Assembly: GCA_009692805.1 (NCBI GenBank)
Contig: SHYM01000001.1
Span: 2,831 to 66,830, forward strand
DNA: 64,000 nucleotides
DNA from: Dehalococcoidia bacterium
GTDB taxonomy: Bacteria; Chloroflexota; Dehalococcoidia; SHYM01
Direction of reading: 5' to 3'
Shown here: piece after piece, positions 1 through 64,000 of the stretch
Position numbering within the stretch: the first letter of the stretch is position 1
How the letters are laid out: every line of letters starts with the position of its first letter
Position numbers and translations under genes: made by a program
The notes under the pieces: generated by a model
Seen by the model: only the letters and a program-made list of their open reading frames with translations
Database searches by the model: none
Told to the model about the DNA's origin: nothing

Positions 1-879
1 CTCACCCTCAACCGCCCTGAAAAGATGAACGCCCTCAGCAACAACCTGCGGGCGGAGATGATCCACGCCCTCAAGAACGCGGAGGGCGACCCCCAGGTTA
101 GCGTGATAGTGGTCCGCGGCGCGGGCCGCACCTTCTCCGCCGGCTACGATATCGGCGGCGGGCGTGACGCCCCGGCCGGTAGTCCCTACGTACACCCCAT
201 CTCTCGGCGTCCCGACGTGGGCTCCCTCCATATGGGGCCCGTGGAGTGGGCGCATCATGTCATTGACACTAACTGGGTGATCTGGGAGATCCAGAAGCCC
301 GTGATCGCCCAGATCCACGGCTACTGCCTGGCTGGCGGCACCGAGCTGGCCACGATGTGCGACTTCCGCATAGTGACCGAGGACGCCATCATCGGCTATC
401 CGCCGGTGCGGGCGATGACCACCATGGACAACATGTGGGCCCCCTGGCACCTGCCCATGGCCAAGGCCCGGGAGCTCGCCTACCTGGGCGACCCCATCAC
501 CGGGAAGGAGATGGCCCACTGGGGCTGGGCCAACCGGGCGGTGCCTGGGGAGCAGTTGCAGGCTACAGTGGACGAGTTCGCCCACCGCCTCTCGCTCATA
601 GACCAGCAGATGCTCATCTACTCCAAGCGCTCTGTAAACCGCGCCTACGAGGTCATGGGCATCCGCACGGCCCTCTACGCGGGGGCGGACATCCAAGCCC
701 TCAGCTCCATCCGGCCTCAGGGCGGGGTCTTCAACGCCATCTCGGCCGAGCGCGGCCTCAAGGCCGCCCTCCAGTGGCGCGACGGCCCCTTCGCGGACTA
801 TGGCACCCACGGCAAGAAGACGGAACGCCGGCCGCAGGACCTGCCCAAGACGCCCCCCGCGCCTAGCGGCAACTACTAG
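1..879 (+). CDS. enoyl-CoA hydratase/isomerase (crotonase) family protein, 5'-partial
   Basis: Reading frame is open from the window edge. The translation (LTLNRPEKMNALSNN...VVRGAGRTFSAGYDIGGG) carries crotonase-fold motifs. Stop at 879. Confidence 0.85.
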   Translation, partial: LTLNRPEKMNALSNNLRAEMIHALKNAEGDPQVSVIVVRGAGRTFSAGYDIGGGRDAPAGSPYVHPISRRPDVGSLHMGPVEWAHHVIDTNWVIWEIQKPVIAQIHGYCLAGGTELATMCDFRIVTEDAIIGYPPVRAMTTMDNMWAPWHLPMAKARELAYLGDPITGKEMAHWGWANRAVPGEQLQATVDEFAHRLSLIDQQMLIYSKRSVNRAYEVMGIRTALYAGADIQALSSIRPQGGVFNAISAERGLKAALQWRDGPFADYGTHGKKTERRPQDLPKTPPAPSGNY

Positions 880-925
880 CGCCGAGCCGCAGCGGGCTCG
901 ATTGGTCCTGACCGGCTTGGGCGAG

Positions 926-1066
926 CTTTGCACAAAAAAGTCTCGTTCCTTCGAGCTGGCTCTCCCCTGAAGATGCCATCGACCATCCCCCTTACAAAAG
1001 GGAGAGAAAGGGGGCCACCCCCTTACGCCCCCGGCAGATCCCGAGCATCGGGACTCTGCACTCCCT
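926..1066. repeat. MITE-like intergenic repeat, copy A (TTGCAC-AAAAG end module, CCATCGACCATCCCCC box, GGCAGATCCCGAGCATCGGGACTCTGCACTCC hairpin)
   Basis: The same modules recur at 2284, 35222, 39103, 43688 and 48662. It sits in a non-coding gap after the crotonase gene. Confidence 0.7.
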
Positions 1067-1127
1067 CCTTTGCCGGTAAGATGCCCCGTTTGTACAAAGG
1101 AACCGTGACTCAACGATAGGAGGGGTC

Positions 1128-1745
1128 ATGACTCAAGGGAGAGCGAAGACGCAACAGCAAGAGCATACCTGGGACGACCTCATCGCCGCCATCGGGCAGG
1201 ACTTCTCGGGTGGGGAGGTCCGGCAGACGGCCGACGCCATTGACCGGAGCATGATCAGGCGCTATTGCGAGCCCTTGGAGATAGACTGCCCTCTCTACCA
1301 CGACGACGAGGTGGCCCGCCAGCACGGGTACAAGGGCATCCTCTTGCCTTGGAGCGCCTACGGCGCGCTCAGCGGCCCTCCCGTCTGGAAGCCAGGGGAC
1401 GCTACCAAGTGGCCGGTGCCTGACAAGGATTACAGCGCCACCATCCGTCCGCCCTCGGAAAGGACTGAGAGCAAGGCGCCGCCTCTTCCCATGCCCCTCA
1501 CCGACTCCAGCATGGCCACCGACATCGAGATCGAGTATCTCCTTCCCGTCTATGTGGGGGACCGGCTTTCCTCTCGGGGGCGCAAGTTGGTGTCCGTCGC
1601 CGTGCGCCAGACCCGGGTGGGCTACGGCGCCTTCTATGTCTTGGAGAGCGAGATCGTCAACCAGCGAGGCGAGGTCGTGGCCAAGACCCGCAATGGCATC
1701 TACCAATACATCTCGGGCGCCAAGGGCCCCAACAAGGGAGGGTGA
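1128..1745 (+). CDS. hotdog-fold protein, MaoC-dehydratase N-terminal (FAS1-like) domain
   Basis: A ...MIRRYCEPLEIDCPLYHDDEVARQHGYKGILLPWSAYGAL motif is present. The next gene is a MaoC dehydratase 7 nt downstream, giving a HadAB-like pair. Confidence 0.6.
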   Translation: MTQGRAKTQQQEHTWDDLIAAIGQDFSGGEVRQTADAIDRSMIRRYCEPLEIDCPLYHDDEVARQHGYKGILLPWSAYGALSGPPVWKPGDATKWPVPDKDYSATIRPPSERTESKAPPLPMPLTDSSMATDIEIEYLLPVYVGDRLSSRGRKLVSVAVRQTRVGYGAFYVLESEIVNQRGEVVAKTRNGIYQYISGAKGPNKGG

Positions 1746-1751
1746 CAACCC

Positions 1752-2198
1752 ATGGCTGATTGGAGCAAGCAGCGTTACTGGGAGGACGTCAAAGAGGGGG
1801 ACGAGGTCCCGGGGGTGGTTTTCAACATCGCGTTGCAGCGCCTGGTCATGGCGGCAGGCGGCAACCGGGACTTCAACCAGATCCACCACAACGACCGCAT
1901 AGCCAAGGCTCAGGGAGCCCCCGACGCCTATGCCAACAACGGCTTCGTTCAGGGCATGTGGGAGCGCACAGTCCGCGAGTTCATCGGCCTGGACGGGAAC
2001 GTCAAGAGGGTGGGCCCCTTCCGCATGGTCAGCTTCAACACGGTGGGCGAGGGTGTGATCACCAAGGGCAGGGTAAAACGGAAGTGGCAGGAGGGCCGGC
2101 AGGGTCTCGTCGAGCTCGAAATCTGGTCCGAGCACTCCAAGGGCGTCAGCGTGGGACCCGGGCCCGTCGTCGTCACCCTGCCCTTCCGGCGCGGGTAG
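1752..2198 (+). CDS. MaoC family (R)-specific dehydratase (hotdog fold)
   Basis: NRDFNQIHHNDRIAKAQGAPDAYANNGFVQGMW motif. Translationally coupled to the upstream hotdog protein. Confidence 0.7.
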   Translation: MADWSKQRYWEDVKEGDEVPGVVFNIALQRLVMAAGGNRDFNQIHHNDRIAKAQGAPDAYANNGFVQGMWERTVREFIGLDGNVKRVGPFRMVSFNTVGEGVITKGRVKRKWQEGRQGLVELEIWSEHSKGVSVGPGPVVVTLPFRRG

Positions 2199-2283
2199 TA
2201 TCCGGGGCTCTCCGCGGCGCTACCTAGTTGCTTATGGCGCTCAGCCTACGGGGCATGCCACGGCACTCTTTCGCGTCCCGCAA

Positions 2284-2414
2284 ACTTCGCACAACAAGTC
2301 TCATTTTCTTCGAGCTGGCTCTCCCCAGGAAGAGAGTGTAAGGAGAAGGAGAGAATCCCGAGCGTCGGGACTTCGACCCCCGGCAGATCCCGAGCATCGG
2401 GACTCTGCACTCCC
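2284..2414. repeat. MITE-like intergenic repeat, copy B (hairpin module duplicated)
   Basis: TTCGCACAACAAGTCTC...GAGCTGGCTCTCCCC...ATCCCGAGCGTCGGGACT...GGCAGATCCCGAGCATCGGGACTCTGCACTCC. It abuts the 3' end of the ABM monooxygenase gene. Confidence 0.7.
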
Positions 2415-2432
2415 TCTATTGCCGGGGGATTC

Positions 2433-2744
2433 CTAGCGCCAGGCCTCATCCGGAGGATAGACGTTGCGGCCAATGTGCCTTGCGGCGGGGCCGGCGAACC
2501 AGTCCCGCACCGTGTCCCGCCACTTGAGGTAGTGCGGCGCCTGCTGATGCGCCTGGAAGGCGGCCTCGTCGCGATACGCCTCGTATAGGTGGACAAGATT
2601 GGGGTCGGCCGCGTCCTGGAGCACATCGAAGCGCAGGCACCCCGGCTCGTCTTGATTAGAGCCCCGCGCATCCCCCAGCATCGCCTCCATAAACTGCTCC
2701 CGGCGCTCGGGCTTGACGTGGAGGGTGACCATGAGGACGTACAT
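2433..2744 (-). CDS. antibiotic-biosynthesis monooxygenase (ABM) family protein
   Basis: MYVLMVTLHVKPERREQFMEAM... is a typical ABM/YgiN N-terminus. A GGGAGGT RBS lies 6 nt upstream of the ATG at 2744. The longer track ORF starts inside the upstream gap. Confidence 0.7.
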   Translation of the reverse strand: MYVLMVTLHVKPERREQFMEAMLGDARGSNQDEPGCLRFDVLQDAADPNLVHLYEAYRDEAAFQAHQQAPHYLKWRDTVRDWFAGPAARHIGRNVYPPDEAWR

Positions 2745-3119
2745 GCTTACCTCCCAAGCAGGCAAGGCGTGCCTGCAGCGCATCACCAGATAGAAGTTCC
2801 CAAAGGTTATGGGGGCGTGGCGTCTGGTCCCACGCGTCCAGGGCGTCTACTTACTTGAGCCGCGCCGCGTGTAGGGCACCTTCAGCCGGCGAGTATACAC
2901 CCTCCGCTATGAGCGGGCAGCGCCGGACAGGGCTGGGGGCCCTGAGTTGCGCCCTACATCGCCTAACCACGGTACATCGCTTGAAGGCCAGCTGGCCACC
3001 TGAATGCCGCCGGATGGCTCCTGCCTTATACTTGACTGACGCTAGGGGAGCCGGGCCATAATCCGCGCAGAGTCCTAGGTCCCGTAACAGGGCCGTCGCG
3101 CTAGCAAGGAGAGGTACGG

Positions 3120-4328
3120 ATGCCGGGGCCGCTAGCTGACCTCACGATCCTCGACCTAACGGAATACATCGCCGGTCCCTACGCGACCAAGCTGCTGGCG
3201 GACTACGGCGCCAACGTCATCAAGCTGGAACGGCCGGGCGGCGACCCCTCGCGAGGACTGGGGCCGTTCAAGGGGAACAGCAAGCACGCCGAGCGCAGCG
3301 GCACCTTCTTCTATTTCAATACCAACAAGCGCTCCCTCGTGCTGGACCTGCGCGCGCCTGAGGGCCGGCAAGTCTTCCTGCGGCTGCTGGACGGGGCGGA
3401 TATCGTGGTCGAGAGCTTCCGGCCGGGCGTCCTGGACCGCCTGGGCGTGGGCTGGGACGCTGTCCATGCCCGCAAGCCGTCCGCCCCCCTGGTATCCATC
3501 ACCAACTTCGGGCAGACTGGCCCTTACCGGGAGTTCCGGGCCTCGGAGCTGGTGCTGTTCGGCTTCGCCGGGGAGATGTACTCCATGGGGGGTCAAGACC
3601 GCGCGCCGGTCAAGATGTACGGCACGGCTGCCCAGGTGGAATCGGGCTCCGCCGCGGCGAGCGCCATCCTGGGGGCGGCGATGGTCGGCAAGTGGCAAGG
3701 AGTGGGCCAGCGAGTGGACTTCTCCCTGGCGGAGAGTCACCTATTAGGAGTGGACCGCCGCCACGCCACCGTCATCGGCTATCAGTTCTCCGGTCGCAAG
3801 ACTCAGCGCCGGGCGGGCGCCGGCGTCGCCCTGGGCGGAGTCTACCCCTGCGCCGATGGCTACGTGGAACTGGCAGGCGGCGCCTGGTTCGACCGCGTCA
3901 TAGAGATGCTGGGAAACCCCGCGTGGCTGCGCGACCCCAAGTGGCTGGACCCGGTCGCGCAGACCGACCCCGCCCTGATCGAGGAGTTCGAGGGCCACTT
4001 TTACGAGTGGCTGCTGGCGCGCACCCGTCGAGAAGTCTTGAGGGAGGCGCTGCAGGCGCGGGCGATCTGCGCGCCCATGTTCACCGTGGACGAGCTCTTC
4101 GACGACCCTCACTTCATCGCCCGCGGGCTCTGGGCCCGGGCGGAGCATGCCGAGCTGGGCGCCTTCGCCATCCCTGGCAGGCCCTTCCTCATGAGCGATT
4201 CGCCCTGGGAACTGCGGCGTCCGGCGCCGCTCCTGGGCCAGCATACGGCCGAGGTGCTGCGCGAGGCCGGCTACAGCGAGGGTGAGGTCCAGGCCCTGGC
4301 CCAGCGGCATATAGTGGAGGTGCGGTGA
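3120..4328 (+). CDS. CoA transferase family III (CaiB/BaiF) protein
   Basis: N-terminus LADLTILDLTEYIAGPYATKLLADYGANVIKLERP. Confidence 0.85.
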   Translation: MPGPLADLTILDLTEYIAGPYATKLLADYGANVIKLERPGGDPSRGLGPFKGNSKHAERSGTFFYFNTNKRSLVLDLRAPEGRQVFLRLLDGADIVVESFRPGVLDRLGVGWDAVHARKPSAPLVSITNFGQTGPYREFRASELVLFGFAGEMYSMGGQDRAPVKMYGTAAQVESGSAAASAILGAAMVGKWQGVGQRVDFSLAESHLLGVDRRHATVIGYQFSGRKTQRRAGAGVALGGVYPCADGYVELAGGAWFDRVIEMLGNPAWLRDPKWLDPVAQTDPALIEEFEGHFYEWLLARTRREVLREALQARAICAPMFTVDELFDDPHFIARGLWARAEHAELGAFAIPGRPFLMSDSPWELRRPAPLLGQHTAEVLREAGYSEGEVQALAQRHIVEVR

Positions 4329-5656
4329 TGGCCCACCTGCCGCTGCACGGCATCAGGGTCGTCGACCTGACTGGCGTCTGGGCCGGCACCTTCGCCACCA
4401 TGCTCCTAGCCGACCTAGGAGCAGAGGTCATCAAGCAGGAGAACCCCTACCTCATGCAGCCCAACACCCGCGGCCGGCGCGCTCACCTGACCAAAGCGAT
4501 GCTCCAGGGTGGCACGGCCTGGGGCTCCGGTTACCCGAACAATGAGCCGGGGCCGCGCCCCTGGAACTACTGTCCGACCTTCGTGCAGCTCTACCGCAAC
4601 AAGCGCAGCTTCACCGTGGACATCCGCGGGCCTGAGGGCATGGACATCCTGCGGCGGCTGATTGCAAAGTCCGACGTGGTCATGGAGAATAGCGCCCCCG
4701 GCGTCATGGAGAAGCTGGGCATTACCTACGAATGGCTCCAAGGCATTAAGCCAGACATCATCTTTGCCCGCATGCCGGCCTACGGCTCCAGCGGGCCCTA
4801 CCGGGATGGGCGCGCCATGGGCGTGCACCTGGAGAGCATGATCGGGCATGCGCTCCTGCGCGGCTACCCGGACCTCGACCCCTCCAACAGCACCGCCACC
4901 TTCGTCGCCGACTACACGGCGGGCACCCAGGCGGCCCTGGCGGTCATGATGGCGCTCTGGCACCGCCGGCAGACCAACCGCGGGCAGTTGATCGAGCTGT
5001 CCCAGGCGGAGAGCGCCGTGCCGATGATGGCGCAGGCCCTGATGGACTGGTCGCTAAATCAGCATCTGCAATCCGCCATCGGCAACCGCTCCCTCGACGG
5101 CGCCGCCCCCTGCGGCGTCTATCCCTGCCGCTCGCCGGGCACACCAGAAGACAGCGGCGACCACTGGATCGCCATCACCGTCGGCAGCGACCGCCAGTGG
5201 GAGGCGCTGCGCAAGCTTATGGGCGACCCGGAGTGGGCGCGCTCGGGGGATCTGGTCACGGCGGAGGCCCGGGCCCAGCGCCAAGACCTGCTCGACGCCA
5301 GGCTGGCGGAGTGGACGGCTGACTGCGACGACTACGAGCTGATGCACCGGCTTCAGGCCGCCGGCATCGCCGCCGCCCCCGTCCTGGAGGCCTCCCGCGC
5401 GCTCGATGACCCCCAGGTCCTGGCGCGGGACCTCTATCAACCGCAGCGCATCTACGACGATGTGGGCGTCTACAAGTACATGACGCCCTTCTACCGCTTC
5501 TCCGAGACGCCCACGGGCATCCACAAGCCCCCGGTGGCTTTCGGGGAGGACAACGAATACGTCTACAAAGAGGTCATCGGGGTCAGCGACGGGGAGTACG
5601 CGCGCCTGCGGGCCGCCGGGCATATACGCATGGACTTCGACGAATCGGTGCCCTGA
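4325..5656 (+). CDS. CoA transferase family III (CaiB/BaiF) protein, paralog
   Basis: GIRVVDLTGVWAGTFATMLLADLGAEVIKQE. GTG/ATG start overlaps the upstream stop (TGATG). Confidence 0.85.
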   Translation: MMAHLPLHGIRVVDLTGVWAGTFATMLLADLGAEVIKQENPYLMQPNTRGRRAHLTKAMLQGGTAWGSGYPNNEPGPRPWNYCPTFVQLYRNKRSFTVDIRGPEGMDILRRLIAKSDVVMENSAPGVMEKLGITYEWLQGIKPDIIFARMPAYGSSGPYRDGRAMGVHLESMIGHALLRGYPDLDPSNSTATFVADYTAGTQAALAVMMALWHRRQTNRGQLIELSQAESAVPMMAQALMDWSLNQHLQSAIGNRSLDGAAPCGVYPCRSPGTPEDSGDHWIAITVGSDRQWEALRKLMGDPEWARSGDLVTAEARAQRQDLLDARLAEWTADCDDYELMHRLQAAGIAAAPVLEASRALDDPQVLARDLYQPQRIYDDVGVYKYMTPFYRFSETPTGIHKPPVAFGEDNEYVYKEVIGVSDGEYARLRAAGHIRMDFDESVP

Positions 5657-5774
5657 GGCGCTAGTCTAGGGGCGGCGGGGCACGCTAACACTAACTGGCG
5701 AGCGAAGTGCGCCTGCCGCTGGGCAGGCGCCTTCGCCCTCTATCTATTGCGTTAAGGAGCGGGCCTCGGTTACC

Positions 5775-7484
5775 TCACGGCGCTCCCGGCATCCACTTGG
5801 CCCGCCACAGATGAGTAACGGTTGTCTGGCCAGGCACGAGGTCCCAGTCCACCCTTTGGTTGAAGCCGAAGATCAGCACCCCACCCAACAGGGGGATGGT
5901 GAGGGCCTGCTCGTGGAGGTACAAGTACATCTCCCGGTTGACCTTCTCTCGGTCGGCGGGTTCGAAGGTGGTCCGCATCTGGAGGGCCCAGGCCTCCAGC
6001 TTGGCATCAAGCATCTGACCGTTAAAACCTTCGGGTGTGTTCTTAGAGAACGTGACGTAGCCAGGCGCTTCCCCCTCTGAGCTCAGCCCGTTGACGCGGT
6101 ACATGCGTATGGGGTACGTGCGCGCCGGGTTATCGCCGGCGTAAGAGACGATGGTGCCAACCTCGGTCAGGCGGTCGCGGGCCTTAATCCCTATGGCGTT
6201 CCAGTAGGCGATGGCCACCTGGTAGGCCTCGGGATACCCTGACGAGGTGCGGTAGTACCAGATCGGAAACTCGCGGTCGAAGGGGAACTTGGCCTCCTCC
6301 AGCAGCCTGCGTGCCTCCTTGGGGTCGTAGCCGTAGGGCTTGATCTCGTCCTCGGTGGCGCCAACTCCCACGACGGCGCGTGACCAGGGCCCGGGGATGT
6401 AGCTGCCGTACTTGCCCAGGGCCACGCCGTCGAAGATGGCCTTGCGGTCCACGGCCAGGATGAAGGCCCGGCGCACCCGCACGTCCAGGAAGGGGTTGGG
6501 GACATCCGTCCCTGGGATCACCGGCGTGTCCGTGGAGAAGAGGACGGGGACCCAGCCGCCGGTGTTGGTCGCCTTCACCCGGAAACGCTTGTCCTTCAGC
6601 AGCTCCTCGCCCTGGCGGGGCTGCACCTCGTCCATGAAATCTATCTGGCCCGACTTGAGCATGGCCAGACGGCTCTCGGGCTCTGGCACAACCATGCGGA
6701 CGATGGTCTTGACCTGGACCTTATCGGCGTCCCACCAGTAGGGGCTGGCCTCCATGGTGAGGGACTCGAAGGGCCGCCACTCCACAAACTTGTAGGGGCC
6801 GGCGCCGATGGGGTTCTTCTGAAAAGCCTCGTAGGGACTGTGACGGGCCTGAACGACGAGGCCGCCCATCTTGGACCATCCCAGGGCATCGGCCCCGGTA
6901 AGGGTGAAGACCACGTTGCGGTCGTCAATGGCCTCCACGCTTTTTATCTGGCGCGGGAGGGCGGCGTTGGGGCTGTTTAAGGCGTAGGGCGACCTGATCT
7001 TTTCGACGGTGAAGAGGATGTCATCGGAGGTCACCGGCTTGCCATCGTGGAAGCGGGCGCCTTTGCGAATGACGTAGCGGACCTTGAGCCCCTTCTCGTC
7101 CCAGGACCAGGCCTCGGTCAGGTAGGGCTCGGCGGGCTTCCCTTGGCGCTGGATTGACAACAGAGTGGCGTTGAAGTCCGTAACCGTGTAGAAGCTCTGC
7201 AGCCCTCCTCCGGTGGCGACGTGGATATCGCGGTTGGTGATGTCGGCCACCGCCGCCATGGTCATCTTGCCCCTCGGGCCCGAGGCCGAGGCGGTGGGCG
7301 TCGGAGTGCTTACCGCCGACGCCGCGGCCCGCGTAGGGGTAGGTGCGGCTCCAGGCGCGGCCGTCGCCGCCGGCGCGGCAGCCGTTCTAGTGGGGGTCGC
7401 CGTGGGGGCCGCGGCGCCTCCGCAGGCCACGGCGATCAGTCCTATGACACTGAGCCCTGAAGATAGTGTGCGCCACTTGGACAT
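5775..7484 (-). CDS. ABC transporter substrate-binding lipoprotein, family 5 (peptide/nickel type)
   Basis: Signal peptide plus lipobox (LIAVACGG), an Ala/Pro/Thr-rich linker, then an SBP_bac_5-like body. No permease gene is adjacent. Confidence 0.8.
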   Translation of the reverse strand: MSKWRTLSSGLSVIGLIAVACGGAAAPTATPTRTAAAPAATAAPGAAPTPTRAAASAVSTPTPTASASGPRGKMTMAAVADITNRDIHVATGGGLQSFYTVTDFNATLLSIQRQGKPAEPYLTEAWSWDEKGLKVRYVIRKGARFHDGKPVTSDDILFTVEKIRSPYALNSPNAALPRQIKSVEAIDDRNVVFTLTGADALGWSKMGGLVVQARHSPYEAFQKNPIGAGPYKFVEWRPFESLTMEASPYWWDADKVQVKTIVRMVVPEPESRLAMLKSGQIDFMDEVQPRQGEELLKDKRFRVKATNTGGWVPVLFSTDTPVIPGTDVPNPFLDVRVRRAFILAVDRKAIFDGVALGKYGSYIPGPWSRAVVGVGATEDEIKPYGYDPKEARRLLEEAKFPFDREFPIWYYRTSSGYPEAYQVAIAYWNAIGIKARDRLTEVGTIVSYAGDNPARTYPIRMYRVNGLSSEGEAPGYVTFSKNTPEGFNGQMLDAKLEAWALQMRTTFEPADREKVNREMYLYLHEQALTIPLLGGVLIFGFNQRVDWDLVPGQTTVTHLWRAKWMPGAP

Positions 7485-7689
7485 AAGGCACCTCCTAACG
7501 CGATGTAGTTGGTGGCCTATTCACGCATATCGGACGTCTTTCGTCAAGTCAATACGTCAGCATATATATAGTACGTCACCGGGGGCCTCGCGGTTTTCGG
7601 GGCCGCCCCTGCCTGCGCGCCGACGGCCTTGGGCCGGACCGCTTCAGGGGATCCGGCAGTTATGGCACAATAGGGATCACGAACCGCAA

Positions 7690-9540
7690 ATGAAGATCCT
7701 TCTCAGACTCCTCGTTCGGGTATTCCCCTATAAGAGGCGCGTCGCCCTGGCTTGGCTCTGCGTGCTGGGCGCGGGCGCCTTCATGGTTATCACCCCTCGC
7801 CTGGTGCAGTGGGGCATCGACTTCGGCCTCCAGGCGCATCAGGTCACCGAGACCGTGGTGCGCGACGGCGTATCGCAAGAGGTCACGCGCCTGGCGTTTG
7901 AGAGCAAGTACTGGCTCCTCATTATCGCCGGGGCGGCGGTGCTGGGCGCCGCGCTGCTGCGCAGCGCCTTCGCCTTCGGCCAGCAGTACCTAAGCGAGTG
8001 GCTCTCCGCGCGGGTGGCCTATGACCTGCGCAACGCGATCTACGACCGCCTCCAACGCCTCTCCTATGCCTACCACGACCAGCACCAGACCGGACAGCTC
8101 ATGTCCCGCGCCACTCAAGACGTGGAGGCGGTGCAGAGGTTCATCAGCATGGGCTTCTTGCGGCTCCTCTACATCCTGCTCCTGATGCTTTCCATTCTGG
8201 CCCTCATGCTGCTGGAAAGCCCGACTTTGACCCTGGTCTGTTGGCCATTCCTAATTCTCATCGCCGCCTGGTCTACCAGGTATAACCTCAAGCTGCGGCC
8301 CGTCTGGACAAGGGTGCAGGACGGGCTGGGACGTCTCACCACGGTGCTGCAGGAGAGCCTCTCGGGCATACGAGTGGTGAAGGCCTTCGGCCGCGAGGCT
8401 TACGAAAGCCGGAAGTTCGCCGTCGAGGCCCAGCACCTCTTCGACGACTCCTACTACGCCAGCAAGGTCCAGGCAGTGAGCACGCCGCTCATGACGGGCC
8501 TCTGGATGCTGTCCCTCGCGGCGACTATCTGGTTCGGCGGCAGGGAGCTGGCCGCCGGCCGCCTCAGCCAAGGGGAGCTGGCCGCCTTCGCCCTGTACCT
8601 CACCTTCCTACAGATGCCGGTCCGCATGCTGGGGATGATCATCACGCTGATTGCCCGCGCCCACTCCTCGGGGGAACGCATCTTTGAGATCCTGGATGCA
8701 GATTCGGCGGTCAAGGAGAAGGCCGGCGCGCCGGAGCTGAGGCACGTGAAGGGCCAGGTGCGGTTCGAGAATGTATCCTTCGGCTACGATGCCATCAGCC
8801 CCGTCCTCAAGGACATCGACATCGACGCGCGTCCCGGCCAGGTCATCGCCCTGCTGGGGCCCACGGGCAGCGGCAAGACGACGATAGTGAACCTGCTGCC
8901 GCGCTTCTACGACGTCACCCACGGGCGCATCACCATCGATGGCATCGACATCCGAGATGTTGCCCTAGCCTCGCTGCGCCAGGTCATCGGCGTGGTCCAT
9001 CAGGATGTATTCCTCTTCTCGGCCACGATTCGCGAAAACATCGCCTATGGAGTCCCGGGGGCCACGCAGGAGGAGATCGAGCGGGTTGCCAAAGCGGCGC
9101 GCATCCACGACTTCATCATGACCACGCCCGAGGGCTACGAAACCTGGGTAGGAGAGCGTGGAATCACCCTCTCTGGCGGCCAGAAGCAGCGGGTGTCCAT
9201 AGCCCGCACCCTCTTGCAGGGGCAGCCCATCCTGATCCTGGACGACTCCACGTCCAGCGTGGACACGGAGACCGAGTACCTGATCCAACAAGCCTTGGCC
9301 GAAATCATGCGGGGACGCACCACGTTTGTCATCGCCCAGCGGCTGCGGACGGTGGAGCTGGCGGACCAGATACTGGTGCTGGACGAAGGCCGGATCGTGG
9401 AGCGCGGCCGGCACCAGGAGCTGTTGGAGCACAACGGCTTCTACCGTCAGATCTACGACCTGGAGCTGCGGGACCAGGAGGAGGCCCTCCCCAGCGCGCC
9501 CCTCTTGGGACAGCCGGCCCCGGCCTCGTTGGCGCGGTAA
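7690..9540 (+). CDS. ABC exporter, fused permease/ATPase (MsbA-like half transporter)
   Basis: A six-TM domain is followed by Walker A (GPTGSGKTT), the LSGGQKQR signature and Walker B. The start is placed at MKILLRLL. The track ORF extends upstream into the divergent promoter region. Confidence 0.75.
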   Translation: MKILLRLLVRVFPYKRRVALAWLCVLGAGAFMVITPRLVQWGIDFGLQAHQVTETVVRDGVSQEVTRLAFESKYWLLIIAGAAVLGAALLRSAFAFGQQYLSEWLSARVAYDLRNAIYDRLQRLSYAYHDQHQTGQLMSRATQDVEAVQRFISMGFLRLLYILLLMLSILALMLLESPTLTLVCWPFLILIAAWSTRYNLKLRPVWTRVQDGLGRLTTVLQESLSGIRVVKAFGREAYESRKFAVEAQHLFDDSYYASKVQAVSTPLMTGLWMLSLAATIWFGGRELAAGRLSQGELAAFALYLTFLQMPVRMLGMIITLIARAHSSGERIFEILDADSAVKEKAGAPELRHVKGQVRFENVSFGYDAISPVLKDIDIDARPGQVIALLGPTGSGKTTIVNLLPRFYDVTHGRITIDGIDIRDVALASLRQVIGVVHQDVFLFSATIRENIAYGVPGATQEEIERVAKAARIHDFIMTTPEGYETWVGERGITLSGGQKQRVSIARTLLQGQPILILDDSTSSVDTETEYLIQQALAEIMRGRTTFVIAQRLRTVELADQILVLDEGRIVERGRHQELLEHNGFYRQIYDLELRDQEEALPSAPLLGQPAPASLAR

Positions 9541-9570
9541 GCCAGATATGTCGGCGAAAGGGACAGCCTA

Positions 9571-11517
9571 GTGGGACATTGGGGTGGCGGGGGCGGGGGC
9601 GGCGGCTTTGGTGGCGGCGGCCTGGGAGGCGCCCTGGGCATGGGGGGTGGCGCCAATCAGTGGCGCCGCGCCGCCGACGGCTGGCAAGATGAGGCCGTGG
9701 GCAAGGCCTACGACCACACCGTCATGACCCGCCTGGTGCGCTACCTCTTGCCCTACCGGCGCCACATCATCCTCTCTCTGCTAGGGACGGTGCTATTCGC
9801 CCTCGCCTCCTATACCCAACCCGTGCTGGTGGGCATGGCCATCGACAGCGCTGTCCAGGGCAACCTGCGGCAGCTAAGCTGGGTGAGCCTGGCCTTCGTG
9901 GCGCTGGCCCTTATCGCCTGGGCCTCCTACTACTTGTTCATGTCCACCACAGCCTGGCTGGGCCATCGCGTCCTCTATACCCTGCGCACCCAGATGTTCG
10001 ATCACCTGGAGAAGCTATCCCTCAGCTTCTACGACCGGCAGGAGGTCGGGCGGGTCATGTCCCGGGTCCAGAACGATGTGACCTCCATCCAGGAGCTCCT
10101 CACATCGGGCTTTTTCGCCATCCTGGCGGACGTGCTGGGCCTGGGGGTGGTGGTCTTCTGGCTCCTGGAGCGAGATGTGGCGATGGCCCTTATCGCCATG
10201 GCCGTGGTCCCCCTCCTGCTGCTCTCCCTGGTGATCTGGCAACGACGGGCGATAGGGGCCTTCATCCGCGTCCGCGCGGCCATCGCCAGGGTGAACGCCA
10301 ACCTGCAGGAGAACATCTCCGGAGCGCGGGTCATCCAAAGCCTCAATCGGGAGGACGAAAACCTGCGCCGCTTCGATGAGGTAAACGCCAGCCACCTGCA
10401 GGCCAACGTGGAGGCGGGACGGCTGTCGGCGGCGGTGCAGCCGATGGTAGAGATAGCGGTGGCCATCGCCACCGCCCTCGTCATCATCTTCGGCGGCATC
10501 CGCGTGATCCAGGGCGGCATAACCATCGGCGTCGTGGTCACCTTCGTGGTCTTCGTCCAGCGCTTCTTCGAGCCCATCCGCACCCTGGTCATGCAATACG
10601 CCCAACTCCAGCGCGCCATGGCCGGCGGCCAGCGCATCTTCGAGGTGCTCGACACCAAGCCCCAGATTGTGGATGCGCCCGACGCCGTGGAGCTGGCGGA
10701 CATCAAAGGCGCGGTGTCCTTCGAGCATGTCCATCACAGCTACCTGCCGGGCTTGGAGGTGCTGCACGACTTCAACCTGGAGGTGTCGCCGGGGGAGACC
10801 ATAGCGCTGGTCGGCCCCACCGGGAGCGGCAAGACTACGGTCACTTCATTGGTGTGCCGCTTCTACGATATGACCCAAGGGCGCATCCTCATCGACGGCC
10901 ACGATGTGCGGAACATCAAGCTCAGCTCCCTGGCGCGCCGCGTGGGAATGGTGCTCCAGGACGCCTTCCTTTTCTCGGGCACCGTTAAAGAAAACATCCG
11001 CTATGGTCGCTTGGACGCTACCGATGAAGAGATCGTGGAGGCAGCTACAGCCGTGGGGGCTCACGGCTTCATCTTGAGGCTGGCCAAGGGCTACGAAACC
11101 GTCCTCCAGGAGCGTGGCCAGAACTTATCGGTGGGGCAGCGCCAGCTCATCAGCTTCGCCCGCGCGGTGGTGGCAGACCCCCGCATCCTCATCCTAGACG
11201 AGGCGACCGCCAAGGTGGACAGCAGCACGGAAGCCGTTATCCAGAAGGCCCTCAGCCGCTTGCTGAAGGGGCGGACATCCTTTGTGATCGCCCACCGGCT
11301 CTCCACCATCCGCAGCGCCGACAGGCTGGTGGTCCTTGAAGCCGGCCGCGTCGCGGAGATAGGCACCCACGAGGAGCTGCTGGCCCGCGGCGGCCTTTAC
11401 AGCCGCCTCTACCGCATGAGCTACGAAGGGCGTGACGGCGCGACGCTATCCGGCAACGGCGACGGCCACCTGGCGAGCCCTTTGCCCGGCCTCGGGGAAC
11501 CGCTTACCGCAAACTAG
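9571..11517 (+). CDS. ABC exporter, fused permease/ATPase (second half-transporter; start uncertain)
   Basis: GPTGSGKTT, LSVGQRQL and Walker B are present. A GTG at 9571 yields a 51-aa Gly-rich N-terminal tail. An alternative ATG at 9724 gives the canonical MTRLVRYLLPYRRH... N-terminus. Confidence 0.75.
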   Translation: MGHWGGGGGGGGFGGGGLGGALGMGGGANQWRRAADGWQDEAVGKAYDHTVMTRLVRYLLPYRRHIILSLLGTVLFALASYTQPVLVGMAIDSAVQGNLRQLSWVSLAFVALALIAWASYYLFMSTTAWLGHRVLYTLRTQMFDHLEKLSLSFYDRQEVGRVMSRVQNDVTSIQELLTSGFFAILADVLGLGVVVFWLLERDVAMALIAMAVVPLLLLSLVIWQRRAIGAFIRVRAAIARVNANLQENISGARVIQSLNREDENLRRFDEVNASHLQANVEAGRLSAAVQPMVEIAVAIATALVIIFGGIRVIQGGITIGVVVTFVVFVQRFFEPIRTLVMQYAQLQRAMAGGQRIFEVLDTKPQIVDAPDAVELADIKGAVSFEHVHHSYLPGLEVLHDFNLEVSPGETIALVGPTGSGKTTVTSLVCRFYDMTQGRILIDGHDVRNIKLSSLARRVGMVLQDAFLFSGTVKENIRYGRLDATDEEIVEAATAVGAHGFILRLAKGYETVLQERGQNLSVGQRQLISFARAVVADPRILILDEATAKVDSSTEAVIQKALSRLLKGRTSFVIAHRLSTIRSADRLVVLEAGRVAEIGTHEELLARGGLYSRLYRMSYEGRDGATLSGNGDGHLASPLPGLGEPLTAN

Positions 11518-11798
11518 GCTGGCCGAGCGGCCGACCCGGGCCCGTCGCACCCGAGGCGAGCGCGTAACGGCCTCTCTGGATGCGGCTTTGGCCCTAGCTC
11601 CGCCGAGCCCGCCGTATAAGAGCTTGCGGTGCCAGGCACCGCTCTGGGCACGGGCCTGCGGTCGTTCACCGGCCCTCGCTGCCCATGCCAGGACGGTTGC
11701 GCAACGCGCCTTTATCATGTAATACAGACGGATAACAGTCTGAGGTTGTCAGCGAGGTGCCACGCAGGAACCTCCGTGTCGCTGAGAAAGGGGATGGC

Positions 11799-11972
11799 AT
11801 GACCCAGAACAGAGAGGCGCAATGGCAGGTTACGTGCCAATGTGGCTGGCGCGTGCACGGGGCGAAAGCAGAGGTCGTCGTAGCCGTACGACAGCACGGT
11901 CGCAGCGCCCATCAGTTGGAGGTCACCGAGGACCAGGTGATGGCCCTCGCCGTTCCGGACGGACAGGCCTAG
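11799..11972 (+). CDS. DUF1059-like small metal-binding protein
   Basis: MTQNREAQWQVTCQCGWRVHGAKAEVVVAVRQHGRSAHQLEVTEDQVMALA, with an AAAGGGGA RBS. The track ORF starts further upstream. Confidence 0.5.
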   Translation: MTQNREAQWQVTCQCGWRVHGAKAEVVVAVRQHGRSAHQLEVTEDQVMALAVPDGQA

Positions 11973-12073
11973 TCACCGATATTCGGCACGAGGCGCCGGC
12001 GCCCACCCTTGAAGCACCTCGCTGTCTTCCTCATGGCTAGCGTTGAGTAGCCCGTCCCGATGGGGGCGACAAC

Positions 12074-12634
12074 ATGGAAAGCGAACGACCGTCGCAGCAT
12101 ATCGAGGGGCTGCCGGCGCCGCTCTCGGAACTGCCGTGGTCGGCGTCCTTCGTGATGCAGGCGATAGAAATCCTGCCGGTCGCGTTGCGCGAGAGGCAGC
12201 TTCTATCCCTGCGGCCCGAACACGCCGGCTCATTCGTCGTCGGCTGGCCGGCTGGCGCCCGGCCAGAGGAGGTAGCGGCACGAGCGATGCAGGAGTTGGG
12301 GCTGGAGCCCCTCGTCCTCCACTCGACATCGTGGCGTCACGTCGGGGCGGAGGTGGTGCTCACCTATCTGACCGTCGTGTCGCCCGTCGCCGGCCTTCCG
12401 CCGTCATGGGAGGCCGCGCCTATCATCCATGTAGAACTGGCCCGCGGCGACGCCACGACCCCACCCTCGGCCATCGGCGTGCTGCAGGTTCTAGAGCACA
12501 CGTTGCGTCACCTGGCCTGGCTGCTGGGGGACGATCCGGCGATTGCGGGCGCCCTTCCCGACTGGCGAGAGGCTCTAGCTGACTACGTCCCCGAGCCCTT
12601 CCGGGCATTTGCGGGACCAGTTTCGCAGCCTTAA
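12074..12634 (+). CDS. hypothetical protein
   Basis: 186-codon ORF with no overlap. No recognisable motif. Confidence 0.35.
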   Translation: MESERPSQHIEGLPAPLSELPWSASFVMQAIEILPVALRERQLLSLRPEHAGSFVVGWPAGARPEEVAARAMQELGLEPLVLHSTSWRHVGAEVVLTYLTVVSPVAGLPPSWEAAPIIHVELARGDATTPPSAIGVLQVLEHTLRHLAWLLGDDPAIAGALPDWREALADYVPEPFRAFAGPVSQP

Positions 12635-12734
12635 CCGCCGGACGGGGCGGCTCCGCTTCAGAGATCTGGCGGCATAAGCCCAAGCAACTCTCCGGTGTCC
12701 ATGCGTGGTGCGCTTCTCGGGCGAGGGGGGGGTA

Positions 12735-12811
12735 TGGCGACCCCGATGGGATTCGAACCCACGATCTCCACCGTGACAGGGTGGCATGTTAGGCCGCTAC
12801 ACCACGGGGCC
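12735..12811 (-). tRNA. tRNA-Asp (GTC)
   Basis: The reverse complement folds as a cloverleaf: acceptor GGCCCCG/CGGGGTC, anticodon loop CTGTCAC, TTCGAAT T-loop, genomic CCA. Coordinates +/-1. Confidence 0.8.
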
Positions 12812-12865
12812 GCGCACAATATTCTAGGCTCGCCCCCTCCCTGGTGTCAAGGAAAGATACATATA

Positions 12866-12918
12866 AAATACGTGGGCAACGGGGAGGCCCTTCGACCGGT
12901 CAGGCGGCCACGTATTTT
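12866..12918. terminator. AT-rich hairpin (AAAATACGTGG...CCACGTATTTT) overlapping the YHS gene stop; candidate bidirectional terminator
   Basis: 11-bp arms are followed by T-runs on both strands. It lies between the end of the copper operon (minus) and the end of the plus-strand ORF/tRNA-Asp. Confidence 0.4.
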
Positions 12919-13085
12919 TGGGGCTCTTTATCGAAGCTCTGCTTGCAGCCGGCGGCGCAGAAATAGTAGCTGGCGCCCTTGTACTCCGACTTGCCCGCGG
13001 CCTGGCTGGGGTAAACCTCCATCTTGCAGACAGGGTCCACCACCTTTTGCTCCTGAGCCTTCTTCCCGAAAGGCCAGATCTTCAT
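12900..13085 (-). CDS. YHS-domain (TRASH-like) small copper-binding protein
   Basis: MKIWPFGKK...DPVCKMEV...YYFCAAGCKQSFDKEP, with an AAGGAAGG RBS. The track ORF extends 5' without support. Confidence 0.6.
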   Translation of the reverse strand: MKIWPFGKKAQEQKVVDPVCKMEVYPSQAAGKSEYKGASYYFCAAGCKQSFDKEPQKYVAA

Positions 13086-13134
13086 GCCAGCTACCTTCCT
13101 TTCAGTGATGCCAGAGGACTCGCTGCCCCTGGCG

Positions 13135-13368
13135 CTAACCCAGCTCGTCCCGTAGCTCCTGGAACTGCTCCTTCGTGATTTCGCCGCGGGCGTAGCGCGT
13201 CCTGGCGATGCCCAGGGGGCTGCGCTCCGCTGCTCCTTTGCCTCCGCTGACAGTGCGCACGGCCCAGACGACAAGGGCGACTACAGCGCCCCAGAACAGG
13301 AGCATGGCGACCATGCCTATAGCCATCATAGCAATGCCCCAGCCGCCCATTGTGTGTCCGTACCACAT
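13135..13368 (-). CDS. SHOCT-domain membrane protein
   Basis: One TM helix, then RTRYARGEITKEQFQELRDEL, a SHOCT motif. Confidence 0.6.
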   Translation of the reverse strand: MWYGHTMGGWGIAMMAIGMVAMLLFWGAVVALVVWAVRTVSGGKGAAERSPLGIARTRYARGEITKEQFQELRDELG

Positions 13369-13377
13369 ACTGCCTTC

Positions 13378-13791
13378 CTAGTCTAACGGGAACGTGTCCG
13401 GCGCTCGGTCGAAGCGCTCCTTGCAGCCCGCAGCGCAGAAATAGACCGTCCTGCCGGCATGCTGGCCGGTCGCAGCGGCATCGGCGATGGGGATGACCAT
13501 GCCGCACACGGGGTCGCGGGCGCTGTTGGCCTCGGCAGCGGCTCCGCTAGGGCGCGACGTCTGCCCCTGCGCCGGCTCGCGGGTCAGCCAGCGGCGCAAG
13601 ACGGGGGCGAGGGTTGGCATGATGACGATCAGGGCCAGCAGAAAGACCCACGCGGCCCCGCCGTAGCGCGCCACGGCATCGCCCGGCGCCGCCCCCGGCG
13701 CCAGCAGGGCGAAGGCCAGGGCCAGGGCCGCGGCCAGCCCCGTGTAGACCAGGGCGCTCAGCCAGGCGGCGGTGCGAACGCTTAGTCCCAT
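13378..13791 (-). CDS. membrane-anchored YHS-domain protein
   Basis: Two hydrophobic segments followed by DPVCGMVI...YFCAAGCKERFDRAP. Confidence 0.65.
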   Translation of the reverse strand: MGLSVRTAAWLSALVYTGLAAALALAFALLAPGAAPGDAVARYGGAAWVFLLALIVIMPTLAPVLRRWLTREPAQGQTSRPSGAAAEANSARDPVCGMVIPIADAAATGQHAGRTVYFCAAGCKERFDRAPDTFPLD

Positions 13792-13798
13792 CTTTGCC

Positions 13799-16396
13799 TC
13801 ACTGGGGGCTGGGTGCCGGCAGCCTCACCGGCGCCTCGGCGGTCTTGCCTGGGGCGCGCGTGCCACCGCTCCCCGCGCTCGCCTTGAAGCGCCTCATCAG
13901 TAGCGTGTTCAGGGTGACCGAGAGCGAGCTGGTGGCCATGAAAAAGGCTGCCAACTCGGGCCCCACCACAAGCTGGAAGAAGGGGTACAGGAGCCCGGCG
14001 CCGATAGGGATGCCTGCAGTGTTGTAGGCGAAGGCCCAGAACAGGTTCTGCTTCACCTTGCCCATGGTCGCGCGGGCGATCTGGATGGCCACGGCGACAT
14101 CGCGGGGGTCGTCCTTTAGCAGGACCACATGGCCCGCTTCCTTGGCCACGTCGGTGCCGCTGCCGATGGCCAGGCCCACGTCGGCCTGCGCCAGGGCCGG
14201 GGCGTCGTTGATGCCGTCGCCCACCATGGCCACCCGGCGTCCGCGGGCCTGCAGCTTCCTGATCTCGGCGGCCTTGCCCTCGGGGAGCACCTCCGCCAGC
14301 ACCACCTCGATGCCCAACTGCCGGCCGACGGCCTGGGCGGTGCGGCGGTTGTCGCCCGTGATCATGGCGACCTCCATCCCCATCCGGCGCAGGGCCTGGA
14401 CGGCGGCCGGGGAGGTGGGCTTCAGGGTGTCGGCCACCGCGACGATTCCCACGGCCACGCCGTCGACGCCCACGAACATCGCGGTCTTGCCAGCCTCTTC
14501 CAGCGCCTCGGCGTCGGCAGCGAGCGCGTCCAGGGCGACGCCGCGCTCGGCCATCAGGGCGCGATTGCCGACCAGGACCAGGCGCCCCTGGTACTGGGCC
14601 TCCACGCCCCGGCCTGGGACGGCCTGGAATGAGCTGGGGGTCTCCAGGACAAGGCCGCGCGCCTGAGCGCCGCGCACCACCGCCTCGCCCAGGGGATGCT
14701 CCGACTGCCTGTCAGCGATGGCGGCGAGCCGCAGCACCTCCGGCTCCGGCATCCCGCGGGCGACCACATCGGTCAGGGAGGGCTCGCCCCGGGTCAGGGT
14801 GCCGGTCTTATCGAAGACCACCGTCTGCAGCTTGGCGGCGCTCTCGATGGCGTCGGCGCCTTTGAACAAGACGCCGTGCTCCGCTCCCAGGCCCGAGCCC
14901 ATCATGATGGCGCTGGGGGTGGCCAGGCCCACGGCGCAGGGGCAGGAGATCACCAGCACCGTCACGCTCATCAGCAGGGAGAAGCCGAAGACCCCCAGGC
15001 CGGTCAGGGTGTTGGGGGAGAGGATGAAGCGGCTCTGGGGCTCGAACCACTGCTGGTAGCCGAAGAAGAACCAAAAGGCGAAGACCAGCAAGGCCAGGAC
15101 ATGCACGCCCAGGATAAAGTGACCGGCCACGGCATCGGCCAGGCGCTGGATGGGGGCCTTGCTGACCTGGGCCTCCTCCACGAGGTGGACGATCTGGGCC
15201 AGGGCGGTCTCTCTGCCAACTCGCTGGGCTTCAAACCGGAAGGCGCCGGTCTTGTTCAGCGTCCCGCCGATCACCGTGTCGCCCGCCTTCTTCTCCACCG
15301 GCAGGCTCTCGCCCGTGATCATGGACTCGTCCACGGCGGAGTAGCCCTCCAGCACCAGGCCATCCACTGGCACGCTCTCGCCGGGACGGACCAGGACCAT
15401 ATCGCCCACCTCCACCTCATCGGCTGGCAGGTCCATCTCCTGGCCCTGGCGCAGCACGCGCGCTCGCTTGGGCTGGAGCTTCATGAGGCGGCGGATGGCC
15501 TGGGAGGTGCGCCCGCGGGTGACGGCCTCCAGATAGCGGCCCAGCACGATGAAGGCCGTCAGCAGCGCCGCCGACTCGAAGAAGGTCGCCTTCTCGCCGC
15601 CGAAGCCGGCCTGGGGCCAGACAGTGTTGATGAGAGCGATGAGGTAGGCGGCGCCGATGCCGGTGGCGTAGAGCAGGTTCATATCGGTGGCGCCGCGCCG
15701 GAGGCCGTTGAAGCTGTGGATGAAGAACTGGCGGCCGGGGCCGAGGACGATGGGCGTCGTCCAGCCCAGGAGCCACCACTTGTTGCCCAGCAGCTCGGGC
15801 ACGAAGCTTGGGAGTATCCAGAACTCCCGGAAGGTCCCCACCATGATCAGGAGGCCCAGCGGCCAGGCGACCAGCAGGTTGAGGAGCTGCCGGCGGACCT
15901 CCCGCCGGCGCGCCTCTTGCTCCCGGTCCAGGGAGGCGGCCTCCCTCTCCCGCACCTGATAACCCAGTTGAGCGATGGCCCTCTTGATCTCGATGGGGCG
16001 GAGGGCGCTGCCGGCGTACTCCACCGTCGCCGTCTCCGTGGTCAGGTCCACCTCCACGCTGGCGACGCCCGCGAGCTCGCCCAGCGCCTTCTCGATGACG
16101 CCCTGGAGCGGGGAGCCCTTCATCCCCAGGACCAGGAATTCGCTCCGGTCCCAGGGCAGGTCATACCCCACCCCCTTGACCGCCTGGCGCAACTTGAGCA
16201 AGGGGACCTGGCCGGGGTCCAGCTCCACCACCGCCCGCTGGCCTTCTAGAGTCACCGCGGCCGAGTGGACCCCCGGCACCCCGCTCAGGGCCTTCTCCAC
16301 TGTGGTGACGCAAGCGGCGCAGTGCATGCCCGCGACGGGTATGCTGAGACGCTTTAGCTGCGGGCGCGCCGCCGCCATGTTCTGCTCGTCAGCCAT
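13799..16396 (-). CDS. copA: copper-translocating P1B-type ATPase
   Basis: N-terminal HMA domain (GMHCAACV) and a second HMA-like domain lacking the Cys pair ([10 protein letters not shown]). [16 protein letters not shown] and TGD motifs are present. Confidence 0.9.
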
Positions 16397-16414
16397 CCCC
16401 GTCTCCCGGCGTAG

Positions 16415-16681
16415 CTAGCGGTTGGCCAGCCTATACAGCTCGGAGAGCTCGCCGATGATCTGGGCCTCGCGGCCGCCCTGGATACCCTGGACCACACAGT
16501 CGCCCAGATGGCCGTCCAGGAGTTTGGCCTCCAGCTTCTCAATGGCGCGGCGGACGGCCCTGGTCTGCTTCAGCACGTCCACGCAGTACTGGTCGGCCTC
16601 GATCATGCGGCGGATGCCCGCCAGGTGGCCCTCGATGTAGCTCAACCGCTTCAGGCTCTCGGCACGGACGTCGTTTTGCAT
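16415..16681 (-). CDS. csoR: CsoR/RcnR-family metal-sensing transcriptional repressor
   Basis: MQNDVRAESLKRLSYIEGHLAGIRRMIEADQYCVDVLKQTRAVRRAIEKLE, the DUF156 fold. A GGAGG RBS precedes it. The track ORF extends 5'. Confidence 0.8.
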   Translation of the reverse strand: MQNDVRAESLKRLSYIEGHLAGIRRMIEADQYCVDVLKQTRAVRRAIEKLEAKLLDGHLGDCVVQGIQGGREAQIIGELSELYRLANR

Positions 16682-16695
16682 TAGCCTCCGACCCC

Positions 16696-16712
16696 TACCC
16701 CCTGGGTGGGGG
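16696..16712. promoter_or_regulatory. candidate CsoR operator (ACCCCC-TGGGT-GGGGGT pseudo-palindrome)
   Basis: A GC-tract inverted repeat lies 15-30 nt upstream of the csoR start, comparable to known C-tract/G-tract CsoR operators. Confidence 0.4.
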
Positions 16713-17410
16713 TTGTTCCAAGCACAGCATAGCACGCTCCGCAAGAGCAGTCTCCAGGGTGTGCGCCGCACGAGCTATGATCGCAGCTGCCGGTCACACT
16801 GTCATGAGCAAGGCGCATCAGGCGGCGTAGCGTGAGTTGCCTATTTTGGAACACATGCCCCCTCTCCGAGTTTGGGAGAGGATTAGGTGTGAGGGCCGCC
16901 ATGCTCGCGCCGGGCGCGGCAGCTAAGGTGCGGCGGAGGTCACGCTGAACCGCGCCCTTCCTTCTCCGTAGCGAAGTCCTCGAGCTGCTGCGCCAGCGCC
17001 AGCAGCAGAGCCCGCTGCGCCGGGTCCTGGACTCGCGCCGCCCGCTCGCGGTTGCGCTGGGCGTGTTCGCGCAGCAACTGCGCCGAGGCCTGGCCGTACA
17101 GGGTCAGGAAGTCATCGCGTTCCAGCATTGCATCCCTGTGGTATTGTAACCCTTGCGCCTAACACTAAGCACGTGACGGTCGGTGGACTGGTTGGTTCTC
17201 CCTAGCCAAGGTAGGAGGCACAACGGCGTCTACTGCTCCCGCGGCCGACAGACTGCCGAGACAGTAGCGCCTCGGCGAGGCGCGCCTCCGGGCTGGACAC
17301 GATCTAGACGTGGAGGACGTTCGGCGGGTCCTTCGATAAGTCGTGATGGAACGCGGCTATTCTGTATTGATGTTTTCTATGGCCATTGGGAAAGCCTATC
17401 CCACATCTTG

Positions 17411-17445
17411 ACACGCCAGGGAGCGATGCCTACTATACCGTTTGC
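17411..17445 (+). promoter_or_regulatory. sigma70-like promoter candidate (TTGACA-17 nt-TACTAT)
   Basis: Both hexamers are seen in the 400-bp non-coding stretch upstream of the S58 peptidase gene. Confidence 0.35.
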
Positions 17446-17536
17446 TGGCGATCCCGAACCGTCGGGACGGCAAGCGGCATCCAGAGTTGGAGTCAAAAGG
17501 CGAGCCCCGCTTGGATCCCAGGACCGAGACGCGGGT

Positions 17537-18568
17537 ATGACAGGAAGCGGTGATACCCCCTCGGTCATTGTGCCCGAGGGGTTTATTGTGTGTGACGGTG
17601 CCATGCCGGGAAGCATCACCGATGTCCCCGGAATACTGGTAGGGCACTACACCGACCGGCGCGCGGCCACGGGCTGCACGGTGGTGCTCTGTGAAGCGGG
17701 CGCGGTGCCCGGAGTGGCCGTGCGGGGCGCGGCGCCAGGCACCCGGGAGACGGACTGCCTGCGCCCGGGCATGCTGGTGCCCAAGCTCCACGCCGTTCTC
17801 CTCAGCGGCGGCAGCGCCTTCGGGCTGGCGGCGGCGGAGGGCGTCATGGCGTTCTTGGAGGCCCGGGGGGTGGGCTTCCGGGTGCGCAATTTCGTAGTCC
17901 CCGTCGTCCCGGCAGCGATCCTGTTCGACCTGTCCCTGGGCGATGGCTCGGTGCGGCCCGGGGCGGCGGAGGGACGCCGCGCCTGCGAGGCGGCGACGGC
18001 GGGGCGGGTGGCCGAGGGCAGCGTCGGCGCCGGCACCGGGGCCACGGTTGCCAAGGCCCTGGGGATGGAGCACGCCCTGAAGGGCGGCGTCGGCAGCGCC
18101 AGTGAACGCTTCGGCGATGGCGTCGTGGTCGGCGCCCTGGCAGCCGTCAACGCCCTGGGGGATATCATCGACCCGGCCACCGGCCAACAAGTGGCGGGGC
18201 CCCGCAACCCAGCGGGCCCGGGCTTCCTACGCACGCTGGACATTCTGAAGAGCGGCCGCGGGCCCCAGCGCACCTCGGAGGTGGGCGAAAACACTACCCT
18301 CGCCGTGGTGGCGACCAACGCCGCCCTGACCAAGGAGCAGGCAACCAAGGTGGCGCAGATGGCCCACGACGGCCTCGCCCGGACCATCTGGCCCGTCCAC
18401 ACCATGGCCGACGGCGACGTAGTCTTCGTCCTGAGCGCCGGGGAGCGGCAGGCGGATTTGTCCACCCTCGGCGCCGTGGCGGCGGAGGTGACCGCCCAGG
18501 CCATCCTGCGCGGGGTAAAGCGGGCGCGGGGCCTCTGCGGCGTGCCCGGCCTCGGAGATAGCAAATGA
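17537..18568 (+). CDS. P1/S58 family peptidase (DmpA/L-aminopeptidase D-Ala-esterase-amidase family)
   Basis: DVPGILVGHYTD...GCTVVLCEAG...AVLLSGGSAFGL motifs. The start is placed at MTGSGD. The track ORF begins ~350 nt earlier in low-complexity sequence. Confidence 0.7.
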   Translation: MTGSGDTPSVIVPEGFIVCDGAMPGSITDVPGILVGHYTDRRAATGCTVVLCEAGAVPGVAVRGAAPGTRETDCLRPGMLVPKLHAVLLSGGSAFGLAAAEGVMAFLEARGVGFRVRNFVVPVVPAAILFDLSLGDGSVRPGAAEGRRACEAATAGRVAEGSVGAGTGATVAKALGMEHALKGGVGSASERFGDGVVVGALAAVNALGDIIDPATGQQVAGPRNPAGPGFLRTLDILKSGRGPQRTSEVGENTTLAVVATNAALTKEQATKVAQMAHDGLARTIWPVHTMADGDVVFVLSAGERQADLSTLGAVAAEVTAQAILRGVKRARGLCGVPGLGDSK

Positions 18569-19446
18569 CGGGACGTCCCCTGGTAGGCATCATCGGCGCC
18601 GGCGCCCTGGGGACGGCGTTGGGTCCGGCCCTGGCCGGCGCCGGCTACACAGTGGTCGCCGTCGCCAGCCGCGACGACGCCTCGGCGGAGGCCCTGGCGC
18701 GCTGCCTTCCAGGGTGCCGCGCTACCACGGCGCAGGGGGTGGCCGAGGCCGCCGAGCTGGTGTTTTTGACGACGCCCGATGACGCCGTGGGGCCCACCGC
18801 GGCCTCCCTGCGCTGGCGCCCCGGCCGCGCCGCCATCCACTGCTCGGGTAGCTTGACCATGGCCCCCCTGGCGACCGCCGCCGCCCAGGGCGCCCGGGTG
18901 GGAAGTCTGCACCCCTTGCAGGCCTTCGCCGAGCGGGGCCGTCCCGAGCTCGCCACCGGCATCGCCTGGGCCCTGGAGGCGACGCCGCCCCTGGACGCCA
19001 CCCTGCGGCAGCTGGTGAACGACCTGAAGGGCTGGATCATCGCGGTCACGCCGGAGCAGCGGATCCTCTATCATGCCGGCACGATCCTCGCCTGCAACTA
19101 TCTGGTGACCCTGGTGAAGCTGGCGACGGACCTCTGGGAGCCCTTGGGCATGGGCCGCCGGCAGGCGGTGCGGACCCTCCTCCCCCTGCTGCGGGTTACC
19201 CTGGATAACATCGAGCGGACAGGCTATCCCAACTGCCTGACCGGCCCCCTCTCCCGGGGGGATGGCGGGGTGGTCCAGCGCCACTTGGAGGCCATCGGCC
19301 AAGTGGCGCCCCAGGCGGCCGCCACCTACCGCGCCCTGGGCCTGGCTACGCTGCCCATCGCTCGGGCCAAGGGCCGTCTGGGGCCGGAGCAGGAGGAGAA
19401 GCTGCGCGTGCTGCTGGCGGGCGTGAGCGGGGACACCGAGAGGTAG
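18565..19446 (+). CDS. Rossmann-fold DUF2520-like oxidoreductase (candidate ketopantoate reductase, PanG-like)
   Basis: N-terminal [22 protein letters not shown] dinucleotide-binding motif. Start overlaps the upstream stop. Lies immediately upstream of panD-panB-panC. Confidence 0.6.
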
Positions 19447-19472
19447 AGCTAGCGCACCGAAAGGAGTGGAGC

Positions 19473-19859
19473 ATGATACGGACCATGCTGTGGGGCAAGA
19501 TCCACCGGGCGACGGTGACGGAGGCCAACGTCTTTTACCGCGGCAGCATCACCATCGACGAGGTGTTGATGGAAGCGGCCAACATTCTCCCCTTCGAGCA
19601 GGTGCACGTCCTGGACGTCAACAACGGCGCCCGCCTCGAGACCTATGCCATCCCTGCCCCCAGGGGCTCCGGCGTAATCTGCGTCAACGGCGCCGCTGCC
19701 CGCCTGGTGCGGAAGGGCAATGTGGTCATCATCATGTGCTACGCTCAGGTCACTGACGCCGAGGCCCGGAAGGTCCAACCGAACCTGGTGTTCGTGGATG
19801 AGGAGAACCGGCTGCTCGAGGTACGGCACGATGTGCCCGTCGAGGTCCCCCTGCGCTAG
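19473..19859 (+). CDS. panD: aspartate 1-decarboxylase
   Basis: [30 protein letters not shown]... and the GSGVI processing-site region. Confidence 0.9.
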
Positions 19860-19895
19860 GGATGCGCGAGAACGGGGGGAGTTAGGAGGGTTGCG

Positions 19896-20768
19896 ATGCC
19901 GCGACTGACCATTCGCGAAGTCCAGGCCATGAAGGAGCGGGGCGAAAAGATCCCCATGCTCACAGCCTACGATTACCCTGTCGCCCGCATGGTGGATGAG
20001 GCGGGAATCCCTCTGGTACTGGTGGGCGATAGCCTGGGCCAGGTGGTGCTGGGCTACGACAGCACCATCCCCGTGACCATGGAGGACATGCTTCACCACA
20101 TCAAAGCGGTGGTGCGAGGCAGCCAGCGGGCGCTGGTGATAGGGGACCTCCCCTTCATGAGCTACCACGCCTCGGCGGAGGACGCCCTGCGCAACTCCGG
20201 GCGCTTCTTGCAAGAAGGCGGCTGTCAGGCGGTGAAGCTGGAGGGTGGCACCTCCGTGGCGCCCACGGTGAAGCGGCTGGTGGAGTGCGGCATCCCCGTC
20301 ATGGGGCACATCGGCCTCACCCCCCAATCGGTCAACCAGCTCGGCGGCTATCGCGTCCAGGGCAAGACACCGGAGGCGGCAGCGCGCCTCCTGGAGGATG
20401 CCCTGGCCCTGGAAGCCGCGGGCGCATTTTGCATAGTCCTGGAGTGCGTGCCGACGCCCCTGGCCGCCCTCATCACCGGGCGTCTCGCCGCGCCCACCAT
20501 CGGCATCGGCGCCGGGGCCGGCTGCGATGGCCAGGTCCAGGTGATCTCCGACATGCTGGGGCTGTTCACCGACTTCGTACCCAAGCACGCCAAGCAGTAC
20601 GCCGTCCTGGCCGACACTATCAAGAGCGCCCTGGCGGCCTATGCGGCCGAGGTGCGCGGCGGCCAGTTCCCCAGCGCCAAGCAGAGCTACACCATGGACG
20701 AGAGCCTGCTGACATCCCTTTACGGACCCAGCCCCCGCATAAAGCTGGTGGGCGAGTCCCAAGGCTAG
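19896..20768 (+). CDS. panB: 3-methyl-2-oxobutanoate hydroxymethyltransferase
   Basis: KIPMLTAYDYPVARMVDEAGIPLVLVGDSLGQVVLGYDST. Confidence 0.9.
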   Translation: MPRLTIREVQAMKERGEKIPMLTAYDYPVARMVDEAGIPLVLVGDSLGQVVLGYDSTIPVTMEDMLHHIKAVVRGSQRALVIGDLPFMSYHASAEDALRNSGRFLQEGGCQAVKLEGGTSVAPTVKRLVECGIPVMGHIGLTPQSVNQLGGYRVQGKTPEAAARLLEDALALEAAGAFCIVLECVPTPLAALITGRLAAPTIGIGAGAGCDGQVQVISDMLGLFTDFVPKHAKQYAVLADTIKSALAAYAAEVRGGQFPSAKQSYTMDESLLTSLYGPSPRIKLVGESQG

Positions 20769-20776
20769 GCTCAAGC

Positions 20777-21613
20777 GTGCGCCGCGCTGACACCATCGCC
20801 AAGCTGCGGCGGGCGCGCGCCCGCATGACGGGCAGCGTGGGACTGGTCCCCACCATGGGCTACCTCCACGCAGGGCACTTGGCCTTGGTCGCTCGCGCGC
20901 GGGCCGAGAACGTTCACGTGGCGGCCAGCATCTTCGTCAATCCGGCCCAGTTCGGCCCCACCGAGGACTATGCCCACTACCCCCGCGACCTGCCCCGAGA
21001 CTTGCGGCTCCTCCGAGGGGCGGGCGTCGACCTGCTCTTTACCCCCGCTGCCGCGGACCTCTACCCCCCTGGCTTCACCACCTGGGTGAACGTGGAGGGG
21101 CTGGATAGCCAGCTAGAGGGGAAGAGCCGCCCGGGGCACTTCCGGGGCGTGGCCACCGTGGTGCTGAAGCTGTTCAACCTGGTGCAGCCCACCCGGGCCT
21201 ACTTCGGGCAGAAGGACGGGCAGCAGGTGGCGGTCCTGAAGCGGATGGCGCAGGACCTGGACTGTCCTGTGAAGCTGGTGCTCGTCCCCACCGTCCGTGA
21301 GGCCGATGGCCTGGCCCTCAGCAGCCGCAACGTCTTTCTGACGCCTCCGCAGCGGGCTGGCGCCGCCGTCCTCTACCGCGCCCTCCAGGAGGCGCGCCGA
21401 CTCTACGCCGCCGGGGAGCGTAGCGGTGAGCGTCTCCGTCAAGCGATGCGCGCCGTGGTCCAGGAGGAGCCCCTGGGCGCCCTGGACTACGCCAGCGTCG
21501 CCGACCTGGCCACCCTACAGGAGCAAGAGACGGTCAGGGGGCCCGTCATGGCCAGTCTGGCCGTGCGGTTCGGGAAGACCCGCCTCATCGACAACATCCT
21601 ACTGGGCGCCTAA
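20777..21613 (+). CDS. panC: pantoate--beta-alanine ligase
   Basis: TIAKLRRA...VGLVPTMGYLHAGHLALV...FVNPAQFGP. A GTG start 9 nt after the panB stop is chosen so the conserved N-terminus is kept. The track ORF is a longer overlapping frame. Confidence 0.8.
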   Translation: MRRADTIAKLRRARARMTGSVGLVPTMGYLHAGHLALVARARAENVHVAASIFVNPAQFGPTEDYAHYPRDLPRDLRLLRGAGVDLLFTPAAADLYPPGFTTWVNVEGLDSQLEGKSRPGHFRGVATVVLKLFNLVQPTRAYFGQKDGQQVAVLKRMAQDLDCPVKLVLVPTVREADGLALSSRNVFLTPPQRAGAAVLYRALQEARRLYAAGERSGERLRQAMRAVVQEEPLGALDYASVADLATLQEQETVRGPVMASLAVRFGKTRLIDNILLGA

Positions 21614-21697
21614 AGCCGCACCCCTGCAAGCTCTACATGCACTTGCACACCACATCCGAGGTGTTACAATGCTGGCAGATAGTGTGTTACCAACTAT

Positions 21698-21997
21698 GTG
21701 CCTAAAGGTATGCACACGATGGCGCGGAGAAAACCTGCAGTAGCACCAGCAACCATACGGCGCAGCGTGGCGCTGCCGCGAAAGCTGGCCGAAGAAGTGA
21801 AGGAACTAGCGCCGCCGGAGTTGCACTACAGTTTCAACCGCCTCGTGGTCACGGCGCTCCACGAGTTCGTGGAGCGCCAGCGAGCACGGGCCTTCGCAGA
21901 GAGCGTGGCCAGGATGGCGAAAGACCCAGCGATCCAGGCCGAATGTGCGGCAATTGCGAGGGACTTCGCGGGCGCTGAGGCGGATGGCTTGAAGTAA
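21698..21997 (+). CDS. RHH (CopG-like) antitoxin
   Basis: TIRRSVALPRKLAEEVKELA beta-strand/helix pattern. Stop is 1 nt before the toxin gene. Confidence 0.5.
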   Translation: MPKGMHTMARRKPAVAPATIRRSVALPRKLAEEVKELAPPELHYSFNRLVVTALHEFVERQRARAFAESVARMAKDPAIQAECAAIARDFAGAEADGLK

Positions 21998-21998
21998 C

Positions 21999-22340
21999 GT
22001 GGTCAACCGCGGCCAGATTTACTTCGTGAACCTAAGCCCAACGCGGGGGCGTGAGCAGGCCGGCCAGAGGCCCGTGCTCGTTATATCGGCAGACGCCATC
22101 AATCGACAGCCCCTGGTGGTCACGGTAGTGGTTGGCACAAAGGCGGAGAAGGTCACCCGCGATTACCCCGTCAACGTACGCGTACTCGCCAGGGAGAGCC
22201 ACCTCCCGTACGATACCGTGTTTCTCTGCTTTCAGATCCGCTCCCTGGACCCGACTCGCTTCGGGCATCTAGCCGGGGATCTCCCACCCGCCCGCATGGC
22301 CGAGATGGATCGGGCGCTCAGATTGGCGCTGGCCCTCTAG
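21999..22340 (+). CDS. mazF: MazF/PemK-family endoribonuclease toxin
   Basis: MVNRGQIYFVNLSPTRGREQAGQRPVLVISADAINRQPLVVTVVVGT. Confidence 0.8.
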   Translation: MVNRGQIYFVNLSPTRGREQAGQRPVLVISADAINRQPLVVTVVVGTKAEKVTRDYPVNVRVLARESHLPYDTVFLCFQIRSLDPTRFGHLAGDLPPARMAEMDRALRLALAL

Positions 22341-22407
22341 CCCGCGCCTGGCAGTCCGGCCCAGCCATGTCTCCGTGGCGCATCCCTGTGCTAGACTGGC
22401 TCTCGCC

Positions 22408-23247
22408 ATGCCACGCAAGCGCAGAATACCCAACCTGCTCCTCACCAACGACGACGGCATCTACTCCGAAGGGCTGTGGGCCCTAGCCCGCGCGCTCCAG
22501 GACCTGGGGCAGGTCACAATCGTGGCGCCGGACCGCGAGCAGAGCGCCACCTCTAGCGCCGTCACCCTGCATCACCCCTTGCGCGCCACCCAGGTCGTAT
22601 CCCAGGTGCCTGGCATCCAGACTTGGGCCGTGGAAGGGACCCCAGCCGACTGCGTGATCCTGGCCCTGGGCGCGCTGGCAGAGGGGCCGGTGGACCTGGT
22701 GGTGGCGGGCCTGAATAACGGCGGCAACATGGGGAACGATACCCTCCTGTCCGGCACGGTCGCCGGGGCGCTCCAGGGCCACTTTCGCCAGATCCCAGCC
22801 CTTGCCATCTCGATGACGGCGGTACGCCGGGTGCGCTACGAATCGGGCGCGGCCGTAGGGCGCGCCCTGGCCAAGCAGGTCCTGGCAGGCCGGCTGCCCA
22901 AGGACATCCTGCTGAACGTCAACGTGCCCAACCGCTCGCTGCGGGCGATCCAGGGGTTTCAGGTCACCAGACTGGCGACGCGCAACTACATTGACGTGCT
23001 GCGCCAGGGCCACGACAGCAGGCGGCGTTACTTCTGGATCCGGCGGGGGAAGCCGGATTGGGACGAGCTGGAGGGGACCGACATCTGGGCCATCCGCCAC
23101 AAGTTGGTCTCCGTTACCCCCCTCTCCGCCGACCTCTCCAATACCTCGCGCGCCTCCTTGGCGCAAGGAGTCTCCCTGGCCGCCGCCGCCGAGGTCTGGC
23201 CGCGGCGCGACCCCGCCAGGCTGGGGAGCCATCTGGTAGCGTCCTGA
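22408..23247 (+). CDS. surE: 5'/3'-nucleotidase SurE
   Basis: LLLTNDDGIYSEGLWALARAL...VTIVAPDREQSATS. The track ORF starts at 22375 (GTG); the ATG 11 codons in is used here. Confidence 0.85.
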   Translation: MPRKRRIPNLLLTNDDGIYSEGLWALARALQDLGQVTIVAPDREQSATSSAVTLHHPLRATQVVSQVPGIQTWAVEGTPADCVILALGALAEGPVDLVVAGLNNGGNMGNDTLLSGTVAGALQGHFRQIPALAISMTAVRRVRYESGAAVGRALAKQVLAGRLPKDILLNVNVPNRSLRAIQGFQVTRLATRNYIDVLRQGHDSRRRYFWIRRGKPDWDELEGTDIWAIRHKLVSVTPLSADLSNTSRASLAQGVSLAAAAEVWPRRDPARLGSHLVAS

Positions 23248-23603
23248 GCCAGGCCCGCGCGCGGCGGGCCCCATTTATGGCTCAAGACATTCAGGAGTGA
23301 GGCTCGGCAGGTCCTATCGGCAGACTTTTCCAAAGACTGCTCGCCCCGGGCGCCTCCGCGCTGACTACGCACGGAAATTTGGGCTACAATCAGGGCCAAC
23401 CGCTGATGTTCTTCATGCACGGCACCGGATTTACCTGACGAGCCGCAACGCCACTCCGGGACTGAGTGGGCGGCGGGTTTCCGTTTGCTTCTTTCTCCCC
23501 CCTGGACTTCCCTGCAAACTACCTCTGTGGCTGCTGTCCCTGCTCGGACCGGTGTGGGTAGGCCGATTCATGTCGATGTCGGTTTGCCTTCGAGGGAGCA
23601 GCA

Positions 23604-24053
23604 ATGGAAGAAACCAGGTGGACCCTTCGGGTGCGTGCGGGCAGCAAAGGCCCCAGCACCATCTATGTGCGCCGCCGCCAGTTCCAGGCCGGTGAGCCTC
23701 TCCATTTCGACCCTGAATACGCCCACGCCACCGCTGTCGAATACCTCCTGGCCGCTATCGGCGCCGACTTGGTAGGCGGCCTCCAGGTAATCGCCCGAAG
23801 GCAGAGCCTCCAGATGAACCAAGTTGAGGCCGTGGTATCCGGCAAGCTGAACAATCCCCTGACCTACCTGGGTGTCGTAGGCGAAGAGGGACACCCGGGC
23901 TTGGAGCAGGTGGCCGTAACGGTGTACGTCAGCTCTGCGGAGTCAGAGGCCAGGATACGACAGGCTTGGGATGAGATGCTGAAAAGGTCGCCGCTGGTAA
24001 ACACTCTGAAACCCACCGTCCGGCTGGACCTGACAGTGAAGCTGGTTATCTAA
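23604..24053 (+). CDS. OsmC/Ohr family protein
   Basis: Size and OsmC-like pattern (…AHATAVEYLLAAIGADLVGGLQV…), with a GAGGGAG RBS. Confidence 0.7.
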   Translation: MEETRWTLRVRAGSKGPSTIYVRRRQFQAGEPLHFDPEYAHATAVEYLLAAIGADLVGGLQVIARRQSLQMNQVEAVVSGKLNNPLTYLGVVGEEGHPGLEQVAVTVYVSSAESEARIRQAWDEMLKRSPLVNTLKPTVRLDLTVKLVI

Positions 24054-24076
24054 CACAACGGGAAGGAGTACACAGC

Positions 24077-25228
24077 GTGTACCGCCTCAATGCTCAGCAG
24101 CAGGCAATTGTCGGCAGAGTCCGTGAGATTGCAGAGAGGGTGATTGGCCCTAACGCCGAACGGGCGGACGTAGAGTCCCGATATCCACAGGAATCCATGG
24201 ACGCCCTGGCCCGGGGAGGTTTCCTGGGCCTCCTGGTTTCCCGGGAGTACGGCGGCATGGGCCAGGGTATTCGGGTCATGGCCGCGGCGCTGGACGAGAT
24301 CGCCCAGCGATGTGCGTCCACGGCCATGTGCTATAAGATGCACCTCTCTGGCGTGGCGGCCTATGTCGCGTCCGCGAACCCCATGCCAGACCTGCTCCGC
24401 GCTGTAGCTCGCGGCGAGCACGTGAGCACCCTGGCCTGGAGTGAGTTCGCCTCTCGTTCCCACTTCTGGGTGCCCGTCAGCCAGGAGGTGCGCCGGAACG
24501 GGAACGTGGTGCTCAGCGCCTCCAAGTCTTTCGTGACCGGTGCAGGCCGGGCCGACGGCTACGTGGTCACCACCCGCTGGGAGAATGCTCAAAAGCCCCT
24601 GGATAGCATGCTCTACTACGTAAGCAAGGACGACCCTGGTATCCGCGTGGCGGGTCCCTGGGACGCGCTGGGCATGCGGGGTAGCATCAGCAGTCCCATG
24701 GTATTGGAGAACGTAACTATTCCTGCCGACCGCGCCTTGTCAGGGGAGGGCAAGGGGCTGGACATGCAGCTCAACGTGGTCCTGCCCGTCTTCAACATCG
24801 GCAACGCCGCCATCTCCATCGGCATCTGCGAGGCCGCCATTCAGACCACCACGCGACACCTTACGACAAACAGGTTCCAGTACACGGACTCCTCCCTGGC
24901 AGACCTGCCCAACGAGCGGGCACGCCTGGCCCAGATGCGCATCGAGACAGACAAGGCACGCGCCCACCTGGCGGCGGTCCTGGACGCGGTGGAGAGCCCC
25001 GGTCCAACGACCATGTTAATGGTGCTGGAGTCCAAGGCAGCCGCCGCCGAGACGGCTATTCACGTGACGGACATCGCGCTGAAAGCGGCGGGGGGCACGG
25101 GCTTCACGCGCCGCCTGGGCCTGGAGCGCAACTTCCGCGACGCCCGCGCCGCCTATGTCATGGGTCCCACCAGCGACGCCATTCATGAGTTCATCGGCCG
25201 CGCTCTCTGCGGGATGGAGGTGTTCTGA
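24077..25228 (+). CDS. acyl-CoA dehydrogenase family protein
   Basis: ACAD N-terminal helical domain (…ERADVESRYPQESMDALARGGFLGLLVSREYGG…), a middle beta domain and a C-terminal helical domain. GGAAGGAG RBS with a GTG start. Confidence 0.8.
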   Translation: MYRLNAQQQAIVGRVREIAERVIGPNAERADVESRYPQESMDALARGGFLGLLVSREYGGMGQGIRVMAAALDEIAQRCASTAMCYKMHLSGVAAYVASANPMPDLLRAVARGEHVSTLAWSEFASRSHFWVPVSQEVRRNGNVVLSASKSFVTGAGRADGYVVTTRWENAQKPLDSMLYYVSKDDPGIRVAGPWDALGMRGSISSPMVLENVTIPADRALSGEGKGLDMQLNVVLPVFNIGNAAISIGICEAAIQTTTRHLTTNRFQYTDSSLADLPNERARLAQMRIETDKARAHLAAVLDAVESPGPTTMLMVLESKAAAAETAIHVTDIALKAAGGTGFTRRLGLERNFRDARAAYVMGPTSDAIHEFIGRALCGMEVF

Positions 25229-26046
25229 TGCCCAGACCGCTGGTGGTAGGCGCCGTTCTTTACGACCCCAAGGTCGCCACTATCTGGGACATCATGGGCG
25301 AGTTCTTCGCCCAGCAGGGGTGTCCTATCAACGTGGTCTTCTACTCCAACTACGGCCTCCAGGTCGAGGCGCTGCTCAACAAGCACATAGACATCGCCTG
25401 GAACTCTCCCCTGGCCTGGCTGGACGCCCAGCACCGCTCCGGAGGCCAGTGCCGGGCCATCGCCATGCGCGACACTGACAGGAACAGGGTCTCCCACCTC
25501 GTCGTGAAGCAAGCCAGCGATATCGTGACCCTTGAGCACCTCCGTGGCAAGACGCTGGCCGTCGGCGCCAAGGACTCTCCCCAGGCTACTCTCATCCCCC
25601 TGGGCTTTCTGCAACGTCATGGCCTGCGGCCTGAGATCGACCTCCAGGTCAGGAGGTTTGACCTACTGGTGGGCAAGCACGGCGACCACGTGGGGGGCGA
25701 GTTGGAGGCCTTTCGGTGCCTGGAGCGCGGCGAGGCTGACGCCTCTGCGATGCTGGACCTGAACTGGGACCGGTGGGCCGGCGATGGCACCATCAGCCCC
25801 GCGGAGTATCGCATCTTGGCCAGCACGGGAAGCTTCGACCACTGCGTCTTCACCGTCCGGGAGGACTTCCCCCGCGACCTTGAAGAGGAGTGGCTCAAGG
25901 CGCTTTTCTCCATGAGGTACGACGACCCCAGACACCGGGAGATGATGGATATGGAAGGCCTCAAGCAGTGGCTACCGGGCCGCACCACGGGCTTCGGGCC
26001 GCTGGGCTACGCTGTGGAGCAACTGGGGTTCTTCCAGGGAAGGTGA
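25228..26046 (+). CDS. PhnD/SsuA-like periplasmic-binding-fold protein with no signal peptide
   Basis: LRGKTLAVGAKDSPQATLIPLGFL resembles phosphonate-type SBPs, but the N-terminus has no signal sequence. Start overlaps the upstream stop (TGATG). Confidence 0.5.
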   Translation: MPRPLVVGAVLYDPKVATIWDIMGEFFAQQGCPINVVFYSNYGLQVEALLNKHIDIAWNSPLAWLDAQHRSGGQCRAIAMRDTDRNRVSHLVVKQASDIVTLEHLRGKTLAVGAKDSPQATLIPLGFLQRHGLRPEIDLQVRRFDLLVGKHGDHVGGELEAFRCLERGEADASAMLDLNWDRWAGDGTISPAEYRILASTGSFDHCVFTVREDFPRDLEEEWLKALFSMRYDDPRHREMMDMEGLKQWLPGRTTGFGPLGYAVEQLGFFQGR

Positions 26047-26049
26047 ACT

Positions 26050-27192
26050 ATGGGGGTGCTGCCGCTGTTTCCTGTAACAACGGTGGGGAGCTGGCCCAGG
26101 CCCCCTGAGCTCCTGCGCGCCCAGCGGATGAAGCGGTTGGATCAGATGGGCGAGGAGGAGTTCACTCAGATGGCCGACCTGGCCGTGCTGGAGGTGCTGC
26201 GCCTTCAGGAAGAGGCCGGGGTGGACGTAGTTACGGATGGAGAGCAGCGCCGTGACAACTTCTATTCCTTCGTCGCCGAGAAGCTAGACGGTGTCGTCCT
26301 GATGACCCTGGCCGAGATGTTGAACATTGTCGAGGACAAGGCTGGCTTCGAGCGAATCCTACAGACACTGGACGTGCCGGCCTATGCCATCAGCAATGCT
26401 GTTTGTCGCGACAGGATCCAACGGCGCCGCCCTGTGGCCGTTGACGACTTCCTGTTCCTCAAGCGTCACACCGATAAACCCGTCAAAGTGACCCTCCCCG
26501 GGCCATACCTGCTCACCCGGTCCATGTACGTCCCAGCGGTGACCAAGGAAGCCTACCCAACCAAAGAGGACCTCGGCGAAGACGTGGTCCGGGTGCTACG
26601 GGCAGAGCTGAACGACTTGGTGAAGGCCGGAGCCGACTTCATTCAGTTCGATGAGCCAGTACTGACCGAGGTGGTCTTTGCCCAGGGCCATCCTCGAACC
26701 TTCATGTGCGCCGCGCTGGCAGCCCGTGGGGACCCGACGGAAGAGCTCGACTTCGCCGCATATCTGCTGAACAAGGTTATCCAGGGGACCGACAGCGTCC
26801 GTATAGGGCTGCATATCTGCCGTGGCAACTGGAGCGAAAATGAAGCGACTTTATTGCGCGGCAGCTATCACCCCTTGCTCAAGTACCTAGAGCGGCTGCA
26901 TGTGCGACAACTGGTGCTGGAATACGCCACCGAGCGGGCAGGCGACCTTCTTGTCTTCGGTGACATGGAGTTGGGGCTCGGTGTCGTGAACCCACGGTCC
27001 CAGACTATTGAATCGCCCGAGCAGGTCAAACGATCCATCGAGCTGGCATTGCGACTCTATCCGGCTGACAAGCTCTGGCTGAACCCGGATTGTGGTTTCG
27101 GGACGTTTTCCAACCGTCCTGTCAACACCCCAGAAGTCGCGTTTCGTAAGCTCAAAGCTATAGCGCAGGCTGCGGCCACTTACCGGGGTTAG
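26050..27192 (+). CDS. cobalamin-independent methionine synthase (MetE C-terminal-domain family, UROD/MetE-like) protein
   Basis: TTVGSWPRP...GEQRRDNFYSFV and a C-terminal PDCGFG (Zn-site region). Confidence 0.65.
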   Translation: MGVLPLFPVTTVGSWPRPPELLRAQRMKRLDQMGEEEFTQMADLAVLEVLRLQEEAGVDVVTDGEQRRDNFYSFVAEKLDGVVLMTLAEMLNIVEDKAGFERILQTLDVPAYAISNAVCRDRIQRRRPVAVDDFLFLKRHTDKPVKVTLPGPYLLTRSMYVPAVTKEAYPTKEDLGEDVVRVLRAELNDLVKAGADFIQFDEPVLTEVVFAQGHPRTFMCAALAARGDPTEELDFAAYLLNKVIQGTDSVRIGLHICRGNWSENEATLLRGSYHPLLKYLERLHVRQLVLEYATERAGDLLVFGDMELGLGVVNPRSQTIESPEQVKRSIELALRLYPADKLWLNPDCGFGTFSNRPVNTPEVAFRKLKAIAQAAATYRG

Positions 27193-27207
27193 AGCTGCAA
27201 ATACCCG

Positions 27208-27471
27208 TTACTCTATAGCGTCGCGGGCGGCCCTAATCTCTGTCAACCGCTGCCAGAGTCTGCTCCACACCGCCTGGCGCTCGGCTTTGGTGAGCTCGCG
27301 GCCAAGGTGACGCCGGCAGGCTAGTACCGCCTTGCCGGCCAGGTAGCCCCAGCTCTTGGGCGTGTCATTTAGCCACTTCTCGACCACGTCCGGGTTGGTC
27401 TCAATGGTCTCGGCGACCACGTGTTCCACACCGTCGTATGTGGAGTCTGCTCCAGCTTCGCGCAGGCGCAC
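27208..27471 (-). CDS. GatB/YqeY-domain small protein
   Basis: ...VVEKWLNDTPKSWGYLAGKAVLACRRHLGRE... resembles the GatB_Yqey C-terminal domain. Confidence 0.45.
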   Translation of the reverse strand: MRLREAGADSTYDGVEHVVAETIETNPDVVEKWLNDTPKSWGYLAGKAVLACRRHLGRELTKAERQAVWSRLWQRLTEIRAARDAIE

Positions 27472-27486
27472 CGTCGGGCGCCTGGC

Positions 27487-28317
27487 CTACTTGATCTCGT
27501 AGACGAGATGCACCGAGACCCTCACTTGGAGCTCGCCCGGGCTGATGGGGGTACTGGCCTCGGCGGCGGCCAGGCCGACGCGGAACGAGACGGGCTGGGG
27601 CGGCTCGACGCCCCCGGCCTCGGAGAGGAACAGCACCTTGCCCAGGGTGATGCCGGCGTCCGTCGCCATCTGCCTGGCCTTGGCGAGGGCTTGCCTGACG
27701 GCCTCGCTGCGGGCTTGGTCCCGCTGGGGCGCTGGGTTCTCCAAGGTGAAGCTGATGCCTTTGACTCGGGCCAGCTCGCCCGCGGCGGCCGCGGCGTCGT
27801 CGATGATGGGGCCCGCGTCTTTCAGGTTGCGCAGCTTGATGGTGACCAGGTTCTGCGCCCGGTACCCCACCAGCACCTGCTGGCGCTGCCGGTCGTCGTA
27901 GCGGTATTCGGGCGCGATGCTGAACTGGCTGGTGCGGATGTCCCTGTCGGCCACCCCCCGCGCCTTCAGCGCCTGGAAGAGACGCTCCATCGCGCCGGCC
28001 GCCTCGCCGCGGGCCCTGGCCACCGTCGACTCCTGGGCCTCCACGCCCACCGTCAGGATGGCGATATCCGGCGTGACATCGACTATCCCCTCTCCTGTCA
28101 CCCAGAGGCCCTTCTGCTGGCCACCGTCCTGAGATGTGATGGCGGCGGACAGCATCGCAAGCTCGCCGCTGGCGACGCCAGCGCTACCACTCGCTGGAGA
28201 AGACGCCGCCGGAGCGCCTCCGTCGCAAGCCGCAAACAGCGTAGCCAGTAGGGCCAACGTAGCGCCCAGCGCTATCATCCTGGGTTTGCCCTGAAACATC
28301 TTATCTGCCTCGTCCAC
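27487..28317 (-). CDS. SIMPL-domain (DUF541) lipoprotein
   Basis: Signal peptide plus lipobox (LFAAC), with a SIMPL-like body. Confidence 0.7.
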   Translation of the reverse strand: MDEADKMFQGKPRMIALGATLALLATLFAACDGGAPAASSPASGSAGVASGELAMLSAAITSQDGGQQKGLWVTGEGIVDVTPDIAILTVGVEAQESTVARARGEAAGAMERLFQALKARGVADRDIRTSQFSIAPEYRYDDRQRQQVLVGYRAQNLVTIKLRNLKDAGPIIDDAAAAAGELARVKGISFTLENPAPQRDQARSEAVRQALAKARQMATDAGITLGKVLFLSEAGGVEPPQPVSFRVGLAAAEASTPISPGELQVRVSVHLVYEIK

Positions 28318-28488
28318 TGCTCTCTTGCCCTGGCGTTATTCAGGACGCCCGCTCTCGGTATGCTCTTGCAGCGAGGGTAACGCCGATTGGGGCGGCCCGT
28401 CAGGCGCTAAACCTGAGGATGCGTGGGCATCCCCATTCTAGCAGCGGTTTGTTCTCCTGCGTGGCGGGCCACTATAATACCTCCGACC

Positions 28489-29085
28489 ATGATCAAAACC
28501 GCGCTCCGCGAAACCCTGGAGGTCCTGTTTCTAGCGGCTCTGGTGTTCTTCGGCGCCAGGGCGCTCCTGGATAACTTCATTGTGACAGGCCCCAGCATGC
28601 AGCCCACTTTGCACACCGGTCAATGGGTGGCGATCAACAAGGTGGCCTACCTGCGCTCCTCCTGGATGGAGAGGTTAAACCCCTTGCGTCAGCCCGCAGC
28701 CGGCCACTACGTATTCCACCCGCCGCGGCGAGGAGAAATCGTGGTCCTGCAACCTCCCGTGGCCAGCACCAACCTCTTCATCAAACGGGTCATCGGCGAG
28801 CCAGGGGATAGCGTAGAGGTGCGCCGGGGGCAAGTCCTGGTCAACGGGAGTGCTCTGGTCGAGCCCTACCTGCGCGAGCCAGCCCGGCAGGACTACCCAC
28901 GGCAGGTGGTGCCCGGCGGGCACTTCTTCGTGCTGGGAGACAACCGCAACCAGAGCGAGGACTCGAGGTTCTTCGGGATGGTGCCCGCCGGGAACATCGT
29001 GGGCAAGGCCTGGGTTAAGTACTGGCCCCCCAGCGAGTGGGGCCTGGTGTATAACGTGGCGGTGGCCGCGGGCCCGGCCCCCTAG
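28489..29085 (+). CDS. lepB: signal peptidase I
   Basis: VTGPSMQPTL (catalytic Ser box)...GDNRNQSEDSRFFG (box E). Start placed at MIKTAL. TATAAT lies 12 nt upstream of the ATG. Confidence 0.85.
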   Translation: MIKTALRETLEVLFLAALVFFGARALLDNFIVTGPSMQPTLHTGQWVAINKVAYLRSSWMERLNPLRQPAAGHYVFHPPRRGEIVVLQPPVASTNLFIKRVIGEPGDSVEVRRGQVLVNGSALVEPYLREPARQDYPRQVVPGGHFFVLGDNRNQSEDSRFFGMVPAGNIVGKAWVKYWPPSEWGLVYNVAVAAGPAP

Positions 29086-29114
29086 CAGACTGTTACAATA
29101 GCCATTGCCTCCAC

Positions 29115-29190
29115 GGGCCGGTAGCTCAGCTGGCGGAGCAGCTGCCTTTTAAGCAGCGGGTCGTGGGTTCGAATCCCACCCGGCTCACCA
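29115..29190 (+). tRNA. tRNA-Lys (TTT)
   Basis: GGGCCGG acceptor, anticodon loop CTTTTAA, GGTTCGAATCC T-arm, genomic CCA. Coordinates +/-1. Confidence 0.85.
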
Positions 29191-29304
29191 ATCCCCCCCA
29201 CCACCGCCCTGAGTTGTTGTCCTCTGGCTCATGGCTTGGTCTCACCTTGACAGCCTCCTGTCTGGTCCTTACACTGGTCGTGGACAGACCGGTCGGTCTA
29301 GAGA

Positions 29305-29955
29305 GTGATGCCTGCAGCCACTTCTTCCAACGGCAAGGACGCCCGGGCCAATGGCCGGGGCGCACGGGAGCGCATCCTGGAGGCGGCGTCCAAGGTGCTG
29401 GCCGAGCGGGGCTACCAGCGGGCCAACCTGGACGAGATCATCAGCCTCTCAGGCACCTCCAAGGGCAGCTTCTACTTCCATTTCCCCAGCAAAGAGCAGA
29501 TGGTCGTGGGTCTGCTGGACCAGCTCAGCGCGAGGCTGGTCAAAAAGGTGGAGCAGTCCCTGGAGAAGGAGGAACGGCCCCTGCGCCGGATCGCCCTGGC
29601 CATCGACACCCTCATGTACACCTTCTCGCGGCGGCGCAAGCTGGCGCAGATGTTGCTCGTAAACGTCGCCGGCCAGGGCAAGGCCATGGATAGAAAGTTC
29701 CTGCCGGTGCACCGGCGCTTCGCCGCCCTGATCCAACGGGAGCTGGACCTCGCCGTGGCCGCCGGAGCCATCCCCCCTCAAGACACCGCCCTGGCCTCCC
29801 AAATGTGGCTGGGCGCCCTCCACGAAGTAATCCTGCGCTGGCTGCTGGCCGAGCATCCCACAGCCCTGAGCGAAGCCCTGCCCGCGCTGCGGGCCCTGCT
29901 GCTGCGCAGCGTGGGAGTTGACCCCGCCGCCCTCAAGAAGGAGCCCCGCGCTTGA
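29305..29955 (+). CDS. TetR/AcrR family transcriptional regulator
   Basis: RERILEAASKVLAERGYQRANLDEIISLSGTSKGSFYFHFPSKE, a TetR HTH. Confidence 0.8.
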   Translation: MMPAATSSNGKDARANGRGARERILEAASKVLAERGYQRANLDEIISLSGTSKGSFYFHFPSKEQMVVGLLDQLSARLVKKVEQSLEKEERPLRRIALAIDTLMYTFSRRRKLAQMLLVNVAGQGKAMDRKFLPVHRRFAALIQRELDLAVAAGAIPPQDTALASQMWLGALHEVILRWLLAEHPTALSEALPALRALLLRSVGVDPAALKKEPRA

Positions 29956-31364
29956 GCGACCACGTCAGCCCTACGGTGAGCCGGTCGCTGGTCGATGCCC
30001 TGGCGCAGGGCCGCTGGCGGGCGCTGAGCACCCGCCAGCAGGTGCTGGTGAGCGTGGCCTCCCCCCTCCCCGACATGCCGGACATCCCTTCTCTGTGGGA
30101 GGCGGCGGCGGGCAGCCCGTACCGAGCGCTCTGGGGGCGCCCCGCCCATGGATTCTGGATGGCGGGGCTGGGCGCAGCCCTCAGCCTGGGCGCGGGCGGC
30201 GTCCAGCAGTTCCCCCACGCCCAGGCCCAGCACCGGCGCTGGATGGAGTCGGCGGTGATCGCCGCGCCGGATATCCCTGGCACGGGACCCACCTGGTTCT
30301 GCGCCTTTCGCTTCGACCCCCAGACCCCGGCGGGCGAGGAGTGGCGTAGCCTGAGCGCGAGAGCCCTGGTGCTGCCCCGGTTGACCTTCGCCCGCGGCGC
30401 CCAAGGGTCGTGGCTCACCCTCAATGTCGCGGTGCAAGCTGACTCCGAGGTGGAGGCCATAGCCGACGGCCTGATCAAAGAGGCGGACACCTATTTGAGA
30501 CCCGCTAGCTCTACCGGCGCTGCCCCGCCAGCGCCGGTAGAGCTGACCGACGACGACCAGGCTAGAACCCGCTGGAACTCGGCCATGGAGAAGGCGCTGG
30601 GAGCCATCCAGGGTGGCCAGTTGGAGAAGATGGTGCTGGCGCGCCGGGTGCGCCTGCGCGGGGCGCAGCCCCTGGCCAGCGGAGCGGTGGTGAGAAAGCT
30701 GGCCGCCGACTATCCCCAGTGCTTGCTGTTCGCCTTCGCCGTCGGCGGCTCCTGCTTCCTGGGTGCCAGCCCGGAGCTCCTGGCGCGGCTGGACCAGGGC
30801 CAGCTGTCCAGCGCCTGCCTGGCGGGGTCCGCCCCCAGGGGCAGGGAGGCCGGCGAGGACGCAGCCTGGGGGCAGCGGCTCCTGGCCAGCGCCAAGGACC
30901 GCCGGGAGCATTCCCTGGTGGTCCAGGCGCTGCGCGAGGGCCTGACAGGGCTATGTTCCGACTTGCGGTGGAACGACTCCCCTGCTCTGGTGAAACTGCC
31001 CAATGTCCAGCACTTGCAGACCTCCTTCACCGGCGTAAGTCCACCCGGGCTCCACTTGCTGGAAGTCGTCCAGCGCCTTCATCCCACCCCCGCCGTGGGC
31101 GGCGTGCCCCAAGCGGCGGCGCTTGAAGCCATCCGCAGGCTAGAGGGCATGGACCGCGGGTGGTACGCCGGTCCCATCGGCTGGATGGACCGCCGCGGAG
31201 AGGGCGAGTTCGGGGTGGCGCTACGCTGCGCTCTCCTGCGGGGCGACAGCGCCCTCCTTTACGCCGGGGCCGGGATCGTGGCGGGCTCGGACAAGGACGA
31301 GGAATGGGCAGAGCTGGAGCTGAAGCTCAACGCCGTGCGCGCGGCCCTGGAGGGAACGCCCTAG
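29952..31364 (+). CDS. menF: isochorismate synthase
   Basis: Chorismate-binding C-terminal domain (…GGSCFLGASPELLARL…GWYAGPIGWMD…GAGIVAGSD). TTG start overlaps the TetR stop. Confidence 0.8.
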   Translation: MSDHVSPTVSRSLVDALAQGRWRALSTRQQVLVSVASPLPDMPDIPSLWEAAAGSPYRALWGRPAHGFWMAGLGAALSLGAGGVQQFPHAQAQHRRWMESAVIAAPDIPGTGPTWFCAFRFDPQTPAGEEWRSLSARALVLPRLTFARGAQGSWLTLNVAVQADSEVEAIADGLIKEADTYLRPASSTGAAPPAPVELTDDDQARTRWNSAMEKALGAIQGGQLEKMVLARRVRLRGAQPLASGAVVRKLAADYPQCLLFAFAVGGSCFLGASPELLARLDQGQLSSACLAGSAPRGREAGEDAAWGQRLLASAKDRREHSLVVQALREGLTGLCSDLRWNDSPALVKLPNVQHLQTSFTGVSPPGLHLLEVVQRLHPTPAVGGVPQAAALEAIRRLEGMDRGWYAGPIGWMDRRGEGEFGVALRCALLRGDSALLYAGAGIVAGSDKDEEWAELELKLNAVRAALEGTP

Positions 31365-31365
31365 C

Positions 31366-33150
31366 ATGGGCTACGAGAACCGCAACTACGCCTTCGCCGG
31401 GGCGCTGGTGGATGAGCTGGCGCGCTGCGGCCTGCGCCACATCTGCATCTGCCCCGGCTCCCGCTCCAGCCCCCTCGCCATCTCCTTCGCCCGCGAGCCC
31501 AGGGTGAAAACCTGGGTGCATTTGGACGAGCGCTCGGCCGGCTTCTTCGCCCTGGGCCTGGCGCGGGCCCTGGACGAGCCGGTGGCCATGGTCTGCAGCT
31601 CCGGCACGGCGGCGGCCAACTTCCTGCCGGCGGCGGTGGAGGCCCGCTTCGCCGAGGTCCCCCTAATCATCCTCACCGCTGACCGGCCGCCCGAGCTCCG
31701 GGAGTGGGGGGCGAACCAGACTATCTATCAGGCGGGGCTTTACGGCCCCCACGCCAAGTGGTCGGTGGACGTGCCGCCGCCGGAGCCGACCCCTGACCTG
31801 ATGCGCTACGCGCGTGCCCTGGCGTGCCGGGCCTACGCCACCGCCCGGGCCCAGCCCGCCGGCCCGGTGCACCTCAACATCCCCTTTCGGGAGCCCCTGG
31901 TGCCCACGCCCGTGCCGGGGGACACCCCGGGAGCTCTCGATGCGGCGGCCGGCGAAGCCTGGTGGGGCCGCGCCGACGGGCGACCCTTCGCTCAGGCCAG
32001 CGGCGGCGAGCTGACGCCGGACCAGGGGGCCCTGGAGCGGCTGGCCGCAGACCTGAGGCACCAGGAGCGCGGGGTCATCGTCTGCGGCCCCCAGTCCACG
32101 GCCGCATTCCCGGCCCAGGTCGCCCGCCTGGCCGCCTGCCTGGGCTATCCAATCCTGGCCGACCCCCTGTCGCAGGTGCGGGCCGGGGGACACGACCGAA
32201 GCCTGGTGATCAGCACCTACGACACCCTGCTGAAGGACCCCGACCTGGCCGCTCGCCTGGCGCCCGACGTGGTTCTGCGGTGCGGCGACACGCCCGCGTC
32301 CAAGGCCCTGACGCTATTCCTGGAGGGGGCCGCCCGCGCCCGCCACATCCTGGTGCAAAGGGCTGGCTGGAGCGACCCCAGCCATCAGGCGTCCGACGTG
32401 GTTCACGGCGAGCCCAGCCTGGTGTGCCAGGGCCTGGCCCGGCGCCTCGGGGACAAAGCGACGAGTTCCTCCTGGACCGCGGACTGGCTGGATCGCGAAA
32501 AGGCGGTACGACGGGCCCTGGACGCCGGGGTAGGGGAGATGCAGGAGCTTTTCGAGGGCAGGGTGTTCACGGAGGTTGCTGCTCTTATGCCTGAGGGGGG
32601 CGCCATCTTCGCCGGGAACAGCATGCCGGTGCGGGACCTGGACACCTTCTTCCCTTGCATCGAGAAGACTATTCGCTGCCTGGCCAACCGGGGCGCCAGC
32701 GGCATCGACGGCGTCGTCTCCACCGCCCTGGGGGCCAGCGCGGCGCTGCCGGGCCGGTTAGTCCTGGTCCTGGGCGACCTCTCCTTCTATCACGATATGA
32801 ACGGCCTCCTGGCCGCCCGGCGCCATCGGCTCAACGCCACCATCATCGTGGTCAACAACAACGGCGGGGGCATCTTCTCCTTCTTGCCTCAGGCCGCCCA
32901 CCAGGACGTCTTCGAGGAGTATTTCGGCACGCCCCACGGGCTGGAGTTTCGAGCGGCGGCGGCCTTGTACAACCTCCCCTACGCCAAGGTCTCGTCCTGG
33001 CCGGAGTTCCGGACGGCGCTGGCGCGGAGCCTCTCGGCACAAGGGGTCAGCCTGATCGAGGTGCCAGGCGACCGGGCTCGGAACGTAGAGCTCCACCGGC
33101 AGCTCACGGCGTCGGTGCTCCAGGCGGCGCGGGGCGGGAGGGCCGTCTAG
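31366..33150 (+). CDS. menD: 2-succinyl-5-enolpyruvyl-6-hydroxy-3-cyclohexene-1-carboxylate synthase
   Basis: N-terminus ALVDELARCGLRHICICPGSRSSPLAISFA typical of MenD. A TPP-binding GDLSFYHD region is present. Confidence 0.85.
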   Translation: MGYENRNYAFAGALVDELARCGLRHICICPGSRSSPLAISFAREPRVKTWVHLDERSAGFFALGLARALDEPVAMVCSSGTAAANFLPAAVEARFAEVPLIILTADRPPELREWGANQTIYQAGLYGPHAKWSVDVPPPEPTPDLMRYARALACRAYATARAQPAGPVHLNIPFREPLVPTPVPGDTPGALDAAAGEAWWGRADGRPFAQASGGELTPDQGALERLAADLRHQERGVIVCGPQSTAAFPAQVARLAACLGYPILADPLSQVRAGGHDRSLVISTYDTLLKDPDLAARLAPDVVLRCGDTPASKALTLFLEGAARARHILVQRAGWSDPSHQASDVVHGEPSLVCQGLARRLGDKATSSSWTADWLDREKAVRRALDAGVGEMQELFEGRVFTEVAALMPEGGAIFAGNSMPVRDLDTFFPCIEKTIRCLANRGASGIDGVVSTALGASAALPGRLVLVLGDLSFYHDMNGLLAARRHRLNATIIVVNNNGGGIFSFLPQAAHQDVFEEYFGTPHGLEFRAAAALYNLPYAKVSSWPEFRTALARSLSAQGVSLIEVPGDRARNVELHRQLTASVLQAARGGRAV

Positions 33151-33152
33151 CC

Positions 33153-34046
33153 ATGGCCAGGGTCCTGGTGAACGGAGTGAAGCTGAACGTAGCGGTGGGG
33201 GGCAGCGGCCCACCCTTGGTGGCTCTCCACGGTTTCACCGGGGACATGGATACCTGGCACAGCTTCGCCCGCGCGGCGGCCCGCCACCAGCACACCGTGG
33301 TCCGCATTGACCTGCTGGGCCACGGCCGCTCCGACTGTCCCTCCGACCCCCAGCGCTACTCCATGGAACGCTGCGCCGAGGACCTGATAGGGGTGCTGGA
33401 CGTCCTCGGCATCGGGCGCGCCGCCTGGATGGGCTACTCCCTCGGGGGCCGCATCGCCTTGGGCGTGGCCCTCGCCGCCCCGGAGCGCTGTCTGGCGCTG
33501 GTGCTGGAGGGGGGCTCCCCCGGCCTGGCCGACCAGGCTGAGCGGGCCCAGAGGTTGGCCAGCGATGAGGGGCTGGCCCGGCTCCTGGAGGAGAGGGGCG
33601 TCCCCAGCTTTGTCGAGGTGTGGGAGGCCCAGCCCCTCTGGGCCAGCCAGCGGCGCCTCCCTCCCGCGGAGCGCCTGCGGCTGCGGGCCCAGAGGCTACG
33701 CAACAGGCCCGCGGGGCTGGCGGGCAGCCTGCGGGGCATCGGCACCGGCGCCCAGCCCTCTTATCACCACCGCCTGAGTGGCTTGCCTCTGCCAACGCTC
33801 ATGGTAGTCGGGGAGGAGGACTCGAAGTTCCGCGAGATCGCCCAGGCGATGTGTCGCCTGATCACGGCCAGCCAGCTGGCCGTGATCCCCGAGGCCGGCC
33901 ACACCACCCACCTGGAGCAGCCGGAGCGCTTTAACCGCGCGGTCCTGGACTTCTTGCAGCGGCACCGGGGAACCCCAGGGGCCATCTCGGCGGCTGGGGC
34001 GAGCGCCGGTCACGCCGCCACCGCACCCCCCACGTCCGTACCGTAG
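33153..34046 (+). CDS. menH: 2-succinyl-6-hydroxy-2,4-cyclohexadiene-1-carboxylate synthase (alpha/beta hydrolase)
   Basis: LVALHGFTGDMDTWH and the GYSLGGRIAL nucleophile elbow. The ATG is 3 nt after the menD stop. The long track ORF is a read-through frame. Confidence 0.75.
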   Translation: MARVLVNGVKLNVAVGGSGPPLVALHGFTGDMDTWHSFARAAARHQHTVVRIDLLGHGRSDCPSDPQRYSMERCAEDLIGVLDVLGIGRAAWMGYSLGGRIALGVALAAPERCLALVLEGGSPGLADQAERAQRLASDEGLARLLEERGVPSFVEVWEAQPLWASQRRLPPAERLRLRAQRLRNRPAGLAGSLRGIGTGAQPSYHHRLSGLPLPTLMVVGEEDSKFREIAQAMCRLITASQLAVIPEAGHTTHLEQPERFNRAVLDFLQRHRGTPGAISAAGASAGHAATAPPTSVP

Positions 34047-35197
34047 CGGGCCAGCGCGGCCTCATCCAGGGCCACGCCGAGGCCCGGACCGCGGGGAACA
34101 GTCAGCAACCCCGCCACCGGCAGCAGCGGCTGCGCCAGCAGGTCGCTCTCCAGCAGCAACCCGGTGGCGAGGCCGCTGGCGGGCCCCCCGGGACGCCCGG
34201 CCATCGCTAGGTGTAGCGAGGCCGCAAGCCCTATGCCGGTCTCCAGGGACGAGGTGACCACGGCTGGCAGGCCCCGCTCCTCCGCCAGCCGCAGGATCGC
34301 CAGGGACTCCACCAGGCCACCCACCCTGGCGGCCTTGACGACCAGCACGTCCGCGGCAGCGGCTTGCAGGACCAGCCGGGCGTCGGCCAGGCTGCCCACC
34401 GCCTCGTCGGCGGCGATGGGCACGCTCACGGAGCGCCGCACCTGGGCCAAGCCTAGCAAGTCAGCGCCCGCGACCGGTTGCTCCACGTACTCCAGTTGAA
34501 ACCGCTGGAGGAGAGCGATGGCCTCAATCGCCTCCCCCACGCTCCAGGCCTGGTTGGCGTCCACCCGTAGCTTCACCGTCGGGCCCACGGCGGAGCGGAC
34601 CGCCTCCAGAATAGCGACGTCCAGGTCGCGATCATGGCCAGCGAGCTTGAGCTTCAGGCTTCTAAACCCCTGCGCCACGGCCTCGGCGGCGAGCCTGGCC
34701 GCCTCAGGCGGCGACTCCGAGCCGATGAGGGCGTTGACCGCCAGGGGCCGCGGCTCGGCGCCCAGGAGGGCGGCCAGCGGACGCCCTAGCGCCTTGCCGG
34801 TAGCATTATAGGAGGCGGTCTCCAGCGCGAAGCGCAGGGCCTTGGCCGCGGCCTCGTTCTCCAGGGTGGCGCTGGCCACGGGCGCCAGAGTGGCGCGGGC
34901 CACTGCTGGGACCTCCGCGAGGGGCAGGCCCAGGAACCGCGGGGCGCATTCGCGCAGCAGAGCCGCCAGGCCCCGCAGGCCGGCGGCGCCGCCGGCGGTC
35001 TCGATCTCCGCGGCCTCTCCCAGGCCCGTGATACCGTCCTGGGTATGGAGGCTGACCAGCAAGCTGTAGCGTGCCGCGGCCTGGCCCTGAGCGGTGACGT
35101 AGCGGCGCCTAAATGGCACCCGCATGCCGCGCCATTCGACCTTGGCCACCAGGGTGGATGCCTGCGGGGCTCGCTTATGACTGGCCTCACCATGCAT
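34010..35197 (-). CDS. menC: o-succinylbenzoate synthase (enolase superfamily)
   Basis: KLRVDANQAW...EYVEQP...IAADE metal-ligand motifs. Start placed at MHGEASHK. The GTG at 35230 falls inside a repeat element. Convergent with menH, overlapping its 3' end. Confidence 0.75.
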   Translation of the reverse strand: MHGEASHKRAPQASTLVAKVEWRGMRVPFRRRYVTAQGQAAARYSLLVSLHTQDGITGLGEAAEIETAGGAAGLRGLAALLRECAPRFLGLPLAEVPAVARATLAPVASATLENEAAAKALRFALETASYNATGKALGRPLAALLGAEPRPLAVNALIGSESPPEAARLAAEAVAQGFRSLKLKLAGHDRDLDVAILEAVRSAVGPTVKLRVDANQAWSVGEAIEAIALLQRFQLEYVEQPVAGADLLGLAQVRRSVSVPIAADEAVGSLADARLVLQAAAADVLVVKAARVGGLVESLAILRLAEERGLPAVVTSSLETGIGLAASLHLAMAGRPGGPASGLATGLLLESDLLAQPLLPVAGLLTVPRGPGLGVALDEAALARYGTDVGGAVAA

Positions 35198-35221
35198 AGG
35201 GCCATTGTACGGCCCTCGCCA

Positions 35222-35470
35222 GCTTTGCACTGAAAGCGGCGTTCAGAGAGTCTCTGCGCCCTTCAAGAGCCATCGACCATCCCCCTTGTATCTTATCTAG
35301 TGACGGGGCAGACCCAATCCCCCGGTTCCTGGCCTCGCCAGCCTTATACAAGAATGGCATCCTGCCAGAAACGAGGGAGAGCAGAGTCCCGATGCTCGGG
35401 ATCTGCCGGGGGATGGTCGAGGGCATCCTCAGGGAGAGCCAGGCCGAAGAAAGCGAGACTTTCGTGCAAG
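35222..35470. repeat. MITE-like intergenic repeat, copy C (with terminal inverted repeats TTGCAC.GAAAG)
   Basis: Left end CTTTGCACTGAAAGCGGCG; right end CGAGACTTTCGTGCAAGG, its reverse complement. Inside are the CCATCGACCATCCCCC box and the GCAGAGTCCCGATGCTCGGGATCTGCCGGGGG hairpin, inverted relative to copies A and B. Confidence 0.7.
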
Positions 35471-35648
35471 GCCACCCTAGCCCATTACCATCACGGGCGA
35501 TGGGTCTGCGCAGTCGTTGTTGACAAGGTACCCGACGCCGTTATTATTGGTGCGCGGCGCGCGTTGCCCCTATGTTTTTATTCCGAGCTGAGGCCAGCGT
35601 CCCACCGCGGCCCCCGGCAGGCCCTCGTCAGCGAAGGAGATTGCACCT

Positions 35649-37046
35649 ATGCCCAAGAAGCCACGGAGCTTAGGCGAGCTACGCAAAAGCGGCTACAAGC
35701 CCAACACCGTCAAGTACGAGCTCCGGCGCAACTTGATCCGCAAGATCAAGGCCCGGGAGGAGATCTTCCCGGGGATCGTCGGCTACGATGAAACCGTCAT
35801 CCCCCATATGCTGAACGCCATCTTGTCCGGGCAGGACATGATCCTCCTAGGCGAGCGGGGACAGGCCAAGAGCCGGTTGGCGCGCAGCCTGGTGAACCTC
35901 CTGGACGACGAGACGCCCATCATCAGCGGCTCCGAGCTCAACGACGATCCCTTCCGGCCCCTTAGCAAGTTCGCCCGCGAGCAAGTGGAGGCCCACGGCG
36001 ATGAGACGGAGATCGACTGGCTTCCCAAGGAGCAACGCTACTCGGAGAAGCTGGCCACTCCGGATATAACCATCGCCGACCTCATAGGCGAGGTGGACCC
36101 GATCCGGGTGGCGGAAGGGCGCTATCTCTCCGACGAGCTGACGATCCACTATGGACTGATACCCCGGACCAATCGAGGGATCTTCGCCATCAATGAGCTC
36201 CCCGACCTGGCGGAGCGCATCCAGGTCGGGCTCTTCAACCTCATGGAGGAGCGGGACATTCAGATCCGCGGGTACCGTATCCGGCTACCCCTGGACGTCT
36301 ACATCGTGGCCAGCGCCAACCCCGAGGACTACACCAACCGCGGGCGGATCATCACCCCGCTGAAGGACCGCTACGGGTCACAGGTCCGCACCCACTACCC
36401 CAAGAGCCTCGACCTGGAGATGGAGATCATGGAGCGGGAGCACAAAGTCCTGGGCGACGGCCCTCCCAAGGTGTGGGTGCCCCCCTTCATGAAGGAGGTC
36501 ATCGCCGAGCTCACGGCCCTGGCCCGCAAGAGCGCCGACATCAACCAGCGCTCGGGCGTCAGCGTGCGCATCTCCATCGCCAACTATGAGAATATCGTGA
36601 GCAACGCCGTGCGCCGGGCCGTCCTCGCTGGGGAGGAGGAGGCGGTGCCACGGATTAGCGACCTGCCCTACGTGCTGCCCTCCACCACCGGCAAGATCGA
36701 GCTGGAGAGCGTGGAGGAGGGCCGCGAGGAGCACCTCATCACCCAGCTGCTTCAGCGGGCCGTGCTCAACACCTTCAACCGCTACTTCGCCGGCCGGCCC
36801 TTCGAAGAGCTGGTGGCCCAGTTCGATGCCGGTGCCACTGCCGAGACCTCGGAGATAAAGCCCGCCACCGACTACGTGAAGCTCCTCAAGAAGCTGCCCG
36901 CCTTCGAGGCCGGCTTCAAGGAGCTGGGCATCCAGGAAACACCCGCCGCCAAGGCCTCCGGCATGGAGTTCATCCTGGAGGGGCTCCACCTGAACCGGAG
37001 GCTCAACAAGGAGAAGGTGGAGGGGGTCGTTCGCTACCGGGGGTAG
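35649..37046 (+). CDS. AAA+ ATPase, Mg-chelatase ChlI/BchI-like family
   Basis: Walker A (LLGERGQAKS), Walker B (IFAINELPDL) and an arginine-finger region, with a GAAGGAG RBS. Confidence 0.7.
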   Translation: MPKKPRSLGELRKSGYKPNTVKYELRRNLIRKIKAREEIFPGIVGYDETVIPHMLNAILSGQDMILLGERGQAKSRLARSLVNLLDDETPIISGSELNDDPFRPLSKFAREQVEAHGDETEIDWLPKEQRYSEKLATPDITIADLIGEVDPIRVAEGRYLSDELTIHYGLIPRTNRGIFAINELPDLAERIQVGLFNLMEERDIQIRGYRIRLPLDVYIVASANPEDYTNRGRIITPLKDRYGSQVRTHYPKSLDLEMEIMEREHKVLGDGPPKVWVPPFMKEVIAELTALARKSADINQRSGVSVRISIANYENIVSNAVRRAVLAGEEEAVPRISDLPYVLPSTTGKIELESVEEGREEHLITQLLQRAVLNTFNRYFAGRPFEELVAQFDAGATAETSEIKPATDYVKLLKKLPAFEAGFKELGIQETPAAKASGMEFILEGLHLNRRLNKEKVEGVVRYRG

Positions 37047-37050
37047 GCGC

Positions 37051-39087
37051 ATGGGCTACCTCTACTCCAAGTGGGACGGCGCCCAGAGCTCGGGCGCTCT
37101 CCACAGCGGCCAGCTCATGGACGAGCTGGCGCAGCACCTTCTGACCTCCGCAGACCTGTCCCAGGCCCTCCGCTCCCTGCTCCAGCGCGGGTTGCGCTCA
37201 CCCTCCGGCGACAGGGTCCCCGGCATCCAGGACCTGCTTGAAAAGCTCCGCCAGCGGCGCCAGCAAGCACTGGCGCAATACAATCTGGAAGCCGCCGTGG
37301 ATAGCCTGCGCCAGCAGTTGGACCGCGTCCTGTCCAGCGAGCGCGGCGGCATCGAGCGCAGGCTACAGGAGGCCCGCCAGCGCGCCGACGACGCGGGCCA
37401 GGCCCCTGGCCCCATCTCCTTTGAGGAGACCCAACATCTCCTGGATCTCCTAGAGCGCCTGTCGGCACAGCACCGCTCGGCCCTCGATGCCATCCCCCGC
37501 GACCTGGGCGGCGCTGTCAAGGGGCTCTCCCGCTACGATTTCATGGACGGGCAGGCCAAGGCCCAGTTCGATCAGCTGCTCCAGCTCCTCCAGCAGAAGA
37601 TGCTGGAGTCCCACCTTAAGGACCTGGCGCAGCGCTTCCGCGGCCTGAGCCCCCAGGAGAGCCAGCGACTGCGGGAGATGCTGGAGCAGCTGAACGGACT
37701 GCTGGAACAGGGGTTGCGCGGTCTGGAGCCCGACCCGCACCCCTTCCTGGACCGTTTCGGCGGCGCCTTTGGCGAGCATCCCCCCGCGAGCCTGGATGAG
37801 CTGGCCCAACAGCTTCGCCACCAGGTGTCCCAGCTCCAGTCCCTGCTCAATAGCCTGCCCCAGCAGCTAAGGGAATCGCTCCAGCAGATGCTGGACGCCT
37901 CCATCCCCGACCAGGACCTCCGCGCGGAGCTGGCGCGGCTGGCGGCCAACCTGGAGGGGCTCCTCCCCCTACGTGGCAACCCCAGCGAATACCTCTTCAC
38001 GGGCGAAGAGCCCGTGACTCTGGAGGAGGCGCTGCGACTCATGGAGCGCCTCCAGGACCTCGACAACCTGGAGCGCCAGCTGCACCGGGCCCGCCAGAGT
38101 GGGAACCTGCGAGAGGTCGACCAAAAAGGCTTGGGCCAGCTCCTGGGGGCCGAGGCGGGACAGGACCTGGCCCAGCTGGAGCGCCTAACTGGCCTGCTGG
38201 AGGAATCGGGCTACATCCAGAAGCTCCAGAACGGCTACGAGCTGACGCCCCGCGGCGTGCGCAAGATCGGACAGAGGGCTCTCCAGGACATATTCGCCTA
38301 CATCAAAAAGGACCGCTGGGGAAAACATCCCTCCCGTCAGCCCGGTCAGGCGGGCGACCAGGAAGACGATACCAAGGGCTACGAGTTCGGCGACCCCTTC
38401 CGGCTCCACCTGGAGCGCACCTTCATGAACTCCCTGCTGAGGGAGGTCGGCTTACCGGTGCGGCTGCAGCCCTCCGACTTCGAGGTCTACCGCTCCCAGT
38501 ACCTCTCCCAGTGCGCCACCGTGCTCATGCTGGACCTGAGCCTCTCCATGGCCATGAAAGGCAGCTTCCTCGCCGCCAAGAAGGTGGCCTTGGCCTTGAA
38601 CGACCTGATCCGGACACAGTTCCCCCGCGACCGCCTCTACATCGTCGGCTTCTCCACCTACGCCCGCGAGCTGAAGGCCGCCCGCCTGCCCTATCTCTCC
38701 TGGGACGAGTTCGACCCCTACACCAACATGCAGCACGGCCTCGCCCTCTCCCAGAAGCTCCTCTCCAAGGACCGCTCCAGCAACAAGCAGATCATTATGA
38801 TCAGCGATGGCGAGCCCACTGCCCACATGGAGGCCGGGCGGCTCTACCTGGGCTACCCACCCAGCCCCCGCACCCTGGAGCAGACCCTGCGCGAGGTGAA
38901 GCGCTGCACCCAGCAGGGCATCACCATCAACACCTTCATGCTCGACCGCAGCGCCTACCTGGTGGAATTCGTCAGCCAGCTCACCAAGGTCAACCGCGGA
39001 CGGGTCTTCTACACCAGCCCTGAAAAGCTGGGGCAATACCTGCTGGTCGATTACCTGTCTGACCGCCGTCACCGGGTGGTCCGCTAA
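37051..39087 (+). CDS. VWA-domain protein with long N-terminal coiled-coil region (ChlD/CoxE-like partner of the AAA+ ATPase)
   Basis: C-terminal VWA MIDAS (VLMLDLSLSMAM...IIMISDGEPT). Starts 4 nt after the ATPase gene stop. Confidence 0.7.
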   Translation: MGYLYSKWDGAQSSGALHSGQLMDELAQHLLTSADLSQALRSLLQRGLRSPSGDRVPGIQDLLEKLRQRRQQALAQYNLEAAVDSLRQQLDRVLSSERGGIERRLQEARQRADDAGQAPGPISFEETQHLLDLLERLSAQHRSALDAIPRDLGGAVKGLSRYDFMDGQAKAQFDQLLQLLQQKMLESHLKDLAQRFRGLSPQESQRLREMLEQLNGLLEQGLRGLEPDPHPFLDRFGGAFGEHPPASLDELAQQLRHQVSQLQSLLNSLPQQLRESLQQMLDASIPDQDLRAELARLAANLEGLLPLRGNPSEYLFTGEEPVTLEEALRLMERLQDLDNLERQLHRARQSGNLREVDQKGLGQLLGAEAGQDLAQLERLTGLLEESGYIQKLQNGYELTPRGVRKIGQRALQDIFAYIKKDRWGKHPSRQPGQAGDQEDDTKGYEFGDPFRLHLERTFMNSLLREVGLPVRLQPSDFEVYRSQYLSQCATVLMLDLSLSMAMKGSFLAAKKVALALNDLIRTQFPRDRLYIVGFSTYARELKAARLPYLSWDEFDPYTNMQHGLALSQKLLSKDRSSNKQIIMISDGEPTAHMEAGRLYLGYPPSPRTLEQTLREVKRCTQQGITINTFMLDRSAYLVEFVSQLTKVNRGRVFYTSPEKLGQYLLVDYLSDRRHRVVR

Positions 39088-39102
39088 TTTCAGGCGCACC
39101 GG

Positions 39103-39286
39103 CTTTTGCACGAAAAGTCAGTCAGTGTAGCGGGAGTGCAGAGGGCAGGCAGCCCTTTGTCGGAGTCATGGGTGTCCCCTCAACATCTTTCCCTCCCCCT
39201 TCGAGCCTTGCTCGAAAAGTCCGGCAAATCTGGCGAATCTCCTAGAGGAGAGTGCAGAGTCCCGATGCTCGGGATCTGCCGGGGGG
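39103..39286. repeat. MITE-like intergenic repeat, copy D
   Basis: TTTTGCACGAAAAGTCAG...GGGAGTGCAGAGGGCAGGC...CTTGCTCGAAAAGTCCGG...GAGAGTGCAGAGTCCCGATGCTCGGGATCTGCCGGGGGG. Confidence 0.65.
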
Positions 39287-39456
39287 ATGATCGTAACCCA
39301 GATCAAAGACTGGGTTGGTGTAGAACCACTTTTGGAGCAAGCCCGTAGACGGGGGATAGGATCGTCCTCCCAGCCACTCCTTTGCCAAGCAGGCGCCGGT
39401 GGGATAAACTAGCGCGAGTCGAAACGGCAGGATCCAAAAGTCGAGAGGAGAATGTC

Positions 39457-39948
39457 ATGCCCAACCCAGTAGTCCGCTTCGAGATCGGGGCCAAGGACGC
39501 CAAGAAGGCGCAGAAGTTCTACGCCGACCTCTTCGGCTGGCACGTGGACGCCAACAACCCCATGAACTACGGCGTGGTGGACACCCACGCCAAGGGAGGC
39601 ATCAACGGCGGTATCACCGCCATCCAGAAAGGCATGCCCGCGCTGATCATCTATGTGGAGGTGGACGACCTGTCCGCCTATCTCAAGAAGGCGGAGAAGT
39701 TGGGCGGCAAGACCCTCATGCCGCCGACGGTGATACCGAACATGGTGACCTTCGCCCTGTTCGCCGATCCCCAGGGCACCACCATCGGCATGATCAAGAG
39801 CGATCACCCGTCCGCTGAGGCGAAGCCGAAAGCTGCGGCGCCGGCGCGCAAGGCTGCTGCAAGCAGCCGGACTACGAAGGCTGCTGCAAGCAGCCGGACT
39901 ACGAAGGCTGCTGCAAGCAGCCGGACTACGAAGGCAGCCAAGCGCTAG
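39457..39948 (+). CDS. VOC (glyoxalase/bleomycin-resistance fold) family protein with C-terminal KAAASSRTT x3 repeat tail
   Basis: VVRFEIGAKDAKKAQKFYADLFGWHVD..., with a GAGGAG RBS 7 nt before the ATG at 39457. Confidence 0.7.
   Translation: MPNPVVRFEIGAKDAKKAQKFYADLFGWHVDANNPMNYGVVDTHAKGGINGGITAIQKGMPALIIYVEVDDLSAYLKKAEKLGGKTLMPPTVIPNMVTFALFADPQGTTIGMIKSDHPSAEAKPKAAAPARKAAASSRTTKAAASSRTTKAAASSRTTKAAKR
39850..39930 (+). repeat. perfect 3 x 27-bp tandem repeat (AAGGCTGCTGCAAGCAGCCGGACTACG) inside VOC gene 3' end
   Basis: Three identical contiguous units encode KAAASSRTT each. Confidence 0.85.
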
Positions 39949-40029
39949 CCGCCCCGGCCCGCGCCGGGCGCCTCATGCTAAACTGCGACAGGGCCACCCG
40001 CTAAGGTGGCCCTGTCGGTGTTGGGATAG

Positions 40030-43000
40030 ATGGGAAAGCTGCAAGGGCTGTTACCAGCGCTAAGTGGGGGTCCCATCCTGGGGGCTCTCAAGGCGGCGCT
40101 GGACGCCGCGGGCGACCACCCCTATCGCCGCGTCGCCGTCCTGGAGGCCGCCAAGCCCGCCTTGGTGGCGGCCCTGGCCCAGGCCACCGGGGCCCCGGTG
40201 CTGGTGGTTACCACCACCGCCCAGCGGGCGGCGCAGCTACAGGAGGAGATCGAGGCCTGGGCGCCCTCCAGCCATACTGTAACTCTGTATCCGGACCCGG
40301 CGGGCATCCCCTACGAGCGGGTCCCCTCGGCGCCGGGCGACCGCTGGCAGCGCCTGTCCGCCCTGCGCCTTCTGGCCCATTCCGAGCCTGGCCCAGCCGC
40401 CCCTATCGTGTTAGCGCCGACCCTGGCGCTCATGCAACACGTCTTGACGCCCGTAGAGTTCAAGTCCGCCGCCCACGCCATCGCGGTGGGGCAACGGGTC
40501 CGGCTGGACGCCCTGCTCCAGCGCTGGGTCGCCCTGGGGTACCGCAACGAGGCCCTGGTGGAAGAGCCTGGCGCCCTGAGCCGCCGGGGCGGCGTGGTGG
40601 ACATCTGGCCGCCGCAGGCGCCGCTGCCCGTCCGTCTGGAGCTCAACGGCGACCGGGTGGACAGCCTGCGCCAGTTCGACCCCGCCAGCCAGCGCTCGGG
40701 CGCCTCCCTGGACACGGTCGCGATCATACCCGCCCGCGAGGCCCTCTTCCCCACTGATCTTCTAGACCACCCCGAAGCGCTCCTGAGCGCCCTCGGCCTC
40801 GACTCCATACCAGCGGAGGCCCGGGCGCGCCTGGCCGAGGAGGCGCAGGCGGCCTTTTCGCTCCAGCGGCCGGACCTCACGGAGATCTACGGGGCGGTGC
40901 TGAACAAGGGCGGGCTGCTGGACTTCCTGCCCCCCCACAGCCTGCTGGTAGTCGACGAATTGGCCGAGGTGCTGGCCCTGGCCGAGGAGCTGGAAGGCCA
41001 GGCCCGAGAGCTGCGGCTGGACCAGCAGGACCGAGGGATTCTACCGCCGGGGTTCCCTGTCCCGTACTGGGGCTATAAAGCCGTCGAGGAGCGGCTGGCG
41101 GGCCATCCCCGCCGGGTGGCCCTGGAGCGCTGGGGCCAAGCGGAGGCGCTCCAGGGCGCGGAGGCCAGGGACGCCCTTGCTGGCGCCCCGGCTGCGCCCC
41201 CGGCCCACCGGGACTACTTCATGCTGCCCTGCCGGGGCGTCCCGGCCTTCGGCGGCCGCCAGGCCCCCCTGGCCGAATGGGCGCGCTCCGAGACCCGGGC
41301 CGGCGGGCGGGCGGTGATCGTGTCGCAGCAGGCCCCCCGGTTGGCGGAGCTGCTGCTCGAAGAGGACCTCTTCGCCACGCCCGTGGAAGAGCTGTCCAGC
41401 CTACCCTCGCCAGGCACCCTCACCCTGGTCCACGGTGGCCTGGCCCAGGGGTTCGGCCTCCTCGCCGCCGCTGGAGCGCCGGCGCTCTCCCTGGTCGGCG
41501 ACGCGGAGGTCTTCGGGTTCGTCAAGCAACGCCGCCGTCGTCCCCCGCGGACGGCGACGCCGCGCGTCGACCTGGGGGAGCTGGCCCCCGGCGCCTTCAT
41601 CGTCCACGCCGACCACGGCATCGCCCGCTTCGCCGGCGTCCAGACCATCGCGCGGGACGGCGCGGAGCAAGAGTACCTAGTGCTGGAGTACGCCGGGGGT
41701 GACCGCCTCTTCGTGCCGGCCGACCAGATCTCCAGGGTGACGGGCTACATAGGGCACGCTGGCCAGGAGCCAAGGCTCCATCGCCTGGGAGGCCAGGAGT
41801 GGGGCCGGGCCCGGGAGCGCGCCCAGCGGGCCGCCTCTATCCTGGCGGAGGAGCTGCTGGAGCTGTATGCCTCCCGGCAGCTACTGCAAGGCCAGGTCTG
41901 CCCCCCAGACACCGTCTGGCAGCAGGAGCTGGAGGCCTCCTTCCCTTACACAGAGACCCCCGACCAGCTCCAGGCTATAGAGGCGGTGAAGGCCGACATG
42001 GAGTCCCCGCGCCCCATGGACCGTTTGGTCTGCGGCGATGTAGGGTACGGCAAGACGGAGGTAGCGGTGCGGGCCGCCTTCAAGGCCCTCATGAGCGGCC
42101 GCCAGGTAGCGGTGCTGGTGCCCACCACGGTGCTGGCCCAGCAACACTTCCAGACCTTCAGTCAGCGGTTCGCCCCCTTCCCCATCCACGTGGACGTGCT
42201 AAGCCGCTTCCGCTCGGACAGGGAGCAGGGGCAGGTGGTGCAGGGCCTGAAGGAGGGGAGCGTCGATCTGGTCATCGGCACCCACCGGCTCCTCCAGAAA
42301 GACGTGGCCTTCAAGGACCTGGGCCTGGTCATCATCGATGAGGAGCAGCGCTTTGGCGTCGGCCACAAAGAGCGGCTCAAGCAGATGCGCCGGGAGGTGG
42401 ACGTCCTCACCCTCTCCGCCACGCCCATCCCGCGCACCCTCCACATGGCCCTGGCGGGCGTCCGTGACCTGAGCACCATGGAGACCCCCCCGGAGCACCG
42501 GCTGCCCATCCTGACCTACGTCGCCGAATACGACGAGAAGCTGGTGCGGGAAGCGGTGTTGCGGGAGCTGGAGCGCGGGGGCCAGGTCTTCTACCTCCAC
42601 AACCGGGTGCAGACCATCGCCCGGACGGCGCGGCGCCTGCAGGAGCTGGTGCCCGAGGCGCGCATCGCCATCGGCCACGGCCAGATGCACGAGGAGGCGT
42701 TGGAGCGGGTGATGTTGGAGTTCGCCCAGGGCCAGCACGACGTCCTGGTCTGCACCACCATCATCGAGAGCGGCCTGGACCTGCCCAACGTGAACACCCT
42801 CCTGGTGGAGCGGGCCGAGCAGTTCGGCCTCGCCCAGCTCTACCAGCTGCGCGGCAGGGTAGGCCGCGGCCCCCAGCGCGCCTACGCCTACTTCTGCTTC
42901 GAGCGCGACCGCAACATGACCGAGACAGCCCAGAAGAGGCTGGACGCCATCTTCCAGGCCACGGAGCTGGGGGCCGGCCTCAAGATCGCCCTCAAGGACC

Positions 43001-43623
43001 TGGAGATCCGGGGCGCTGGCAATTTGCTAGGGCCAGAACAGAGTGGCTACATCAGCGCCGTGGGTTTCGACCTTTACACCCGGCTCCTGGCCGACGCCGT
43101 GGCGCGTCTACAGGACCAGCAGGCTATGGCCCAGGGGCGTCAGCCCCAGGCACGCCCGCGCCCACCCGAGGTGACCGTCGATCTGCCTCTGGCCGCCCAT
43201 CTGCCCCAGGACTACGTGCCCGATGTGAACGTGCGCATGGAGCTCTACCGCCGGCTGGGCGCGATGACAGGCGCGGAAGAGATTACGGGCCTGGAGCAGG
43301 AGCTGCGGGACCGCTTCGGGGCCCTCCCCGAGCCCGCGCGCGCCTTGCTTGACCTGATGCGGCTCAAGCTGCGCGCCGCCCAGGCCGGCGTCGAGAGCAT
43401 CCAGTCTGGAGACCCTTACCTGACCCTCAAGCTGAAGACGACGACGGTGCCGCCGACCCTGGCGCTGGAACGCGCCTTCGGGCCAGCGGTGCAGGTGTTG
43501 CCAGGCAGGGTGCTGGTCGCCGCCCACGACGGCTGGTACCGCCGCCTGCGGCAGGTGCTGGATGCCTTAGCGGGACCAGTGGGAGCGCGCTCTCGCGCCG
43601 ACAAGGTCCCTCAGCGCGGCTAG
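40030..43623 (+). CDS. mfd: transcription-repair coupling factor
   Basis: 1197 aa. UvrB-homology N-terminus, RecG-like SF2 helicase core (DVGYGKTEVA, DEEQRFG, QLRGRVGRG) and a TRG motif. Confidence 0.9.
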   Translation: MGKLQGLLPALSGGPILGALKAALDAAGDHPYRRVAVLEAAKPALVAALAQATGAPVLVVTTTAQRAAQLQEEIEAWAPSSHTVTLYPDPAGIPYERVPSAPGDRWQRLSALRLLAHSEPGPAAPIVLAPTLALMQHVLTPVEFKSAAHAIAVGQRVRLDALLQRWVALGYRNEALVEEPGALSRRGGVVDIWPPQAPLPVRLELNGDRVDSLRQFDPASQRSGASLDTVAIIPAREALFPTDLLDHPEALLSALGLDSIPAEARARLAEEAQAAFSLQRPDLTEIYGAVLNKGGLLDFLPPHSLLVVDELAEVLALAEELEGQARELRLDQQDRGILPPGFPVPYWGYKAVEERLAGHPRRVALERWGQAEALQGAEARDALAGAPAAPPAHRDYFMLPCRGVPAFGGRQAPLAEWARSETRAGGRAVIVSQQAPRLAELLLEEDLFATPVEELSSLPSPGTLTLVHGGLAQGFGLLAAAGAPALSLVGDAEVFGFVKQRRRRPPRTATPRVDLGELAPGAFIVHADHGIARFAGVQTIARDGAEQEYLVLEYAGGDRLFVPADQISRVTGYIGHAGQEPRLHRLGGQEWGRARERAQRAASILAEELLELYASRQLLQGQVCPPDTVWQQELEASFPYTETPDQLQAIEAVKADMESPRPMDRLVCGDVGYGKTEVAVRAAFKALMSGRQVAVLVPTTVLAQQHFQTFSQRFAPFPIHVDVLSRFRSDREQGQVVQGLKEGSVDLVIGTHRLLQKDVAFKDLGLVIIDEEQRFGVGHKERLKQMRREVDVLTLSATPIPRTLHMALAGVRDLSTMETPPEHRLPILTYVAEYDEKLVREAVLRELERGGQVFYLHNRVQTIARTARRLQELVPEARIAIGHGQMHEEALERVMLEFAQGQHDVLVCTTIIESGLDLPNVNTLLVERAEQFGLAQLYQLRGRVGRGPQRAYAYFCFERDRNMTETAQKRLDAIFQATELGAGLKIALKDLEIRGAGNLLGPEQSGYISAVGFDLYTRLLADAVARLQDQQAMAQGRQPQARPRPPEVTVDLPLAAHLPQDYVPDVNVRMELYRRLGAMTGAEEITGLEQELRDRFGALPEPARALLDLMRLKLRAAQAGVESIQSGDPYLTLKLKTTTVPPTLALERAFGPAVQVLPGRVLVAAHDGWYRRLRQVLDALAGPVGARSRADKVPQRG

Positions 43624-43687
43624 CACGTTTGGGGGGAGGCCTGCGAGATGGCAGCCTCATCAGGCGGGGGAACTGGGGGTGTCCCCG

Positions 43688-43850
43688 GCTTTGCACTAAA
43701 ACTCTCGTTTTCTTCGATCTGGCTCTCCTGTGAGGATGTCCACGACCATCCCCCTGGCCCCCTCCCTAGCCAGGAAGGGGGTAGTTTGAAAGGGAGAGAA
43801 GGGGGACACCCCCTTCGACCCCCGGCAGAGGGATTATCCCTCTGCACTCC
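43688..43850. repeat. MITE-like intergenic repeat, copy E (subtype 2 hairpin GGCAGAGGGATTATCCCTCTGCACTCC)
   Basis: GCTTTGCACTAAAACTCTCG...CGACCATCCCCC...CTAGCCAGGAAGGGGGTAG...GGGAGAGAAGGGGGACACCCCCTTCGACCCCCGGCAG.... It fills the gap between convergent mfd and prfB. Confidence 0.7.
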
Positions 43851-43852
43851 CC

Positions 43853-44957
43853 CTACCCCGTCGGGCCCACGGTACTCTTCAAGTAGGCCGTCATGAGGGC
43901 GTCCAGGTCGCCGTCCAGCACCGCCTGCGGGTCGCCGGTCTCATAGCCGGTGCGCAGGTCCTTCACCATCCGGTAAGGATGGAGCACGTAGCTGCGGATC
44001 TGGTTGCCCCAGCCGGATCCCACGTGGGCGCCCTTCAGGCGCAGCCGCTCCGTCTCTCGCCTCTGGATCTCCTGCTCGACGAGGCGGGCGCGCAGGATGC
44101 GCAGCGCCGTCTCCTTGTTCTGCTGGAGGGAGCGCTCGTTCTGGCAAGCGACCACCAGGCCCGAAGGGAGGTGGCGCAGCCGCACCGCGGTGGAGTTTTT
44201 CTGCACGTTCTGGCCCCCGGCGCCACTGGCCCGGAAGGTCTCTATCTCCACGTCGTCGGGCGAGATGACGACCTCCACCTCGGGCCCCGCCTCGGGCCAC
44301 ACCTCCACCAGGGCAAAGGAGGTGTGGCGGGCGTGGGCCGAATCGTAGGGGGACAAACGGACGAGGCGGTGGACCCCCCGCTCGGATTTAAGGTAGCCGT
44401 AGGCGTAGGGGCCCGCGATGGAGGCTACGGCGCTCTTGATGCCGGCCTCCTCGCCCGGGGAGCTCTCGATGACCTCCGCCTGGAATTGGCGGCGCTCCGC
44501 CCAGCGCAGGAACATCCGCAGGAGCATCTGGGCCCAGTCCTGGGCCTCCGTGCCGCCCGCGCCGGCGTGGACGGCCAGGATGGCGCCCCGGTTATCGTAC
44601 TCGCCTCCCAGGGTCAGGCGAAACTCCTGCTCGTCCAGCCGGCGCTCCAGCCGCTCCAGGCTGGTGCCTAGCTCCGCCTCCAGGGAGGAATCGCCCTCGG
44701 CGGCCGTCATCGCCGCCAGCTCGGACAGCTCGGCGGCCTGGCCTTCAAGGGAGCGCCAGAGGTTGACCTCTTCCTTCAGCGCCGCCAGGCGCTTCATGGC
44801 GGCCTGCGCCCGCTCCTGGTCACTCCAGAACTCGGGGTGTCCCGCCTCCGCCTCTAGACGGGTGGCCTCCACATCCTTGGCAGCCAGGTCAAAGACGCTC
44901 CTGGAAATGGGCGATGCGTTGCCGCAGCTCGGTCAGGCGGCCACCCAGATTTTCCAC
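43853..44957 (-). CDS. prfB: peptide chain release factor 2 (requires programmed +1 frameshift)
   Basis: Main ORF 43853-44872 carries the GGQ and SPF motifs. Upstream in the 0 frame, GTG at 44957 opens 22 codons ([22 protein letters not shown]) ending at CTT TGA C (44894-44888), the canonical RF2 shifty stop. Confidence 0.85.
44888..44894 (-). other. RF2 +1 programmed frameshift site CTT TGA C
   Basis: Read on the minus strand as GAG CGT CTT TGA CCT GGC. The downstream frame continues as [11 protein letters not shown]... Confidence 0.8.
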
Positions 44958-45091
44958 GCTTGCAACCCCTATATTGCGAAATTCGTCGCGTATATTCTAG
45001 CACAGGCCCCTGCTACAATCCTGTGGCCATTCCTGCTCTCGCGCTAGGCGTGCACGCAGTAGCAGGCCGACGGCGGCGAGGGGGGCGCCCC

Positions 45092-45760
45092 GTGCACGTC
45101 AGCCCGCTCCATTCCTGGGAACTGAGCCCTGCCATAGCCAGGGAGGTACAACGCCGCCTGGCGTCCCAGGTAGAGCGAGGGGACCGTCTGGGCCCCGTCG
45201 CCCTGGTCGACGGCACCGACATCTCCGTCCAGCGCGCCGAAAGGCGAGGGCGGGCGGCCATCGTTCTCCTCTCCTACCCAGGGCTGGAAGTGACCGAGGT
45301 AGCCTTGGCGGAGGGGCCCCTGACCTTCCCTTATATTCCCGGCTTGCTGTCCTTCCGCGAGGCGCCCCTGCTCCTGGCGGCGGCGGAGAAGCTGCAAGCC
45401 GTTCCCGACCTTCTGGTCGTGGACGGCCAAGGGCTGGCGCATCCCCGACGCTGCGGCCTCGCCTGCCATCTGGGCCTGCTCTTGGACTTGCCCACCATAG
45501 GCTGCGCCAAGTCGCGCCTCATCGGGCAGCATGCCGAGCCCGGCCCCTCTGAGGGCGACTTGGCTCCGCTGGAGGACGGGGACGAGGTCATCGGCGCCGC
45601 CGTCCGCACCAGGGAGGGAACGCGGCCGGTCTATATCTCCACGGGCCGCACGGTCCAGGCGACGGCCATCGCCTGGACCGTGCGGCTGGGCCGTGGCTAC
45701 CGCATACCGGAGCCCACGCGCCTGGCTCACCAGGCCGCCGGAGGCACGCTGCTCCGGTGA
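45092..45760 (+). CDS. nfi: endonuclease V (deoxyinosine 3'-endonuclease)
   Basis: YPGLEV...[19 protein letters not shown]...[41 protein letters not shown] with a GAGGGGGG RBS is chosen. The ATG at 44960 would overlap the prfB 5' end. Confidence 0.75.
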
Positions 45761-45835
45761 GGGCGCGCCTCTTCAGCCGAAGATGGCAACCGCCCGGATG
45801 TTTGCAGAGGCTTCAGGGGCCGCGTACACTGCCCA

Positions 45836-47197
45836 ATGGCGTCTAAAAACATCCTCCGCTCCAAAGTCGAGGCACCGCAAGGAGGCGGCCCTACGGACAG
45901 CCCTACGGACAGCCCTACGGACAGCTCAACGGCAGGCTCCCCGCCCCGCGCCCAGCCGCGGCTCTACTACGGCTGGGTCATAGTGGGGGTAATCATCCTG
46001 AGCGGCCTGGCCGCGTCGGTGCAGCTCAACCCCACCATCGGCGTCTTCGTCAAGCCCATATCCGACGAGTTTGGGTGGAGCCGCTCCACCATAGCGGGCG
46101 CGGTGACCGCGGGCACCATTTGCGGGGGCCTGATAGCCATCTTCATCGGTCCCCTGATCGACCGCTTCGGCGGCAAATGGGTGCTGTTCTTCGGGTTCCT
46201 CATCATGGGCGGCGCCCTCATCGCCCTGGGCTTTATCAGCGCTCTCTGGCAGTTCTATCTCATCTTCATCGTCAGCCGGATGCTCCTCCAGGGCGTGATA
46301 AACCTTAGCAATAACGTCATCGTCTCGAAGTGGTTTGTCCGTAAGCGCGGGCGCGCGGTGAGCATTGCCAACGTGGGGCAGCGTCTGGGCAATGGTATCA
46401 CGCCGCTGTACGCCCAGACCTTCATCACTGGCTTTGGGTGGCGGCAGGCGACCATAGCGGTGGGCCTGCTGGCGTGGAGCCTCACCCTGGGCCCCGTGCT
46501 GTTGTGGCTCCGGCGTCAGCCCGAGGACATGGGCCTCCATGCCGACGGGGAGCCGCCCGAGCAGGCGCGGAAGGAGACACCAGGGGGTAGCGTCGCCGCG
46601 CCCCATATCGAGGTCTCATTCACCCTCAAGGAGGCGGTCAGGACCAGGGGCTTTTACCTCCTCTTGGGGGCGATGTCCTTCAGCTTCCTCTCCGGGGCGG
46701 GCATCAACTTCAACATGGTGGCCCTCTTCACCGACCAGGGCCTTAGCCCTTCTCAAGCGGTGCTCATAGTCACCGCCTGGTCGTTGCTGGGCCTGCCAGC
46801 GCTGCTCATTGCCGGGGTCTTGTCCGAAAGGCTGCCGGTGCGCGGCATCCTGGTTGTCGTCTACCTGGGCGTGGTGGCGGGCATCGGGCTGCTGATCGGC
46901 GTCAAAAGCGTCCCCTCAGGGATGGCCTTCGCCCTGGTGCACGGCAGCTTTTTCGGCGCCATGCCGGTGCTGCAAAACCTGATCGTGGCCAACTATTACG
47001 GCCGCACCCACCTGGGCTCCATCCGGGGCGTGGTCACCCCCGTGAGCATGGTGTGCAACGCCGTGGGCCCGCTCATCGCGGCGTCCGCCTACGACTCCAC
47101 GGGGAGCTACACCCGCGTCTTGCTGGCCTTCATGGGGCTCATGTCTCTGGCCGCCCTGGCGATGATGCTGGCAAGTCCACCGAAGCAGCCCCGCTGA
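45836..47197 (+). CDS. MFS transporter
   Basis: 12 predicted hydrophobic segments. An N-terminal PTDSPTDSPTDS repeat is encoded by 3 perfect 12-bp units at 45890-45925. Confidence 0.8.
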   Translation: MASKNILRSKVEAPQGGGPTDSPTDSPTDSSTAGSPPRAQPRLYYGWVIVGVIILSGLAASVQLNPTIGVFVKPISDEFGWSRSTIAGAVTAGTICGGLIAIFIGPLIDRFGGKWVLFFGFLIMGGALIALGFISALWQFYLIFIVSRMLLQGVINLSNNVIVSKWFVRKRGRAVSIANVGQRLGNGITPLYAQTFITGFGWRQATIAVGLLAWSLTLGPVLLWLRRQPEDMGLHADGEPPEQARKETPGGSVAAPHIEVSFTLKEAVRTRGFYLLLGAMSFSFLSGAGINFNMVALFTDQGLSPSQAVLIVTAWSLLGLPALLIAGVLSERLPVRGILVVVYLGVVAGIGLLIGVKSVPSGMAFALVHGSFFGAMPVLQNLIVANYYGRTHLGSIRGVVTPVSMVCNAVGPLIAASAYDSTGSYTRVLLAFMGLMSLAALAMMLASPPKQPR

Positions 47198-47244
47198 CAC
47201 CGCCGCCTGAGCGTGCCGCCCCGCGCGCACCCATTAGAAAACTC

Positions 47245-47300
47245 TTGACAGGTGCCGCTCATACGTTCTATACTATCAACTGTATAGAACGTATGAGCGG
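47245..47300 (+). promoter_or_regulatory. sigma70-like promoter (TTGACA-18 nt-TATACT) overlapped by a perfect 19-bp-arm AT-rich palindrome (CCGCTCATACGTTCTATAC-N8-GTATAGAACGTATGAGCGG)
   Basis: Hexamers at 47245-50 and 47269-74. Palindrome 47255-47300. A GGAGG RBS and the ATG of a small ORF follow. Confidence 0.5.
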
Positions 47301-47323
47301 GTATGCACGACGGAGGTATGGCG

Positions 47324-47626
47324 ATGGAGGACCTAGAGTTCGGACTGCTGTTGTTCCGGGTTGACCTGCTGCAAGCGCTGCGCAGCCGCGACCTGGACCG
47401 CCTGCGCGCCTGCCTGGTGCGCCAACACCCCTATGTGCAGTGCGCCCCGGGCCAGTTCCGGCGGCTCCTGAACGACGACCTCTACTTGCAGGCCGCCATA
47501 TACGAGCGCATCGTTGCCGAGCCGCTGCTAGAGGCGCTCCACCCAGAAGCGCAGGCGTGGCTTGAAGTCCACGGCTTTGAGCCCGCACCGGCGTCGCGCT
47601 CCGAGGCCGTAGGCGCTGCTGCCTAA
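47324..47626 (+). CDS. hypothetical small protein (100 aa) downstream of palindromic promoter
   Basis: GGAGGT RBS at 47312-17. ATG at 47324 has a 7-nt spacing; the earlier in-frame ATGs have none. Confidence 0.4.
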   Translation: MEDLEFGLLLFRVDLLQALRSRDLDRLRACLVRQHPYVQCAPGQFRRLLNDDLYLQAAIYERIVAEPLLEALHPEAQAWLEVHGFEPAPASRSEAVGAAA

Positions 47627-47914
47627 ACGGGGCTCATCCTTCGACAGGCTCAGGATGAGCGGGGGCGGGGCACCGCGGGATGAATCCCGCGGCATGGAAG
47701 CAGCGGCGGTAGGCTCAGGATGAGCGGGTATTGAGCGGACGCCTGAGTTCCACCGCTCATGGTGAGCTTGTCGAACCATGAGCCCCACATACAACTTCTT
47801 GGCACGCTCTTTAACGCGGCGAAGACACCGTGCCCGCCGTGATTCCGGACAAAGTCGGGACTCACGGTCACAACTCAGGTAGGCGTACTGCCAGACGAGC
47901 GGGGGCGTTTTCAG

Positions 47915-48667
47915 CTAGAAGCGGATCTCAATGCGGCGGAAGGCCTCCGCCAGAGGCACCCGCAGCGCCTTGCCGTTCTCGGCCAGACGCTCCTTCATCA
48001 TGCGCTCCATCTCCTCCCGCGGCCGGCGGCCGAAGCCCTGGCTTTTGTGCTGCAAAAGACTTTCGATCTTAAACTGGTAGGTCGTGCTCACATCCACGTA
48101 GAAGTTCGGGGTATCGGCACCCCAGAACAGCACCTCCCGCACCTTGTGGACTGACAGCCCTTGCGCCAGGTGCTCGGGGAAGCTGAGGCGGTCGCGGGCG
48201 TAGGGGAAACTGGCGTCGAGGGTCACCTGGCCAGACATGCGGTGGTCCCGGTGCTGCATATAACGGCGGTCGGGGTCGGTGCTGAGGGCGACCTCGGGGC
48301 GGTACTGACGGATCAGGCGCACCAACTCGCCCCGAAACTGGACGTCATCCTCCAGGCCGCCGTCGGGGTGGTCCAGAAAGACCACGTCCTGGATGCCCAG
48401 GACCTTAGCGGCGGCCAGCTGCTCCTCCCGGCGCAGGCCGGCCAGGCGCTCCGAGGTCATCTGGGGGTCCTCGGAACCCTTGTCGCCGTTGGTGCAAACG
48501 GCGAGGACCACCTGGCAGCCGTCGCGGGCCCAGCGGGCCAGGGTGGCTCCCGCCCCCACCTCGGCATCATCGGGGTGGGGGCTCACCGCCAGGGCCACGG
48601 CGGGCGTGGGCCGGCGCTCCTCCTGTCTCTGCTCGTTTTCTCGGTATTGCTGCGGTGAGCTGACCAT
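47915..48667 (-). CDS. PIG-L/LmbE-family N-acetylglucosaminyl deacetylase (MshB/BshB-like)
   Basis: VSPHPDDAEVGAGATLARWARDGCQVVLAVCTNGDKGSEDP. The ATG lies inside the CCATCGACCATC box of repeat copy F. The track ORF extension upstream is repeat-derived. Confidence 0.8.
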   Translation of the reverse strand: MVSSPQQYRENEQRQEERRPTPAVALAVSPHPDDAEVGAGATLARWARDGCQVVLAVCTNGDKGSEDPQMTSERLAGLRREEQLAAAKVLGIQDVVFLDHPDGGLEDDVQFRGELVRLIRQYRPEVALSTDPDRRYMQHRDHRMSGQVTLDASFPYARDRLSFPEHLAQGLSVHKVREVLFWGADTPNFYVDVSTTYQFKIESLLQHKSQGFGRRPREEMERMMKERLAENGKALRVPLAEAFRRIEIRF

Positions 48668-48905
48668 CGACCATCCCCCTGGCCCCCTTCCTAGCCAGGA
48701 AGGGGGTAGTCTGAAAGGGAGAGAAGGGGGACACCCCCTTCGACCCCCGGCAGAGGGACATTCCCTCTGCACTCCGTCCCGCCGCAGGCGGGGCGGCAGG
48801 ATGCCCTTTTAGTGCAAAGCTGGTACACCCCATTCGCCCCCCGGCCCTTCGACCCGCCTGCGGCGGGCTCAGGGCAGGCTCCGGGACCCCTCTGCACTCC
48901 GTCCC
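48662..48905. repeat. MITE-like intergenic repeat, copy F plus an adjacent partial second copy (subtype 2 hairpin; inverted TTTTAGTGCAAAGC end)
   Basis: GACCATCGACCATCCCCC...CTAGCCAGGAAGGGGGTAG...GGGAGAGAAGGGGGACACCCCCTTCGACCCCCGGCAGAGGGACATTCCCTCTGCACTCC...TTTTAGTGCAAAGCTGG, then CCCTTCGACCC...CTCTGCACTCCGTCCC. Confidence 0.7.
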
Positions 48906-48940
48906 AAACCCCTTGTTACGCTGATTTACGACGGCAGATG

Positions 48941-49639
48941 CTAGCGCCTAATCTCTAGGCGCTTGAAGGACTCCGCCAGAGGCACCCGGAGCTTCTTGCC
49001 ATTCTCCTCGCAGCGCTCTCGCACCCACTTGGCTATGGTCTCCTCCGGCCGCTCCCCCATCTGGCTCTTGTGGGCCAGGAGGGACTGTACCTTGGTGGAG
49101 TAGCTCTCCGTCACGTCCACGAAGTGGTCGGGCTCGTCGGAGGCAAACAGCAGCACCTCGCCCACCTTCCAGGGTTTGAGGCCCTGGCGCTCGTGCTCGG
49201 GGTAGATGAGACGGTCGCGGGCGTAGGGGTAAACGGCGTCCAGGGTGACCCGCCCGGCCATCCGGTGGTCCCGATGCCAGATGCCATTGCGATAGGGGCT
49301 GGAGGTGATGACCGTCTCCGGCTGGAACTGGCGGACGCAACGGACGACCTCCCGGCGGAACTCATGGGTATCCTCCAGGCCGCCATCGGGGAAGCCCAGG
49401 CAGACCAGCTCCTTCACCCCCAGGATGCGGCAGGCCTCGCGCTCCTCCGCCTCGCGGATGCGGGCCAGCTCCGGGCTGGTCAGCGTCGGGTCCTCGGAGC
49501 CCTTGTCGCCGTTGGTGCACATCACATAGACGACCTCGGCGCCCTGGGCGGCCCAGCGGGCGACGGTGCCGGAGCACCCGAACTCGGCATCATCGGGGTG
49601 GGCGAAGACCACCAGGACGCGAGCAGGCACCTTCTCCAT
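48941..49639 (-). CDS. PIG-L/LmbE-family deacetylase, tandem paralog
   Basis: VFAHPDDAEFGCSGTVARWAAQGAEVVYVMCTNGDKGSEDP. Confidence 0.8.
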   Translation of the reverse strand: MEKVPARVLVVFAHPDDAEFGCSGTVARWAAQGAEVVYVMCTNGDKGSEDPTLTSPELARIREAEEREACRILGVKELVCLGFPDGGLEDTHEFRREVVRCVRQFQPETVITSSPYRNGIWHRDHRMAGRVTLDAVYPYARDRLIYPEHERQGLKPWKVGEVLLFASDEPDHFVDVTESYSTKVQSLLAHKSQMGERPEETIAKWVRERCEENGKKLRVPLAESFKRLEIRR

Positions 49640-49662
49640 AGCTCATCCTTCCTATGCGGGGC

Positions 49663-50943
49663 TTAAGCGGGACTCATTGGGGTCGAGGACATGGCTCTCG
49701 CCCTGGGGCCGGCCAGCGCCCGGTCATACAGCGCCAGGACATCCTGGGCAACCAGGGGCCAGGTGTAGCGTTCCATGGCGGCGCGGCCGGCGGCGCCTAG
49801 GCCCTGGGCTAAGGCCTCGTTGTCCAGCAAGACCTCCAGCCGTTCCGCGAAGGGCTCCGGGCACTGCCAGGGGATGAGGTAGCCCGTGACCCCGTCTCTA
49901 ACGGTAACCTGGAGGCCCCCCACCCGGGACGCGACCACCGGCGTGCCGCAGGCCATCGCCTCCACCGCCACCATCCCGAAGCTCTCGTAGAAGGAGGGGA
50001 TGACGCAGACGTCGGCGGCGTTGTAGTAGACCGGCAGCCGCTCGTGCTCCACCGCGCCCAGGAAATGGATGCTTTTCTGGATGCCCAGCTCCAGGGCCAG
50101 GGCCTCCAGCCGGCCCTGCTCGCTACCGCCCTCGGCATGGAGCTCATCGTCGGCGTAAGAATCGGCGCCGGCGATGAGGACGTGCAGGCGCGTCCGCTCC
50201 TCCAGGATGGGCAGCGCCCGCAACAGGATATCGATCCCTTTCAGGGGCTCGATGCGCCCCACAAAGAGGATGACCTTCTGGTCGTCCAGGCCCAGGGCAT
50301 GGCGGGCCTTCCGCTTGTCCAGGGGCTGGAACAGGACGGTGTCCACGCCGGCGGGGATGACGGCGATCTTCGCGGGAGACACGCCGTACAGACGCGCCAT
50401 GTACTCGCGGTCAATGGCAGCGAGGGTCAGGACCTGGTCGGCGCCGGCCATTACCTGGGCCTCAGCCCGAATGCGGTCCTGGGACTCCCGGGCGCCACGG
50501 AAGGAGTCGTTCTTGAGCAGGCCCAGGGTGTGAAAGCTGGCCACGTGGGGCACCCCCCAGCGGGCCTGCAGCTCCAGGCCCGCCAGCCCCGAGAGCCAGT
50601 AGTGGCTGTGGATAAGATCGTACTCCAGCCCCTGGGCACAGCTGTAGTCCAGCACCCCGCGCACAAAATTGGGCAAGCCGGCCAGGATCGCCTCCCGCGG
50701 GACCTCGCGCTCCTCGCCCGCGGTGATGTGGATGACGCGGGCCCCGTCGCCCAGGGACACCACCTCGGGGTCGGTGGGATCGTGGCGCCGGGAGTAGATA
50801 TCCACCTCCACCCCAGCCAGCCCCAGCTCGCGATAGAGCTCCCGGATGTAGAGGTTCATGCCGCCCCGGTATTTGCCGCCCAGCTGCACCATCGGGCAAC
50901 CATGGACACTCAGCACCGCGATGCGTAGGCGTCCCTTGCCCAT
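49663..50943 (-). CDS. GT4 retaining glycosyltransferase with MshA-type N-terminus
   Basis: RIAVLSVHGCPMVQLGGKYRGGMNLYI...HSHYWLSG...ESFGMVAVEAMACGTPVV. GAAGGGA RBS. Confidence 0.8.
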   Translation of the reverse strand: MGKGRLRIAVLSVHGCPMVQLGGKYRGGMNLYIRELYRELGLAGVEVDIYSRRHDPTDPEVVSLGDGARVIHITAGEEREVPREAILAGLPNFVRGVLDYSCAQGLEYDLIHSHYWLSGLAGLELQARWGVPHVASFHTLGLLKNDSFRGARESQDRIRAEAQVMAGADQVLTLAAIDREYMARLYGVSPAKIAVIPAGVDTVLFQPLDKRKARHALGLDDQKVILFVGRIEPLKGIDILLRALPILEERTRLHVLIAGADSYADDELHAEGGSEQGRLEALALELGIQKSIHFLGAVEHERLPVYYNAADVCVIPSFYESFGMVAVEAMACGTPVVASRVGGLQVTVRDGVTGYLIPWQCPEPFAERLEVLLDNEALAQGLGAAGRAAMERYTWPLVAQDVLALYDRALAGPRARAMSSTPMSPA

Positions 50944-50962
50944 GAGAAGTCCCTTCTAGCCC

Positions 50963-51940
50963 TCAGCGACGCACGGTACAGCGATAGATCGCGTGGTCGC
51001 GGCCGCCCAGGTCGTACTTGTAGGGCTCGTTGCCGCGCAGAAAATCATAGCGACGCAGCCCGCTCTCAATGGCGTCCCGGATAGTCAGGGCCTTGAGCGC
51101 CAGCCCGACGCTCAGATGGCTGTAAGCGCGGTCAAAGCCCGAGTTATACAGATAGCGGGTGCCCTGAAAGTCGAAGCAGAGGGCGGTGGCCACCGGCCGG
51201 CCCTGATGCTCCAGGAACCACAGCCGCGCCAGGCCCGCCTGCGCCATGGCCTGGACCACCTCGCGGAAGAACCGCGCCCGGGCTGGGGTTATGAACACCG
51301 CCTTGTCCGGCCGGCTCTCCCCCATCAGCGCGAGGAATTCGTCCAGGCGGGTCCCTGTCCCCTGGACATCGGTGACAGCATAGGCGCGGATATCAGCGGC
51401 CTCCAGGAGACGTCGCAGCTTGCGGCGCAGCTCGTGGCGGTCCTTCTTCTTCAGCCCTTCAAGATAGCCCTCCCAGGTGGCGGGCAGCTCCAGCCAGGGC
51501 GACACGGTGTCCAGGGCCACCTCCACCTCCCAGCCCTGCGCTTTGGCCAGGGGCACGAAGTGGGAGAGGGCGAGGGAGTCCTCCCGCACGGGCTCCAGCT
51601 GCAGCGTCTCCCAAGATAGGGATTGGAGCTGAGGCAGCAGGACCGCAAAAAAGGGGCCCTCGCGGCCCCTGACAGCGATGAAATCCAGGTAATCACACAG
51701 GTCGTTGCTGCCGACCAGGGAACATACGCCCGGGCGCAGGGCGAGGGGGGCCAGCCCGATGAGAGCGCCCTTGTCCTCCACCGTCAGGAGCGTCGCCGCG
51801 GCCCCTCCCCCCCACTCGCGCCACCAGGCGCTCTGCCATTGGGGGAGGAGGAAGGGGCTACCCTGGGCTGACTGGGCCAGCAGAAGTTGCCAGGGGCCGG
51901 CTAGCCGGTCTATGGGGGTCTGGGTCGCCGTCTCGGTCAT
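50963..51940 (-). CDS. FemAB/CelD-like GNAT-fold protein (Acetyltransf_6-like)
   Basis: LLPQWQSAWW...DYLDFIAV...FLALMGESRPDKAV... pattern of BioF2/CelD-like GNATs. The ATG is 7 nt after the folE stop, and the RBS sits within the folE 3' end. Confidence 0.6.
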   Translation of the reverse strand: MTETATQTPIDRLAGPWQLLLAQSAQGSPFLLPQWQSAWWREWGGGAAATLLTVEDKGALIGLAPLALRPGVCSLVGSNDLCDYLDFIAVRGREGPFFAVLLPQLQSLSWETLQLEPVREDSLALSHFVPLAKAQGWEVEVALDTVSPWLELPATWEGYLEGLKKKDRHELRRKLRRLLEAADIRAYAVTDVQGTGTRLDEFLALMGESRPDKAVFITPARARFFREVVQAMAQAGLARLWFLEHQGRPVATALCFDFQGTRYLYNSGFDRAYSHLSVGLALKALTIRDAIESGLRRYDFLRGNEPYKYDLGGRDHAIYRCTVRR

Positions 51941-51947
51941 CTGGGGT

Positions 51948-52517
51948 TCACTTCCCCTGCACCAGACTCAGCAGCTCCGCGCGGGTGAGAGGGCTTTCCC
52001 GGAAATCCCCTCGGGTGGCTGCGGTCACCACCCTGGTTCCGGGCTTGCTGACGCCGCGCATGGCCATGCAGAAATGCTCGGCGCTCATCACCACCGCCAC
52101 GCCGGCCGGCCGCAGCCCCTTCATCATGCAATCGGCGATCTGGGAAGTCAAGCGCTCCTGGAGTTGGGGGCGCCGGGCATAGCCATCCACGACGCGCGCT
52201 ATCTTGCTGACCCCCACGATGCGACCACTGGGGATATAACCCACGTGAGCGACGCCTTGGAACGGAAGCAGGTGATGCTCGCACATGGAGTAAAAAGGGA
52301 TGTCGCGCACCATCACCAGCTCTTGGCCGCCCTCTTCAAAGGCGCCCTGGAGCTGCGTCGCCGGGTCCTCGCCGAGGCCCTGAAAGAGCTCGGCGTACAT
52401 GTCGGCGATGCGCTGGGGCGTGGCCTGCAGGCCCTGGCGCTCCGCGTCCTCGCCGATGGCCTCCAGGATCTGCCGGACAGCCCGGCGCAGCTTCTCGTTA
52501 TCGAACTCGGATGTCAC
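51948..52517 (-). CDS. folE: GTP cyclohydrolase I
   Basis: ...[39 protein letters not shown] preceded by a GGAGGGGG RBS gives a 189-aa protein. The track ORF's N-terminal extension is low-complexity. Confidence 0.85.
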
Positions 52518-52555
52518 TTGACCCCCTCCGGGCCGTACCAGGCACGCGCCCCGGT

Positions 52556-53629
52556 TCACTCCCCGGCCAATACCCGCTCGATGGCCGCCAGGTCCGCGTG
52601 CAGCTCCCGCAGCTGGCCGGCGCCCTTGAGGGCGGTGTCGGGGTCCTTCAGGCCCGATCCGGTGATGACGCACACCACCCGCTTGCCCTTCACTTGCAGA
52701 CCTTCCTGAACGAGCTTGATGAGGCCGGCGACGCCTGCCGCCGAGGCCGGCTCGCCGAAGACACCCTCCTGGCGGGCCAGCCGACGATAAGCCTCCAAGA
52801 TTTGGGCATCGCTGACCATATCTATGGCGCCGCCGGACTCATCCCGGGCAGCCGTGGCACCCTTCCAGCTCGCGGGATTGCCGATGCGGATGGCGGTGGC
52901 GACCGTCTCGGGCTCGGCGATGGGATGGCCGCGCACGATGGGGGCGGCGCCCTCGGCCTGGAAGCCCATCATCTTGGGCAGGCGCTGGGCGTAGCCCTGG
53001 TCGCGGTACTCCTTGAAACCCTTCCAATAGGCGGTGATGTTGCCGGCGTTGCCCACGGGTATGAACAGATAGTCCGGCGCCTCGCCCAGGGCATCCACGG
53101 TCTCGAAGGCGGCTGTCTTCTGGCCCTCGATGCGGTGGGGGTTCAGCGAGTTCACCAGGGTAATCTGGTGGCGTTGGGAGAGCTGGAGCACCATCGCCAG
53201 GGCCGCATCGAAGTTGCCCTGGACAACCAGCACGTCGGCCCCATACGCCAGGGCTTGCGCCAGCTTCCCCAGGGCGATATTGCCCTTGGGGACCAGGACG
53301 TAGGTACGCAGGCCGCTGCGCGCGCCGTAGGCGGCGGCCGAGGCGCTGGTGTTGCCCGTGGAGGCGCAGATCAGGGCCTGGCTGCCGGCCTCCAGGGCCT
53401 TGGCCACCGCCACCACCATCCCCCTGTCCTTGAACGAGCCAGTGGGGTTACAGCCTTCCAGTTTGAAGTAGAGCTCGCCTACCCCCAGCTGCCGTTCCAG
53501 CGTTTGGGAGCGGACCAGGGGGGTGGAGCCTTCGCCCAGGGAGAGCAGGGGCGTCGCCTCGGTGATGGGGAGGTGCTCCCGATAGCGGGCCAACACACCT
53601 GGATTTGCCTGTCTTTCCACGTCGCTCAT
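52556..53629 (-). CDS. thrC: threonine synthase
   Basis: PLP-lysine region [17 protein letters not shown], plus [11 protein letters not shown]. Confidence 0.85.
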
Positions 53630-53683
53630 TATAACAGGCGCACCCTGGCCCCAGGTTGGCTTACGAGGCCGCTGTAGCCTGGC

Positions 53684-54739
53684 TCAAGGTGGCGCCATCA
53701 GAGGGTAGCGGTCGGCCCCGTTGGGCAGCACAGGATAGGGCGTGTCGCCGATCCCGTCGCCGTTGGCGTCCCTGCCGGCGTAGTCGCTCCAATAGTTTCC
53801 ATTGCTGCCGTCGTCCCAGCGGTTGTCGCGGCCGCTGTCGGAGGCGTTGCGGCCGTTGTTGGTGAAGCTGTTGCCGACGATGCGGTTCCCCTCGGACTCG
53901 GTGATCTCAATACCAGGACCGCCGTTCTTGGTGATGCGGTTGGCCCGGAGCGAATTACAGTTAGCGCCCTCGGTGAGGCTGACGCCGCCAGAGACCAGGT
54001 TGCTGAAGATGACGTTGTGCTGGGCAGCTGAAACGCTGATCCCGTCGGATCTGAACGAGGCAGTTCCCGTTACATCGGTGCCGACGTAGTTATGGGCCAC
54101 GAAGTTGAAGTCCGCGCCTGCGGTCACCCGAACTCCCCGTGGAACGGCCACGACGTTCCCTTCCTCTTTGGTGCTCCCTCCCACAAAATTGTGCTTCCCC
54201 TCTATAGTTACAGCCCCCGGCCCAAGTGCCCGAACACCGGCGGCATCAGTGCCGAGGAAATTACCGCTAACCACGTTTTCTGTCGCCCAGAAGTTAATGG
54301 ACGCATCCCCATTTATGACGTTCCTCTCCTTCGCCGTTGTTCCGCCTATTCTGTTGAATGGCTGATTTGTATACACCCCTGCACTGCCTAGGGCTACCGT
54401 CCCGCTGGCGTCCAGGCCGATGAAGTTGCCCACCACTTGGTTGTAGGAGATCCCCTCGTCGAAGATGAGGATCCCCGCACTCCTGCGCCCGACGATGACA
54501 TTGCCCTCTACTCGGTTACTGGGGGAGCCCCCCTCAATGGCCACCGTCCAGTAACCGGTGTTGGAGAGATTGATCTTGCCTGAGGCATCGGTGCCGATGT
54601 AGTTGCCCAGGATGACGTTGCTAGACTCAGCGCCAAATCCCAATGCAACGTGGACCTCTGTAAAGCGATTTCCGGCAATTACGTTTCGGTCGCTAGGAAC
54701 AGGCCCTCCCAAGATGTTGTTACCGGAGCGGATCATCAC
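53684..54739 (-). CDS. right-handed parallel beta-helix repeat protein (NosD/pectin-lyase-fold-like), no signal peptide
   Basis: Repeating GN..G/NV..GN..G motifs throughout. Confidence 0.6.
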   Translation of the reverse strand: MMIRSGNNILGGPVPSDRNVIAGNRFTEVHVALGFGAESSNVILGNYIGTDASGKINLSNTGYWTVAIEGGSPSNRVEGNVIVGRRSAGILIFDEGISYNQVVGNFIGLDASGTVALGSAGVYTNQPFNRIGGTTAKERNVINGDASINFWATENVVSGNFLGTDAAGVRALGPGAVTIEGKHNFVGGSTKEEGNVVAVPRGVRVTAGADFNFVAHNYVGTDVTGTASFRSDGISVSAAQHNVIFSNLVSGGVSLTEGANCNSLRANRITKNGGPGIEITESEGNRIVGNSFTNNGRNASDSGRDNRWDDGSNGNYWSDYAGRDANGDGIGDTPYPVLPNGADRYPLMAPP

Positions 54740-54802
54740 GCTCCCAACTTGGTCTCGGATAAACGCAACGCTAAGTACAGCCCCAATCTTAGCAGAGCGC
54801 TC

Positions 54803-55825
54803 TCAGCGGGCCTTGAGCCCGGTCACCAGGGCGGCCTCCGCCGGAGGCGGCAGCAAGCGGGAGCGGACCTGCTCAAAGCCACGCCCTTTTAGCCAGCCCT
54901 CCAGCTCGGCGGCGCTGTAAGCGCGGCCCTCCGCGCCGCTGAGCAGCATCTGAAGCGAAAAGAGCGCCGCCTGGGGCGGCCACGTCCCTTCCTCCTGGGC
55001 CAGCTCTTCATAGATGGCCAGCAGGCCACCCGAGGCCAGGGCGCGGTGGGCCTTGCCCAGCAAGCGGCGGCAGTCCCGCTCCCCCAGCGTGTGGAGCACC
55101 GACGAGAGGAGGACCACGTCGTAGCCGGAGCCCAGGGGCTCGCGTAAGGCGTCCCGCCCCAGGAAGCGCAGCCGCCGACGGACCGGCGACGCCGCCAGCT
55201 CGCGTCGGGCCTCCGCCAGCACCTGAGGCAGGTCCAGCAGCGTCGCCTTCAGGCCAGGGTTACGCAGCACCAGGAACTCGGCGTAGGTGCCGGGCCCGCA
55301 CCCGATGTCCAGGAGCGAGCGCCGCCCTCGCAGGTCAAGGGAAAGGGCCAGCTGCTCGCGGTCTCGGCGGGCCCGCTGGCCGTTCGCCCTGACATAGGCC
55401 AGCACCGTCTCCGTCGTGGCGGGGCCGCCGAGACCCTTCCCCTGCGGGTAGGAGCGCAGCGCATCAAGCAGGCCGCCCCACTGCGTCCACAGGTCATCGG
55501 CGACGGCGATGGCATCGCCCAGATACCGGGGGCTGGCTGGCAACAGGTCCTCCCGGGTGGCCTGGGTGTTCCAGTAGCGGCCCCCTCCCTTGTGCAGGAG
55601 GCCCGCGGCCGCGCAGGCGTCTAGCAAGCGCTGCGCCGCGGTAGGATGGAGGCCCGCCTTGCGCCCCAGGGTGGCGGCGGTCAGCCGCCGGCCGCCCAGG
55701 AGCCCGAAAAGGTTGAGCCGCCAGGCAACCATCAGCACGCGGGCCGGCTGCCATCCGTAAAGCAGCTCCAACACCGGGTCCTCGTCACGCCGGGACGCAG
55801 GGGCCATGTGGCAGCTCCCAACCAA
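54803..55825 (-). CDS. class I SAM-dependent O-methyltransferase (dimerisation domain + Methyltransf_2-like)
   Basis: LLDIGCGPGTYAEFLVLRNPGLKATLLDLPQVL, with an N-terminal winged-helix dimerisation region. Confidence 0.75.
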   Translation of the reverse strand: MVGSCHMAPASRRDEDPVLELLYGWQPARVLMVAWRLNLFGLLGGRRLTAATLGRKAGLHPTAAQRLLDACAAAGLLHKGGGRYWNTQATREDLLPASPRYLGDAIAVADDLWTQWGGLLDALRSYPQGKGLGGPATTETVLAYVRANGQRARRDREQLALSLDLRGRRSLLDIGCGPGTYAEFLVLRNPGLKATLLDLPQVLAEARRELAASPVRRRLRFLGRDALREPLGSGYDVVLLSSVLHTLGERDCRRLLGKAHRALASGGLLAIYEELAQEEGTWPPQAALFSLQMLLSGAEGRAYSAAELEGWLKGRGFEQVRSRLLPPPAEAALVTGLKAR

Positions 55826-55946
55826 CGCGCTTGCGAGGGTCGCAAAGGCTGTGCTATTCTAACCGTCGGCCCAGGCCGGTGGACCGTCTGCCGGAGCGGT
55901 ACTTACTGGGCGAGGCTATTGCCGCTCGCTATCAAGGAGGCTTGTC

Positions 55947-56735
55947 ATGGTCAAGCGTCCGCGCCGTGCTGAGGTACAAGGGATGGGCACCCAGCCCGTA
56001 TATCTGGTCAAGGCGCCTAAGTGGAAAGAGATAGAGGCGCTCAAGAAACAGCAGAAAGGCGCCACCGCCCAGGTTTATGTCTATCCGGAGTGGGGTTTCG
56101 GCAGCTTTGCGGTGGATGACTTGGTCCCCATCGTCGGCGAGGCCCTGGGCCAAAAGGCCCTGGAGCGCGGCGAGTACTTCGCCTACAACCTGGAGCGCCT
56201 GAGCTTCAAGAACCGCCGCCACGAGGTCAACGACCGGGCGATGCGCCTGGCGTGGGCCCGGGTGCGCGACCGCTCCCTCAACAACAAACCTATCCCGGGG
56301 CAGCACCTCGAAATGACGCCTTGGCTGGGCGAGGTGGACTACGAGAAGACCCGCCTGGGGGCGGACCTCCACCCTGACTTCGGTACCCTGGAAAACTACA
56401 AGGGCAAGCCTTCGGGCATCATGTACAACGCGGAAGTGCTCCAGGACATCTGCGGCAGCGTCCTTCCCGAAGAGGAGATCGAGGGCTTCCACCACGTCAT
56501 CATCACCAGCCAGATCCTGGGCGCCTGGAGCGAAGCCTCTAAGTCGTGGGAGGTGGTGCCTTTCCGAAAAGGCTCCATCGTAACCCTCGTCTCCGCCGTG
56601 GAACGGGAGCAGATTGGAGAGCACCCCGGGCCCCGTACCAGCGTGGTGGTGGACCCCGATAGCATCCGCCGCAGCATCACGTTCCTCGACAGAGAGCCCC
56701 TGAAAGCGCGGGTCCGCCAGGCGCTGGCGAAGTGA
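55947..56735 (+). CDS. hypothetical protein (262 aa)
   Basis: Strong AAGGAGG RBS. No recognisable motif. Divergent from the O-methyltransferase gene. Confidence 0.5.
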   Translation: MVKRPRRAEVQGMGTQPVYLVKAPKWKEIEALKKQQKGATAQVYVYPEWGFGSFAVDDLVPIVGEALGQKALERGEYFAYNLERLSFKNRRHEVNDRAMRLAWARVRDRSLNNKPIPGQHLEMTPWLGEVDYEKTRLGADLHPDFGTLENYKGKPSGIMYNAEVLQDICGSVLPEEEIEGFHHVIITSQILGAWSEASKSWEVVPFRKGSIVTLVSAVEREQIGEHPGPRTSVVVDPDSIRRSITFLDREPLKARVRQALAK

Positions 56736-56802
56736 ACTGCCGGGGGACTCTGAGGCGAGGGCGGGCGGCGGGCCCGCCCTCGCCTTTTGCAAGGCCAAAC
56801 CC

Positions 56803-58029
56803 ATGAGGGCGGAGGTCGTCTCCGTGGGCACCGAGCTCCTCCTGGGACAGTTGGTTGACACCAACGCCCCGTACCTGGCCGGCAAGCTCCCCGAGCTGGG
56901 GCTGGACCTCTACTTTATCTCCCAGGCCGGGGACAACCAGGCCCGGCTGGCCGAGACCCTGCGGCGCGCCTGGGACCGTTCCGACGTGGTGCTCACCACC
57001 GGCGGCCTGGGGCCCACCGAGGACGACGTTACCCGGGAAGCCATCGCCCAGATGCTGGGCGAGGAGATGAAGGTGGACGGGGAGCTCGCGGCCACGCTGC
57101 GCTCCTTTTTCTCCCGTCGCGGCGGCACCATGCCCGAGCGCAACCTTAAGCAGGCGACCCTGGTCCCCTCCGCTCAAGCTATTCCGAACCCCCGGGGCAC
57201 CGCCCCCGGCTGGTGGGTGGAGCGCGAGGGGAAGGTCTTGGCCGCCATGCCGGGGCCGCCCCATGAGATGCAGTTCATGTGGGAAGAGCAGGTGGCCCCC
57301 CGGCTGGCCCGCCGCTTCCACGACGCCATCATCGTCTCCCGCACCATCAAGACCTGGGGGATCGGCGAGGGCACCGTCGACGAGATGTTGACCCCCCTCT
57401 TGCACTCCCAGAACCCCACCATCGGCGTCTACGCCAAGTCCGATGGCATTCACCTGCGCCTGACGGCGAAGGCCAAGGGCCGCGAGGAGGCCTGGGAGCT
57501 GCTGCGGCCGCTGGAGTCCCAGGTCCGCTCGATCTTGGGGGCCAGCGTCTGGGGGATGGACGAGGACACCCTGGAAAAGCTCGCGGGCAAGCTGCTCCAG
57601 GAGCGCGGCTATACCCTGGCGGTCATGGAGTCCTGCACCGGTGGGCTCCTCGCCAGCACCCTTACCGATGTGCCAGGGAGCTCGGCCTATTTCAAGGGAG
57701 GCGTGATAGCCTACAGCAATGCTCTGAAGGTGGCCCATGGGGTGCCCGCCGAGCTCCTTGACCGCCAGGGGGCTATCTCCGACGAGGCGGCTGTAGCCAT
57801 GGCGGAAGGGGTGCGCCACAGCCTGGGGGCACAGGTGGGCCTGGCGACGACGGGGGTAGCCGGACCCGAACCCCTGGAGGGCAAGCCGGTCGGCCAGGTC
57901 CACCTGGCCGTCGTCACCCCGCAAGGCCAGCAGGTGTCCCGCACCCTTTACCCCGGCCCGCGGGAGCTGGTCAAGCGCCGCTCCGCCACGGCGGCGCTGA
58001 TTCTCCTGCGGCGGGCGCTCCTGGCCTAA
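56803..58029 (+). CDS. cinA: CinA-family protein (MocF-like domain + nicotinamide-nucleotide amidohydrolase PncC domain)
   Basis: MRAEVVSVGTELLLGQLVDTNAPYLAGKL...TTGGLGPTEDD. Confidence 0.85.
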   Translation: MRAEVVSVGTELLLGQLVDTNAPYLAGKLPELGLDLYFISQAGDNQARLAETLRRAWDRSDVVLTTGGLGPTEDDVTREAIAQMLGEEMKVDGELAATLRSFFSRRGGTMPERNLKQATLVPSAQAIPNPRGTAPGWWVEREGKVLAAMPGPPHEMQFMWEEQVAPRLARRFHDAIIVSRTIKTWGIGEGTVDEMLTPLLHSQNPTIGVYAKSDGIHLRLTAKAKGREEAWELLRPLESQVRSILGASVWGMDEDTLEKLAGKLLQERGYTLAVMESCTGGLLASTLTDVPGSSAYFKGGVIAYSNALKVAHGVPAELLDRQGAISDEAAVAMAEGVRHSLGAQVGLATTGVAGPEPLEGKPVGQVHLAVVTPQGQQVSRTLYPGPRELVKRRSATAALILLRRALLA

Positions 58030-58114
58030 TGAAACCAACCCGAGCGCCGCAGACTACCGGCTGATCCTGCCGCCCGGGGGACTCGCGGCCAGGCCGCGCG
58101 CCCGGGCGGCAGGA

Positions 58115-58459
58115 TCAGCCCGGCTTACCAGGTGCGCGCGGTCCCTGGGCGGCGGCCGCTCCGCCTGGCGCACGCTTCTCGGCCTCCACTTGTTGCTTAA
58201 ACTGCTCGATGAATAGCCGCATGTTGTAGCCGCTACGCTTGGAGGCCCGATGGACGGCGGCGAGGGCTAGCTCTGGGGAGACGCTGAAGCGCTGGGCGAC
58301 CTCCGCCAGACCCTCGGCTACCCCTTTCTCCTTCAGCTCTAGCTCGAGGAGGGCGAATTCCTCGCGCAGGTGGCGGATGTAATCGTAGCGGGCCTCCTGG
58401 GGCTTCTGGGACTTCTGCTCGACCACTCTGGCTCCTACTCTGCCGTGATCGCCCGCCAC
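58115..58459 (-). CDS. hypothetical small protein, last gene of the mutM-Nudix-VWA operon
   Basis: ORF begins 18 nt after the VWA gene stop. No motif recognised. Confidence 0.3.
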   Translation of the reverse strand: MAGDHGRVGARVVEQKSQKPQEARYDYIRHLREEFALLELELKEKGVAEGLAEVAQRFSVSPELALAAVHRASKRSGYNMRLFIEQFKQQVEAEKRAPGGAAAAQGPRAPGKPG

Positions 58460-58477
58460 GCCCGCGCCGGCGAGGGC

Positions 58478-61400
58478 CTACTGGGTGAGGCGCCGGTACA
58501 GGAAAGGCAGGCGTTTGGGCAAGCTATCGATGTCGGCAACAATCTCGTAGGCCATGTCCTTGCACATAGTTTTGAGGTAATCATGGCCAGCCTTATCCAC
58601 GGTGAGGCAGAAGGGGACGACGTTCTTGCGCCGGGCCTCCGTGAGCGCCATCTTGGTGTCGTGGATGGCGTACTCCTTCTCCATGCCATCGCGGCTATAG
58701 CCGTGGTCCTGAGGCCGGCCGTCGCTGATGAGGAAGAGGATCTTGGTCTTGGCGTCCTGGGCCGCCAGCTTAGCGGTGGCGTGGCGGATGGCGGGCCCCA
58801 TGCGGGTAGCGTGCATCGGTACGACCTTGTCGATGCGCCTCTTGACCCTATCGTTGAAGCCCTCGTTGATGTCCTTGATGACAAAGAACTCCACGTTCTC
58901 GCGGCCGTAGCCCGAGAAGCCGTAGATGCCGTAGGTGTCGCCCGTGGTTTCCAGGGCGCGGACCAGCAGGACCATGGACTCCTTCTCGATGTCTATGATC
59001 CGTTTGTACTGGCGCCGTGACTCTTCGGCCCGGCGCGCCTTAAGCCACTCCAGGTACTGACGCGGGTCGTCGGGGAAGTCCCAGTCCTGGGACTCTTTGC
59101 GCCGCTCCTCTACCGCCTCTGCCGTGGAGGCGCTCATGTCCAGCAGGAAGACCACGGCTACATCACGCTCCACCTTGTTGCGGCGCCAGTAGACCTTCTC
59201 GCTAGGGCTCTGGCCGACGCGGCGCATGATGATGGAGTCGATGACGGCGTCCAGGTCGAACTCCTCCCCGTCGGGCAGCCGCTTGATCTTGCGGAAGACC
59301 TCGGGGCTAATCAGCTCGAACTGACGCCGGACCTGGGCGGCCAGGATGGCGTGGCTTTCGAGGGTGCGGTCGTAGAATTCCACGCTCCCCTCCTCCACCA
59401 CCTTCTCGCGCACGGCACACCAGCGCGGCCGGTAGTCACCCGCGCGGAAGTCCCACTCATCGTAGAGGAAGGTCTGGGGATCGTGGATATCCAGGGGCTG
59501 GCCGTCGTCCTCCTCCTGGGAGCGCTTGCGCCGGGGTTGATGGGGAAGGGGAAAGAGGGGCTTCTGCTGGGCCATCTCGTCCATGATGTTGGAGACGAAC
59601 AGGCCGGCCGAGCGCTCCACCTCCCCCTCGGACATCTGCGAAATCTCGATCTCGGCGCTCTTCTCGGCCAGGGCCTGCAGGGCCTCCGGTGTTAGCCCCT
59701 GCATCTGCTCCTGGCCCTCCTGCTGGGCTCCTTCCCGCAGGCGGGCCAACAGCTGGACCAGCTCCGGCTTGAAGTCGCCCCGGAACTCTACCTGCTCAGG
59801 GCTCTCGTAGGGCTGCTGCTCCTGGGTGGAGCCGACCTGTTGGCTGGCAGACTCACCTAGCTGGCTCATGGCCTCCATGGAAAGGTCCATCTGCTCGCCC
59901 TGCTTATCCGGCTGGTCGAGGTCCATCTCCTCCCATTCATCGGGCGCCGCCGGGACGTTGGGGACCTGGGCCGCCAGGGCGTACAGGAGGATCGTCGCCT
60001 CGGTGCTGTCCTCGACCCGCCCCGTCTCCCCCTGGAGGTCGCGCAGGACCCTGCGCGCGGCGAGGACCAGCGTCCTGATGGCCTTGGGGACCAGCAGCCG
60101 CGCCCCGGCATGGAGGCTGGCCCGCACCAGGATCTCCACGAAGGCCTCCCGCAGCGGCTTCTCTTCAATGGCGGGCCGCTGCTCGATTTCGTCCCGCTGG
60201 ACCCGCTGGTAGGGGCGCCGGATACCCCCGTACTCGCGCTTGACCAGGGCGTCGATGCGGGTGTCTTCAGCGATGGTGAAGAGGTCCAGCGCGAGGCGCC
60301 GGTCTTCGAATAGGTCAAAGAATCGTTCCAGCGGGGTCAGGGGTTGGCGTTGGGCCTGTCCGGCGGCCTCGGCCAGCGCCGGCCGGAGGTTTTCGAACAG
60401 GCTGGCGGGGCGGTCGAAGGCGAAGTCGAAGGAGCCGAACTCCAGGTGGGCGGCCTGGTGGGTGGACATCACCTTGTACCAGCCGAAGTTTTCGGCCTTG
60501 GTGGAGTAGCGCTCCACCGCCGGGGGCAAGAAGACGGCGGTCCCCTCGGTGGAAGGGCGCTCCTGGGACACCCAGCCGATGCCCTTGTCGGTTAGGCTCT
60601 GGGTGGGCAAGAGCTGGACGTTTTTCCCCGTCAGGCCCTTGCAGTAGAGCCGCAGGACCTCCTTCACCCTGTCCAGCTCCACGGTGCTGGACAGGGTCTC
60701 CAACACCTGCTCCCCCCGGCTGGACTCCAGGCGGAAATAGGCCTCGCCGCCCTCTGGGTTCTCCGCCAGGATGCGCACGCCCTCCCGGTACCATGCCTCC
60801 AGGTCCTTGGCGCTCACCTTCTCCAGGACCTTGGGGGTGCTCTTGATGAACTCCAGGGCCGAGGGCGGCGACTGCTCCAGCAGATCGGCGTAGAGCTCAA
60901 GTATCCGGCCGTGGAGGGGGCTGTCCACCTCACCCAGCACCCGGGAGCCGTCCACGATGAAGGAGAGGGCCTGCCGGGCTGATAGCTCGGCGGTGTGCCG
61001 CCCGAGGCTGAAGAAGCGACCCCGCTGCCCCTTGTCCACCCTGGATACCACCCTGGGCCCGACCTCAAAGTAGGGCTTGGCATCCACCCAGTTGGCCTCG
61101 ACGATCATCAGGGCCAGGGAGAGGAATGCCGCCCGGTCTTCGCTTTCGATGGCGGGGAACACCTCCTCCGCCAGCGTCAGGCACTCCGTGGCGATATCGT
61201 AGGAACGGAAGGAGAGCTCCTCCAAGAAGGTGACGAAGCGCGCGGCCTCCTCCAGGGACAGGTCCTTGAACAGCCGCGGGCTCGCCTCGAAGAAGCGGCA
61301 GGCCAGGCTACCCGAGCGCCAGGTGCCCTTATAGAGCCGTCGGCCCAAGCTGACCCACTCGTCGAGCTGCATGGGGTTGATCTGGCCCAGGGTGCCCGGG

Positions 61401-61735
61401 CTGGCCCGGAAATAGGCGGCGGACACGGCGGAGGAGTCCTGGGCGATCTGTTTGCCCAAGCGCGCCCAGCGCAGCAGGTCCCGGAGCTCCAGCTGCTCCA
61501 CCAGGGGGAGGCTTGCCCGGTAGTACTCGGCGGCGGCCTCCCAGGAGCGAAAGGAATGGCCCGCCAGGGCCGCGCCCTCGCTAGCCCAGCTCCTGAAGTC
61601 CAGGGGCGACAGCCGCGCCCGGACCTGGGTGGAGACCCGCCCGAACTCGGTGGCCACGGCCGCGGGGAAGCGCTTTAGCTCGCTGTCCAGCTGCGTCAGG
61701 TACAGGTCCAGGTCGCGGTTGGCGGGCGTGGGCAT
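58478..61735 (-). CDS. large VWA-domain protein, NorD/CbbO-like (1085 aa)
   Basis: FLYDEWDFRAGDYRPRWC motif precedes the C-terminal VWA MIDAS (VVFLLDMSAST...LFLISDGRPQD). Start overlaps the Nudix stop by 1 nt. Confidence 0.7.
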   Translation of the reverse strand: MPTPANRDLDLYLTQLDSELKRFPAAVATEFGRVSTQVRARLSPLDFRSWASEGAALAGHSFRSWEAAAEYYRASLPLVEQLELRDLLRWARLGKQIAQDSSAVSAAYFRASPGTLGQINPMQLDEWVSLGRRLYKGTWRSGSLACRFFEASPRLFKDLSLEEAARFVTFLEELSFRSYDIATECLTLAEEVFPAIESEDRAAFLSLALMIVEANWVDAKPYFEVGPRVVSRVDKGQRGRFFSLGRHTAELSARQALSFIVDGSRVLGEVDSPLHGRILELYADLLEQSPPSALEFIKSTPKVLEKVSAKDLEAWYREGVRILAENPEGGEAYFRLESSRGEQVLETLSSTVELDRVKEVLRLYCKGLTGKNVQLLPTQSLTDKGIGWVSQERPSTEGTAVFLPPAVERYSTKAENFGWYKVMSTHQAAHLEFGSFDFAFDRPASLFENLRPALAEAAGQAQRQPLTPLERFFDLFEDRRLALDLFTIAEDTRIDALVKREYGGIRRPYQRVQRDEIEQRPAIEEKPLREAFVEILVRASLHAGARLLVPKAIRTLVLAARRVLRDLQGETGRVEDSTEATILLYALAAQVPNVPAAPDEWEEMDLDQPDKQGEQMDLSMEAMSQLGESASQQVGSTQEQQPYESPEQVEFRGDFKPELVQLLARLREGAQQEGQEQMQGLTPEALQALAEKSAEIEISQMSEGEVERSAGLFVSNIMDEMAQQKPLFPLPHQPRRKRSQEEDDGQPLDIHDPQTFLYDEWDFRAGDYRPRWCAVREKVVEEGSVEFYDRTLESHAILAAQVRRQFELISPEVFRKIKRLPDGEEFDLDAVIDSIIMRRVGQSPSEKVYWRRNKVERDVAVVFLLDMSASTAEAVEERRKESQDWDFPDDPRQYLEWLKARRAEESRRQYKRIIDIEKESMVLLVRALETTGDTYGIYGFSGYGRENVEFFVIKDINEGFNDRVKRRIDKVVPMHATRMGPAIRHATAKLAAQDAKTKILFLISDGRPQDHGYSRDGMEKEYAIHDTKMALTEARRKNVVPFCLTVDKAGHDYLKTMCKDMAYEIVADIDSLPKRLPFLYRRLTQ

Positions 61736-62301
61736 CAGCCGTACACCAGGTCCAGGAACTGCTTGGGGATCCGCGCGGTGGCGCCCCAGATCACGTTTCC
61801 GCCGTAGAGATACGAGGGCGTGGCATAGCTGCCAGCGCGCGCCGGCAAGTCCACCCGCACGTTCGCGGGGTCTCGCAGGATCGCCACCGGCACCTCCGGC
61901 ACCTCCAGCACCTCCGCGATCTCGATCGCGCTGGGCTGAAAGCTATAGGAGTGCGAGATGGTGCCCACAAAGGGCGCGGTGATAAAGCGCGAGGAGAGGG
62001 TGCTGATGTCGTCCAACTCGCCCAGCACTTCTACATCAGGCGTCCTCACCCCCAACTCCTCCGCGGTCTCTCGTAGGGCGGTGGCGAGGATGCTGTCATC
62101 CTCAGGGTCCCTGGCCCCGCCGGGGAAGGAGATCTCTCCTTTGTGGTGCTCCACCCGGCTGGTGCGCTTGGTGAACAGGATGTGGTCTGCGCCCGCCTTC
62201 TGGTAGTGGAGGAGCAGCACCCCAGCGTGGGCGTAGCCGTCCCGGCTGGGTAAGGACACCTTTTGCCGCGACCCTAGGGCCGCCCGTATCTTGTCTTTCA
62301 T
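61735..62301 (-). CDS. NUDIX hydrolase (CoA pyrophosphatase-like)
   Basis: Nudix box GGARDPEDDSILATALRETAEELGV. Start placed at MKDKIRAAL. The track ORF's extension reads through the upstream gap. Confidence 0.75.
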   Translation of the reverse strand: MKDKIRAALGSRQKVSLPSRDGYAHAGVLLLHYQKAGADHILFTKRTSRVEHHKGEISFPGGARDPEDDSILATALRETAEELGVRTPDVEVLGELDDISTLSSRFITAPFVGTISHSYSFQPSAIEIAEVLEVPEVPVAILRDPANVRVDLPARAGSYATPSYLYGGNVIWGATARIPKQFLDLVYG

Positions 62302-62363
62302 CGCCACCCCCGCCGACGGTGGATGCCTAATTATACACCTGCCAAAGCAGGGCTGGGCCAGAC

Positions 62364-63245
62364 TTAAGAGGCCGTCTGCGCTGCGCTCGCCTCGCCCCCA
62401 GCGCGCCCTGAGCGCAGGCCTAGGTGGTGTTGTGGCACCTCGGGCTGGCACTGGCGGCAGAAGCTGGTGACCCGCTCGCGCACGGCGATCTCAGAGATGG
62501 TATGGCTGCAGCGCGGGCAGGGTTCGCCTCCCTTGCGGTGCACGCGCAAGAAGTCCCGGATTTTTCTATCGATGTCGCAGCGCATCTCCTCGCCCACGAT
62601 CCCGATGGCCCAGCGCAGCACGCTCCCGATGGCGCTGTGAAGCCGCTCCACCTCCTCCACGCTAAGGGAGGCGGCGTTCTTGTGGGGGTGGACCCGGGCC
62701 TCCCAGAGGATCTCGTCGGCGTAGGCGTTGCCGATGCCGGCGATGAACTCCGCGTCGGTGAGGATGGGCTTAACCATCCCCCGCCGCTTCCGCAGCCGCT
62801 CCTGGAACTCCAGCAGTGACATCTCCAGGGCGTCGGGCCCCATCTTGGAGAAGTTGGGGATGAGGTCTAGCCGATCGGCGGGCACCAGGTACACCTTGCC
62901 CATGCTCTTTTGGTCGTAGTAAAGGAGGTCGTGCCCATCGGCCAGGTGAAGGATGAAGTTGGTGCGCTTGTGCACCTTCTTGGGCTGCCCTTCCCGGTAC
63001 TGCAGACGACCGGTGAGCATGGAGTTGATGGCGAGGAGATGGCCGCTGCGCAGGCTGAACAGTAGGAACTTGCCTCGCCGGGCGATCGACTGCACGGCGT
63101 CGCCCTCCAGGGTGCGGACGAACTCCAGGGCCGTCGGGTAACGGATGACCCAACCCCGCGGCGTCTCCGCCCCCTGGACCGCCACTCCCAGGATGTGCTG
63201 TTCCAGGAAGCTTTTGACGTTCTCCAGGTCCGGGATCTCGGGCAC
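62364..63245 (-). CDS. mutM: formamidopyrimidine-DNA glycosylase (Fpg/Nei family)
   Basis: N-terminal MPEIPDLE (catalytic Pro2/Glu3), an H2TH region and a C-terminal CPRC...CRQC zinc finger. Confidence 0.85.
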   Translation of the reverse strand: MPEIPDLENVKSFLEQHILGVAVQGAETPRGWVIRYPTALEFVRTLEGDAVQSIARRGKFLLFSLRSGHLLAINSMLTGRLQYREGQPKKVHKRTNFILHLADGHDLLYYDQKSMGKVYLVPADRLDLIPNFSKMGPDALEMSLLEFQERLRKRRGMVKPILTDAEFIAGIGNAYADEILWEARVHPHKNAASLSVEEVERLHSAIGSVLRWAIGIVGEEMRCDIDRKIRDFLRVHRKGGEPCPRCSHTISEIAVRERVTSFCRQCQPEVPQHHLGLRSGRAGGEASAAQTAS

Positions 63246-63346
63246 GAGTCACCTCACCTCGGCAGGTATCGGCTTGTCCGTGGCCCATAATAGCAGGAAC
63301 GGGCGTCACCTTAGGACTGGGACGGCGCTCCAAACATGGCCCCAGC

Positions 63347-63412
63347 GGGCCGTGCCAGCGCGCTGGCACGGCCCTGGTTCGCTTGACGCTGTTTCCTGGG
63401 GGACGGTATACT
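63347..63412 (+). promoter_or_regulatory. 28-bp perfect GC-rich palindrome (GGGCCGTGCCAGCGCGCTGGCACGGCCC) followed by sigma70-like promoter TTGACG-18 nt-TATACT for the tRNA cluster
   Basis: Palindrome 63347-63374. Hexamers at 63383-88 and 63407-12. tRNA-Trp begins ~20 nt downstream. Confidence 0.45.
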
Positions 63413-63431
63413 ACCGCGTGCTAACCGCACA

Positions 63432-63507
63432 GGAGCGTAGCTCAGTTGGTAGAGCAGCGGTCTCCAAAACCGCCGGTCCGGGGTTCGAATCCTCGCGCTC
63501 CTGCCAG
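63432..63507 (+). tRNA. tRNA-Trp (CCA)
   Basis: AGGAGCG acceptor, anticodon loop CTCCAAA, GGTTCGAATCC, genomic CCA. Confidence 0.85.
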
Positions 63508-63526
63508 GCGCTATAGCAGTTGGCCT

Positions 63527-63614
63527 GCCGAGGTGGTGGAACTAGGTAGACACGCTGTCTTGAGGGGGCAGTGGGGGTAACCCCATAGGAGTTCAAATCT
63601 CCTCCTCGGCACCA
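63527..63614 (+). tRNA. tRNA-Leu (GAG)
   Basis: GCCGAGG acceptor, anticodon loop TTGAGGG, long variable arm, GTTCAAATC T-loop, discriminator A then CCA. Confidence 0.8.
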
Positions 63615-63731
63615 GCAGCGATGTTACAATTCAAGGGGTCATGGTGGGAGCTGCCCGGGAATTGGGCAGCGGCCTGAGTACAACCTATCACTTGCTTTAC
63701 TCCAGGGTCGAAAGACCCTCTGGGATACGGG

Positions 63732-63806
63732 GCGGAAGTGGCTCAGCGGTAGAGCATCTCCTTGCCAAGGAGAGGGTCGCGGGTTCAAATCCCGTCTTCC
63801 GCTCCA
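63732..63806 (+). tRNA. tRNA-Gly (GCC)
   Basis: GCGGAAG acceptor, anticodon loop CTTGCCAA, GGTTCAAATCC, CCA. Confidence 0.85.
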
Positions 63807-63813
63807 ATTTCAT

Positions 63814-63889
63814 GGCGACGTAGCCAAGCGGTTAAGGCGGGGGTCTGCAAAACCCCTATGCAGCGGTTCGAATCCGCTCGTCGCCTCCA
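63814..63889 (+). tRNA. tRNA-Cys (GCA)
   Basis: GGCGACG acceptor, anticodon loop TCTGCAAAA, GGTTCGAATCC, CCA. Confidence 0.85.
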
Positions 63890-63932
63890 CGCTAACAATG
63901 GCCCAGGAGGAGGCGCCTGGGCGTTTGTTGTC

Positions 63933-64000
63933 TTCCCCCTCCCTGCCCAGGTGGCGGAACAGGCAGACGCGGCGGACTTAAAATCCGCTGGGCTACGGCC
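63933..64000 (+). tRNA. tRNA-Leu (TAA), 3'-truncated by window end
   Basis: GCCCAGGTGGCGGAAC..., anticodon loop CTTAAAA, beginning of a long variable arm. Confidence 0.7.

Follow-up and report, generated by a model that had tools for sequence, protein, structure and literature searches.

A mosaic, MITE-like repeat family with a conserved double-hairpin core in a Dehalococcoidia genome

Six loci of a modular repeat

The 64-kb window analysed here (the whole stretch of 64,000 nucleotides of a Dehalococcoidia contig) raises the question of what its six recurring, hairpin-rich intergenic elements are and how they came to lie there. The initial annotation described them as a dispersed, modular, non-coding repeat family of the MITE or REP kind, and this description held, because the modules shared across all six loci occur far beyond chance when their counts are compared with those in shuffles, and all four modules were found where they had been placed. 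In the window, CCCCCGGCAGA has 6 exact occurrences against 0.17 expected, CTCTGCACTCC with at most one mismatch has 8 against 2.35, GCTTTGCACNAAAAG with at most two mismatches has 6 against 0.19, and CCATCGACCATCCCCC is matched 5 times within the six loci. When all copies were compared with the window by blastn-short, no further copies were found outside these loci. Both subtypes of hairpin 2 that had been proposed were recovered, TCCCGAGCATCGGGA in A, B, C and D and GGGAYWWTCCC in E and F. At least eight full or partial cores are present (A, B, C-, D1, D2, E, F1 and F2), D1 and F2 carry additional variants of hairpin 2, and only A, E and F preserve both the third of the four modules and hairpin 1 intact. 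The boundaries first drawn were too narrow, as A extends to 1099, C spans 35221-35473 and D extends to 39343, and the nesting or tandem arrangement that had been noticed applies to loci C and D. The repeat unit is 140-250 bp long, non-coding and multi-copy, which is within the MITE size of less than about 600 bp. Thus, the six elements are confirmed as real copies of a mosaic, MITE-like repeat; the family is new and the kind of element (MITE/BIME) is already known.

Copy A (925..1099, plus strand) is full length and lies between tandem genes for an enoyl-CoA hydratase (25-879) and a dehydratase (1128-1745), both on the plus strand. Its left inverted repeat (925-940) is followed by the left box TTCGAGCTGGCTCTCCCC (950-967), the C-box GATGCCATCGACCATCCCCC (972-991), GGGAGAGAA (998-1008), hairpin 1 (1010-1022), CCCCCGGCAGA-hairpin 2-CTCTGCACTCC of the TCCCGA/TCGGGA subtype (1028-1064), a right module (1075-1085) and the right inverted repeat CTTTGTACAAAC in reverse (1088-1099). 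Copy B (2284..2420, plus strand) is without a right end; it has a degenerate left inverted repeat (2284-2299), a left box (2309-2326), a second TCCCGAGCGTCGGGA hairpin (2356-2370) in place of hairpin 1, and hairpin 2 (2377-2413), and its tail adjoins the stop codon of the ABM gene (2433-2786, minus strand) of a convergent pair. Locus C (35221..35473) is a composite of a partial plus-strand copy (35222-35337, with an inverted repeat at 35222-35237 and a C-box at 35266-35285) and a complete minus-strand copy, C- (35338-35472). In C- the right-end inverted repeat is degenerate and begins, judged by eye, near 35344, and it is followed by the right module (35356-35366), hairpin 2 (35376-35412), the C-box (35408-35427), the left box (35431-35448) and the left-end inverted repeat, ACTTTCGTGCAAGGC on the plus strand, at about 35458-35472. 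The neighbours of locus C, an enolase-superfamily gene (34010-about 35150, minus strand) and an AAA ATPase gene (35649-37046, plus strand), are divergent, and a promoter-like site lies downstream of the locus at 35520-35547.

Locus D (39102..39343) holds two copies, both on the minus strand, between genes for a VWA protein (37051-39087) and a glyoxalase-like protein (39382-39948) that are in tandem on the plus strand. D1 (39102-39204) has a right-end inverted repeat, a variant hairpin 2, GGGCAGGCAGCCC, that terminates in CTCTGCACTCC at 39133-39143, and the hairpin 1 remnant GGGTGTCCCC. D2 (39205-39343) is complete, with inverted repeats at 39205-39220 and 39328-39343, hairpin 2 at 39249-39285 and the C-box variant GATCATCCCCCC. 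Copy E (43675..43856, plus strand) lies between the convergent genes for Mfd (40030-43623, plus strand) and a release factor (43853-44872, minus strand). It begins with an upstream reversed remnant of hairpin 1 (43675-43687), followed by the left inverted repeat (43688-43703), left box (43713-43730), C-box (43735-43754), hairpin 0, CCCCCTCCCT-AGCC-AGGAAGGGGG (43758-43781), GGGAGAGAA (43790-43800), hairpin 1 (43801-43813) and hairpin 2 of the GGGATTATCCC subtype (43819-43850); there is no right end, and the tail, which runs to about 43856, adjoins the stop codon of the release-factor gene. Locus F (48660..48905, plus strand), between two tandem minus-strand PIG-L paralogues, is 95% identical to copy E over 108 nt. 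It consists of the 5'-truncated F1 (48660-48820), with a C-box (48660-48679), hairpin 0 (48683-48706), hairpin 1 (48726-48738), hairpin 2 (48744-48775), right module (48795-48805) and right inverted repeat (48805-48820), and of the fragment F2 (48821-48905), in which CCCCCCGGC and CCCCTCTGCACTCC (ending at 48900) surround a different module, CTTCGAC..GCTCAGGGCAGGCTC (48867-48881).

Terminal inverted repeats and target duplications

What had been called an end module proved to be a terminal inverted repeat, GCTTTGCACNAAAAGT, which forms inverted pairs in the window and bounds elements elsewhere. These ends are about 16 bp long, (G)GCTTTGCACNAAAAGT, imperfect and in inverted orientation; they are paired in A (925/1099), C (35222/35472) and D2 (39205/39343) and single in B, D1, E and F1. 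Locus C is flanked by GCCCTCGCC (35212-35220) and ACCCTAGCC (35474-35482), which are identical at 7 of 9 positions and probably represent a 9-bp target duplication, as read from the sequence. The corresponding flanks match at 3 of 9 positions at A and 2 of 9 at D, with no recognisable duplication. Of the four loci in the window whose inverted ends are paired, only one has a plausible target duplication, which counts against transposition. In a scan of unrelated soil metagenome contigs, on the other hand, many elements of 64-600 bp with GCTTTGCACNAAAAGT inverted ends and 9-bp direct duplications were found, so that such duplications are seen directly for this end in other organisms. The duplications are clean, and among them are GATCTCAAT in L137, GGTCCAATC in L148, CCATGAGGG in L123, CCCAGAGGG in L200 and CCTTGAGAC in L143. 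The GGCTTTG start and the 9-bp duplication of GCTTTGCACNAAAAGT ends would fit the IS903 group of the IS5 family. The hairpin core is absent from the metagenome elements that have the window-type end, and an autonomous insertion sequence with a GCTTTGCAC end was found neither in 120 metagenome loci nor in the window. The earlier statement that the window has no transposase is supported as far as a single IS5-family transposase, that of L065, is concerned, of which no homologue was found in the window.

That transposase gene belongs to a sister type of end. In OZ252088-/OZ244812-type genomes the core lies inside elements of 140-225 bp with GAGACCTTTGCGTAAC inverted repeats and 5-6 bp duplications, and the same GAGACCTTTGCGTAAC ends flank the IS5-family gene (DDE_Tnp_1 + DUF772, L065 3668-4875) with the duplication GTCTGC, which directly provides a partner for the sister end in relatives. 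The core is found with two types of end and also without any recognisable inverted repeat and, as the metagenome ends occur without the core, end and core are separable modules. The spread of the core may, judging from these sequences, be owed to something other than the GCTTTGCACNAAAAGT-end transposase. Presence and absence at an orthologous site was seen among relatives, where an element occupies L016 4545-4806 and L069 has a 32-nt spacer; this answers, for relatives only, the call for empty sites. A nested insertion in L105 corresponds to an intact site in L027, the cores of L023 and L086 lie at different ends of one orthologous gene, and IS5-type elements have inserted into hairpin loops and into cores in relatives' loci. 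Some copies have stayed at orthologous sites even though the genomes that carry them (L037/L059/L039) are no more than about 80% identical, which points to long persistence or a host function.

The elements resemble IS5-derived MITEs in that they are small, non-coding, multi-copy and intergenic, have imperfect inverted ends of about 16 bp and include nested and truncated copies, and in that their end type makes 9-bp duplications elsewhere and the sister end is shared with an IS5-family transposase gene. They differ in that no autonomous partner with the GCTTTGCAC end was found in the window or the scanned metagenome loci, in that most window copies have no recognisable duplication, and in that the interior is conserved across more than 50 species and common to two end types, which is unusual for MITEs.

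The hairpin core

The core consists of GGGGGACACCCCC followed by CCCCCGGCAGA-hairpin-TCTGCACTCC and forms a G/C-rich double hairpin. It is not restricted to this locus, as the exact core pattern, which left out hairpin 1, gave 116 matches in 54 other genomes, nearly all of them Dehalococcoidia or other Chloroflexota; hairpin 1 (GGGGGACACCCCC) is present in 97 of the 116 matches (42 genomes). Against the window copies the core matches show 76-90% identity, compared with 66-67% for detectable coding similarity, and thus by sequence it is conserved across the whole phylum-level group and is not specific to the source genome. No recurrent protein family was seen beside the cores in 8-kb loci around the matches. 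A conserved core is odd for an element of this kind.

Compared with dinucleotide shuffles, full copies have more stable folds on either strand, their z values lying between -2.2 and -4.8 (A, -3.1 on the plus and -3.0 on the minus strand; E, -2.2 and -2.5; F1, -4.8), and fragments fold no better than the shuffles. Compensatory changes of base pairs are seen in both stems. Of 85 copies, 76 and 79 have Watson-Crick pairs at the two positions that border hairpin 1 on the outside, where 32 and 26 would be expected, and all four pair types occur there; pairs 6 and 7 of hairpin 2 alternate between G-C and C-G. No hairpin followed by a T-run was found at hairpins 0-2 in a consensus scan, and an intrinsic (Rho-independent) terminator at the cores was therefore rejected; a T-rich stretch follows only a small TGGCA-GGA-TGCCA hairpin in the right-end module of C-.

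The compensatory changes, the retention at orthologous sites, the occurrence of the core with two end types and with none, the insertion of IS5-type elements into loops and cores, and the BIME-like mosaic organisation would all fit a hairpin cassette that the host maintains as a REP/BIME-kind repeat acting in single-stranded DNA or mRNA, for example in 3'-end protection, transcription insulation or the binding of nucleoid or topoisomerase proteins, the transposon ends being secondary insertions attracted to the hairpins. Like BIMEs, the window repeats are extragenic mosaics of palindromic units and short motifs in either orientation, dense, dispersed and folding on both strands. Classified REPs, however, are imperfect palindromes of 20-40 nt with a conserved GTAG or CGTC head (PMC3733652), which is absent from the core palindromes, whose heads are CCCCCGGCA and GGAGTGCA. 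Moreover, in A, C- and D2 the core and the inverted ends around it form a single unit with constant spacing, and inverted ends with target duplications point to a DDE transposase and not to the REP-associated tyrosine transposase, whose gene is flanked by the repeats, of REPs and BIMEs. Gene context also speaks against this explanation. The copies had been said to be confined to gene 3' ends, mostly convergent ones, and this does not hold, as two window loci are convergent (B and E), one lies between divergent 5' ends (C) and three are tandem (A, D and F), next to housekeeping or metabolic genes. By crude gene calls, 110 copies in other genomes comprise 26 convergent, 25 divergent and 59 co-directional cases. 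Orientation and context are thus unconstrained, with a quarter of the copies between divergent gene starts, which argues against a 3'-end role as a general function. We consider a host-maintained repeat of this kind unlikely, though it deserves the most weight among the alternatives.

An intrastrand triple helix (paperclip, H-DNA-like fold) of the BoxC/TM_ECO kind could also be the selected feature. Here a third block, after a linker of 3-4 nt, would mirror the pyrimidine arm of each purine/pyrimidine hairpin and form Y*R-Y on the C-rich strand or R*R-Y on the G-rich strand, the candidate stretch being GGCAGAGGGG..CCCCTCTGCACTCCCC on either strand. As a precedent, bacteria have G/C-rich intrastrand triplex repeats that are abundant and form triplexes in vitro (Holder et al. 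2015, PMC4666352). The tail after hairpin 2 does mirror its 3' arm in a BoxC/TM_ECO-like way, and this is statistically real: its agreement, after TGCA, with the parallel complement of the purine arm of hairpin 2 is 0.80 compared to 0.64 in permutations (0.83 compared to 0.66, p < 0.003, when each genome contributes a single copy, n=55), register 0 gives a better match than the other four registers, and the length of the G-run in the arm correlates with that of the C-run in the tail (Spearman 0.52, p = 4e-8). The geometry can be read in ACCATCCCCC-TGG-CCCCCTTCCT-AGCC-AGGAAGGGGG (8/10) and in GGGGG-ACA-CCCCC-N3-CCCCC, and the blocks GAGGGA / TCCCTC / CTCCCC of copy E match at 5/6, with up to 7/7 in relatives such as L004 and L034; the BoxC/TM_ECO design calls for three successive purine/pyrimidine blocks, each 6 nt or longer, joined by loops of 1-6 nt as a hairpin plus mirror. 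Within genomes, however, the association is not significant (0.772 vs 0.755, p = 0.16), and hence founder effects contribute. The mirror also covers C<->G positions (22/34), whose triples are non-canonical, the linkers need the outer pairs of both stems to be open although those of hairpin 1 covary as Watson-Crick pairs, and no mirror tail follows the subtype-1 hairpin (TCCCGA/TCGGGA) of the window itself. The core shares with BoxC/TM_ECO a G/C-rich purine/pyrimidine hairpin with a mirror-image third block after 3-4 nt, a dispersed, intergenic distribution that bears no constant relation to genes, and the absence of a known function. It differs in having shorter blocks (5-8 nt) of different sequence, in a triplex that is only predicted, and in block order, which is purine-pyrimidine-pyrimidine on the C-rich strand compared to pyrimidine-purine-purine in BoxC/TM_ECO. 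Read by eye, no window element has the TM_ECO pattern CCCTCNCCC-N3-6-GGGNGAGGG-N3-GGGNGAGGG; L065, a Dehalococcoidia locus, has a TM_ECO-like unit that shares the TTA linker. A stable triplex was not seen for TM_ECO itself when it was footprinted in vivo. Selection for a triplex is accordingly improbable in our judgement.

The G-rich strand raises the further question of whether the core is transcribed from it as a small or cis-regulatory RNA, encoded in multiple copies and related to Clostridiales-2 of Rfam. In the co-directional pairs the G-rich strand is sense in 38 and the C-rich strand in 21, and the A.C mismatches that recur on the C-rich strand would, on its G-rich complement, be G.U pairs. 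Copy E has a sub-threshold but non-random match to RF02937 at 43808-43859 on the minus (G-rich) strand (34.0 bits, E = 6e-7), with GGGgg-UGCAG-stem-CUGCCG...GUCGAAGGG in common, and L073 and L057 match more weakly on the same strand, at about 18 bits. The likeness to this uncharacterised family thus extends to a G-run, UGCAG, a G/C stem, CUGCCG and GUCGAAGGG in the same order. Copy E, however, scores far less than the 58.6 bits required for gathering and has no counterpart to the 33 nt at the centre of the model, the host phylum is different, and the other core subfamilies reach only about 18 bits. As no gathering-level match was found in 18 loci, a Clostridia one included, a known Rfam family was rejected, the sub-threshold Clostridiales-2 match being the best. 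No conserved promoter or terminator flanks the core, the context, orientation and neighbouring genes are unconstrained, and copies are embedded in transposon-like units, all of which makes such an RNA very unlikely.

Proposed mobility and the internal cassette

The explanation that we favour, and regard as reasonably probable, is that a mosaic, non-autonomous, MITE-like element of 140-250 bp has inserted at the six loci, some of which are nested, tandem or truncated. The ends of about 16 bp, (G)GCTTTGCACNAAAAGT, would be the sites for a DDE transposase supplied in trans, which would cut and paste the element and duplicate 9 bp of the target, and we infer that the window copies were moved by such a transposase. 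Insertions into genes would be lost, which would let copies build up between genes whatever the arrangement of these. Between the ends would lie an internal cassette of C-box, hairpin 0, hairpin 1 (GGGGGACACCCCC) and CCCCCGGCAGA-hairpin 2-TCTGCACTCC, made of G/C-rich purine/pyrimidine hairpins that selection would keep self-complementary. DDE cut-and-paste needs no internal hairpins and yet both stems covary, which counts against this explanation, as do the failure to find an autonomous element with the GCTTTGCAC end, the separability of end and core, and the retention of some copies at orthologous sites. Our best guess is that the cassette folds in single-stranded DNA or in transcripts, where it might act as a barrier or insulator, or might be a preferred landing site for further insertions.

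Modules, copies and folding of the repeats in the window

The six intergenic repeat loci, A to F, share the same modules, as the initial annotation had claimed, and this was borne out both by reading the regions and by counts above those in shuffled sequence. The sequence CCCCCGGCAGA occurs exactly 6 times in the window compared to 0.17 expected from shuffles, CTCTGCACTCC with at most one mismatch 8 times (2.35 expected), and GCTTTGCACNAAAAG with at most two mismatches 6 times (0.19 expected), and the C-box CCATCGACCATCCCCC is found in five places within the loci. The repeat finding is real. In the full unit, of which copy A (925-1099) is the best example, the order is the 16-nt end GCTTTGCACNAAAAGT, the left box TTCGAGCTGGCTCTCCCC, the C-box GATGCCATCGACCATCCCCC, in E and F an extra hairpin called hairpin 0 (CCCCCTTCCT-AGCC-AGGAAGGGGG), then GGGAGAGAA, hairpin 1 (GGGGGACACCCCC), the block of CCCCCGGCAGA, hairpin 2 and CTCTGCACTCC, a small GGCAGGATGCC module, and lastly the end sequence again in inverted orientation. 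In the core of about 57 nt, hairpin 1 is followed by CCCCCGGCAGA-hairpin 2-TCTGCACTCC and then by a mirror tail. Module mapping and a core HMM gave at least 8 cores in the window (A, B, C-, D1, D2, E, F1, and F2), which is about 1 core per 8 kb, and when all copies were searched against the window by blastn-short no further copies were found outside the six loci. Loci C and D are composite, with copies nested or in tandem, the right end is missing in B and E and the left end in F1, and E and F share 95% identity over 108 nt. As to the hairpins that had been described earlier, the full copies form more stable folds than their dinucleotide shuffles, with z from -2.2 to -4.8 and on both strands, whereas the fragments fold no better than such shuffles. 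A further widespread repeat, the module CTTCGAC..GCTCAGGGCAGGCTC (variant TTCGACAGGCTCACCACGAAC), is present at 48846-48881, where it stands in for the hairpin 2 interior of F2; among loci retrieved from other genomes and metagenome contigs it lies within the hairpin 0 loop of L095 (about 170-200, minus strand) and is found in the right halves of MITEs in L025 and L073.

Terminal inverted repeats, target duplications and turnover

Inverted end pairs are present in A, in C (35222/35472), and in D2 (39205/39343), and therefore what had been called an end module is a terminal inverted repeat. As to the target duplication that would be expected of a mobile element, 7 of the 9 bp directly outside the two ends of C are identical (GCCCTCGCC versus ACCCTAGCC), and no duplication is found at the ends of A and D. 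When metagenome contigs were scanned with the window's end sequence, elements of 64-600 bp with this inverted repeat at their ends and clean 9-bp direct repeats beside them were found, among the matches listed, in many unrelated contigs of 50-56% G+C, and in the elements among these matches the hairpin core is absent. The inverted repeats of the window belong to a widespread type of transposon end that goes with a 9-bp duplication, and we take them to resemble the ends of the IS903 group of the IS5 family. Candidate inverted pairs of this end type (GGCTTTGCAC...GTGCAAAGCC) at a distance of 1.0-1.3 kb in the metagenome loci listed enclose no transposase gene, and no autonomous partner of the window's end type was found among them.

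Elements of 140-225 bp that have another inverted repeat, GAGACCTTTGCGTAAC, and duplications of 5-6 bp enclose the core in OZ252088, OZ244812, CBDFLP, and similar genomes. Ends of the GAGACCTTTGCGTAAC type also enclose a gene for a 338-aa IS5-family transposase (DDE_Tnp_1 1e-30, DUF772 8e-27) in locus L065, and tblastn with this transposase found no homologue in the window. This insertion sequence (3668-4875) sits inside the loop of a hairpin repeat with the duplication GTCTGC. The end and the core are separable modules. On either side of the insertion, L065 carries tandem units of about 60 nt (3590-3665 and 4876-5010) of the form CCTCTCTCCC-GTCTGC-GGGGGAGAG-TTA-GAGAGGGGG, which have a mirror architecture of pyrimidine-purine-purine blocks and a TTA linker, as does the BoxC/TM_ECO triplex motif of E. 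coli. A different hairpin repeat, GGTTCCCGC-N-GCGGGAATGACGG, was observed in L025 (7040-7135), L073 (680-705), and L027 (minus strand, near 6600); in L025 it is the only cargo of a MITE with GAGACC..GGTCTC ends, and elsewhere it lies beside cores.

Empty sites, which the initial annotation had proposed to look for, were sought in loci of other species and one was found, since L016 carries an element at the intergenic site where the syntenic locus L069 of a different species has a 32-nt spacer. In L023 and L086 the cores are at opposite ends of one orthologous gene, in L105 another MITE is inserted into a core that is intact in L027, and in L037, L059, and L039 a copy is kept at the same site with about 80% flank identity. 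These comparisons show both turnover and long persistence.

Conservation and structure of the hairpin core

The family is not limited to the window, as a genome-wide search had been suggested to decide. A scan of one genome per species with the pattern CCCCCGGCAGA-N8-20-TCTGCACTC, covering at least 108 loci, gave at least 116 matches in at least 54 other genomes, nearly all of them Dehalococcoidia, SAR202, or other Chloroflexota MAGs. Hairpin 1, which is outside the pattern, lies no more than 24 nt upstream, with at most one mismatch, in 97 of the 116 listed matches (42 genomes), and 60 listed matches have a C-rich box, CCCACCCACCCGCCC, further upstream, the other strand of which is a G-quadruplex motif. 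The HMM added 18 copies in the listed loci that depart from the exact pattern by 1-3 substitutions. The alignment of the pattern matches shows no variation in the anchors CCCCCGGCAGA and TCTGCACTC, which is due to ascertainment, as the search pattern requires them. Compared to the window, the element is 76-81% identical over 110-120 nt in the MAGs B83T1L10 and B10T3L14, and the core is 84-90% identical in many other genomes, whereas detectable coding similarity is only 66-67%. A few matches in Siccirubricoccus (Alphaproteobacteria), Bilophila, a Clostridia MAG, and a Coriobacteriia MAG have a real hairpin 2 with different neighbouring hairpins, and the match in L013 looks like chance. A conserved box, CTTCCCACCCACCCGCCC, was observed 20-45 nt upstream of hairpin 1 in L003, L023, L027, L073, and about 60 other core copies; as RNA it would be C-rich and G-poor, and its opposite strand, GGGCGGGTGGGTGGG, is a canonical G-quadruplex motif with 1-nt loops.

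In hairpin 1, the two pairs just outside the G5/C5 stem are Watson-Crick in 76 and 79 of 85 distinct copies, compared to 32 and 26 expected under independence, and all four pair types are seen. Pairs 6 and 7 of hairpin 2 switch between G-C, C-G, and A-T yet stay paired in 81/95 and 53/56 copies (59 and 28 expected). These compensatory changes show that both hairpins are maintained as hairpins. As to the strand, recurrent A.C mismatches on the C-rich strand of hairpin 2 would be G.U pairs on the G-rich strand, whereas the outer T.G of hairpin 1 points to the opposite strand. The interior is a cassette of G/C-rich hairpins that Chloroflexota share widely and that structural selection maintains.

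The tail that follows TGCA tracks the purine arm of hairpin 2 as its parallel complement and thereby mirrors the 3' arm, as in GAGAGGGA..TCCCTCTC-TGCA-CTCTCCCT, GAGGGGC..GCCCCTC-TGCA-CTCCCCG, and GAGGGC..GCCCTC-TGCA-CTCCCG; a C-strand sequence of this hairpin-plus-tail kind is GGCAGAGGGGCAGAGCCCCTCTGCACTCCCCG. Within the stem length the tail matches at a rate of 0.80 compared to 0.64 +/- 0.02 in permutations (0.83 versus 0.66 with one copy per genome, p < 0.003), and register 0 is better than shifts of +/-1 and +/-2, whereas within genomes the association of tail and arm is not significant (p = 0.16). Antiparallel pairing of the tail was rejected by eye because it misfits individual copies, such as GAGGGC arms with CTCCCG tails; the register series and the C<->G association apply to the mirror register alone. 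A minority reading is that the core may form an intrastrand triplex. A purine/pyrimidine hairpin with a mirror tail has the triplex geometry known from the BoxC/TM_ECO repeats, which are abundant and G/C-rich (PMC4666352). However, C<->G positions mirror too and no canonical triple accounts for that, the outer Watson-Crick pairs would need to open to give linkers, and the subtype-1 hairpin of the window (TCCCGA/TCGGGA, in A-D) has no mirror tail.

In Rfam, the only matches at gathering score in the window and 18 loci were tRNAs, and no repeat copy could be assigned to a known RNA family; the sole link, below threshold, is RF02937 (Clostridiales-2), the best match of an E-value search, to the G-rich strand of copy E (34 bits compared to the gathering score of 58.6, E = 6e-7). 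Copy E shares with this model GGGgg-UGCAG-stem-CUGCCG...GUCGAAGGG but lacks its central 33 nt, and other subfamilies score about 18 bits, and the match is a resemblance and not membership. Intrinsic terminators were also rejected, since the hairpins have no T-run. The family is absent from Rfam and we found no description of it in the searchable literature, where searches on REP or MITE sequences of Chloroflexi gave nothing specific. The description that fits it best is that of a new family of mosaic MITE/BIME-like repeats.

Gene context and significance of the family

The initial annotation had the copies confined to gene 3' ends, mostly convergent, and this is not correct. With genes called heuristically from GC3 together with a Pfam scan, A lies between tandem plus-strand genes for an enoyl-CoA hydratase and a dehydratase, B between convergent genes, C between the 5' ends of divergent enolase superfamily and AAA ATPase genes, upstream of a promoter-like site, D between tandem plus-strand genes, E between convergent mfd and a release-factor gene, and F between two tandem minus-strand PIG-L paralogues, that is, two loci are convergent, one is divergent, and three are tandem. 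In other genomes, the 110 cores with genes called on both sides divide, by crude calls, into 59 co-directional, 26 convergent, and 25 divergent, which rules out a strict 3'-end or orientation rule, and among the 59 the sense strand is the G-rich strand in 38 and the C-rich strand in 21. The distribution looks like that of intergenic regions generally, with at most a weak strand preference, and the mixed arrangement argues against an obligatory role as terminator or 3'-UTR. A cis-regulatory element of a particular gene was likewise rejected, because the neighbours of the six loci are unrelated housekeeping or metabolic genes and no protein family recurs among 747 ORFs neighbouring cores.

Several other features of the window were observed. 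The paralogues on either side of F (47915-48650 and 48941-49639, both minus strand) are 74-78% identical in DNA, and Pfam places the right-hand gene in the PIG-L deacetylase family. About 3.3 tandem copies of a 27-nt repeat, AAGGCTGCTGCAAGCAGCCGGACTACG, with 97-100% identity (39850-39938) lie at the 3' end of a glyoxalase-like ORF (39382-39948) and, in frame, would give its C-terminus a 9-aa repeat. No repeat copy is adjacent to the tRNA cluster Trp-Leu-Gly-Cys at the right end (63431-63889), to tRNA-Asp (minus strand, 12735-12811), or to tRNA-Lys (plus strand, 29115-29190).

Contigs of the source assembly end at these repeats, and therefore the family probably fragments metagenome assemblies of Chloroflexota. 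The only public contigs encoding the exact protein of 1752-2198 are two of 5.1-5.3 kb in ENA sample ERZ1305449, one of which begins some 110 nt upstream of the gene at 1128, at about 1018, inside copy A, which suggests that short-read assemblies break at the repeats; the positions concerned in the window are about 1018 and 2198-2433.

The family is dense and widespread in uncultured Chloroflexota, and a family model would improve the annotation of Dehalococcoidia and prevent spurious ORF calls across the repeats. The family offers a MITE interior under structural selection that is amenable to study, and the purine/pyrimidine hairpins and mirror tails of its core parallel the BoxC/TM_ECO repeats of E. 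coli. A bolder reading, which we consider rather improbable, is that the core is a functional element and not a passive MITE interior, a nucleic-acid structural module conserved across phyla, present across Chloroflexota and related to sequences in Clostridia (the Clostridiales-2 motif), Coriobacteriia, Alphaproteobacteria, and Desulfovibrionia, in which a hairpin-plus-third-strand fold in single-stranded DNA or RNA would be selected and which different transposons would have repeatedly captured or targeted. If so, candidate roles would be a replication or transcription barrier, a hot spot of recombination or insertion, or a protein landing pad, and, should several phyla share the core as a functional triplex or RNA module, the role of such G/C-rich repeats would become testable by comparative genomics.

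Follow-up and report, generated by a model that had tools for sequence, protein, structure and literature searches.

A probable tail-to-tail pair of MITE-like repeats upstream of a probable menC gene in a Dehalococcoidia contig

Genomic context

The DNA analysed here, called the window throughout, is a 64-kb stretch of high-GC DNA from one contig. Copy C of a dispersed repeat lies in it between two divergent genes, a probable menC and an AAA/chelatase-like gene. The features flanking the element, all outside it, are:

34010-35197, minus strand (to 35230 if the GTG start is used): enolase-superfamily gene, probable menC, beside menD/menH
35520-35547, plus strand: sigma-70-like promoter TTGACA-16-TATTAT of the AAA/chelatase-like gene
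from 35649, divergent from menC: AAA/chelatase-like gene

The repeat pair described below accounts for the long intergenic region between the two genes. A promoter scan gave a single sigma-70-like promoter in the region, the one at 35520-35547, which lies 46 nt beyond the element. The closest homologue of the AAA/chelatase-like gene is 85% identical, sits on a 1.5-kb non-syntenic contig (L109) and has a similar upstream promoter (TTGACA..TATGAT) without the element. No empty site orthologous to copy C was found in the sequence collections searched. Copy C lies between both promoter regions, leaves the predicted promoter untouched and is probably neutral for expression.

The longest menC ORF opens with a GTG at 35230 (35230-35228, minus strand), inside the left terminus of the left part of copy C. 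The initial annotation warned that extending the ORF into the repeat would misplace the menC start, and the warning is reasonable: alignments to solved homologues begin at residue 27-31 of the GTG-initiated ORF, so the ATG at 35197 is the likelier start. TACAAT lies six bases upstream of this ATG, from which we only infer a leaderless menC start. An over-extension of the same kind is seen at a PIG-L deacetylase gene (47915-48772, minus strand, 285 aa), whose longest ORF runs about 50 codons into copy F of the repeat (48650-48821). The tandem PIG-L paralogue at 48941-49639 is 232 aa long, with the domain beginning at residue 9 rather than at residue 61 as in the 47915-48772 ORF. At both menC and the PIG-L gene, the longest ORF enters the repeat and should be trimmed.

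Elsewhere in the window, a perfect 27-nt tandem repeat at 39850-39935 (3.2 copies; AAGGCTGCTGCAAGCAGCCGGACTACG) runs in frame through the 3' end of a glyoxalase-domain ORF (39382-39948), giving KAAASSRTT repeats. Four tRNA genes (Trp, Leu, Gly, Cys) are clustered at 63431-63889, near the window end.

Repeat copies in the window

Copy C belongs to a small non-coding mobile repeat family of an ordinary kind, common in Dehalococcoidia. The window holds seven to eight copies or fragments at six intergenic sites, roughly one copy per 8-10 kb. In the 64 kb, seven matches with E<0.01 and one weak match were obtained with a covariance model of the family's hairpin cassette. Copies are 134-176 bp long and non-coding; all are intergenic, at most overlapping a stop codon, and they occur on either strand in co-directional, convergent and divergent intergenic regions. 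Besides the two parts of copy C, they are:

924-1099, plus strand: copy A, full or nearly full (nhmmer profile)
2283-2436, plus strand: copy B, full or nearly full (nhmmer profile)
about 39105-39190, minus strand: D1rev, a fragment (covariance model)
39344-39204, minus strand: copy D2rev, full or nearly full (nhmmer profile)
43632-43695: weak reversed cassette, a fragment (covariance model)
43687-43860, plus strand: copy E, full or nearly full (nhmmer profile)
48650-48821, plus strand: copy F, full or nearly full (nhmmer profile)

The long form of the element consists of a terminus, a head, the box CCATCGACCATCCCCC, variable hairpins, hairpin 1, CCCCCGGCAGA-hairpin 2-TCTGCACTCC, about 25 nt and a terminus. 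In the short forms (D2rev and Crev, the right part of copy C) the box is joined directly to CCCCCGG. Copies E and F share 95% identity over 108 nt, a sign of recent copying.

Family ends have the form GCYTTGCAC..AAA. With up to three mismatches allowed, the window has nine occurrences of the terminus motif GCTTTGCACNAAAAG, where 2.2 are expected, and all nine are at element ends. The inverted repeats of individual copies are short and imperfect (11/13 in A, 9/14 in Crev, 13/14 in D2rev). The initial annotation had described A, D and F as single-ended and C as the sole copy with paired ends, and this has to be revised. Copy A has a right terminus at 1088-1100 that matches its own left end, compared by eye; copy D holds a complete copy at 39204-39344; and the end of copy F at 48806-48820 is a right terminus.

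MITEs are recognised by small size (about 50-400 bp) without coding capacity, by terminal inverted repeats on individual copies and by many dispersed copies. The window copies are in this size range and non-coding, paired inverted ends occur on A, Crev, D2rev and two metagenomic members (L112 and L111), and the copies are dispersed over the six sites of this one contig.

Copy D (39100-39345) is a tandem of two family members, both on the minus strand. On its two sides D2rev has ..ATCCCCC GTCTACG and TCGAA GGGGGAG.., which gives the impression of an insertion in a CCCCC/GGGGG hairpin loop of D1rev. Under such a nested model, the putative D1 head to the left of D2rev showed no significant similarity to family heads. 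A solitary tail fragment, CCCTCTGCACTCCGTCCC, is found at 48863-48906, about 60 nt past the right end of copy F, and two GC-rich hairpins (CCCGCCGCAGGCGGG and CCCGCCTGCGGCGGG) lie between the two.

Structure of copy C

We determined the structure of copy C from concordant blastn searches of each copy against the window, a MAFFT alignment and an nhmmer search with a profile made from full copies. Its parts are:

35221-35307, plus strand: Cleft, the 5' part of a family copy (left terminus, head, C-rich box); nhmmer profile 3-85, E=1e-3
35221-35236, plus strand: left terminus of Cleft, AGCTTTGCACTGAAAG
35269-35285, plus strand: C-rich box of Cleft, GCCATCGACCATCCCCC, oriented as in copy A
35308-35339: unassigned spacer between Cleft and Crev, ending in GCCTCGC (35332-35338)
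35340-35473, minus strand: Crev, a complete short-form copy of 134 bp; nhmmer profile 3-196, E=3e-32
35340-35352: right terminus of Crev, AGCCTTATACAAG as plus strand, 9/14 identical to its own left terminus by eye
35381-35406, minus strand: hairpin 2 of Crev, GCAGA-TCCCGA-GCA-TCGGGA-C-TCTGC on the minus strand
35408-35424, minus strand: C-rich box of Crev, reverse complement GCCCTCGACCATCCCCC
35455-35473, minus strand: left terminus of Crev, GGCCTTGCACGAAAGTCTC on the minus strand

Crev has the order left terminus, head, box joined straight to hairpin 2, tail and right terminus. It matches copy A at 82-84% over two segments (blastn) and contains a match to covariance model R1 (35373-35447, 23 bits). 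The counterpart of its right terminus is GTTTGTACAAAGG in copy A and TTTTAGTGCAAAGC in copy F. Cleft matches copy A 22-94 at 74% (blastn); no recognisable hairpin cassette and no right terminus were found in it. ORFs overlapping copy C are extensions of the flanking genes or have no coding-type composition.

The two terminus strings quoted for copy C by the initial annotation are both present (CTTTGCACTGAAAGCGGCG at 35223-35241 and CGAGACTTTCGTGCAAGG at 35454-35471), and they are inverted repeats, with 35222-35230 matching 35464-35472 at 8/9 positions. The inverted similarity spans about 65 nt (35221-35285 versus 35408-35473), with a local alignment score of 21 compared to 9.9 +/- 1.7 (maximum 17) in 1000 shuffles. 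The 266-nt region folds into a single long imperfect hairpin (-117 kcal/mol, z = -4.3). Given a complete inner copy and a partial copy to its left, however, we read copy C as two copies placed tail to tail. The left ends of Cleft and Crev both face outward, which produces the apparent terminal inverted repeats and the long 250-bp imperfect hairpin. The inverted ends are real, as claimed, and not due to chance, but they are two left ends of separate copies and not the ends of a single bona fide element.

The description of box and hairpin as inverted relative to copies A and B is correct for the hairpin at 35381-35406 and fails for the box. The CCATCGACCATCCCCC box at 35270-35285 lies on the same strand as its counterpart at 975-990 in copy A; only the hairpin and the second, reversed box at 35408-35424 are inverted. 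The box at 35270-35285 and the hairpin belong to different copies, Cleft and Crev.

One further arrangement was considered and rejected. In this nested model, Crev sits in the hairpin-2 loop of an outer element that resumes at 35501-35530, which would make the TTGACA -35 box MITE-derived. The right remainder resembled family tails no better than shuffled sequence did (p>=0.1), and the 85% homologue of the downstream gene has the -35 box without the element.

Insertion history

A metagenome scan with the window-specific hairpin matched three loci, two of which had identical sequence. The full-length metagenomic members have paired inverted ends and are flanked by perfect 7-bp direct repeats, GTGTCCC/GTGTCCC for L112 (631-846) and CCTGAGG/CCTGAGG for L111 (9828-10028). 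The rule derived from these two members sets the element start two bases outside GCYTTGCAC. Applied unchanged to copy C, it gives a 6/7 match, and a match this good or better has a probability of 0.003 at a fixed offset in the window:

35213-35219: flanking 7-mer CCCTCGC, candidate target-site duplication
35475-35481: flanking 7-mer CCCTAGC, candidate target-site duplication, 6/7 identical to 35213-35219

A third version of the 7-mer is the GCCTCGC at the internal junction (35332-35338). For Crev alone, the flanking duplication is 5/7. With flanks compared by hand, the same rule gives 3/7 for copy A and none for D2rev, and a wider search around these two copies also gave none. Of the short direct duplications that were sought, then, an imperfect candidate is present around copy C and none is seen at A or D2rev.

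The alternation of 7-mer, Cleft, 7-mer, Crev, 7-mer suggests that two copies inserted at a single 7-bp target to form copy C, although Cleft is without its right terminus. Taken together, the right-terminus-less Cleft and the internal 7-mer are fully fitted by neither one composite insertion nor two clean ones. It is unlikely, in our judgement, that 35220-35474 was instead inserted in one piece as a single MITE with long inverted repeats, using two left-type ends. The significantly inverted outer arms, the folding as one long hairpin and the better duplication at the outer flanks (6/7, versus 5/7 for the inner copy) are what such an element would show, but the inner 134 bp are already a complete member with left and right termini, and the left arm is a head fragment only. 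One insertion also leaves the 7-mer at the internal junction unexplained. The inverted-pair form occurs at no other locus, and wherever two cassettes lie close together, in relatives or in copy D, they have the same orientation.

Related elements in other genomes

Several Dehalococcoidia genomes carry a sister subfamily of 150-190-bp elements that contain the cassette and have 16-bp terminal inverted repeats (GAGACCTTTGCGTAAC/GTTACGCAAAGGTCTC). These are flanked by 4-6-bp duplications, such as CTTGCG (L020), GCAGAC (L063), and CTATG and GTCTG (L041). A 1208-bp element on a Dehalococcoidia chromosome (L055 3667-4874; OZ244741.1) has the same 16-bp ends. Its 338-aa ORF contains DUF772 and DDE_Tnp_1 domains, which identifies it as an IS5-family transposase. 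Homologues of this IS in other genomes (L113-L126) are 60-84% identical, 1193-1235 bp long and have the same ends. Some Dehalococcoidia lineages have an identifiable IS5-family partner.

Many copies of the L055-type IS and MITE lie in the loops of CCCCC..GGGGG hairpins. In L055 itself (3600-4950), one unit of a tandem 52-nt repeat (CTCTCTCCCGTCTGCGGGGGAGAGTTAGAGAGGGGGCATTCCCGCGTCAGTC) carries the IS in its loop (GTCTGC), and the intact 52-nt units on both sides of the interrupted one are paralogous empty sites. The IS homologues in L115, L116, L121 and L124 are also in C-run/G-run hairpin loops.

The internal architectures of the window family and the IS5-linked MITE are clearly homologous, while the window termini have only a CTTTGC(A) core in common with the IS5-type repeat GAGACCTTTGCRTAAC. 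A tblastn search of the window with the L055 transposase gave no match, and neither the window nor any locus retrieved held a transposase or IS with GCYTTGCAC termini. What lies between pairs of GCYTTGCAC ends 812-2011 bp apart in the retrieved loci is either ordinary genes or sequence without a long ORF. Judging from the sister subfamily, the transposase for the window's subfamily is probably also of the IS5 family.

The cassette occurs with other ends as well, between GTAACAGTTCAGATT ends with a perfect 8-bp duplication (CTCTCTTC) in L057 and between GCCTATCCAACAAC ends in L100. A 145-bp element in L110 (1998-2142) has ends like those of the window family (GCCTTGCACAAAAAG/CTTTTTGTGCAAAGC) and flanks ACCTTCCCCCC/ACCTCCCCCC; its interior is unrelated and contains no cassette. 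Tandem arrays of modules without terminal inverted repeats are frequent in relatives, which indicates that recombination or slippage also multiplies these modules, besides transposition. The CGACCATCCCCC subfamily, for example, is arrayed in this way, in units of about 170 bp that have no repeats at their ends, in L060 (6500-6750), L082, L021 and L099.

On balance, we favour the view that copy C is a complete minus-strand copy and a plus-strand 5' half set tail to tail, and regard a non-autonomous DNA transposon as the most likely identity of the family. Its members would be cut and pasted by a DDE transposase, provided in trans, that recognises their GCYTTGCAC..AAA ends and leaves a duplication of about 7 bp in the window's subfamily. 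MITE membership is well supported for the family and incompletely for copy C. The MITE interpretation of the initial annotation is supported at the level of the family, by inverted ends, non-coding and dispersed copies, duplications in relatives and the IS5-type sister subfamily, and does not hold for copy C as one element.

More widely, uncultured Dehalococcoidia carry an abundant, undescribed MITE superfamily. Literature searches on MITEs and REPs in Chloroflexi or Dehalococcoidia gave no description of the window's repeat family, and literature searches with family sequence strings returned primer coincidences only. Repeats of this kind break up MAG assemblies and can mislead gene callers.

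Hairpin cassette

The cassette consists of hairpin 1, GGGGGACACCCCC, then 3-4 nt, then CCCCCGGCAGA-hairpin 2-TCTGCACTCC. We scanned 185,579 species genomes with the pattern CCCCCGGCAGA-N8-20-TCTGCACTCC and obtained at least 108 loci. Among the matches listed, most are from MAGs of Dehalococcoidia or other Chloroflexota, representing many species; those outside Chloroflexota are from Siccirubricoccus phaeus (an isolate; five loci), Bilophila wadsworthia (one) and Candidatus Onthenecus (one). The 21 flank bases CCCCCGGCAGA/TCTGCACTCC are fixed by the search pattern and are invariant by construction. Hairpin 1, which is not part of the pattern, precedes nearly every match listed, and the two hairpins are always in one order and one orientation.

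The loci outside Chloroflexota (L007, L032, L067, L094 and L095 in Siccirubricoccus phaeus; L065 in Bilophila wadsworthia; L047 in Candidatus Onthenecus, a chicken-gut MAG) have the same 21 conserved bases around hairpin 2, after a hairpin-1 analogue, GGGGGCTCCGCCCCC. In Siccirubricoccus phaeus, an alphaproteobacterium, the cassette makes up the first units of longer GC-rich hairpin arrays without terminal inverted repeats. One of these arrays directly follows a tRNA gene. In the commonest Dehalococcoidia subfamily (L003, L016, L018, L022, L063 and many more), a C-rich box, CCCACCCACCCGCCC, lies about 25-45 nt upstream of the cassette. Its four C3 tracts with single-base spacers are a textbook G-quadruplex / i-motif sequence on the two strands.

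A covariance model of both hairpins matched 131 copies in 100 sources. In the alignment fitted to this model, 93.8% of stem cells are paired, double changes occur in 12 of the 17 pairs, and 227 cells have double changes compared to 70 in shuffles. Sliding the stems out of register collapses the paired fraction to 50-64%. Stem mismatches show no wobble asymmetry (37 G:T/T:G, 41 A:C/C:A). Relative to neighbouring genes, as called by a crude GC3-based prediction, the cassette shows no strand bias (17 ++, 27 --, 27 +-, 10 -+), with 27 convergent contexts to 10 divergent. Since there is neither wobble asymmetry nor strand bias, the cassette behaves as a DNA-level palindrome or a structure required on both strands, and not as a one-strand RNA. 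It may serve as a structural element, as a binding site for a protein or as a barrier to transcription in both directions.

The transposon ends are less well conserved than this double hairpin, which is common to several element types and even phyla, unlike what is expected of a passive MITE interior. The cassette is found inside MITEs with at least three unrelated end types (GAGACCTTTGCGTAAC, GTAACAGTTCAGATT with the 8-bp duplication, and GCYTTGCAC), and is kept with compensatory changes in both stems at more than 100 loci in dozens of Chloroflexota species. We give some credence, though well short of a preference, to the cassette being an independently selected DNA module and not MITE filling. 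As such a module it might be recognised by a conserved protein of the host or the transposon, as a binding site or a structural signal. Alternatively, it might serve as a landing pad for the IS5-family elements that target hairpin loops and occur alongside it; these MITEs would then spread their own future target sites.

The same palindromes raise the question of whether the family is a REP/BIME-like mosaic, spread by a tyrosine (RAYT) transposase or by recombination and slippage instead of a DDE transposase, with the GCYTTGCAC ends merely one more module. Its interchangeable heads, boxes and hairpins, its tandem arrays without terminal inverted repeats, its covarying DNA-level palindromes without strand asymmetry, the Siccirubricoccus phaeus hairpin arrays and the enrichment between convergent genes all resemble such mosaics. 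We nevertheless find this improbable, as relatives have a clear structure of terminal inverted repeats and duplications and a matching IS5-family IS exists. The hairpin flanks are CCCCCGGCAGA/TCTGCACTCC (fixed by the search pattern) and not a GTAG or CGTC tag (PMC3733652), and no such tag stood beside either cassette hairpin in the sequences compared. The hairpins also keep one fixed order and do not form inverted doublets: no inverted cassette-bearing doublet was seen, and the only inverted pair is copy C, whose left part has no cassette.

A structured regulatory RNA, acting as leader or terminator for menC or the AAA gene, is largely refuted and very improbable: it would fit the strong predicted folding, the covarying hairpins and the position in a regulatory intergenic region, but the same sequence lies in all orientations beside genes that are unrelated, shows neither wobble asymmetry nor a U-tract after the hairpins and matches nothing in Rfam, permissive thresholds included, and a promoter like the predicted one stands before the 85% homologue of the AAA gene without the element. 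Rfam 15 returned only tRNAs for the whole window at the gathering threshold, nothing at E<=1 on 35100-35650 and nothing at E<=0.1 on eight related loci. No intrinsic terminator is seen at the cassette, where the hairpins are followed by CACTCC and not by T-runs; a terminator scan of 35100-35700 gave two weak terminator-like sites, neither of them at the cassette hairpin.

Comparison with known systems

REP/BIME elements of enterobacteria and pseudomonads, like the window family, are GC-rich extragenic palindromes arranged in module mosaics with a preference for convergent genes (PMC1525189; PMC2817692). REPs are single palindromes of 20-40 nt, often in inverted doublets and linked to RAYT; most carry a GTAG or CGTC tag, which marks two REP superfamilies (PMC3733652). 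Neither the tag nor the doublets are seen in the window family. Another likeness is that, in relatives of the window family, IS insert into hairpins. IS1397 inserts in the loop of a palindromic unit. REP-targeting IS are known from five families, IS5 included (PMC1525189).

Pneumococcal BOX, RUP and SPRITE clusters (PMC10969869) are also made of small, modular, hairpin-forming repeats that are bunched and mutually inserted. They belong to a different phylum, are AT-rich and follow a different module logic, and SPRITE has a terminator-like hairpin with a U-tract that the window family is without (PMC10969869).

A close general match is to the bacterial MITEs that are mobilised in trans by DDE insertion sequences, such as Correia/NEMIS, ERIC and RUP (PMC10969869). 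Like them, the window family has non-coding elements of about 100-300 bp with terminal inverted repeats and, in full-length relatives, short flanking duplications; the copies are numerous and intergenic, are predicted to form strong secondary structure, and cluster beside or inside one another. It differs in that its sequence is unrelated to any named MITE family, its subfamily's inverted repeats are short (about 10-14 nt) and imperfect with no partner IS found, and its most conserved part is the internal two-hairpin cassette and not the ends.

The IS5-linked MITE derivative shares with the window copies the C-rich box, hairpin 1 (GGGGGACACCCCC), the following CCCCCGGCAGA-hairpin 2-TCTGCACTCC and the CTTTGC in the termini. 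That derivative has a well-conserved 16-nt terminal repeat (GAGACCTTTGCGTAAC), makes 4-6-bp duplications and inserts in CCCCC..GGGGG hairpin loops, whereas the window copies have GCYTTGCAC..AAA ends, candidate duplications of about 7 bp and no evident hairpin-loop targeting. The window family is an undescribed sequence, probably within the known class of MITEs.

Follow-up and report, generated by a model that had tools for sequence, protein, structure and literature searches.

The window analyzed here is a 64,000-nucleotide stretch of a Dehalococcoidia contig. It contains a perfect palindrome of 46 bp (47255-47300) located between a gene for an MFS protein and a small orphan open reading frame of 100 codons (47324-47626, + strand). 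Sequence reading and an inverted-repeat search gave the same arms and loop: a left arm, CCGCTCATACGTTCTATAC (47255-47273), and a right arm, GTATAGAACGTATGAGCGG (47282-47300), each 19 nt long and 100% complementary, separated by an 8-nt loop, TATCAACT (47274-47281). The 19-bp perfect arms described in an initial annotation made from the sequence are therefore correct. That annotation had also set the palindrome against a genome of ~70% GC. The window itself is at about 66-67% GC (range 64-72%), and the palindrome is indeed lower, at about 43%; it is the sole AT-rich member among the several long inverted repeats and hairpins of the window, the others being GC-rich. When folded as RNA, the palindrome gives a hairpin of -36 kcal/mol (z = -7.0), and none of 200 shuffled sequences was equally stable. 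The half-site search that the annotation had proposed was run over the 64-kb window with up to three mismatches allowed, and it returned two places only, which are the two arms (0 of 100 shuffles).

A promoter scan of positions 46000-49000 returned TTGACA-18-TATACT as the sole sigma-70-type match, where 0.3 would be expected. This promoter matches 11 of the 12 consensus positions, with the -35 hexamer TTGACA at 47245-47250 and the -10 hexamer TATACT at 47269-47274, both on the + strand. The hexamers and their spacing are as the initial annotation gave them, and its placement of the -10 hexamer within the left arm holds except for the last T, which falls outside the arm. Transcription is predicted to start at about 47281-47283. 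The Shine-Dalgarno sequence that had been noted before the 100-aa ORF is present as GGAGG at 47312-47316 (+ strand, read from the sequence), 7 nt ahead of the ATG at 47324, and its equivalents in orthologs are GGGAGG, GGAG or GGGGTG. Because the Shine-Dalgarno spacing and the ortholog N-termini, as well as the 100-aa database protein P0001, fit the ATG at 47324, we consider this the most likely start codon, giving a protein of 100 aa, with the ATGs at 47318 and 47303 being less likely.

The promoter region was compared between the window and five further lineages, namely L001 (also represented by L002-4 and L007), L005, L006, L008 and L009. The small proteins of L001, L005, L006 and L008 are 70-88% identical to that of the window, and that of L009 is 47% identical. 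In the alignment of the upstream regions, TTGAC, CG..C-N4-GTTC, TAT..T and TAGAAC...TG..CGG are invariant in all six lineages. The spacer that follows TTGAC and ends in CG..C-N4-GTTC is 17-18 nt long, and TAGAAC...TG..CGG is found 8-11 nt beyond TAT..T. The conserved bases on the two sides of the -10 hexamer belong to two putative operator boxes of 16 bp on the + strand. The left box, CCGCTCATACGTTCTA (47255-47270), has the core GCTC-N4-GTTC at 47257-47268; it fills the spacer between the -35 and -10 hexamers and abuts the latter. The right box, TAGAACGTATGAGCGG (47285-47300), has the core GAAC-N4-GAGC at 47287-47298, begins 10 nt past the -10 hexamer and is located between the predicted start site and the Shine-Dalgarno sequence.

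In the orthologs the left box takes the form CCGAAC-N4-GTTCTA, and a perfect CGAAC-N4-GTTCT is found in four of the six lineages (L001, L006, L008 and L009), with GCAC-N4-GTTC in L005 and GCTC-N4-GTTC in the window. The right box, which again lies past the predicted start site and ahead of the ribosome-binding site, has the general form TAGAAC-N4-GAGCGG; five lineages carry GAAC-N4-GAGC and L005 carries GAAC-N4-GTAC. The N4 spacers vary among the six lineages, both on the left (ATAC, TGAC, TAGC, TTGC, TGGC, AGGT) and on the right (GTAT, ACAT, ACTT, GTAT, GCAT, ATCT). The distance from GTTCTA to TAGAAC ranges from 12 to 15 nt, the sequence between the boxes is variable, and the boxes are about 28-31 bp apart, center to center. 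Conserved tetramers with free N4 spacers and a variable distance between boxes argue for two independently bound dimers rather than one protein spanning 46 bp or a paired RNA, and the comparison thus points to two 16-bp dimer sites as the functional unit, not to one 46-bp operator or an RNA hairpin. The initial annotation had proposed a repressor operator over a genuine promoter, with the repressor encoded elsewhere. This proposal stands insofar as the promoter and two dyad boxes flanking the -10 hexamer are invariant in six lineages; the single 46-bp operator gives way to two boxes of 16 bp.

Between the right box and the start codon, the window carries an insertion of ~10 nt relative to L001 and L008 (47301-47317), possibly a partial duplication of GGTATGC/GGTATGG, which has moved the Shine-Dalgarno sequence away from the right box. 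A conserved upstream reading frame beginning at the ATG of CATGAGCGG was considered for the same region and rejected, as it does not keep a constant frame with the main ORF across the lineages and L008 has TTG at this position.

We suggest that the two boxes are probably LexA-type operators of the Gram-positive GAAC-N4-GTTC form, arranged around the strong promoter of the small gene. The motif GAAC-N4-GTTC is that of LexA in Firmicutes and Actinobacteria (PMC3323433). Both boxes overlap or abut the core promoter or the predicted start site, as expected of a LexA operator. LexA of Dehalococcoides ethenogenes reportedly binds GAAC-N4-GTTC too, and no other regulator family is known to recognize it. 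The perfect left box is the only GAAC-N4-GTTC in each of the loci L001 (20 kb), L006, L008 and L009, and 0.4 occurrences per 64 kb are expected by chance. The 64-kb window has no GAAC-N4-GTTC, and a search of the window for further operators with GAACN4GTTC (0-1 mismatch), AGAACN4GTTCT (up to two mismatches) and TAGAACNNATGNNCGG (up to two mismatches) found nothing above chance.

The window carries the weakest match to the LexA motif of the six lineages, with its boxes GCTCATACGTTC (GCTC...GTTC) and GAACGTATGAGC (GAAC...GAGC) each agreeing at 6 of the 8 core positions. Since both boxes have a non-consensus outer half (GCTC and GAGC), LexA binding may be weaker here than in the relatives, and repression in the window lineage may be weaker or dependent on cooperativity. 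The GAGC half of the right box, conserved in five of the six lineages, is not explained by simple selection for LexA binding, and another constraint or another protein may therefore be involved. In four lineages the right box continues into a CGG(G) that overlaps the Shine-Dalgarno sequence, which may explain part of the conservation around GAGC.

A search of the window and the fetched loci by tblastn and by Pfam on the ORFs scanned found no lexA gene, a query with B. subtilis LexA matched Bacillus proteins only, and no second regulon member was seen; we infer LexA as the binding protein from the motif and the promoter layout. The local search for regulators, in which Pfam was run on 27 window ORFs (part of all ORFs), matched one CsoR-family gene at 16415 and one TetR-family gene at 29305. 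These are the nearest regulators found and neither adjoins the promoter, in agreement with the initial annotation, which had seen no adjacent regulator gene.

The same arrangement of promoter and boxes is found outside this clade. The skeleton GTTCTATNNT-N6-11-TAGAACNNNTGNNCGG was scanned over 596 Gb of representative genomes, a collection that does not include the window MAG, and 10 matches were obtained. Five of these are promoters in which the unconstrained NN of the skeleton reads TT and thereby completes perfect LexA boxes (GAAC-N4-GTTC); the other five lack the LexA core and look like chance matches. Three of the promoters are in Bacillota (L021, L023 from Faecousia and L027 from Sporolactobacillus) and two in Anaerolineales (L024 and L026). 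The Bacillota MAG of L021 has TTGACA-17-TATACT with the boxes GAACATTTGTTC and GAACAAATGTTC, then a Shine-Dalgarno sequence and a gene for a 103-aa protein with a transmembrane segment and a LysM domain (Pfam LysM), the architecture of YneA. The two Anaerolineales MAGs, read in gene orientation, have CTCTTGACA-17-TATACT with the boxes CCGAACACTTGTTCTA and TAGAACACTTGTTCGA. At L027, an IclR-family gene lies more than 100 nt downstream of the boxes.

Like the window promoter, those of L021, L027 and L024/L026 follow the order GAAC-N4-GTTCTAT..T, 6-11 nt, TAGAAC-N4-G..CGG, and L021 and L024/L026 also share TTGACA at the -35 position. Like the window, L021 and L027 have long perfect inverted arms, of 15-16 nt in these two, that include the N4 spacers. 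The outer halves of the boxes differ, being the consensus GAAC and GTTC in these promoters versus GCTC and GAGC in the window, and the genes behind the promoters of L021, L024/L026 and L027 are unrelated to the small gene of the window. The gene behind TTGACA-17-TATACT and two perfect LexA boxes in Anaerolineales (L024 5317-6105, L026 1017-1802) encodes a 242-aa multi-pass membrane protein whose family was not recognized, and from its upstream sequence we consider it a candidate uncharacterized SOS gene of Chloroflexota.

The yneA gene of B. subtilis is SOS-induced (PMC13396833). Its promoter, as read in the fetched lexA-yneA region, is TTGACA-16-TATACT, with the box GAAACGTTTGTTCG between the -35 and -10 hexamers and the box CGAACAAACATTCC between the -10 hexamer and the Shine-Dalgarno sequence. 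The promoters of this clade are similarly near consensus and have two GAAC-N4-GTTC-type boxes in the same positions, and in both cases the half of the box nearer to the -10 hexamer is perfect and the outer half degenerate. The yneA promoter also drives a small gene of about 100 aa, as the window promoter does. The motif and the two-box layout are thus found at recognized SOS genes, namely B. subtilis yneA and the YneA-like gene of L021. There are differences: YneA is a division inhibitor with a transmembrane segment and a LysM domain and is unrelated to the predicted soluble helical protein of the window, lexA is divergently adjacent to yneA whereas no regulator adjoins the window promoter, and the yneA boxes form no long perfect palindrome, unlike those of the window. 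LexA binding is experimentally established at yneA, whereas at the window promoter we infer it.

The same promoter and boxes could instead be bound by a different dimeric helix-turn-helix repressor, for example one specific to this clade and to CG..C-N4-GTTCTA. Such a protein would accommodate the conserved GAGC as outer half of the right box in five of the six lineages and the variant halves in both window boxes, and it would fit with the lack of a lexA gene in the window and fetched loci. We nevertheless regard it as unlikely, since four of the six lineages have a perfect CGAAC-N4-GTTCT and since outside the clade an identical layout has perfect LexA boxes, including one case before a YneA-like gene, and recurs at B. 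subtilis yneA. It is very improbable that the hairpin serves chiefly as the 3′-end structure of the MFS transcript from upstream, to terminate it or to block exonucleases. The palindrome does lie 58 nt past the MFS stop codon on the same strand, its 19-bp stem is very stable, and the synteny from the MFS gene to the small gene is kept in the window, L006 and L009. However, a rho-independent terminator would have a GC-rich stem followed by a U-tract, and this stem is AT-rich with no U-tract 3′ of it by sequence reading and by a terminator scan, which made no call; the initial annotation had already remarked on the missing U-tract. In all the other lineages the hairpin is weak (z from -0.5 to -2.4), and the bases conserved are those of the box halves and promoter hexamers, not of stem pairs. 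In L001 and L008, moreover, other genes separate the MFS gene from the element. The latter has stayed with the small-gene promoter, and this argues against an MFS terminator. The terminator alternative raised in the initial annotation was thus not supported.

Action at the RNA level, the other alternative that had been raised, would place a thermosensor, a riboswitch-like element or a hairpin sequestering the Shine-Dalgarno sequence in the leader of the small gene. In favor of this, the right box is close to the Shine-Dalgarno sequence and the region is conserved. The predicted start site falls inside the palindrome, however, so the full hairpin would be absent from the mRNA. RNAalifold on the six leaders found only 5 pairs, with no covariation, at -1.5 kcal/mol, and there was no Rfam match in 46500-48500 at E<=1. 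The lack of a conserved 5′-UTR structure argues against an RNA-level element, and we consider this reading extremely unlikely. We give equally little credence to the palindrome as the terminus of a mobile element, as a recombination site or as one copy of a repeat dispersed in the genome. In L001 and L008, insertions of unrelated AT-rich orphan genes immediately precede the promoter, and the palindrome shares the 12-mer ATGAGCGGGTAT with a structured repeat element downstream, both of which would fit mobility. Yet the palindrome region is orthologous among the six lineages and always stands before the small gene, the window has no second copy of the palindrome, and neither insertion falls within the boxes or the promoter.

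The long perfect palindrome itself is a later development at this promoter. Outward of GTTCTA and TAGAAC, 10 of 11 positions pair between the arms in the window versus 4-7 of 11 in the five orthologs, and only in the window is the hairpin strong (z of -7.0, versus -0.5 to -2.4 elsewhere). The perfect palindrome is therefore a derived feature of the window lineage. The window right box is identical to that of L006 at 16 of 16 positions and fits the clade consensus. The left box differs from that of every other lineage at 4-5 positions, comprising the change of GAAC to GCTC and the spacer, and each of these differences is the complement of the right arm. Judging from this pattern, the left box was most likely overwritten by the exact complement of the right box through intramolecular template switching at a quasi-palindrome, and the change to GCTC cost it the ancestral consensus half-site GAAC.

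Template-switch mutation at quasipalindromes is an established mechanism (PMC7202029). As in the Ripley/Lovett model of such mutation, an imperfect inverted repeat has here been made perfect by a cluster of changes templated from the other arm. The model describes a mutational event, whereas the template switch proposed here is deduced by comparing lineages, and an identical pattern would result from selection for operator symmetry. The perfect arms of 15-16 nt in L021 and L027 suggest that homogenization of paired LexA boxes may be recurrent.

The small gene encodes a predicted all-helical protein with a disordered tail ending in EAVGAAA. Its product is identical to P0001, the Dehalococcoidia MAG hypothetical protein EXR60_00250. 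Among 5.8 billion proteins there are only five 90%-identity clusters of it. Seven proteins were recovered by an HMM search of 1.84 billion representatives, and a profile search brought the family to about 23 small proteins of Chloroflexota. Comparison with the gene of L001 gave dN of 0.057 and dS of 0.268 (dN/dS of about 0.21), which indicates that the small gene is under purifying selection. An AlphaFold (AF2) model with a pLDDT of 70 shows five helices and the disordered tail. Searches of Pfam, NCBIfam and PDB sequences, and of Foldseek with the AF2 model, found no match, which is consistent with the earlier remark that the 100-aa ORF has no recognizable fold. The protein has neither similarity to the SOS division inhibitors SulA, YneA, SosA, ChiZ and SidA nor a transmembrane/LysM architecture. 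SulA, YneA, SosA, ChiZ and SidA are not homologous to each other, and only function could be common.

The C-terminal EAVGAAA (47603-47623) does not vary among the five close orthologs, and the C-terminus of P0006 is AGVAA. Such an alanine-rich C-terminus is reminiscent of protease degradation tags, and the invariant Ala-Ala-Ala ending may make the small protein short-lived. In three lineages (L010 10001-11115, L014 1917-3088 and L029 849-1999), the gene of a distant homolog shares 4 nt with the next gene downstream, which encodes a stand-alone Lon substrate-binding (N-terminal) domain (PF02190). In at least two of them, L010 and L014, the distant homolog comes after a GFO/IDH/MocA oxidoreductase gene. 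These gene arrangements hint at a link between the small-protein family and Lon-type recognition. No LexA-like boxes were found with the distant homologs.

If the boxes bind LexA, two dimers about three helical turns apart would block RNA polymerase binding and promoter escape, one from the promoter spacer where it abuts the -10 hexamer and the other from about +3 to +20. DNA damage would then lead to RecA-stimulated self-cleavage of LexA and free the promoter, and the freed strong promoter would give a burst of expression of the monocistronic 100-aa gene. The 19-bp perfect arms are not needed for repression by two dimers. More speculatively, and with considerable doubt, the small helical protein might be a previously unrecognized DNA-damage-induced effector of Dehalococcoidia, linked to a checkpoint or to proteolysis, with the perfect palindrome perhaps acting in its own right. 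In this speculative view, the long perfect arms, which recur at dual LexA-box promoters (the window, L021 and L027), could extrude as a cruciform or hairpin and couple promoter activity to supercoiling or single-stranded DNA, and would then be more than a neutral by-product of template switching. The idea of a damage effector comes from the translational coupling of distant homologs to Lon N-domain proteins and from the invariant alanine-rich tail.

Should LexA control be correct, a clade-restricted orphan gene of uncultured Dehalococcoidia would join the DNA-damage (SOS) response, and a candidate new SOS effector, together with a concrete operator, would be supplied for a phylum with a barely charted regulon. 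Should the template switch be correct, the locus would be a natural case in which templated mutation completed a regulatory quasi-palindrome and sacrificed a consensus half-site, which bears on operator evolution. The principle of a dual-operator SOS promoter is already textbook knowledge and the wider significance is modest; what is new here is a putative SOS-type dual-operator promoter before an orphan gene, together with a derived perfect palindrome.

Several other features were observed around the promoter and elsewhere in the window. The genes between the MFS gene and the promoter in L001 (9401-9880, - strand, 159 aa) and L008 (221-1903, - strand, 560 aa) are AT-rich orphans unrelated to each other, and neither has a match in Pfam, NCBIfam or PADLOC. 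Their positions suggest that the stretch immediately ahead of the -35 hexamer is a hot spot for insertions. Downstream, 3 nt past the stop codon of the small ORF, is a structured element of 158 nt (47629-47786) with imperfect inverted arms of 37 nt and two copies of AGGCTCAGGATGAGCGGG, which folds at -92 kcal/mol (z = -6). It carries a copy of ATGAGCGGGTAT, as does the right end of the palindrome. L001 lacks this element at the equivalent position, the window contains no further copy, and Rfam gave no match; the element resembles a REP/MITE-like insertion or a 3′ stabilizer.

Three further inverted repeats were seen in the window. The palindrome AGACCGGTCGGTCT at 29286-29299 ends 6 nt before the TetR-family gene (29305-29955) and, from this position, is probably the operator of that regulator's own gene. 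A hairpin at 58059-58120, with perfect GC-rich arms of 20 nt and a 22-nt loop, is flanked by a convergent CinA gene (ending at 58029) and a 114-aa ORF (58115-58459), and is probably a bidirectional transcript-end structure. A near-perfect palindrome of 42 bp (45645-45686; 21-nt arms, 95% complementary, no spacer) lies in the 3′ part of the endonuclease V gene (44960-45760). Downstream of the small gene and convergent with it is a conserved cluster (47915-55825, - strand) that encodes two PIG-L/LmbE deacetylases, a GT4 glycosyltransferase, a FemAB-like acetyltransferase, GTP cyclohydrolase I, a PALP enzyme and an O-methyltransferase. The first genes of this cluster resemble those for biosynthesis of a low-molecular-weight thiol of the mycothiol or bacillithiol type.

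Follow-up and report, generated by a model that had tools for sequence, protein, structure and literature searches.

The 273-nt segment that lies between two deacetylase genes in the window (the whole 64-kb stretch of DNA analysed) is best explained as a recent, strain-specific insertion of a MITE-like modular repeat beside an ATG that already existed, and we consider this account, in which the element was not domesticated, probable. The sequence-only reading had recognized a repeat copy between two paralogous minus-strand deacetylase genes, and this copy indeed fills positions 48668-48940, with the ATG of the downstream gene being the reverse complement of a CAT inside the repeat box CCATCGACCATCCCCC. 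The further proposal, that the element supplies this start codon and has been domesticated to do so, is contradicted by four assemblies of a close relative (L001-L004) in which the same ATG is present without the element.

Two PIG-L deacetylase genes flank a repeat-filled junction

The genes on both sides of the junction, denoted PIG-L1 and PIG-L2 (Table 1), encode proteins with 53% identity to each other, and on profile and residue evidence both are members of the PIG-L/LmbE N-acetylglucosaminyl deacetylase family. They score 124.5 (PIG-L1) and 112.8 bits (PIG-L2) against PF02585, for which the gathering score is 28.2, and the metal-binding and catalytic residues of the AHPDD and HxDH motifs (H31, P32, D33, D34, H139, D141 and H142), along with others, are invariant in the alignment. 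Neither protein reached the NCBIfam equivalog cut-offs for BshB1/MshB, with 101.7 and 120.5 bits against 182.5 for TIGR04001, and 51.7 and 54.2 bits against 224.35 for TIGR03445.

Copy F, the repeat copy at this junction, consists of one unit of about 110 nt (box and hairpins H1, H2 and H3), a 3' arm, and F2, a second, partial unit duplicated locally; the hairpin and the partial second copy described from the sequence alone are both present (H3 and F2 in Table 1). F2 has in common with the first copy CCCTTCGACCC and an exact 18-mer (48888-48905 = 48763-48780), and the H4 palindrome recurs flipped at 48853-48867. The 5' arm is absent from copy F, so that its sole recognisable terminus is the 3' end at 48806-48823, the other side ending at the box. 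Within this terminus, CTTTGCACTAAA (minus strand, 48808-48819) repeats exactly what stands at the 5' end of copy E (43689-43700), and ends of this type have 6 matches against 0.22 expected. No target-site duplication was recognisable around copy F, and the tail at 48906-48940 does not resemble the native 19-nt spacer of the relatives.

Table 1. Features of the PIG-L1/PIG-L2 junction and repeat copies in the 64-kb window
Feature	Position	Strand	Details
PIG-L/LmbE deacetylase paralog 1 (PIG-L1)	48941..49639	-	232 aa; stop TAG 48943-48941
PIG-L/LmbE deacetylase paralog 2 (PIG-L2)	47915..48667	-	250 aa; ATG 48667-48665
Intercistronic segment of repeat modules	48668..48940	.	273 nt; 19-nt spacer in close relatives
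Native/repeat homology overlap CCATCG (gene strand CGATGG)	48664..48669		6 nt, includes ATG
Box CCATCGACCATCCCCC, 5' end of repeat unit	48664..48679	+	exact copies at 976-991 and 35270-35285
Shine-Dalgarno-like AGGGGG	48675..48680	-	element-derived, 7 nt upstream of ATG
Hairpin H1, CCCCCTTCCT-AGCC-AGGAAGGGGG	48683..48706	.	10 bp, 100% complementary; conserved in 14 units
Hairpin H2, GGGGG-ACA-CCCCC	48726..48738	.	
Core: CCCCCGG, hairpin H3, CACTCC	48744..48775	.	motif at more than 110 loci
Hairpin H3, CAGAGGGA-CAT-TCCCTCTG	48751-48769		within core
Hairpin H4, CCCGCC-GCA-GGCGGG	48778..48792	.	inverted repeat of 18 nt, 94% complementary
3' arm with terminal inverted repeat, CAGGATGCC-CTTTTAGTGCAAAGCTGG	48797..48823	+	
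Partial second copy F2	48841..48905	+	CCCTTCGACCC, other hairpin/'TTCGAC..GCTCAGGGCAGGC' module, then CTCTGCACTCCGTCCC
Tail adjoining PIG-L1 stop codon	48906..48940	.	no clear repeat match
Copy A	926..1099	+	full length, both ends: CTTTGCACAAAA ... TTTGTACAAAG
Copy B	2285..2432	+	3' arm truncated at stop codon of a gene
Copy G	35220-35285	+	5' arm and box only; head to head with copy C (35220..35474)
Copy C	35338-35474	-	head to head with copy G
Copy D	39205..39342	-	variant; ends GCTTGCTCCAAAAGT ... ACTTTTCGAGCAAGGC
Copy E	43686..43853	+	closest paralog of F; has the 5' arm missing in F; adjoins prfB stop codon

At least 7 copies, 65-210 nt in length and with common ends, occur within the 64 kb. 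They have no coding capacity, the only ORFs in them being spurious and created by the repeat itself. Copies F (48668-48775) and E (43743-43850) share 95% identity over 108 nt; the 17-mer CCATCGACCATCCCCCT of the copy F box recurs exactly at 976-992 and 35270-35286, and TCGACCATCCCCC, with which the homologous unit also begins in MAGs of other Chloroflexota, occurs 13 times with up to 2 mismatches against 3.7 expected, a count reached in none of 100 shuffles. Whole modules placed between the same arms distinguish copies A, B, C and E/F from one another, and GTAG after H1 is found only in copies E and F, being absent from 12 homologous units of other genomes.

A metagenome source and a multi-copy repeat would speak for a repeat-induced assembly chimera, but such an artefact is barely conceivable here: both flanks are the correct syntenic neighbours, and a chimera would not add sequence between adjacent genes while leaving both intact. 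In addition, public gene calls for two other contigs from the same ENA sample contain the identical 250-aa product and 273-nt spacing, which makes an assembly artefact unlikely.

Empty sites in relatives show that the start codon predates the insertion

The four independent assemblies of the close relative (L001-L004: NCBI GCA_900218215.1, Logan ERR2108714, JGI 3300027819 and Logan SRR6197865, respectively) show 92-94% nucleotide identity to the window. Their junction reads TAG-19 nt-ATGGTCAGCTCACCGCAGCAG, without the element; the PIG-L2 start ATGGTCAGCTCACCGCAGCA is that of the window, and the shared start sequence ATGGTCAGC... follows 19 nt past the upstream stop codon. In the more distant ortholog L006 (70% amino acid identity), the stop and start codons overlap (TAGTG) and there is no spacer, which again places the start codon before the insertion. 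The compact PIG-L1/PIG-L2 junction was probably translationally coupled in the ancestor.

The possibility that PIG-L2 actually starts downstream of 48667 was also considered, but the start at 48667 stands. Three ortholog lineages with the N-terminal extension were present in the databases searched. The N-terminus MVSSPQQYRE, with M or V as the start residue, is conserved across P0001-P0003, and codons 2-10 (VSSPQQYRE) show only synonymous changes among relatives, whereas the later in-frame GTGs (V24 and V28) are not conserved, being GTC or GCC in relatives. The empty-site start and the synonymous-only N-terminus thus indicate that both are ancestral: as judged from these alignments, the ATG is older than the insertion and the whole PIG-L2 N-terminus is native. 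We also examined and rejected the idea that the N-terminal extension (MVSSPQQYRENEQ...) is an exapted 5' arm of the repeat, which CGAGAAAACGAG resembles by eye. Local alignments of the native 5' coding sequences of L001, L005 and L006 with five arms were no better than those of shuffles, with the sole exception of L001 against the copy E arm (p = 0.0085, 1 of 15 tests), which rests on a 13-nt match.

These comparisons bear directly on the opposite polarity, in which the ancestor carried the element and the relatives deleted it. The CGATGG of the box recurs in the L001 spacer, which also agrees with the last 20 nt of the element at about 13 of 20 positions, and a repeat module precedes the ATG in L005, too. 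However, the 13/20 likeness is at the chance level for a BLAST extension through GC-rich sequence, the L005 repeat is a different module, the outgroup L006 lacks any spacer, and the 95% identity between copies F and E is closer than the neutral divergence between strains, making ancestry of the element highly unlikely. Given that L005 carries another repeat and has an unknown neighbour, polarity derives mainly from L001-L004 and L006; scanning metagenomes with a pattern from the 5' coding region revealed no further junction relatives beyond an already known contig.

On this comparison, the insertion of copy F is confined to the lineage of the window strain. The divergence of about 5% between copies F and E, set against a dS between the window and its relative of 0.17-0.24, suggests that the insertion is recent.

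The element replaced the Shine-Dalgarno sequence but not the start codon

In blastn-short searches, homology to L001-L004 reaches 48669 and the matches to repeat copies A and G begin at 48664, leaving the overlap listed in Table 1. We envisage that a non-coding, hairpin-rich repeat inserted into the very short junction of the co-directional PIG-L genes and that its box end became joined to the native gene at the 6-nt microhomology CGATGG, which holds the pre-existing ATG. Candidate mechanisms would be transposition followed by deletion, or recombination or template switching from an E-like copy.

The role in translation ascribed to the element therefore has to be divided: the start codon itself is native, and the 12 nt before it come from the element, with AGGGGG in place of the native GAGGA. 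The predicted duplex of this segment with the 16S 3' tail, for which a generic sequence was assumed, has an energy of -15.8 kcal/mol, compared to -5.9 for L001, the reversed box end GGGGGAUGGUC being complementary to the generic tail GAUCACCUCC. With the native 19-nt spacer and GAGGA gone, the two cistrons now lie 273 nt apart. Proximity coupling would have been replaced by independent, SD-driven, possibly structure-limited initiation, with the new SD presumably in use and PIG-L2 levels possibly affected.

Domestication, in the sense of co-option of the element for the start codon and for an RNA structure acting in regulation or processing of the bicistronic mRNA, draws on the location of the ATG within the box, on the strong SD mimic formed by the 12 element-derived nucleotides, on the predicted structure of the spacer RNA (see below), and on the effects of comparable repeats (Correia, ERIC and BOX) on co-transcribed genes (PMC10969869, PMC3049150). 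We nevertheless consider it improbable. The ATG and the N-terminus are the same in five relatives without the element, and the insertion is found in a single lineage and is apparently recent. Moreover, a CAT adjoins the box in none of the 14 homologous units of other genomes, and the CCAT box of copies A and G precedes no gene.

Predicted structure and regulatory signals of the spacer RNA

The insert is presumably co-transcribed with the flanking genes and would fold into several stable hairpins. The 273-nt spacer is predicted to be strongly structured (MFE -159.6 kcal/mol, z = -3.0), and most of the predicted ensemble has the PIG-L2 SD and AUG in pairs (unpaired probability 0.04-0.3). The MFE structure includes a pairing of the PIG-L1 stop region with the PIG-L2 SD/AUG (duplex -20.1 kcal/mol). 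As a long-range coupling helix, this pairing was rejected: it is no better than chance (p = 0.15 compared to shuffles), and 53% of real 29-nt windows fold as well. No promoter-like or terminator-like match was detected inside the 273-nt insert. Nor did the family display an orientation bias relative to genes, with 15 sense, 22 antisense, 27 convergent and 16 divergent copies counted by a crude GC3-based gene caller at pattern-selected loci. Nothing that we computed, be it promoter, terminator, orientation or helix, favours the idea of a regulatory or processing site.

The loss of translational coupling and the pairing of the SD and AUG would also be compatible with a polar, disruptive insertion that is turning PIG-L2 into a pseudogene or silencing it. 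This outcome is highly unlikely. The PIG-L2 ORF is intact and keeps every invariant PIG-L residue, the strong SD mimic is at ideal spacing, and the dN/dS against L001 is 0.062, the same as for PIG-L1 (0.055), although these values span the whole time since the strain split, which is longer than the time since the insertion. The insertion is probably neutral or mildly consequential rather than domesticated. In a further, unlikely scenario, it would have been retained as an 'uncoupling cassette' that provides independent initiation from a hairpin-gated, element-derived ribosome-binding site and resets the PIG-L1:PIG-L2 ratio.

A mobile, modular repeat family with a widespread two-hairpin core

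The two-hairpin core (H2-CCCCCGG-H3-CACTCC) was detected with covarying stems at more than 100 loci in many Chloroflexota; look-alikes of the core occur in Alphaproteobacteria, Desulfovibrionia and Clostridia. A hairpin occupies the H2 position in 113 of the 124 core instances, with covariation in its outer pairs (TGGGG/CCCCA, CGGGG/CCCCG, AGGGG/CCCCT). H3 is represented by 97 distinct hairpins, with stems of at least 7 bp in 87 of the 124 instances compared to 14 of 124 when the inner sequence was shuffled. Tandem units were identified in L078 and L102, and in L103, the H1 loop holds a nested module.

Full copies have terminal inverted repeats (TIRs) of the CTTTGCAC/GTGCAAAG type, and such ends are also seen in copies A and C and at the 5' end of E and the 3' end of F. 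The end type CCAGCTTTGCAC(T)AAAAG is ascribed to the window variant of the family. A complete, TIR-bounded copy (TIRs 4605-4617/4699-4711, 13 nt, 92%) at 4605-4711 of L003 is absent from the window around 45790-45800; comparison of the filled and empty sites fits CATCC/CACCC (5 nt, 1 mismatch), and shorter readings fit too. This copy, present in L003/L002, is a further presence/absence difference between the strains, and additional repeat-filled indels are found at 47625-47869 of the window and at 1807-2079 of L001.

In other Dehalococcoidia, the same two-hairpin cargo is found in elements of 122-213 nt that have GAGACCTTTGCGTAAC repeats at their boundaries. An IS of 1.2 kb (L073) with GAGACCTTTGCGTAAC ends has 16-nt ends in common with these elements and encodes an IS5-family-like transposase (DDE_Tnp_1, 107 bits; DUF772, 93 bits); about 9 of 11 TIR positions of the window variant match the ends of this IS. 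Neither the 64-kb window nor L001-L006 contains a homolog of the L073 transposase. A 647-nt L002-specific segment beside the locus was rejected as a candidate autonomous element, as it contains a low-GC gene of 159 aa and lacks inverted repeats.

Relationship to known repeats and RNA families

MITEs are small (under about 300 bp), non-coding, multi-copy elements with terminal inverted repeats. The family described here has the size and copy number of MITEs and is polymorphic for presence or absence between strains, and it also shows the organization of a BOX/BIME-type mosaic, with conserved terminal modules, variable internal hairpins, nesting and tandem units. The element is thus a MITE-like modular repeat of a known kind, a BOX/BIME-like mosaic, and not a new kind; a published description of the family itself was not found in the literature searched. 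Its ends resemble those of IS5-family-derived MITEs: the TIRs shared by full copies are built on CTTTGC(A/G)(C/T)..AA and, as in such MITEs, close strains differ in which copies they carry, although copy F is single-ended.

The BOX elements of Streptococcus pneumoniae (boxA-boxB(n)-boxC) and their modular relatives in S. suis are likewise composite, non-coding and shorter than 300 nt, combine conserved terminal modules containing inverted repeats with internal hairpin modules of variable number and type, often form clustered or nested copies, create spurious ORFs, and can hold start codons (PMC3049150). BOX-type repeats are co-transcribed with neighbouring genes (PMC3049150), as copy F would be. 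However, they belong to another phylum and have no sequence relationship to the present family, which is characterized by GC-rich hairpins of 5-10 bp and the conserved single-stranded linkers CCCCCGG and CACTCC. REP/BIME sequences of Enterobacteria and Pseudomonas are also short, GC-rich extragenic palindromes found in intergenic mosaics, including within operons, and have been proposed to stabilise or punctuate mRNA (PMC3733652). The GTAG/CGTC tag that defines REPs (PMC3733652) is absent beside the conserved hairpins here, H2 and H3 being flanked by CCCCCGG, CACTCC or TTCGA, and the present family has IS-type TIRs instead. Correia (Neisseria) and ERIC (Enterobacteria) elements are MITEs that sit beside or between genes and form part of the same transcripts; their hairpins serve as substrates of RNase III/E, and the elements can introduce promoters or alter expression (PMC10969869). 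Unlike these, the repeat analysed here is modular rather than a single long palindrome, and no promoter-like sequence was found in it.

Among known RNA families, the only Rfam match apart from tRNAs was a sub-threshold one to the Clostridiales-2 RNA (RF02937), which was not accepted. On the gene strand, GGAGUGCAGAGGG..CCCUCUGCCG and GUCGAAGGG match conserved stretches of the model, but the match lacks the 33-nt middle part and reaches 28.6 bits, where the gathering threshold is 58.6. At E <= 0.01, none of the other copies matched RF02937, those from Clostridia MAGs among them, and the motif is not discussed in the paper describing Clostridiales-2 or in the supplements searched.

Consequences for annotation and experiment

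Copies of this repeat adjoin or overlap gene ends in the source genome, with consequences for annotation. The empty-site comparison identifies 48667 as the true start of PIG-L2, and the 285-aa ORF 47915-48772, which begins at GTG 48772, is therefore a false N-terminal extension. Its similarity to ORF 43620-43847, which the sequence-only reading had correctly dismissed as spurious at the protein level, is real in itself and comes from common repeat DNA.

The strains also constitute a natural experiment, in which near-identical genomes have either a 19-nt coupled junction or a 273-nt hairpin-rich one with the SD swapped. To our knowledge, Chloroflexota is a phylum with almost no genetics, and this strain pair would permit a direct measure of the effects of a repeat on operon expression there. 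The family itself, with its modular units, IS5-type ends and a covarying-hairpin core that is widespread in Dehalococcoidia, merits a census. It is conceivable, though unlikely, that the two-hairpin core serves as a recognition module for some factor of the host or a transposon that has yet to be described.

A repeat copy fills the gap between two deacetylase genes

The window is part of a Chloroflexota metagenome contig and has a high GC content; its closest named proteins come from Chloroflexota/Dehalococcoidia MAGs, and the genes are also found on ENA contigs of sample ERZ1305449. Two adjacent PIG-L/LmbE deacetylase genes, PIG-L1 and the downstream PIG-L2 (Table), are paralogs (53% identical) that both fall under the BshB1/MshB equivalog cut-offs. 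PIG-L2 is intact and under purifying selection equal to that on PIG-L1 (dN/dS 0.062 and 0.055). The operon context (49663-53700, minus) combines an MshA-like GT4 enzyme and the two deacetylases with GTP cyclohydrolase I, a PALP enzyme and a GNAT/FemAB-like acetyltransferase. It is reminiscent of a pathway for low-molecular-weight thiols or amino sugars, with no member at equivalog cut-off.

Table. Deacetylase gene row and repeat copies in the window
Feature	Position	Strand	Remark
GNAT/FemAB-like acetyltransferase	50963-51940	minus	
MshA-like GT4 glycosyltransferase	49663-50943	minus	
PIG-L deacetylase 1 (PIG-L1)	48941-49639	minus	TAG at 48943-48941
PIG-L deacetylase 2 (PIG-L2)	47915-48667	minus	ATG at 48667-48665
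Copy A	926-1099	+	
Copy B	2285-2432	+	
Copy G	35220-35285	+	
Copy C	35338-35474	-	
Copy D	39205-39342	-	
Copy E	43686-43853	+	
Copy F	48664-48823	+	partial copy F2 besides

The 273-nt gap between the PIG-L1 TAG and the PIG-L2 ATG is repeat DNA: 48668-48775 matches 43743-43850 with 95% identity over 108 nt. Two other contigs carry, according to public gene calls, the identical gap and an identical 250-aa PIG-L2. As the sequence-only reading proposed, a repeat copy (F) lies between the genes and the PIG-L2 ATG falls inside the box, the 5' end of the repeat unit (CCATCGACCATCCCCC, 48664-48679; exact recurrences at 976-991 and 35270-35285), whose CAT is the reverse complement of that ATG. The hairpin it named is present at 48751-48769, as is the partial second copy, F2 (48841-48905), which has an exact 18-mer in common with 48763-48780. 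It was also right about a false protein similarity: the ~35 initial residues shared by the 75-aa ORF at 43620-43847 and the deacetylase ORF in its GTG-extended, 285-aa version are due solely to the same repeat being read through in both.

The start codon is present in relatives that lack the insert

Two further proposals, that the repeat supplies the PIG-L2 start codon and has been domesticated to do so, did not withstand comparison with relatives. The N-terminal extension of PIG-L2 is common to only three database proteins, all beginning (M/V)VSSPQQYRE. The closest homologue, P0001 (97% identical), is found in four independent assemblies (NCBI GCA_900218215.1, Logan ERR2108714, JGI 3300027819 and Logan SRR6197865) that are syntenic with the window and 92-94% identical in DNA. 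All four have an empty site, in which only 19 nt (GGGCGCCGCGAGGATAGCG) separate the PIG-L1 end (...AGGCGCTAG) from ATGGTCAGCTCACCGCAGCAG, so that the same start and N-terminus occur without the insert. Among more distant relatives, L005 (ortholog 79% identical, on a 919-nt contig) has a different upstream repeat module and the same ATGGTCAGCTCACC, and in L006 (70% identical) stop and start overlap as TAGTG. Across relatives, the differences in PIG-L2 codons 2-10, at least six in number, are all synonymous, and the in-frame GTGs at V24 and V28 are GTC or GCC; therefore, translation truly starts at 48667 and not further downstream. On these alignments, the PIG-L2 start and N-terminus predate the arrival of the repeat, and domestication is unsupported given an ancestral start codon and a recent, strain-specific insertion. 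The real contribution of the repeat is the ribosome-binding region, together with a long spacer of predicted structure. A candidate likeness of the first 15 PIG-L2 codons to the 5' arm of the repeat failed a shuffle test and was rejected.

Junction, age and turnover of the insertion

Homology to the empty-site relatives reaches 48669 and homology to copies A and G starts at 48664, leaving a 6-nt native/repeat overlap, CCATCG (CGATGG on the gene strand), that includes the ATG. Such an overlap is the signature of a microhomology join or, alternatively, of an insertion after which a microhomology deletion took away both the native spacer and the 5' arm. On the PIG-L1 side, the insert directly follows the TAG, with no trace of the native 19-nt spacer in the window sequence. 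Copies F and E are mutually closest and differ by 5%, which, against a synonymous divergence of 0.17-0.24 between the window and L001, one of the empty-site assemblies, fits insertion after the strain split. The repeat copy at this site thus appears to be a recent, strain-specific insertion, joined by chance to the gene at a 6-nt overlap that takes in the ATG. Other repeat-filled indels separate the same genome pair (window 47625-47869, L001 1807-2079, L003 4605-4711); the repeats are in active turnover.

The block at 47625-47869, likewise strain-specific, just past the PIG-L2 stop and between convergent genes, measures ~245 nt vs 26 nt in L001 (10799-10824) and consists of other hairpin/repeat modules (CGCTCATCCTGAGCCTGTCGAAGGATGAGCC, CCGCGGGATTCATCCCGCGG, CTCATGGTTCGACAAGCTCACCATGAGCGG); its GGTTCGACAGGCTCACCACGAAC module also lies inside elements of other Dehalococcoidia bounded by terminal inverted repeats (TIRs). 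The 107-nt segment L003 4605-4711, also in L002, is a complete copy whose TIRs measure 13 nt (GGCCTTGCGCAAA/TTTGTGCAAGGCC) and which the window lacks at ~45790-45800; its flanks permit a 5-nt duplication (CATCC/CACCC). About 1.1 kb at window 53670-54802, in public gene calls a 350-aa NosD/beta-helix protein between a methyltransferase and the PALP gene, is absent from the relative (L001 5282-5292). Missing in turn from the window (47189-47241) is a lower-GC 647-nt segment of L002 (3679-4326), which has no bounding inverted repeats and contains a 159-aa ORF with no Pfam match on record.

Predicted consequences for PIG-L2 translation and the operon

In the insert allele, the repeat's GGGGGATGGTCG-ATG stands in place of the native GAGGA-N5-ATG and puts AGGGGG 7 nt before the ATG. 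The predicted Shine-Dalgarno (SD) duplex is -15.8 kcal/mol with the insert vs -5.9 at the empty site, estimated with a generic bacterial 16S tail rather than the organism's own. No promoter-like or terminator-like match was found within the 273-nt insert, and for this reason it would be co-transcribed with the operon. Its predicted fold (MFE -159.6 kcal/mol, z = -3.0) suggests that the RNA would form several stable hairpins, and PIG-L2 initiation may now rely on the repeat-borne SD and not on closeness to a terminating ribosome. Ensemble prediction leaves little of the SD and AUG unpaired; a helix pairing them with the PIG-L1 stop region scored no better than chance, and therefore we draw no conclusion from this pairing. 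Correia and ERIC elements provide precedents for altering co-transcribed genes via RNase III/E or promoters (PMC10969869). The main value of the present case lies in annotation and in a natural allele pair for testing the effects of such repeats inside operons.

The reversed box (GGGGGAUGGUC; 48664-48680, minus) is complementary, counting G-U pairs and apart from one mismatch, to the generic 16S rRNA 3' tail (GAUCACCUCC). Boxes also lie at 976-991, 35270-35285 and 35408-35420; in copies A and G, an ATG follows at the distance seen in F, with no gene after it.

Anatomy of the repeat family in the window

At least seven copies of the repeat occur in the window (Table); they lie in either orientation and in intergenic settings of all kinds. 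The 5' end of full copies is (CCAG)CTTTGCAC.AAAAG and the 3' end its inverse; CTTTGCACNAAA has 6 matches vs 0.22 expected, and the 3' end of F (48808-48819) is identical to the 5' end of E. The stretch enclosed by these arms is modular, made up of box, 10-bp hairpin H1, linker, H2 (GGGGG-ACA-CCCCC), CCCCCGG, H3 and CACTCC, after which some copies add a palindrome, H4. The H3 stem varies by copy, CAGATCCCGA..TCGGGACTCTG in A to D and CAGAGGGA..TCCCTCTG in E and F. Copy C lacks H1 and H2, copy A has only H2 of the two, and in B another hairpin replaces both; the 5' arm is missing from F and the 3' arm from E. In this genome, repeats occupy the space between genes right up to their boundaries, as F does at a start codon.

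The ends of copies E and B coincide exactly with stop codons of genes that converge on them (prfB at 43853 and the gene at 2433-2786, respectively; regions 43845-43855 and 2425-2435). Separately, three tandem 27-nt repeats (AAGGCTGCTGCAAGCAGCCGGACTACG) at 39850-39938 lie at the 3' end of the ORF at 39382-39948 and encode AAASSRTTK repeats.

Likely origin and relation to known systems

A 1.2-kb IS at L073, another Dehalococcoidia locus (3669-4872; ends GAGACCTTTGCGTAAC / GTTATGCAAAGGTCTC), encodes a 338-aa IS5-family-like transposase (DDE_Tnp_1 + DUF772). The same ends bound non-coding elements of 122-213 nt at no fewer than nine other Dehalococcoidia loci; in many Dehalococcoidia, elements of this size, bounded by GAGACCTTTGCGTAAC inverted repeats, carry the two-hairpin cargo of the repeat. 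The ends of the window copies (CTTTGCACTAA) resemble those of these elements (CTTTGCGTAAC), but no L073-type transposase was found in the window. As to its likely origin, the repeat resembles IS-derived MITEs, in this case of IS5 type.

In architecture, the closest known system is the pneumococcal BOX element, which has terminal modules bearing inverted repeats around a variable set of hairpin modules, occurs in clusters, is co-transcribed and gives rise to spurious start codons and ORFs (PMC3049150). The repeat is not a strict REP, because the GTAG/CGTC tag of REPs (PMC3733652) is absent. Rfam has no family for it; the sole match, to Clostridiales-2 RNA (RF02937; 48733-48784, minus), is sub-threshold (28.6 bits vs 58.6) and based on two short linear motifs, GUGCAG.GGG..CCC.CUGCCG and GUCGAAGGG. 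No description of this Chloroflexota repeat family was found in the literature searched, which is weak evidence of novelty.

Repeat relatives in other genomes

Scanning one genome per species with the core pattern CCCCCGGCAGA-N6-22-CTCTGCWCTC returned at least 110 loci, among the matches listed mostly in Dehalococcoidia/Chloroflexota MAGs and often several per genome, with a few in Siccirubricoccus, Bilophila and Clostridia MAGs. Among the listed matches, 87 of 124 instances (14 of 124 after shuffling) have a stem of at least 7 bp in the free inner part of H3, there are 97 distinct hairpin sequences, and H2, whose outer pairs covary, precedes H3 in 113; coming from pattern-selected loci, these counts show that the hairpins are maintained, not the full range of the family. 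Fourteen copies of the ~110-nt unit (box to CACTCC) from several MAGs are collinear and roughly 80-93% identical, tandem in places and in one case with a further module inside the H1 loop. The repeat shows no preferred orientation with respect to adjacent genes.

Outside Chloroflexota, the linker-hairpin-linker core CCCCCGGCAGAG..CTCTGCACTC follows a GGGGCTCCGCCCC-type hairpin at L018, L047, L085, L115 and L116 (Siccirubricoccus phaeus and similar, with several copies in Siccirubricoccus), L083 (Bilophila wadsworthia), and L021 and L066 (Clostridia MAGs).
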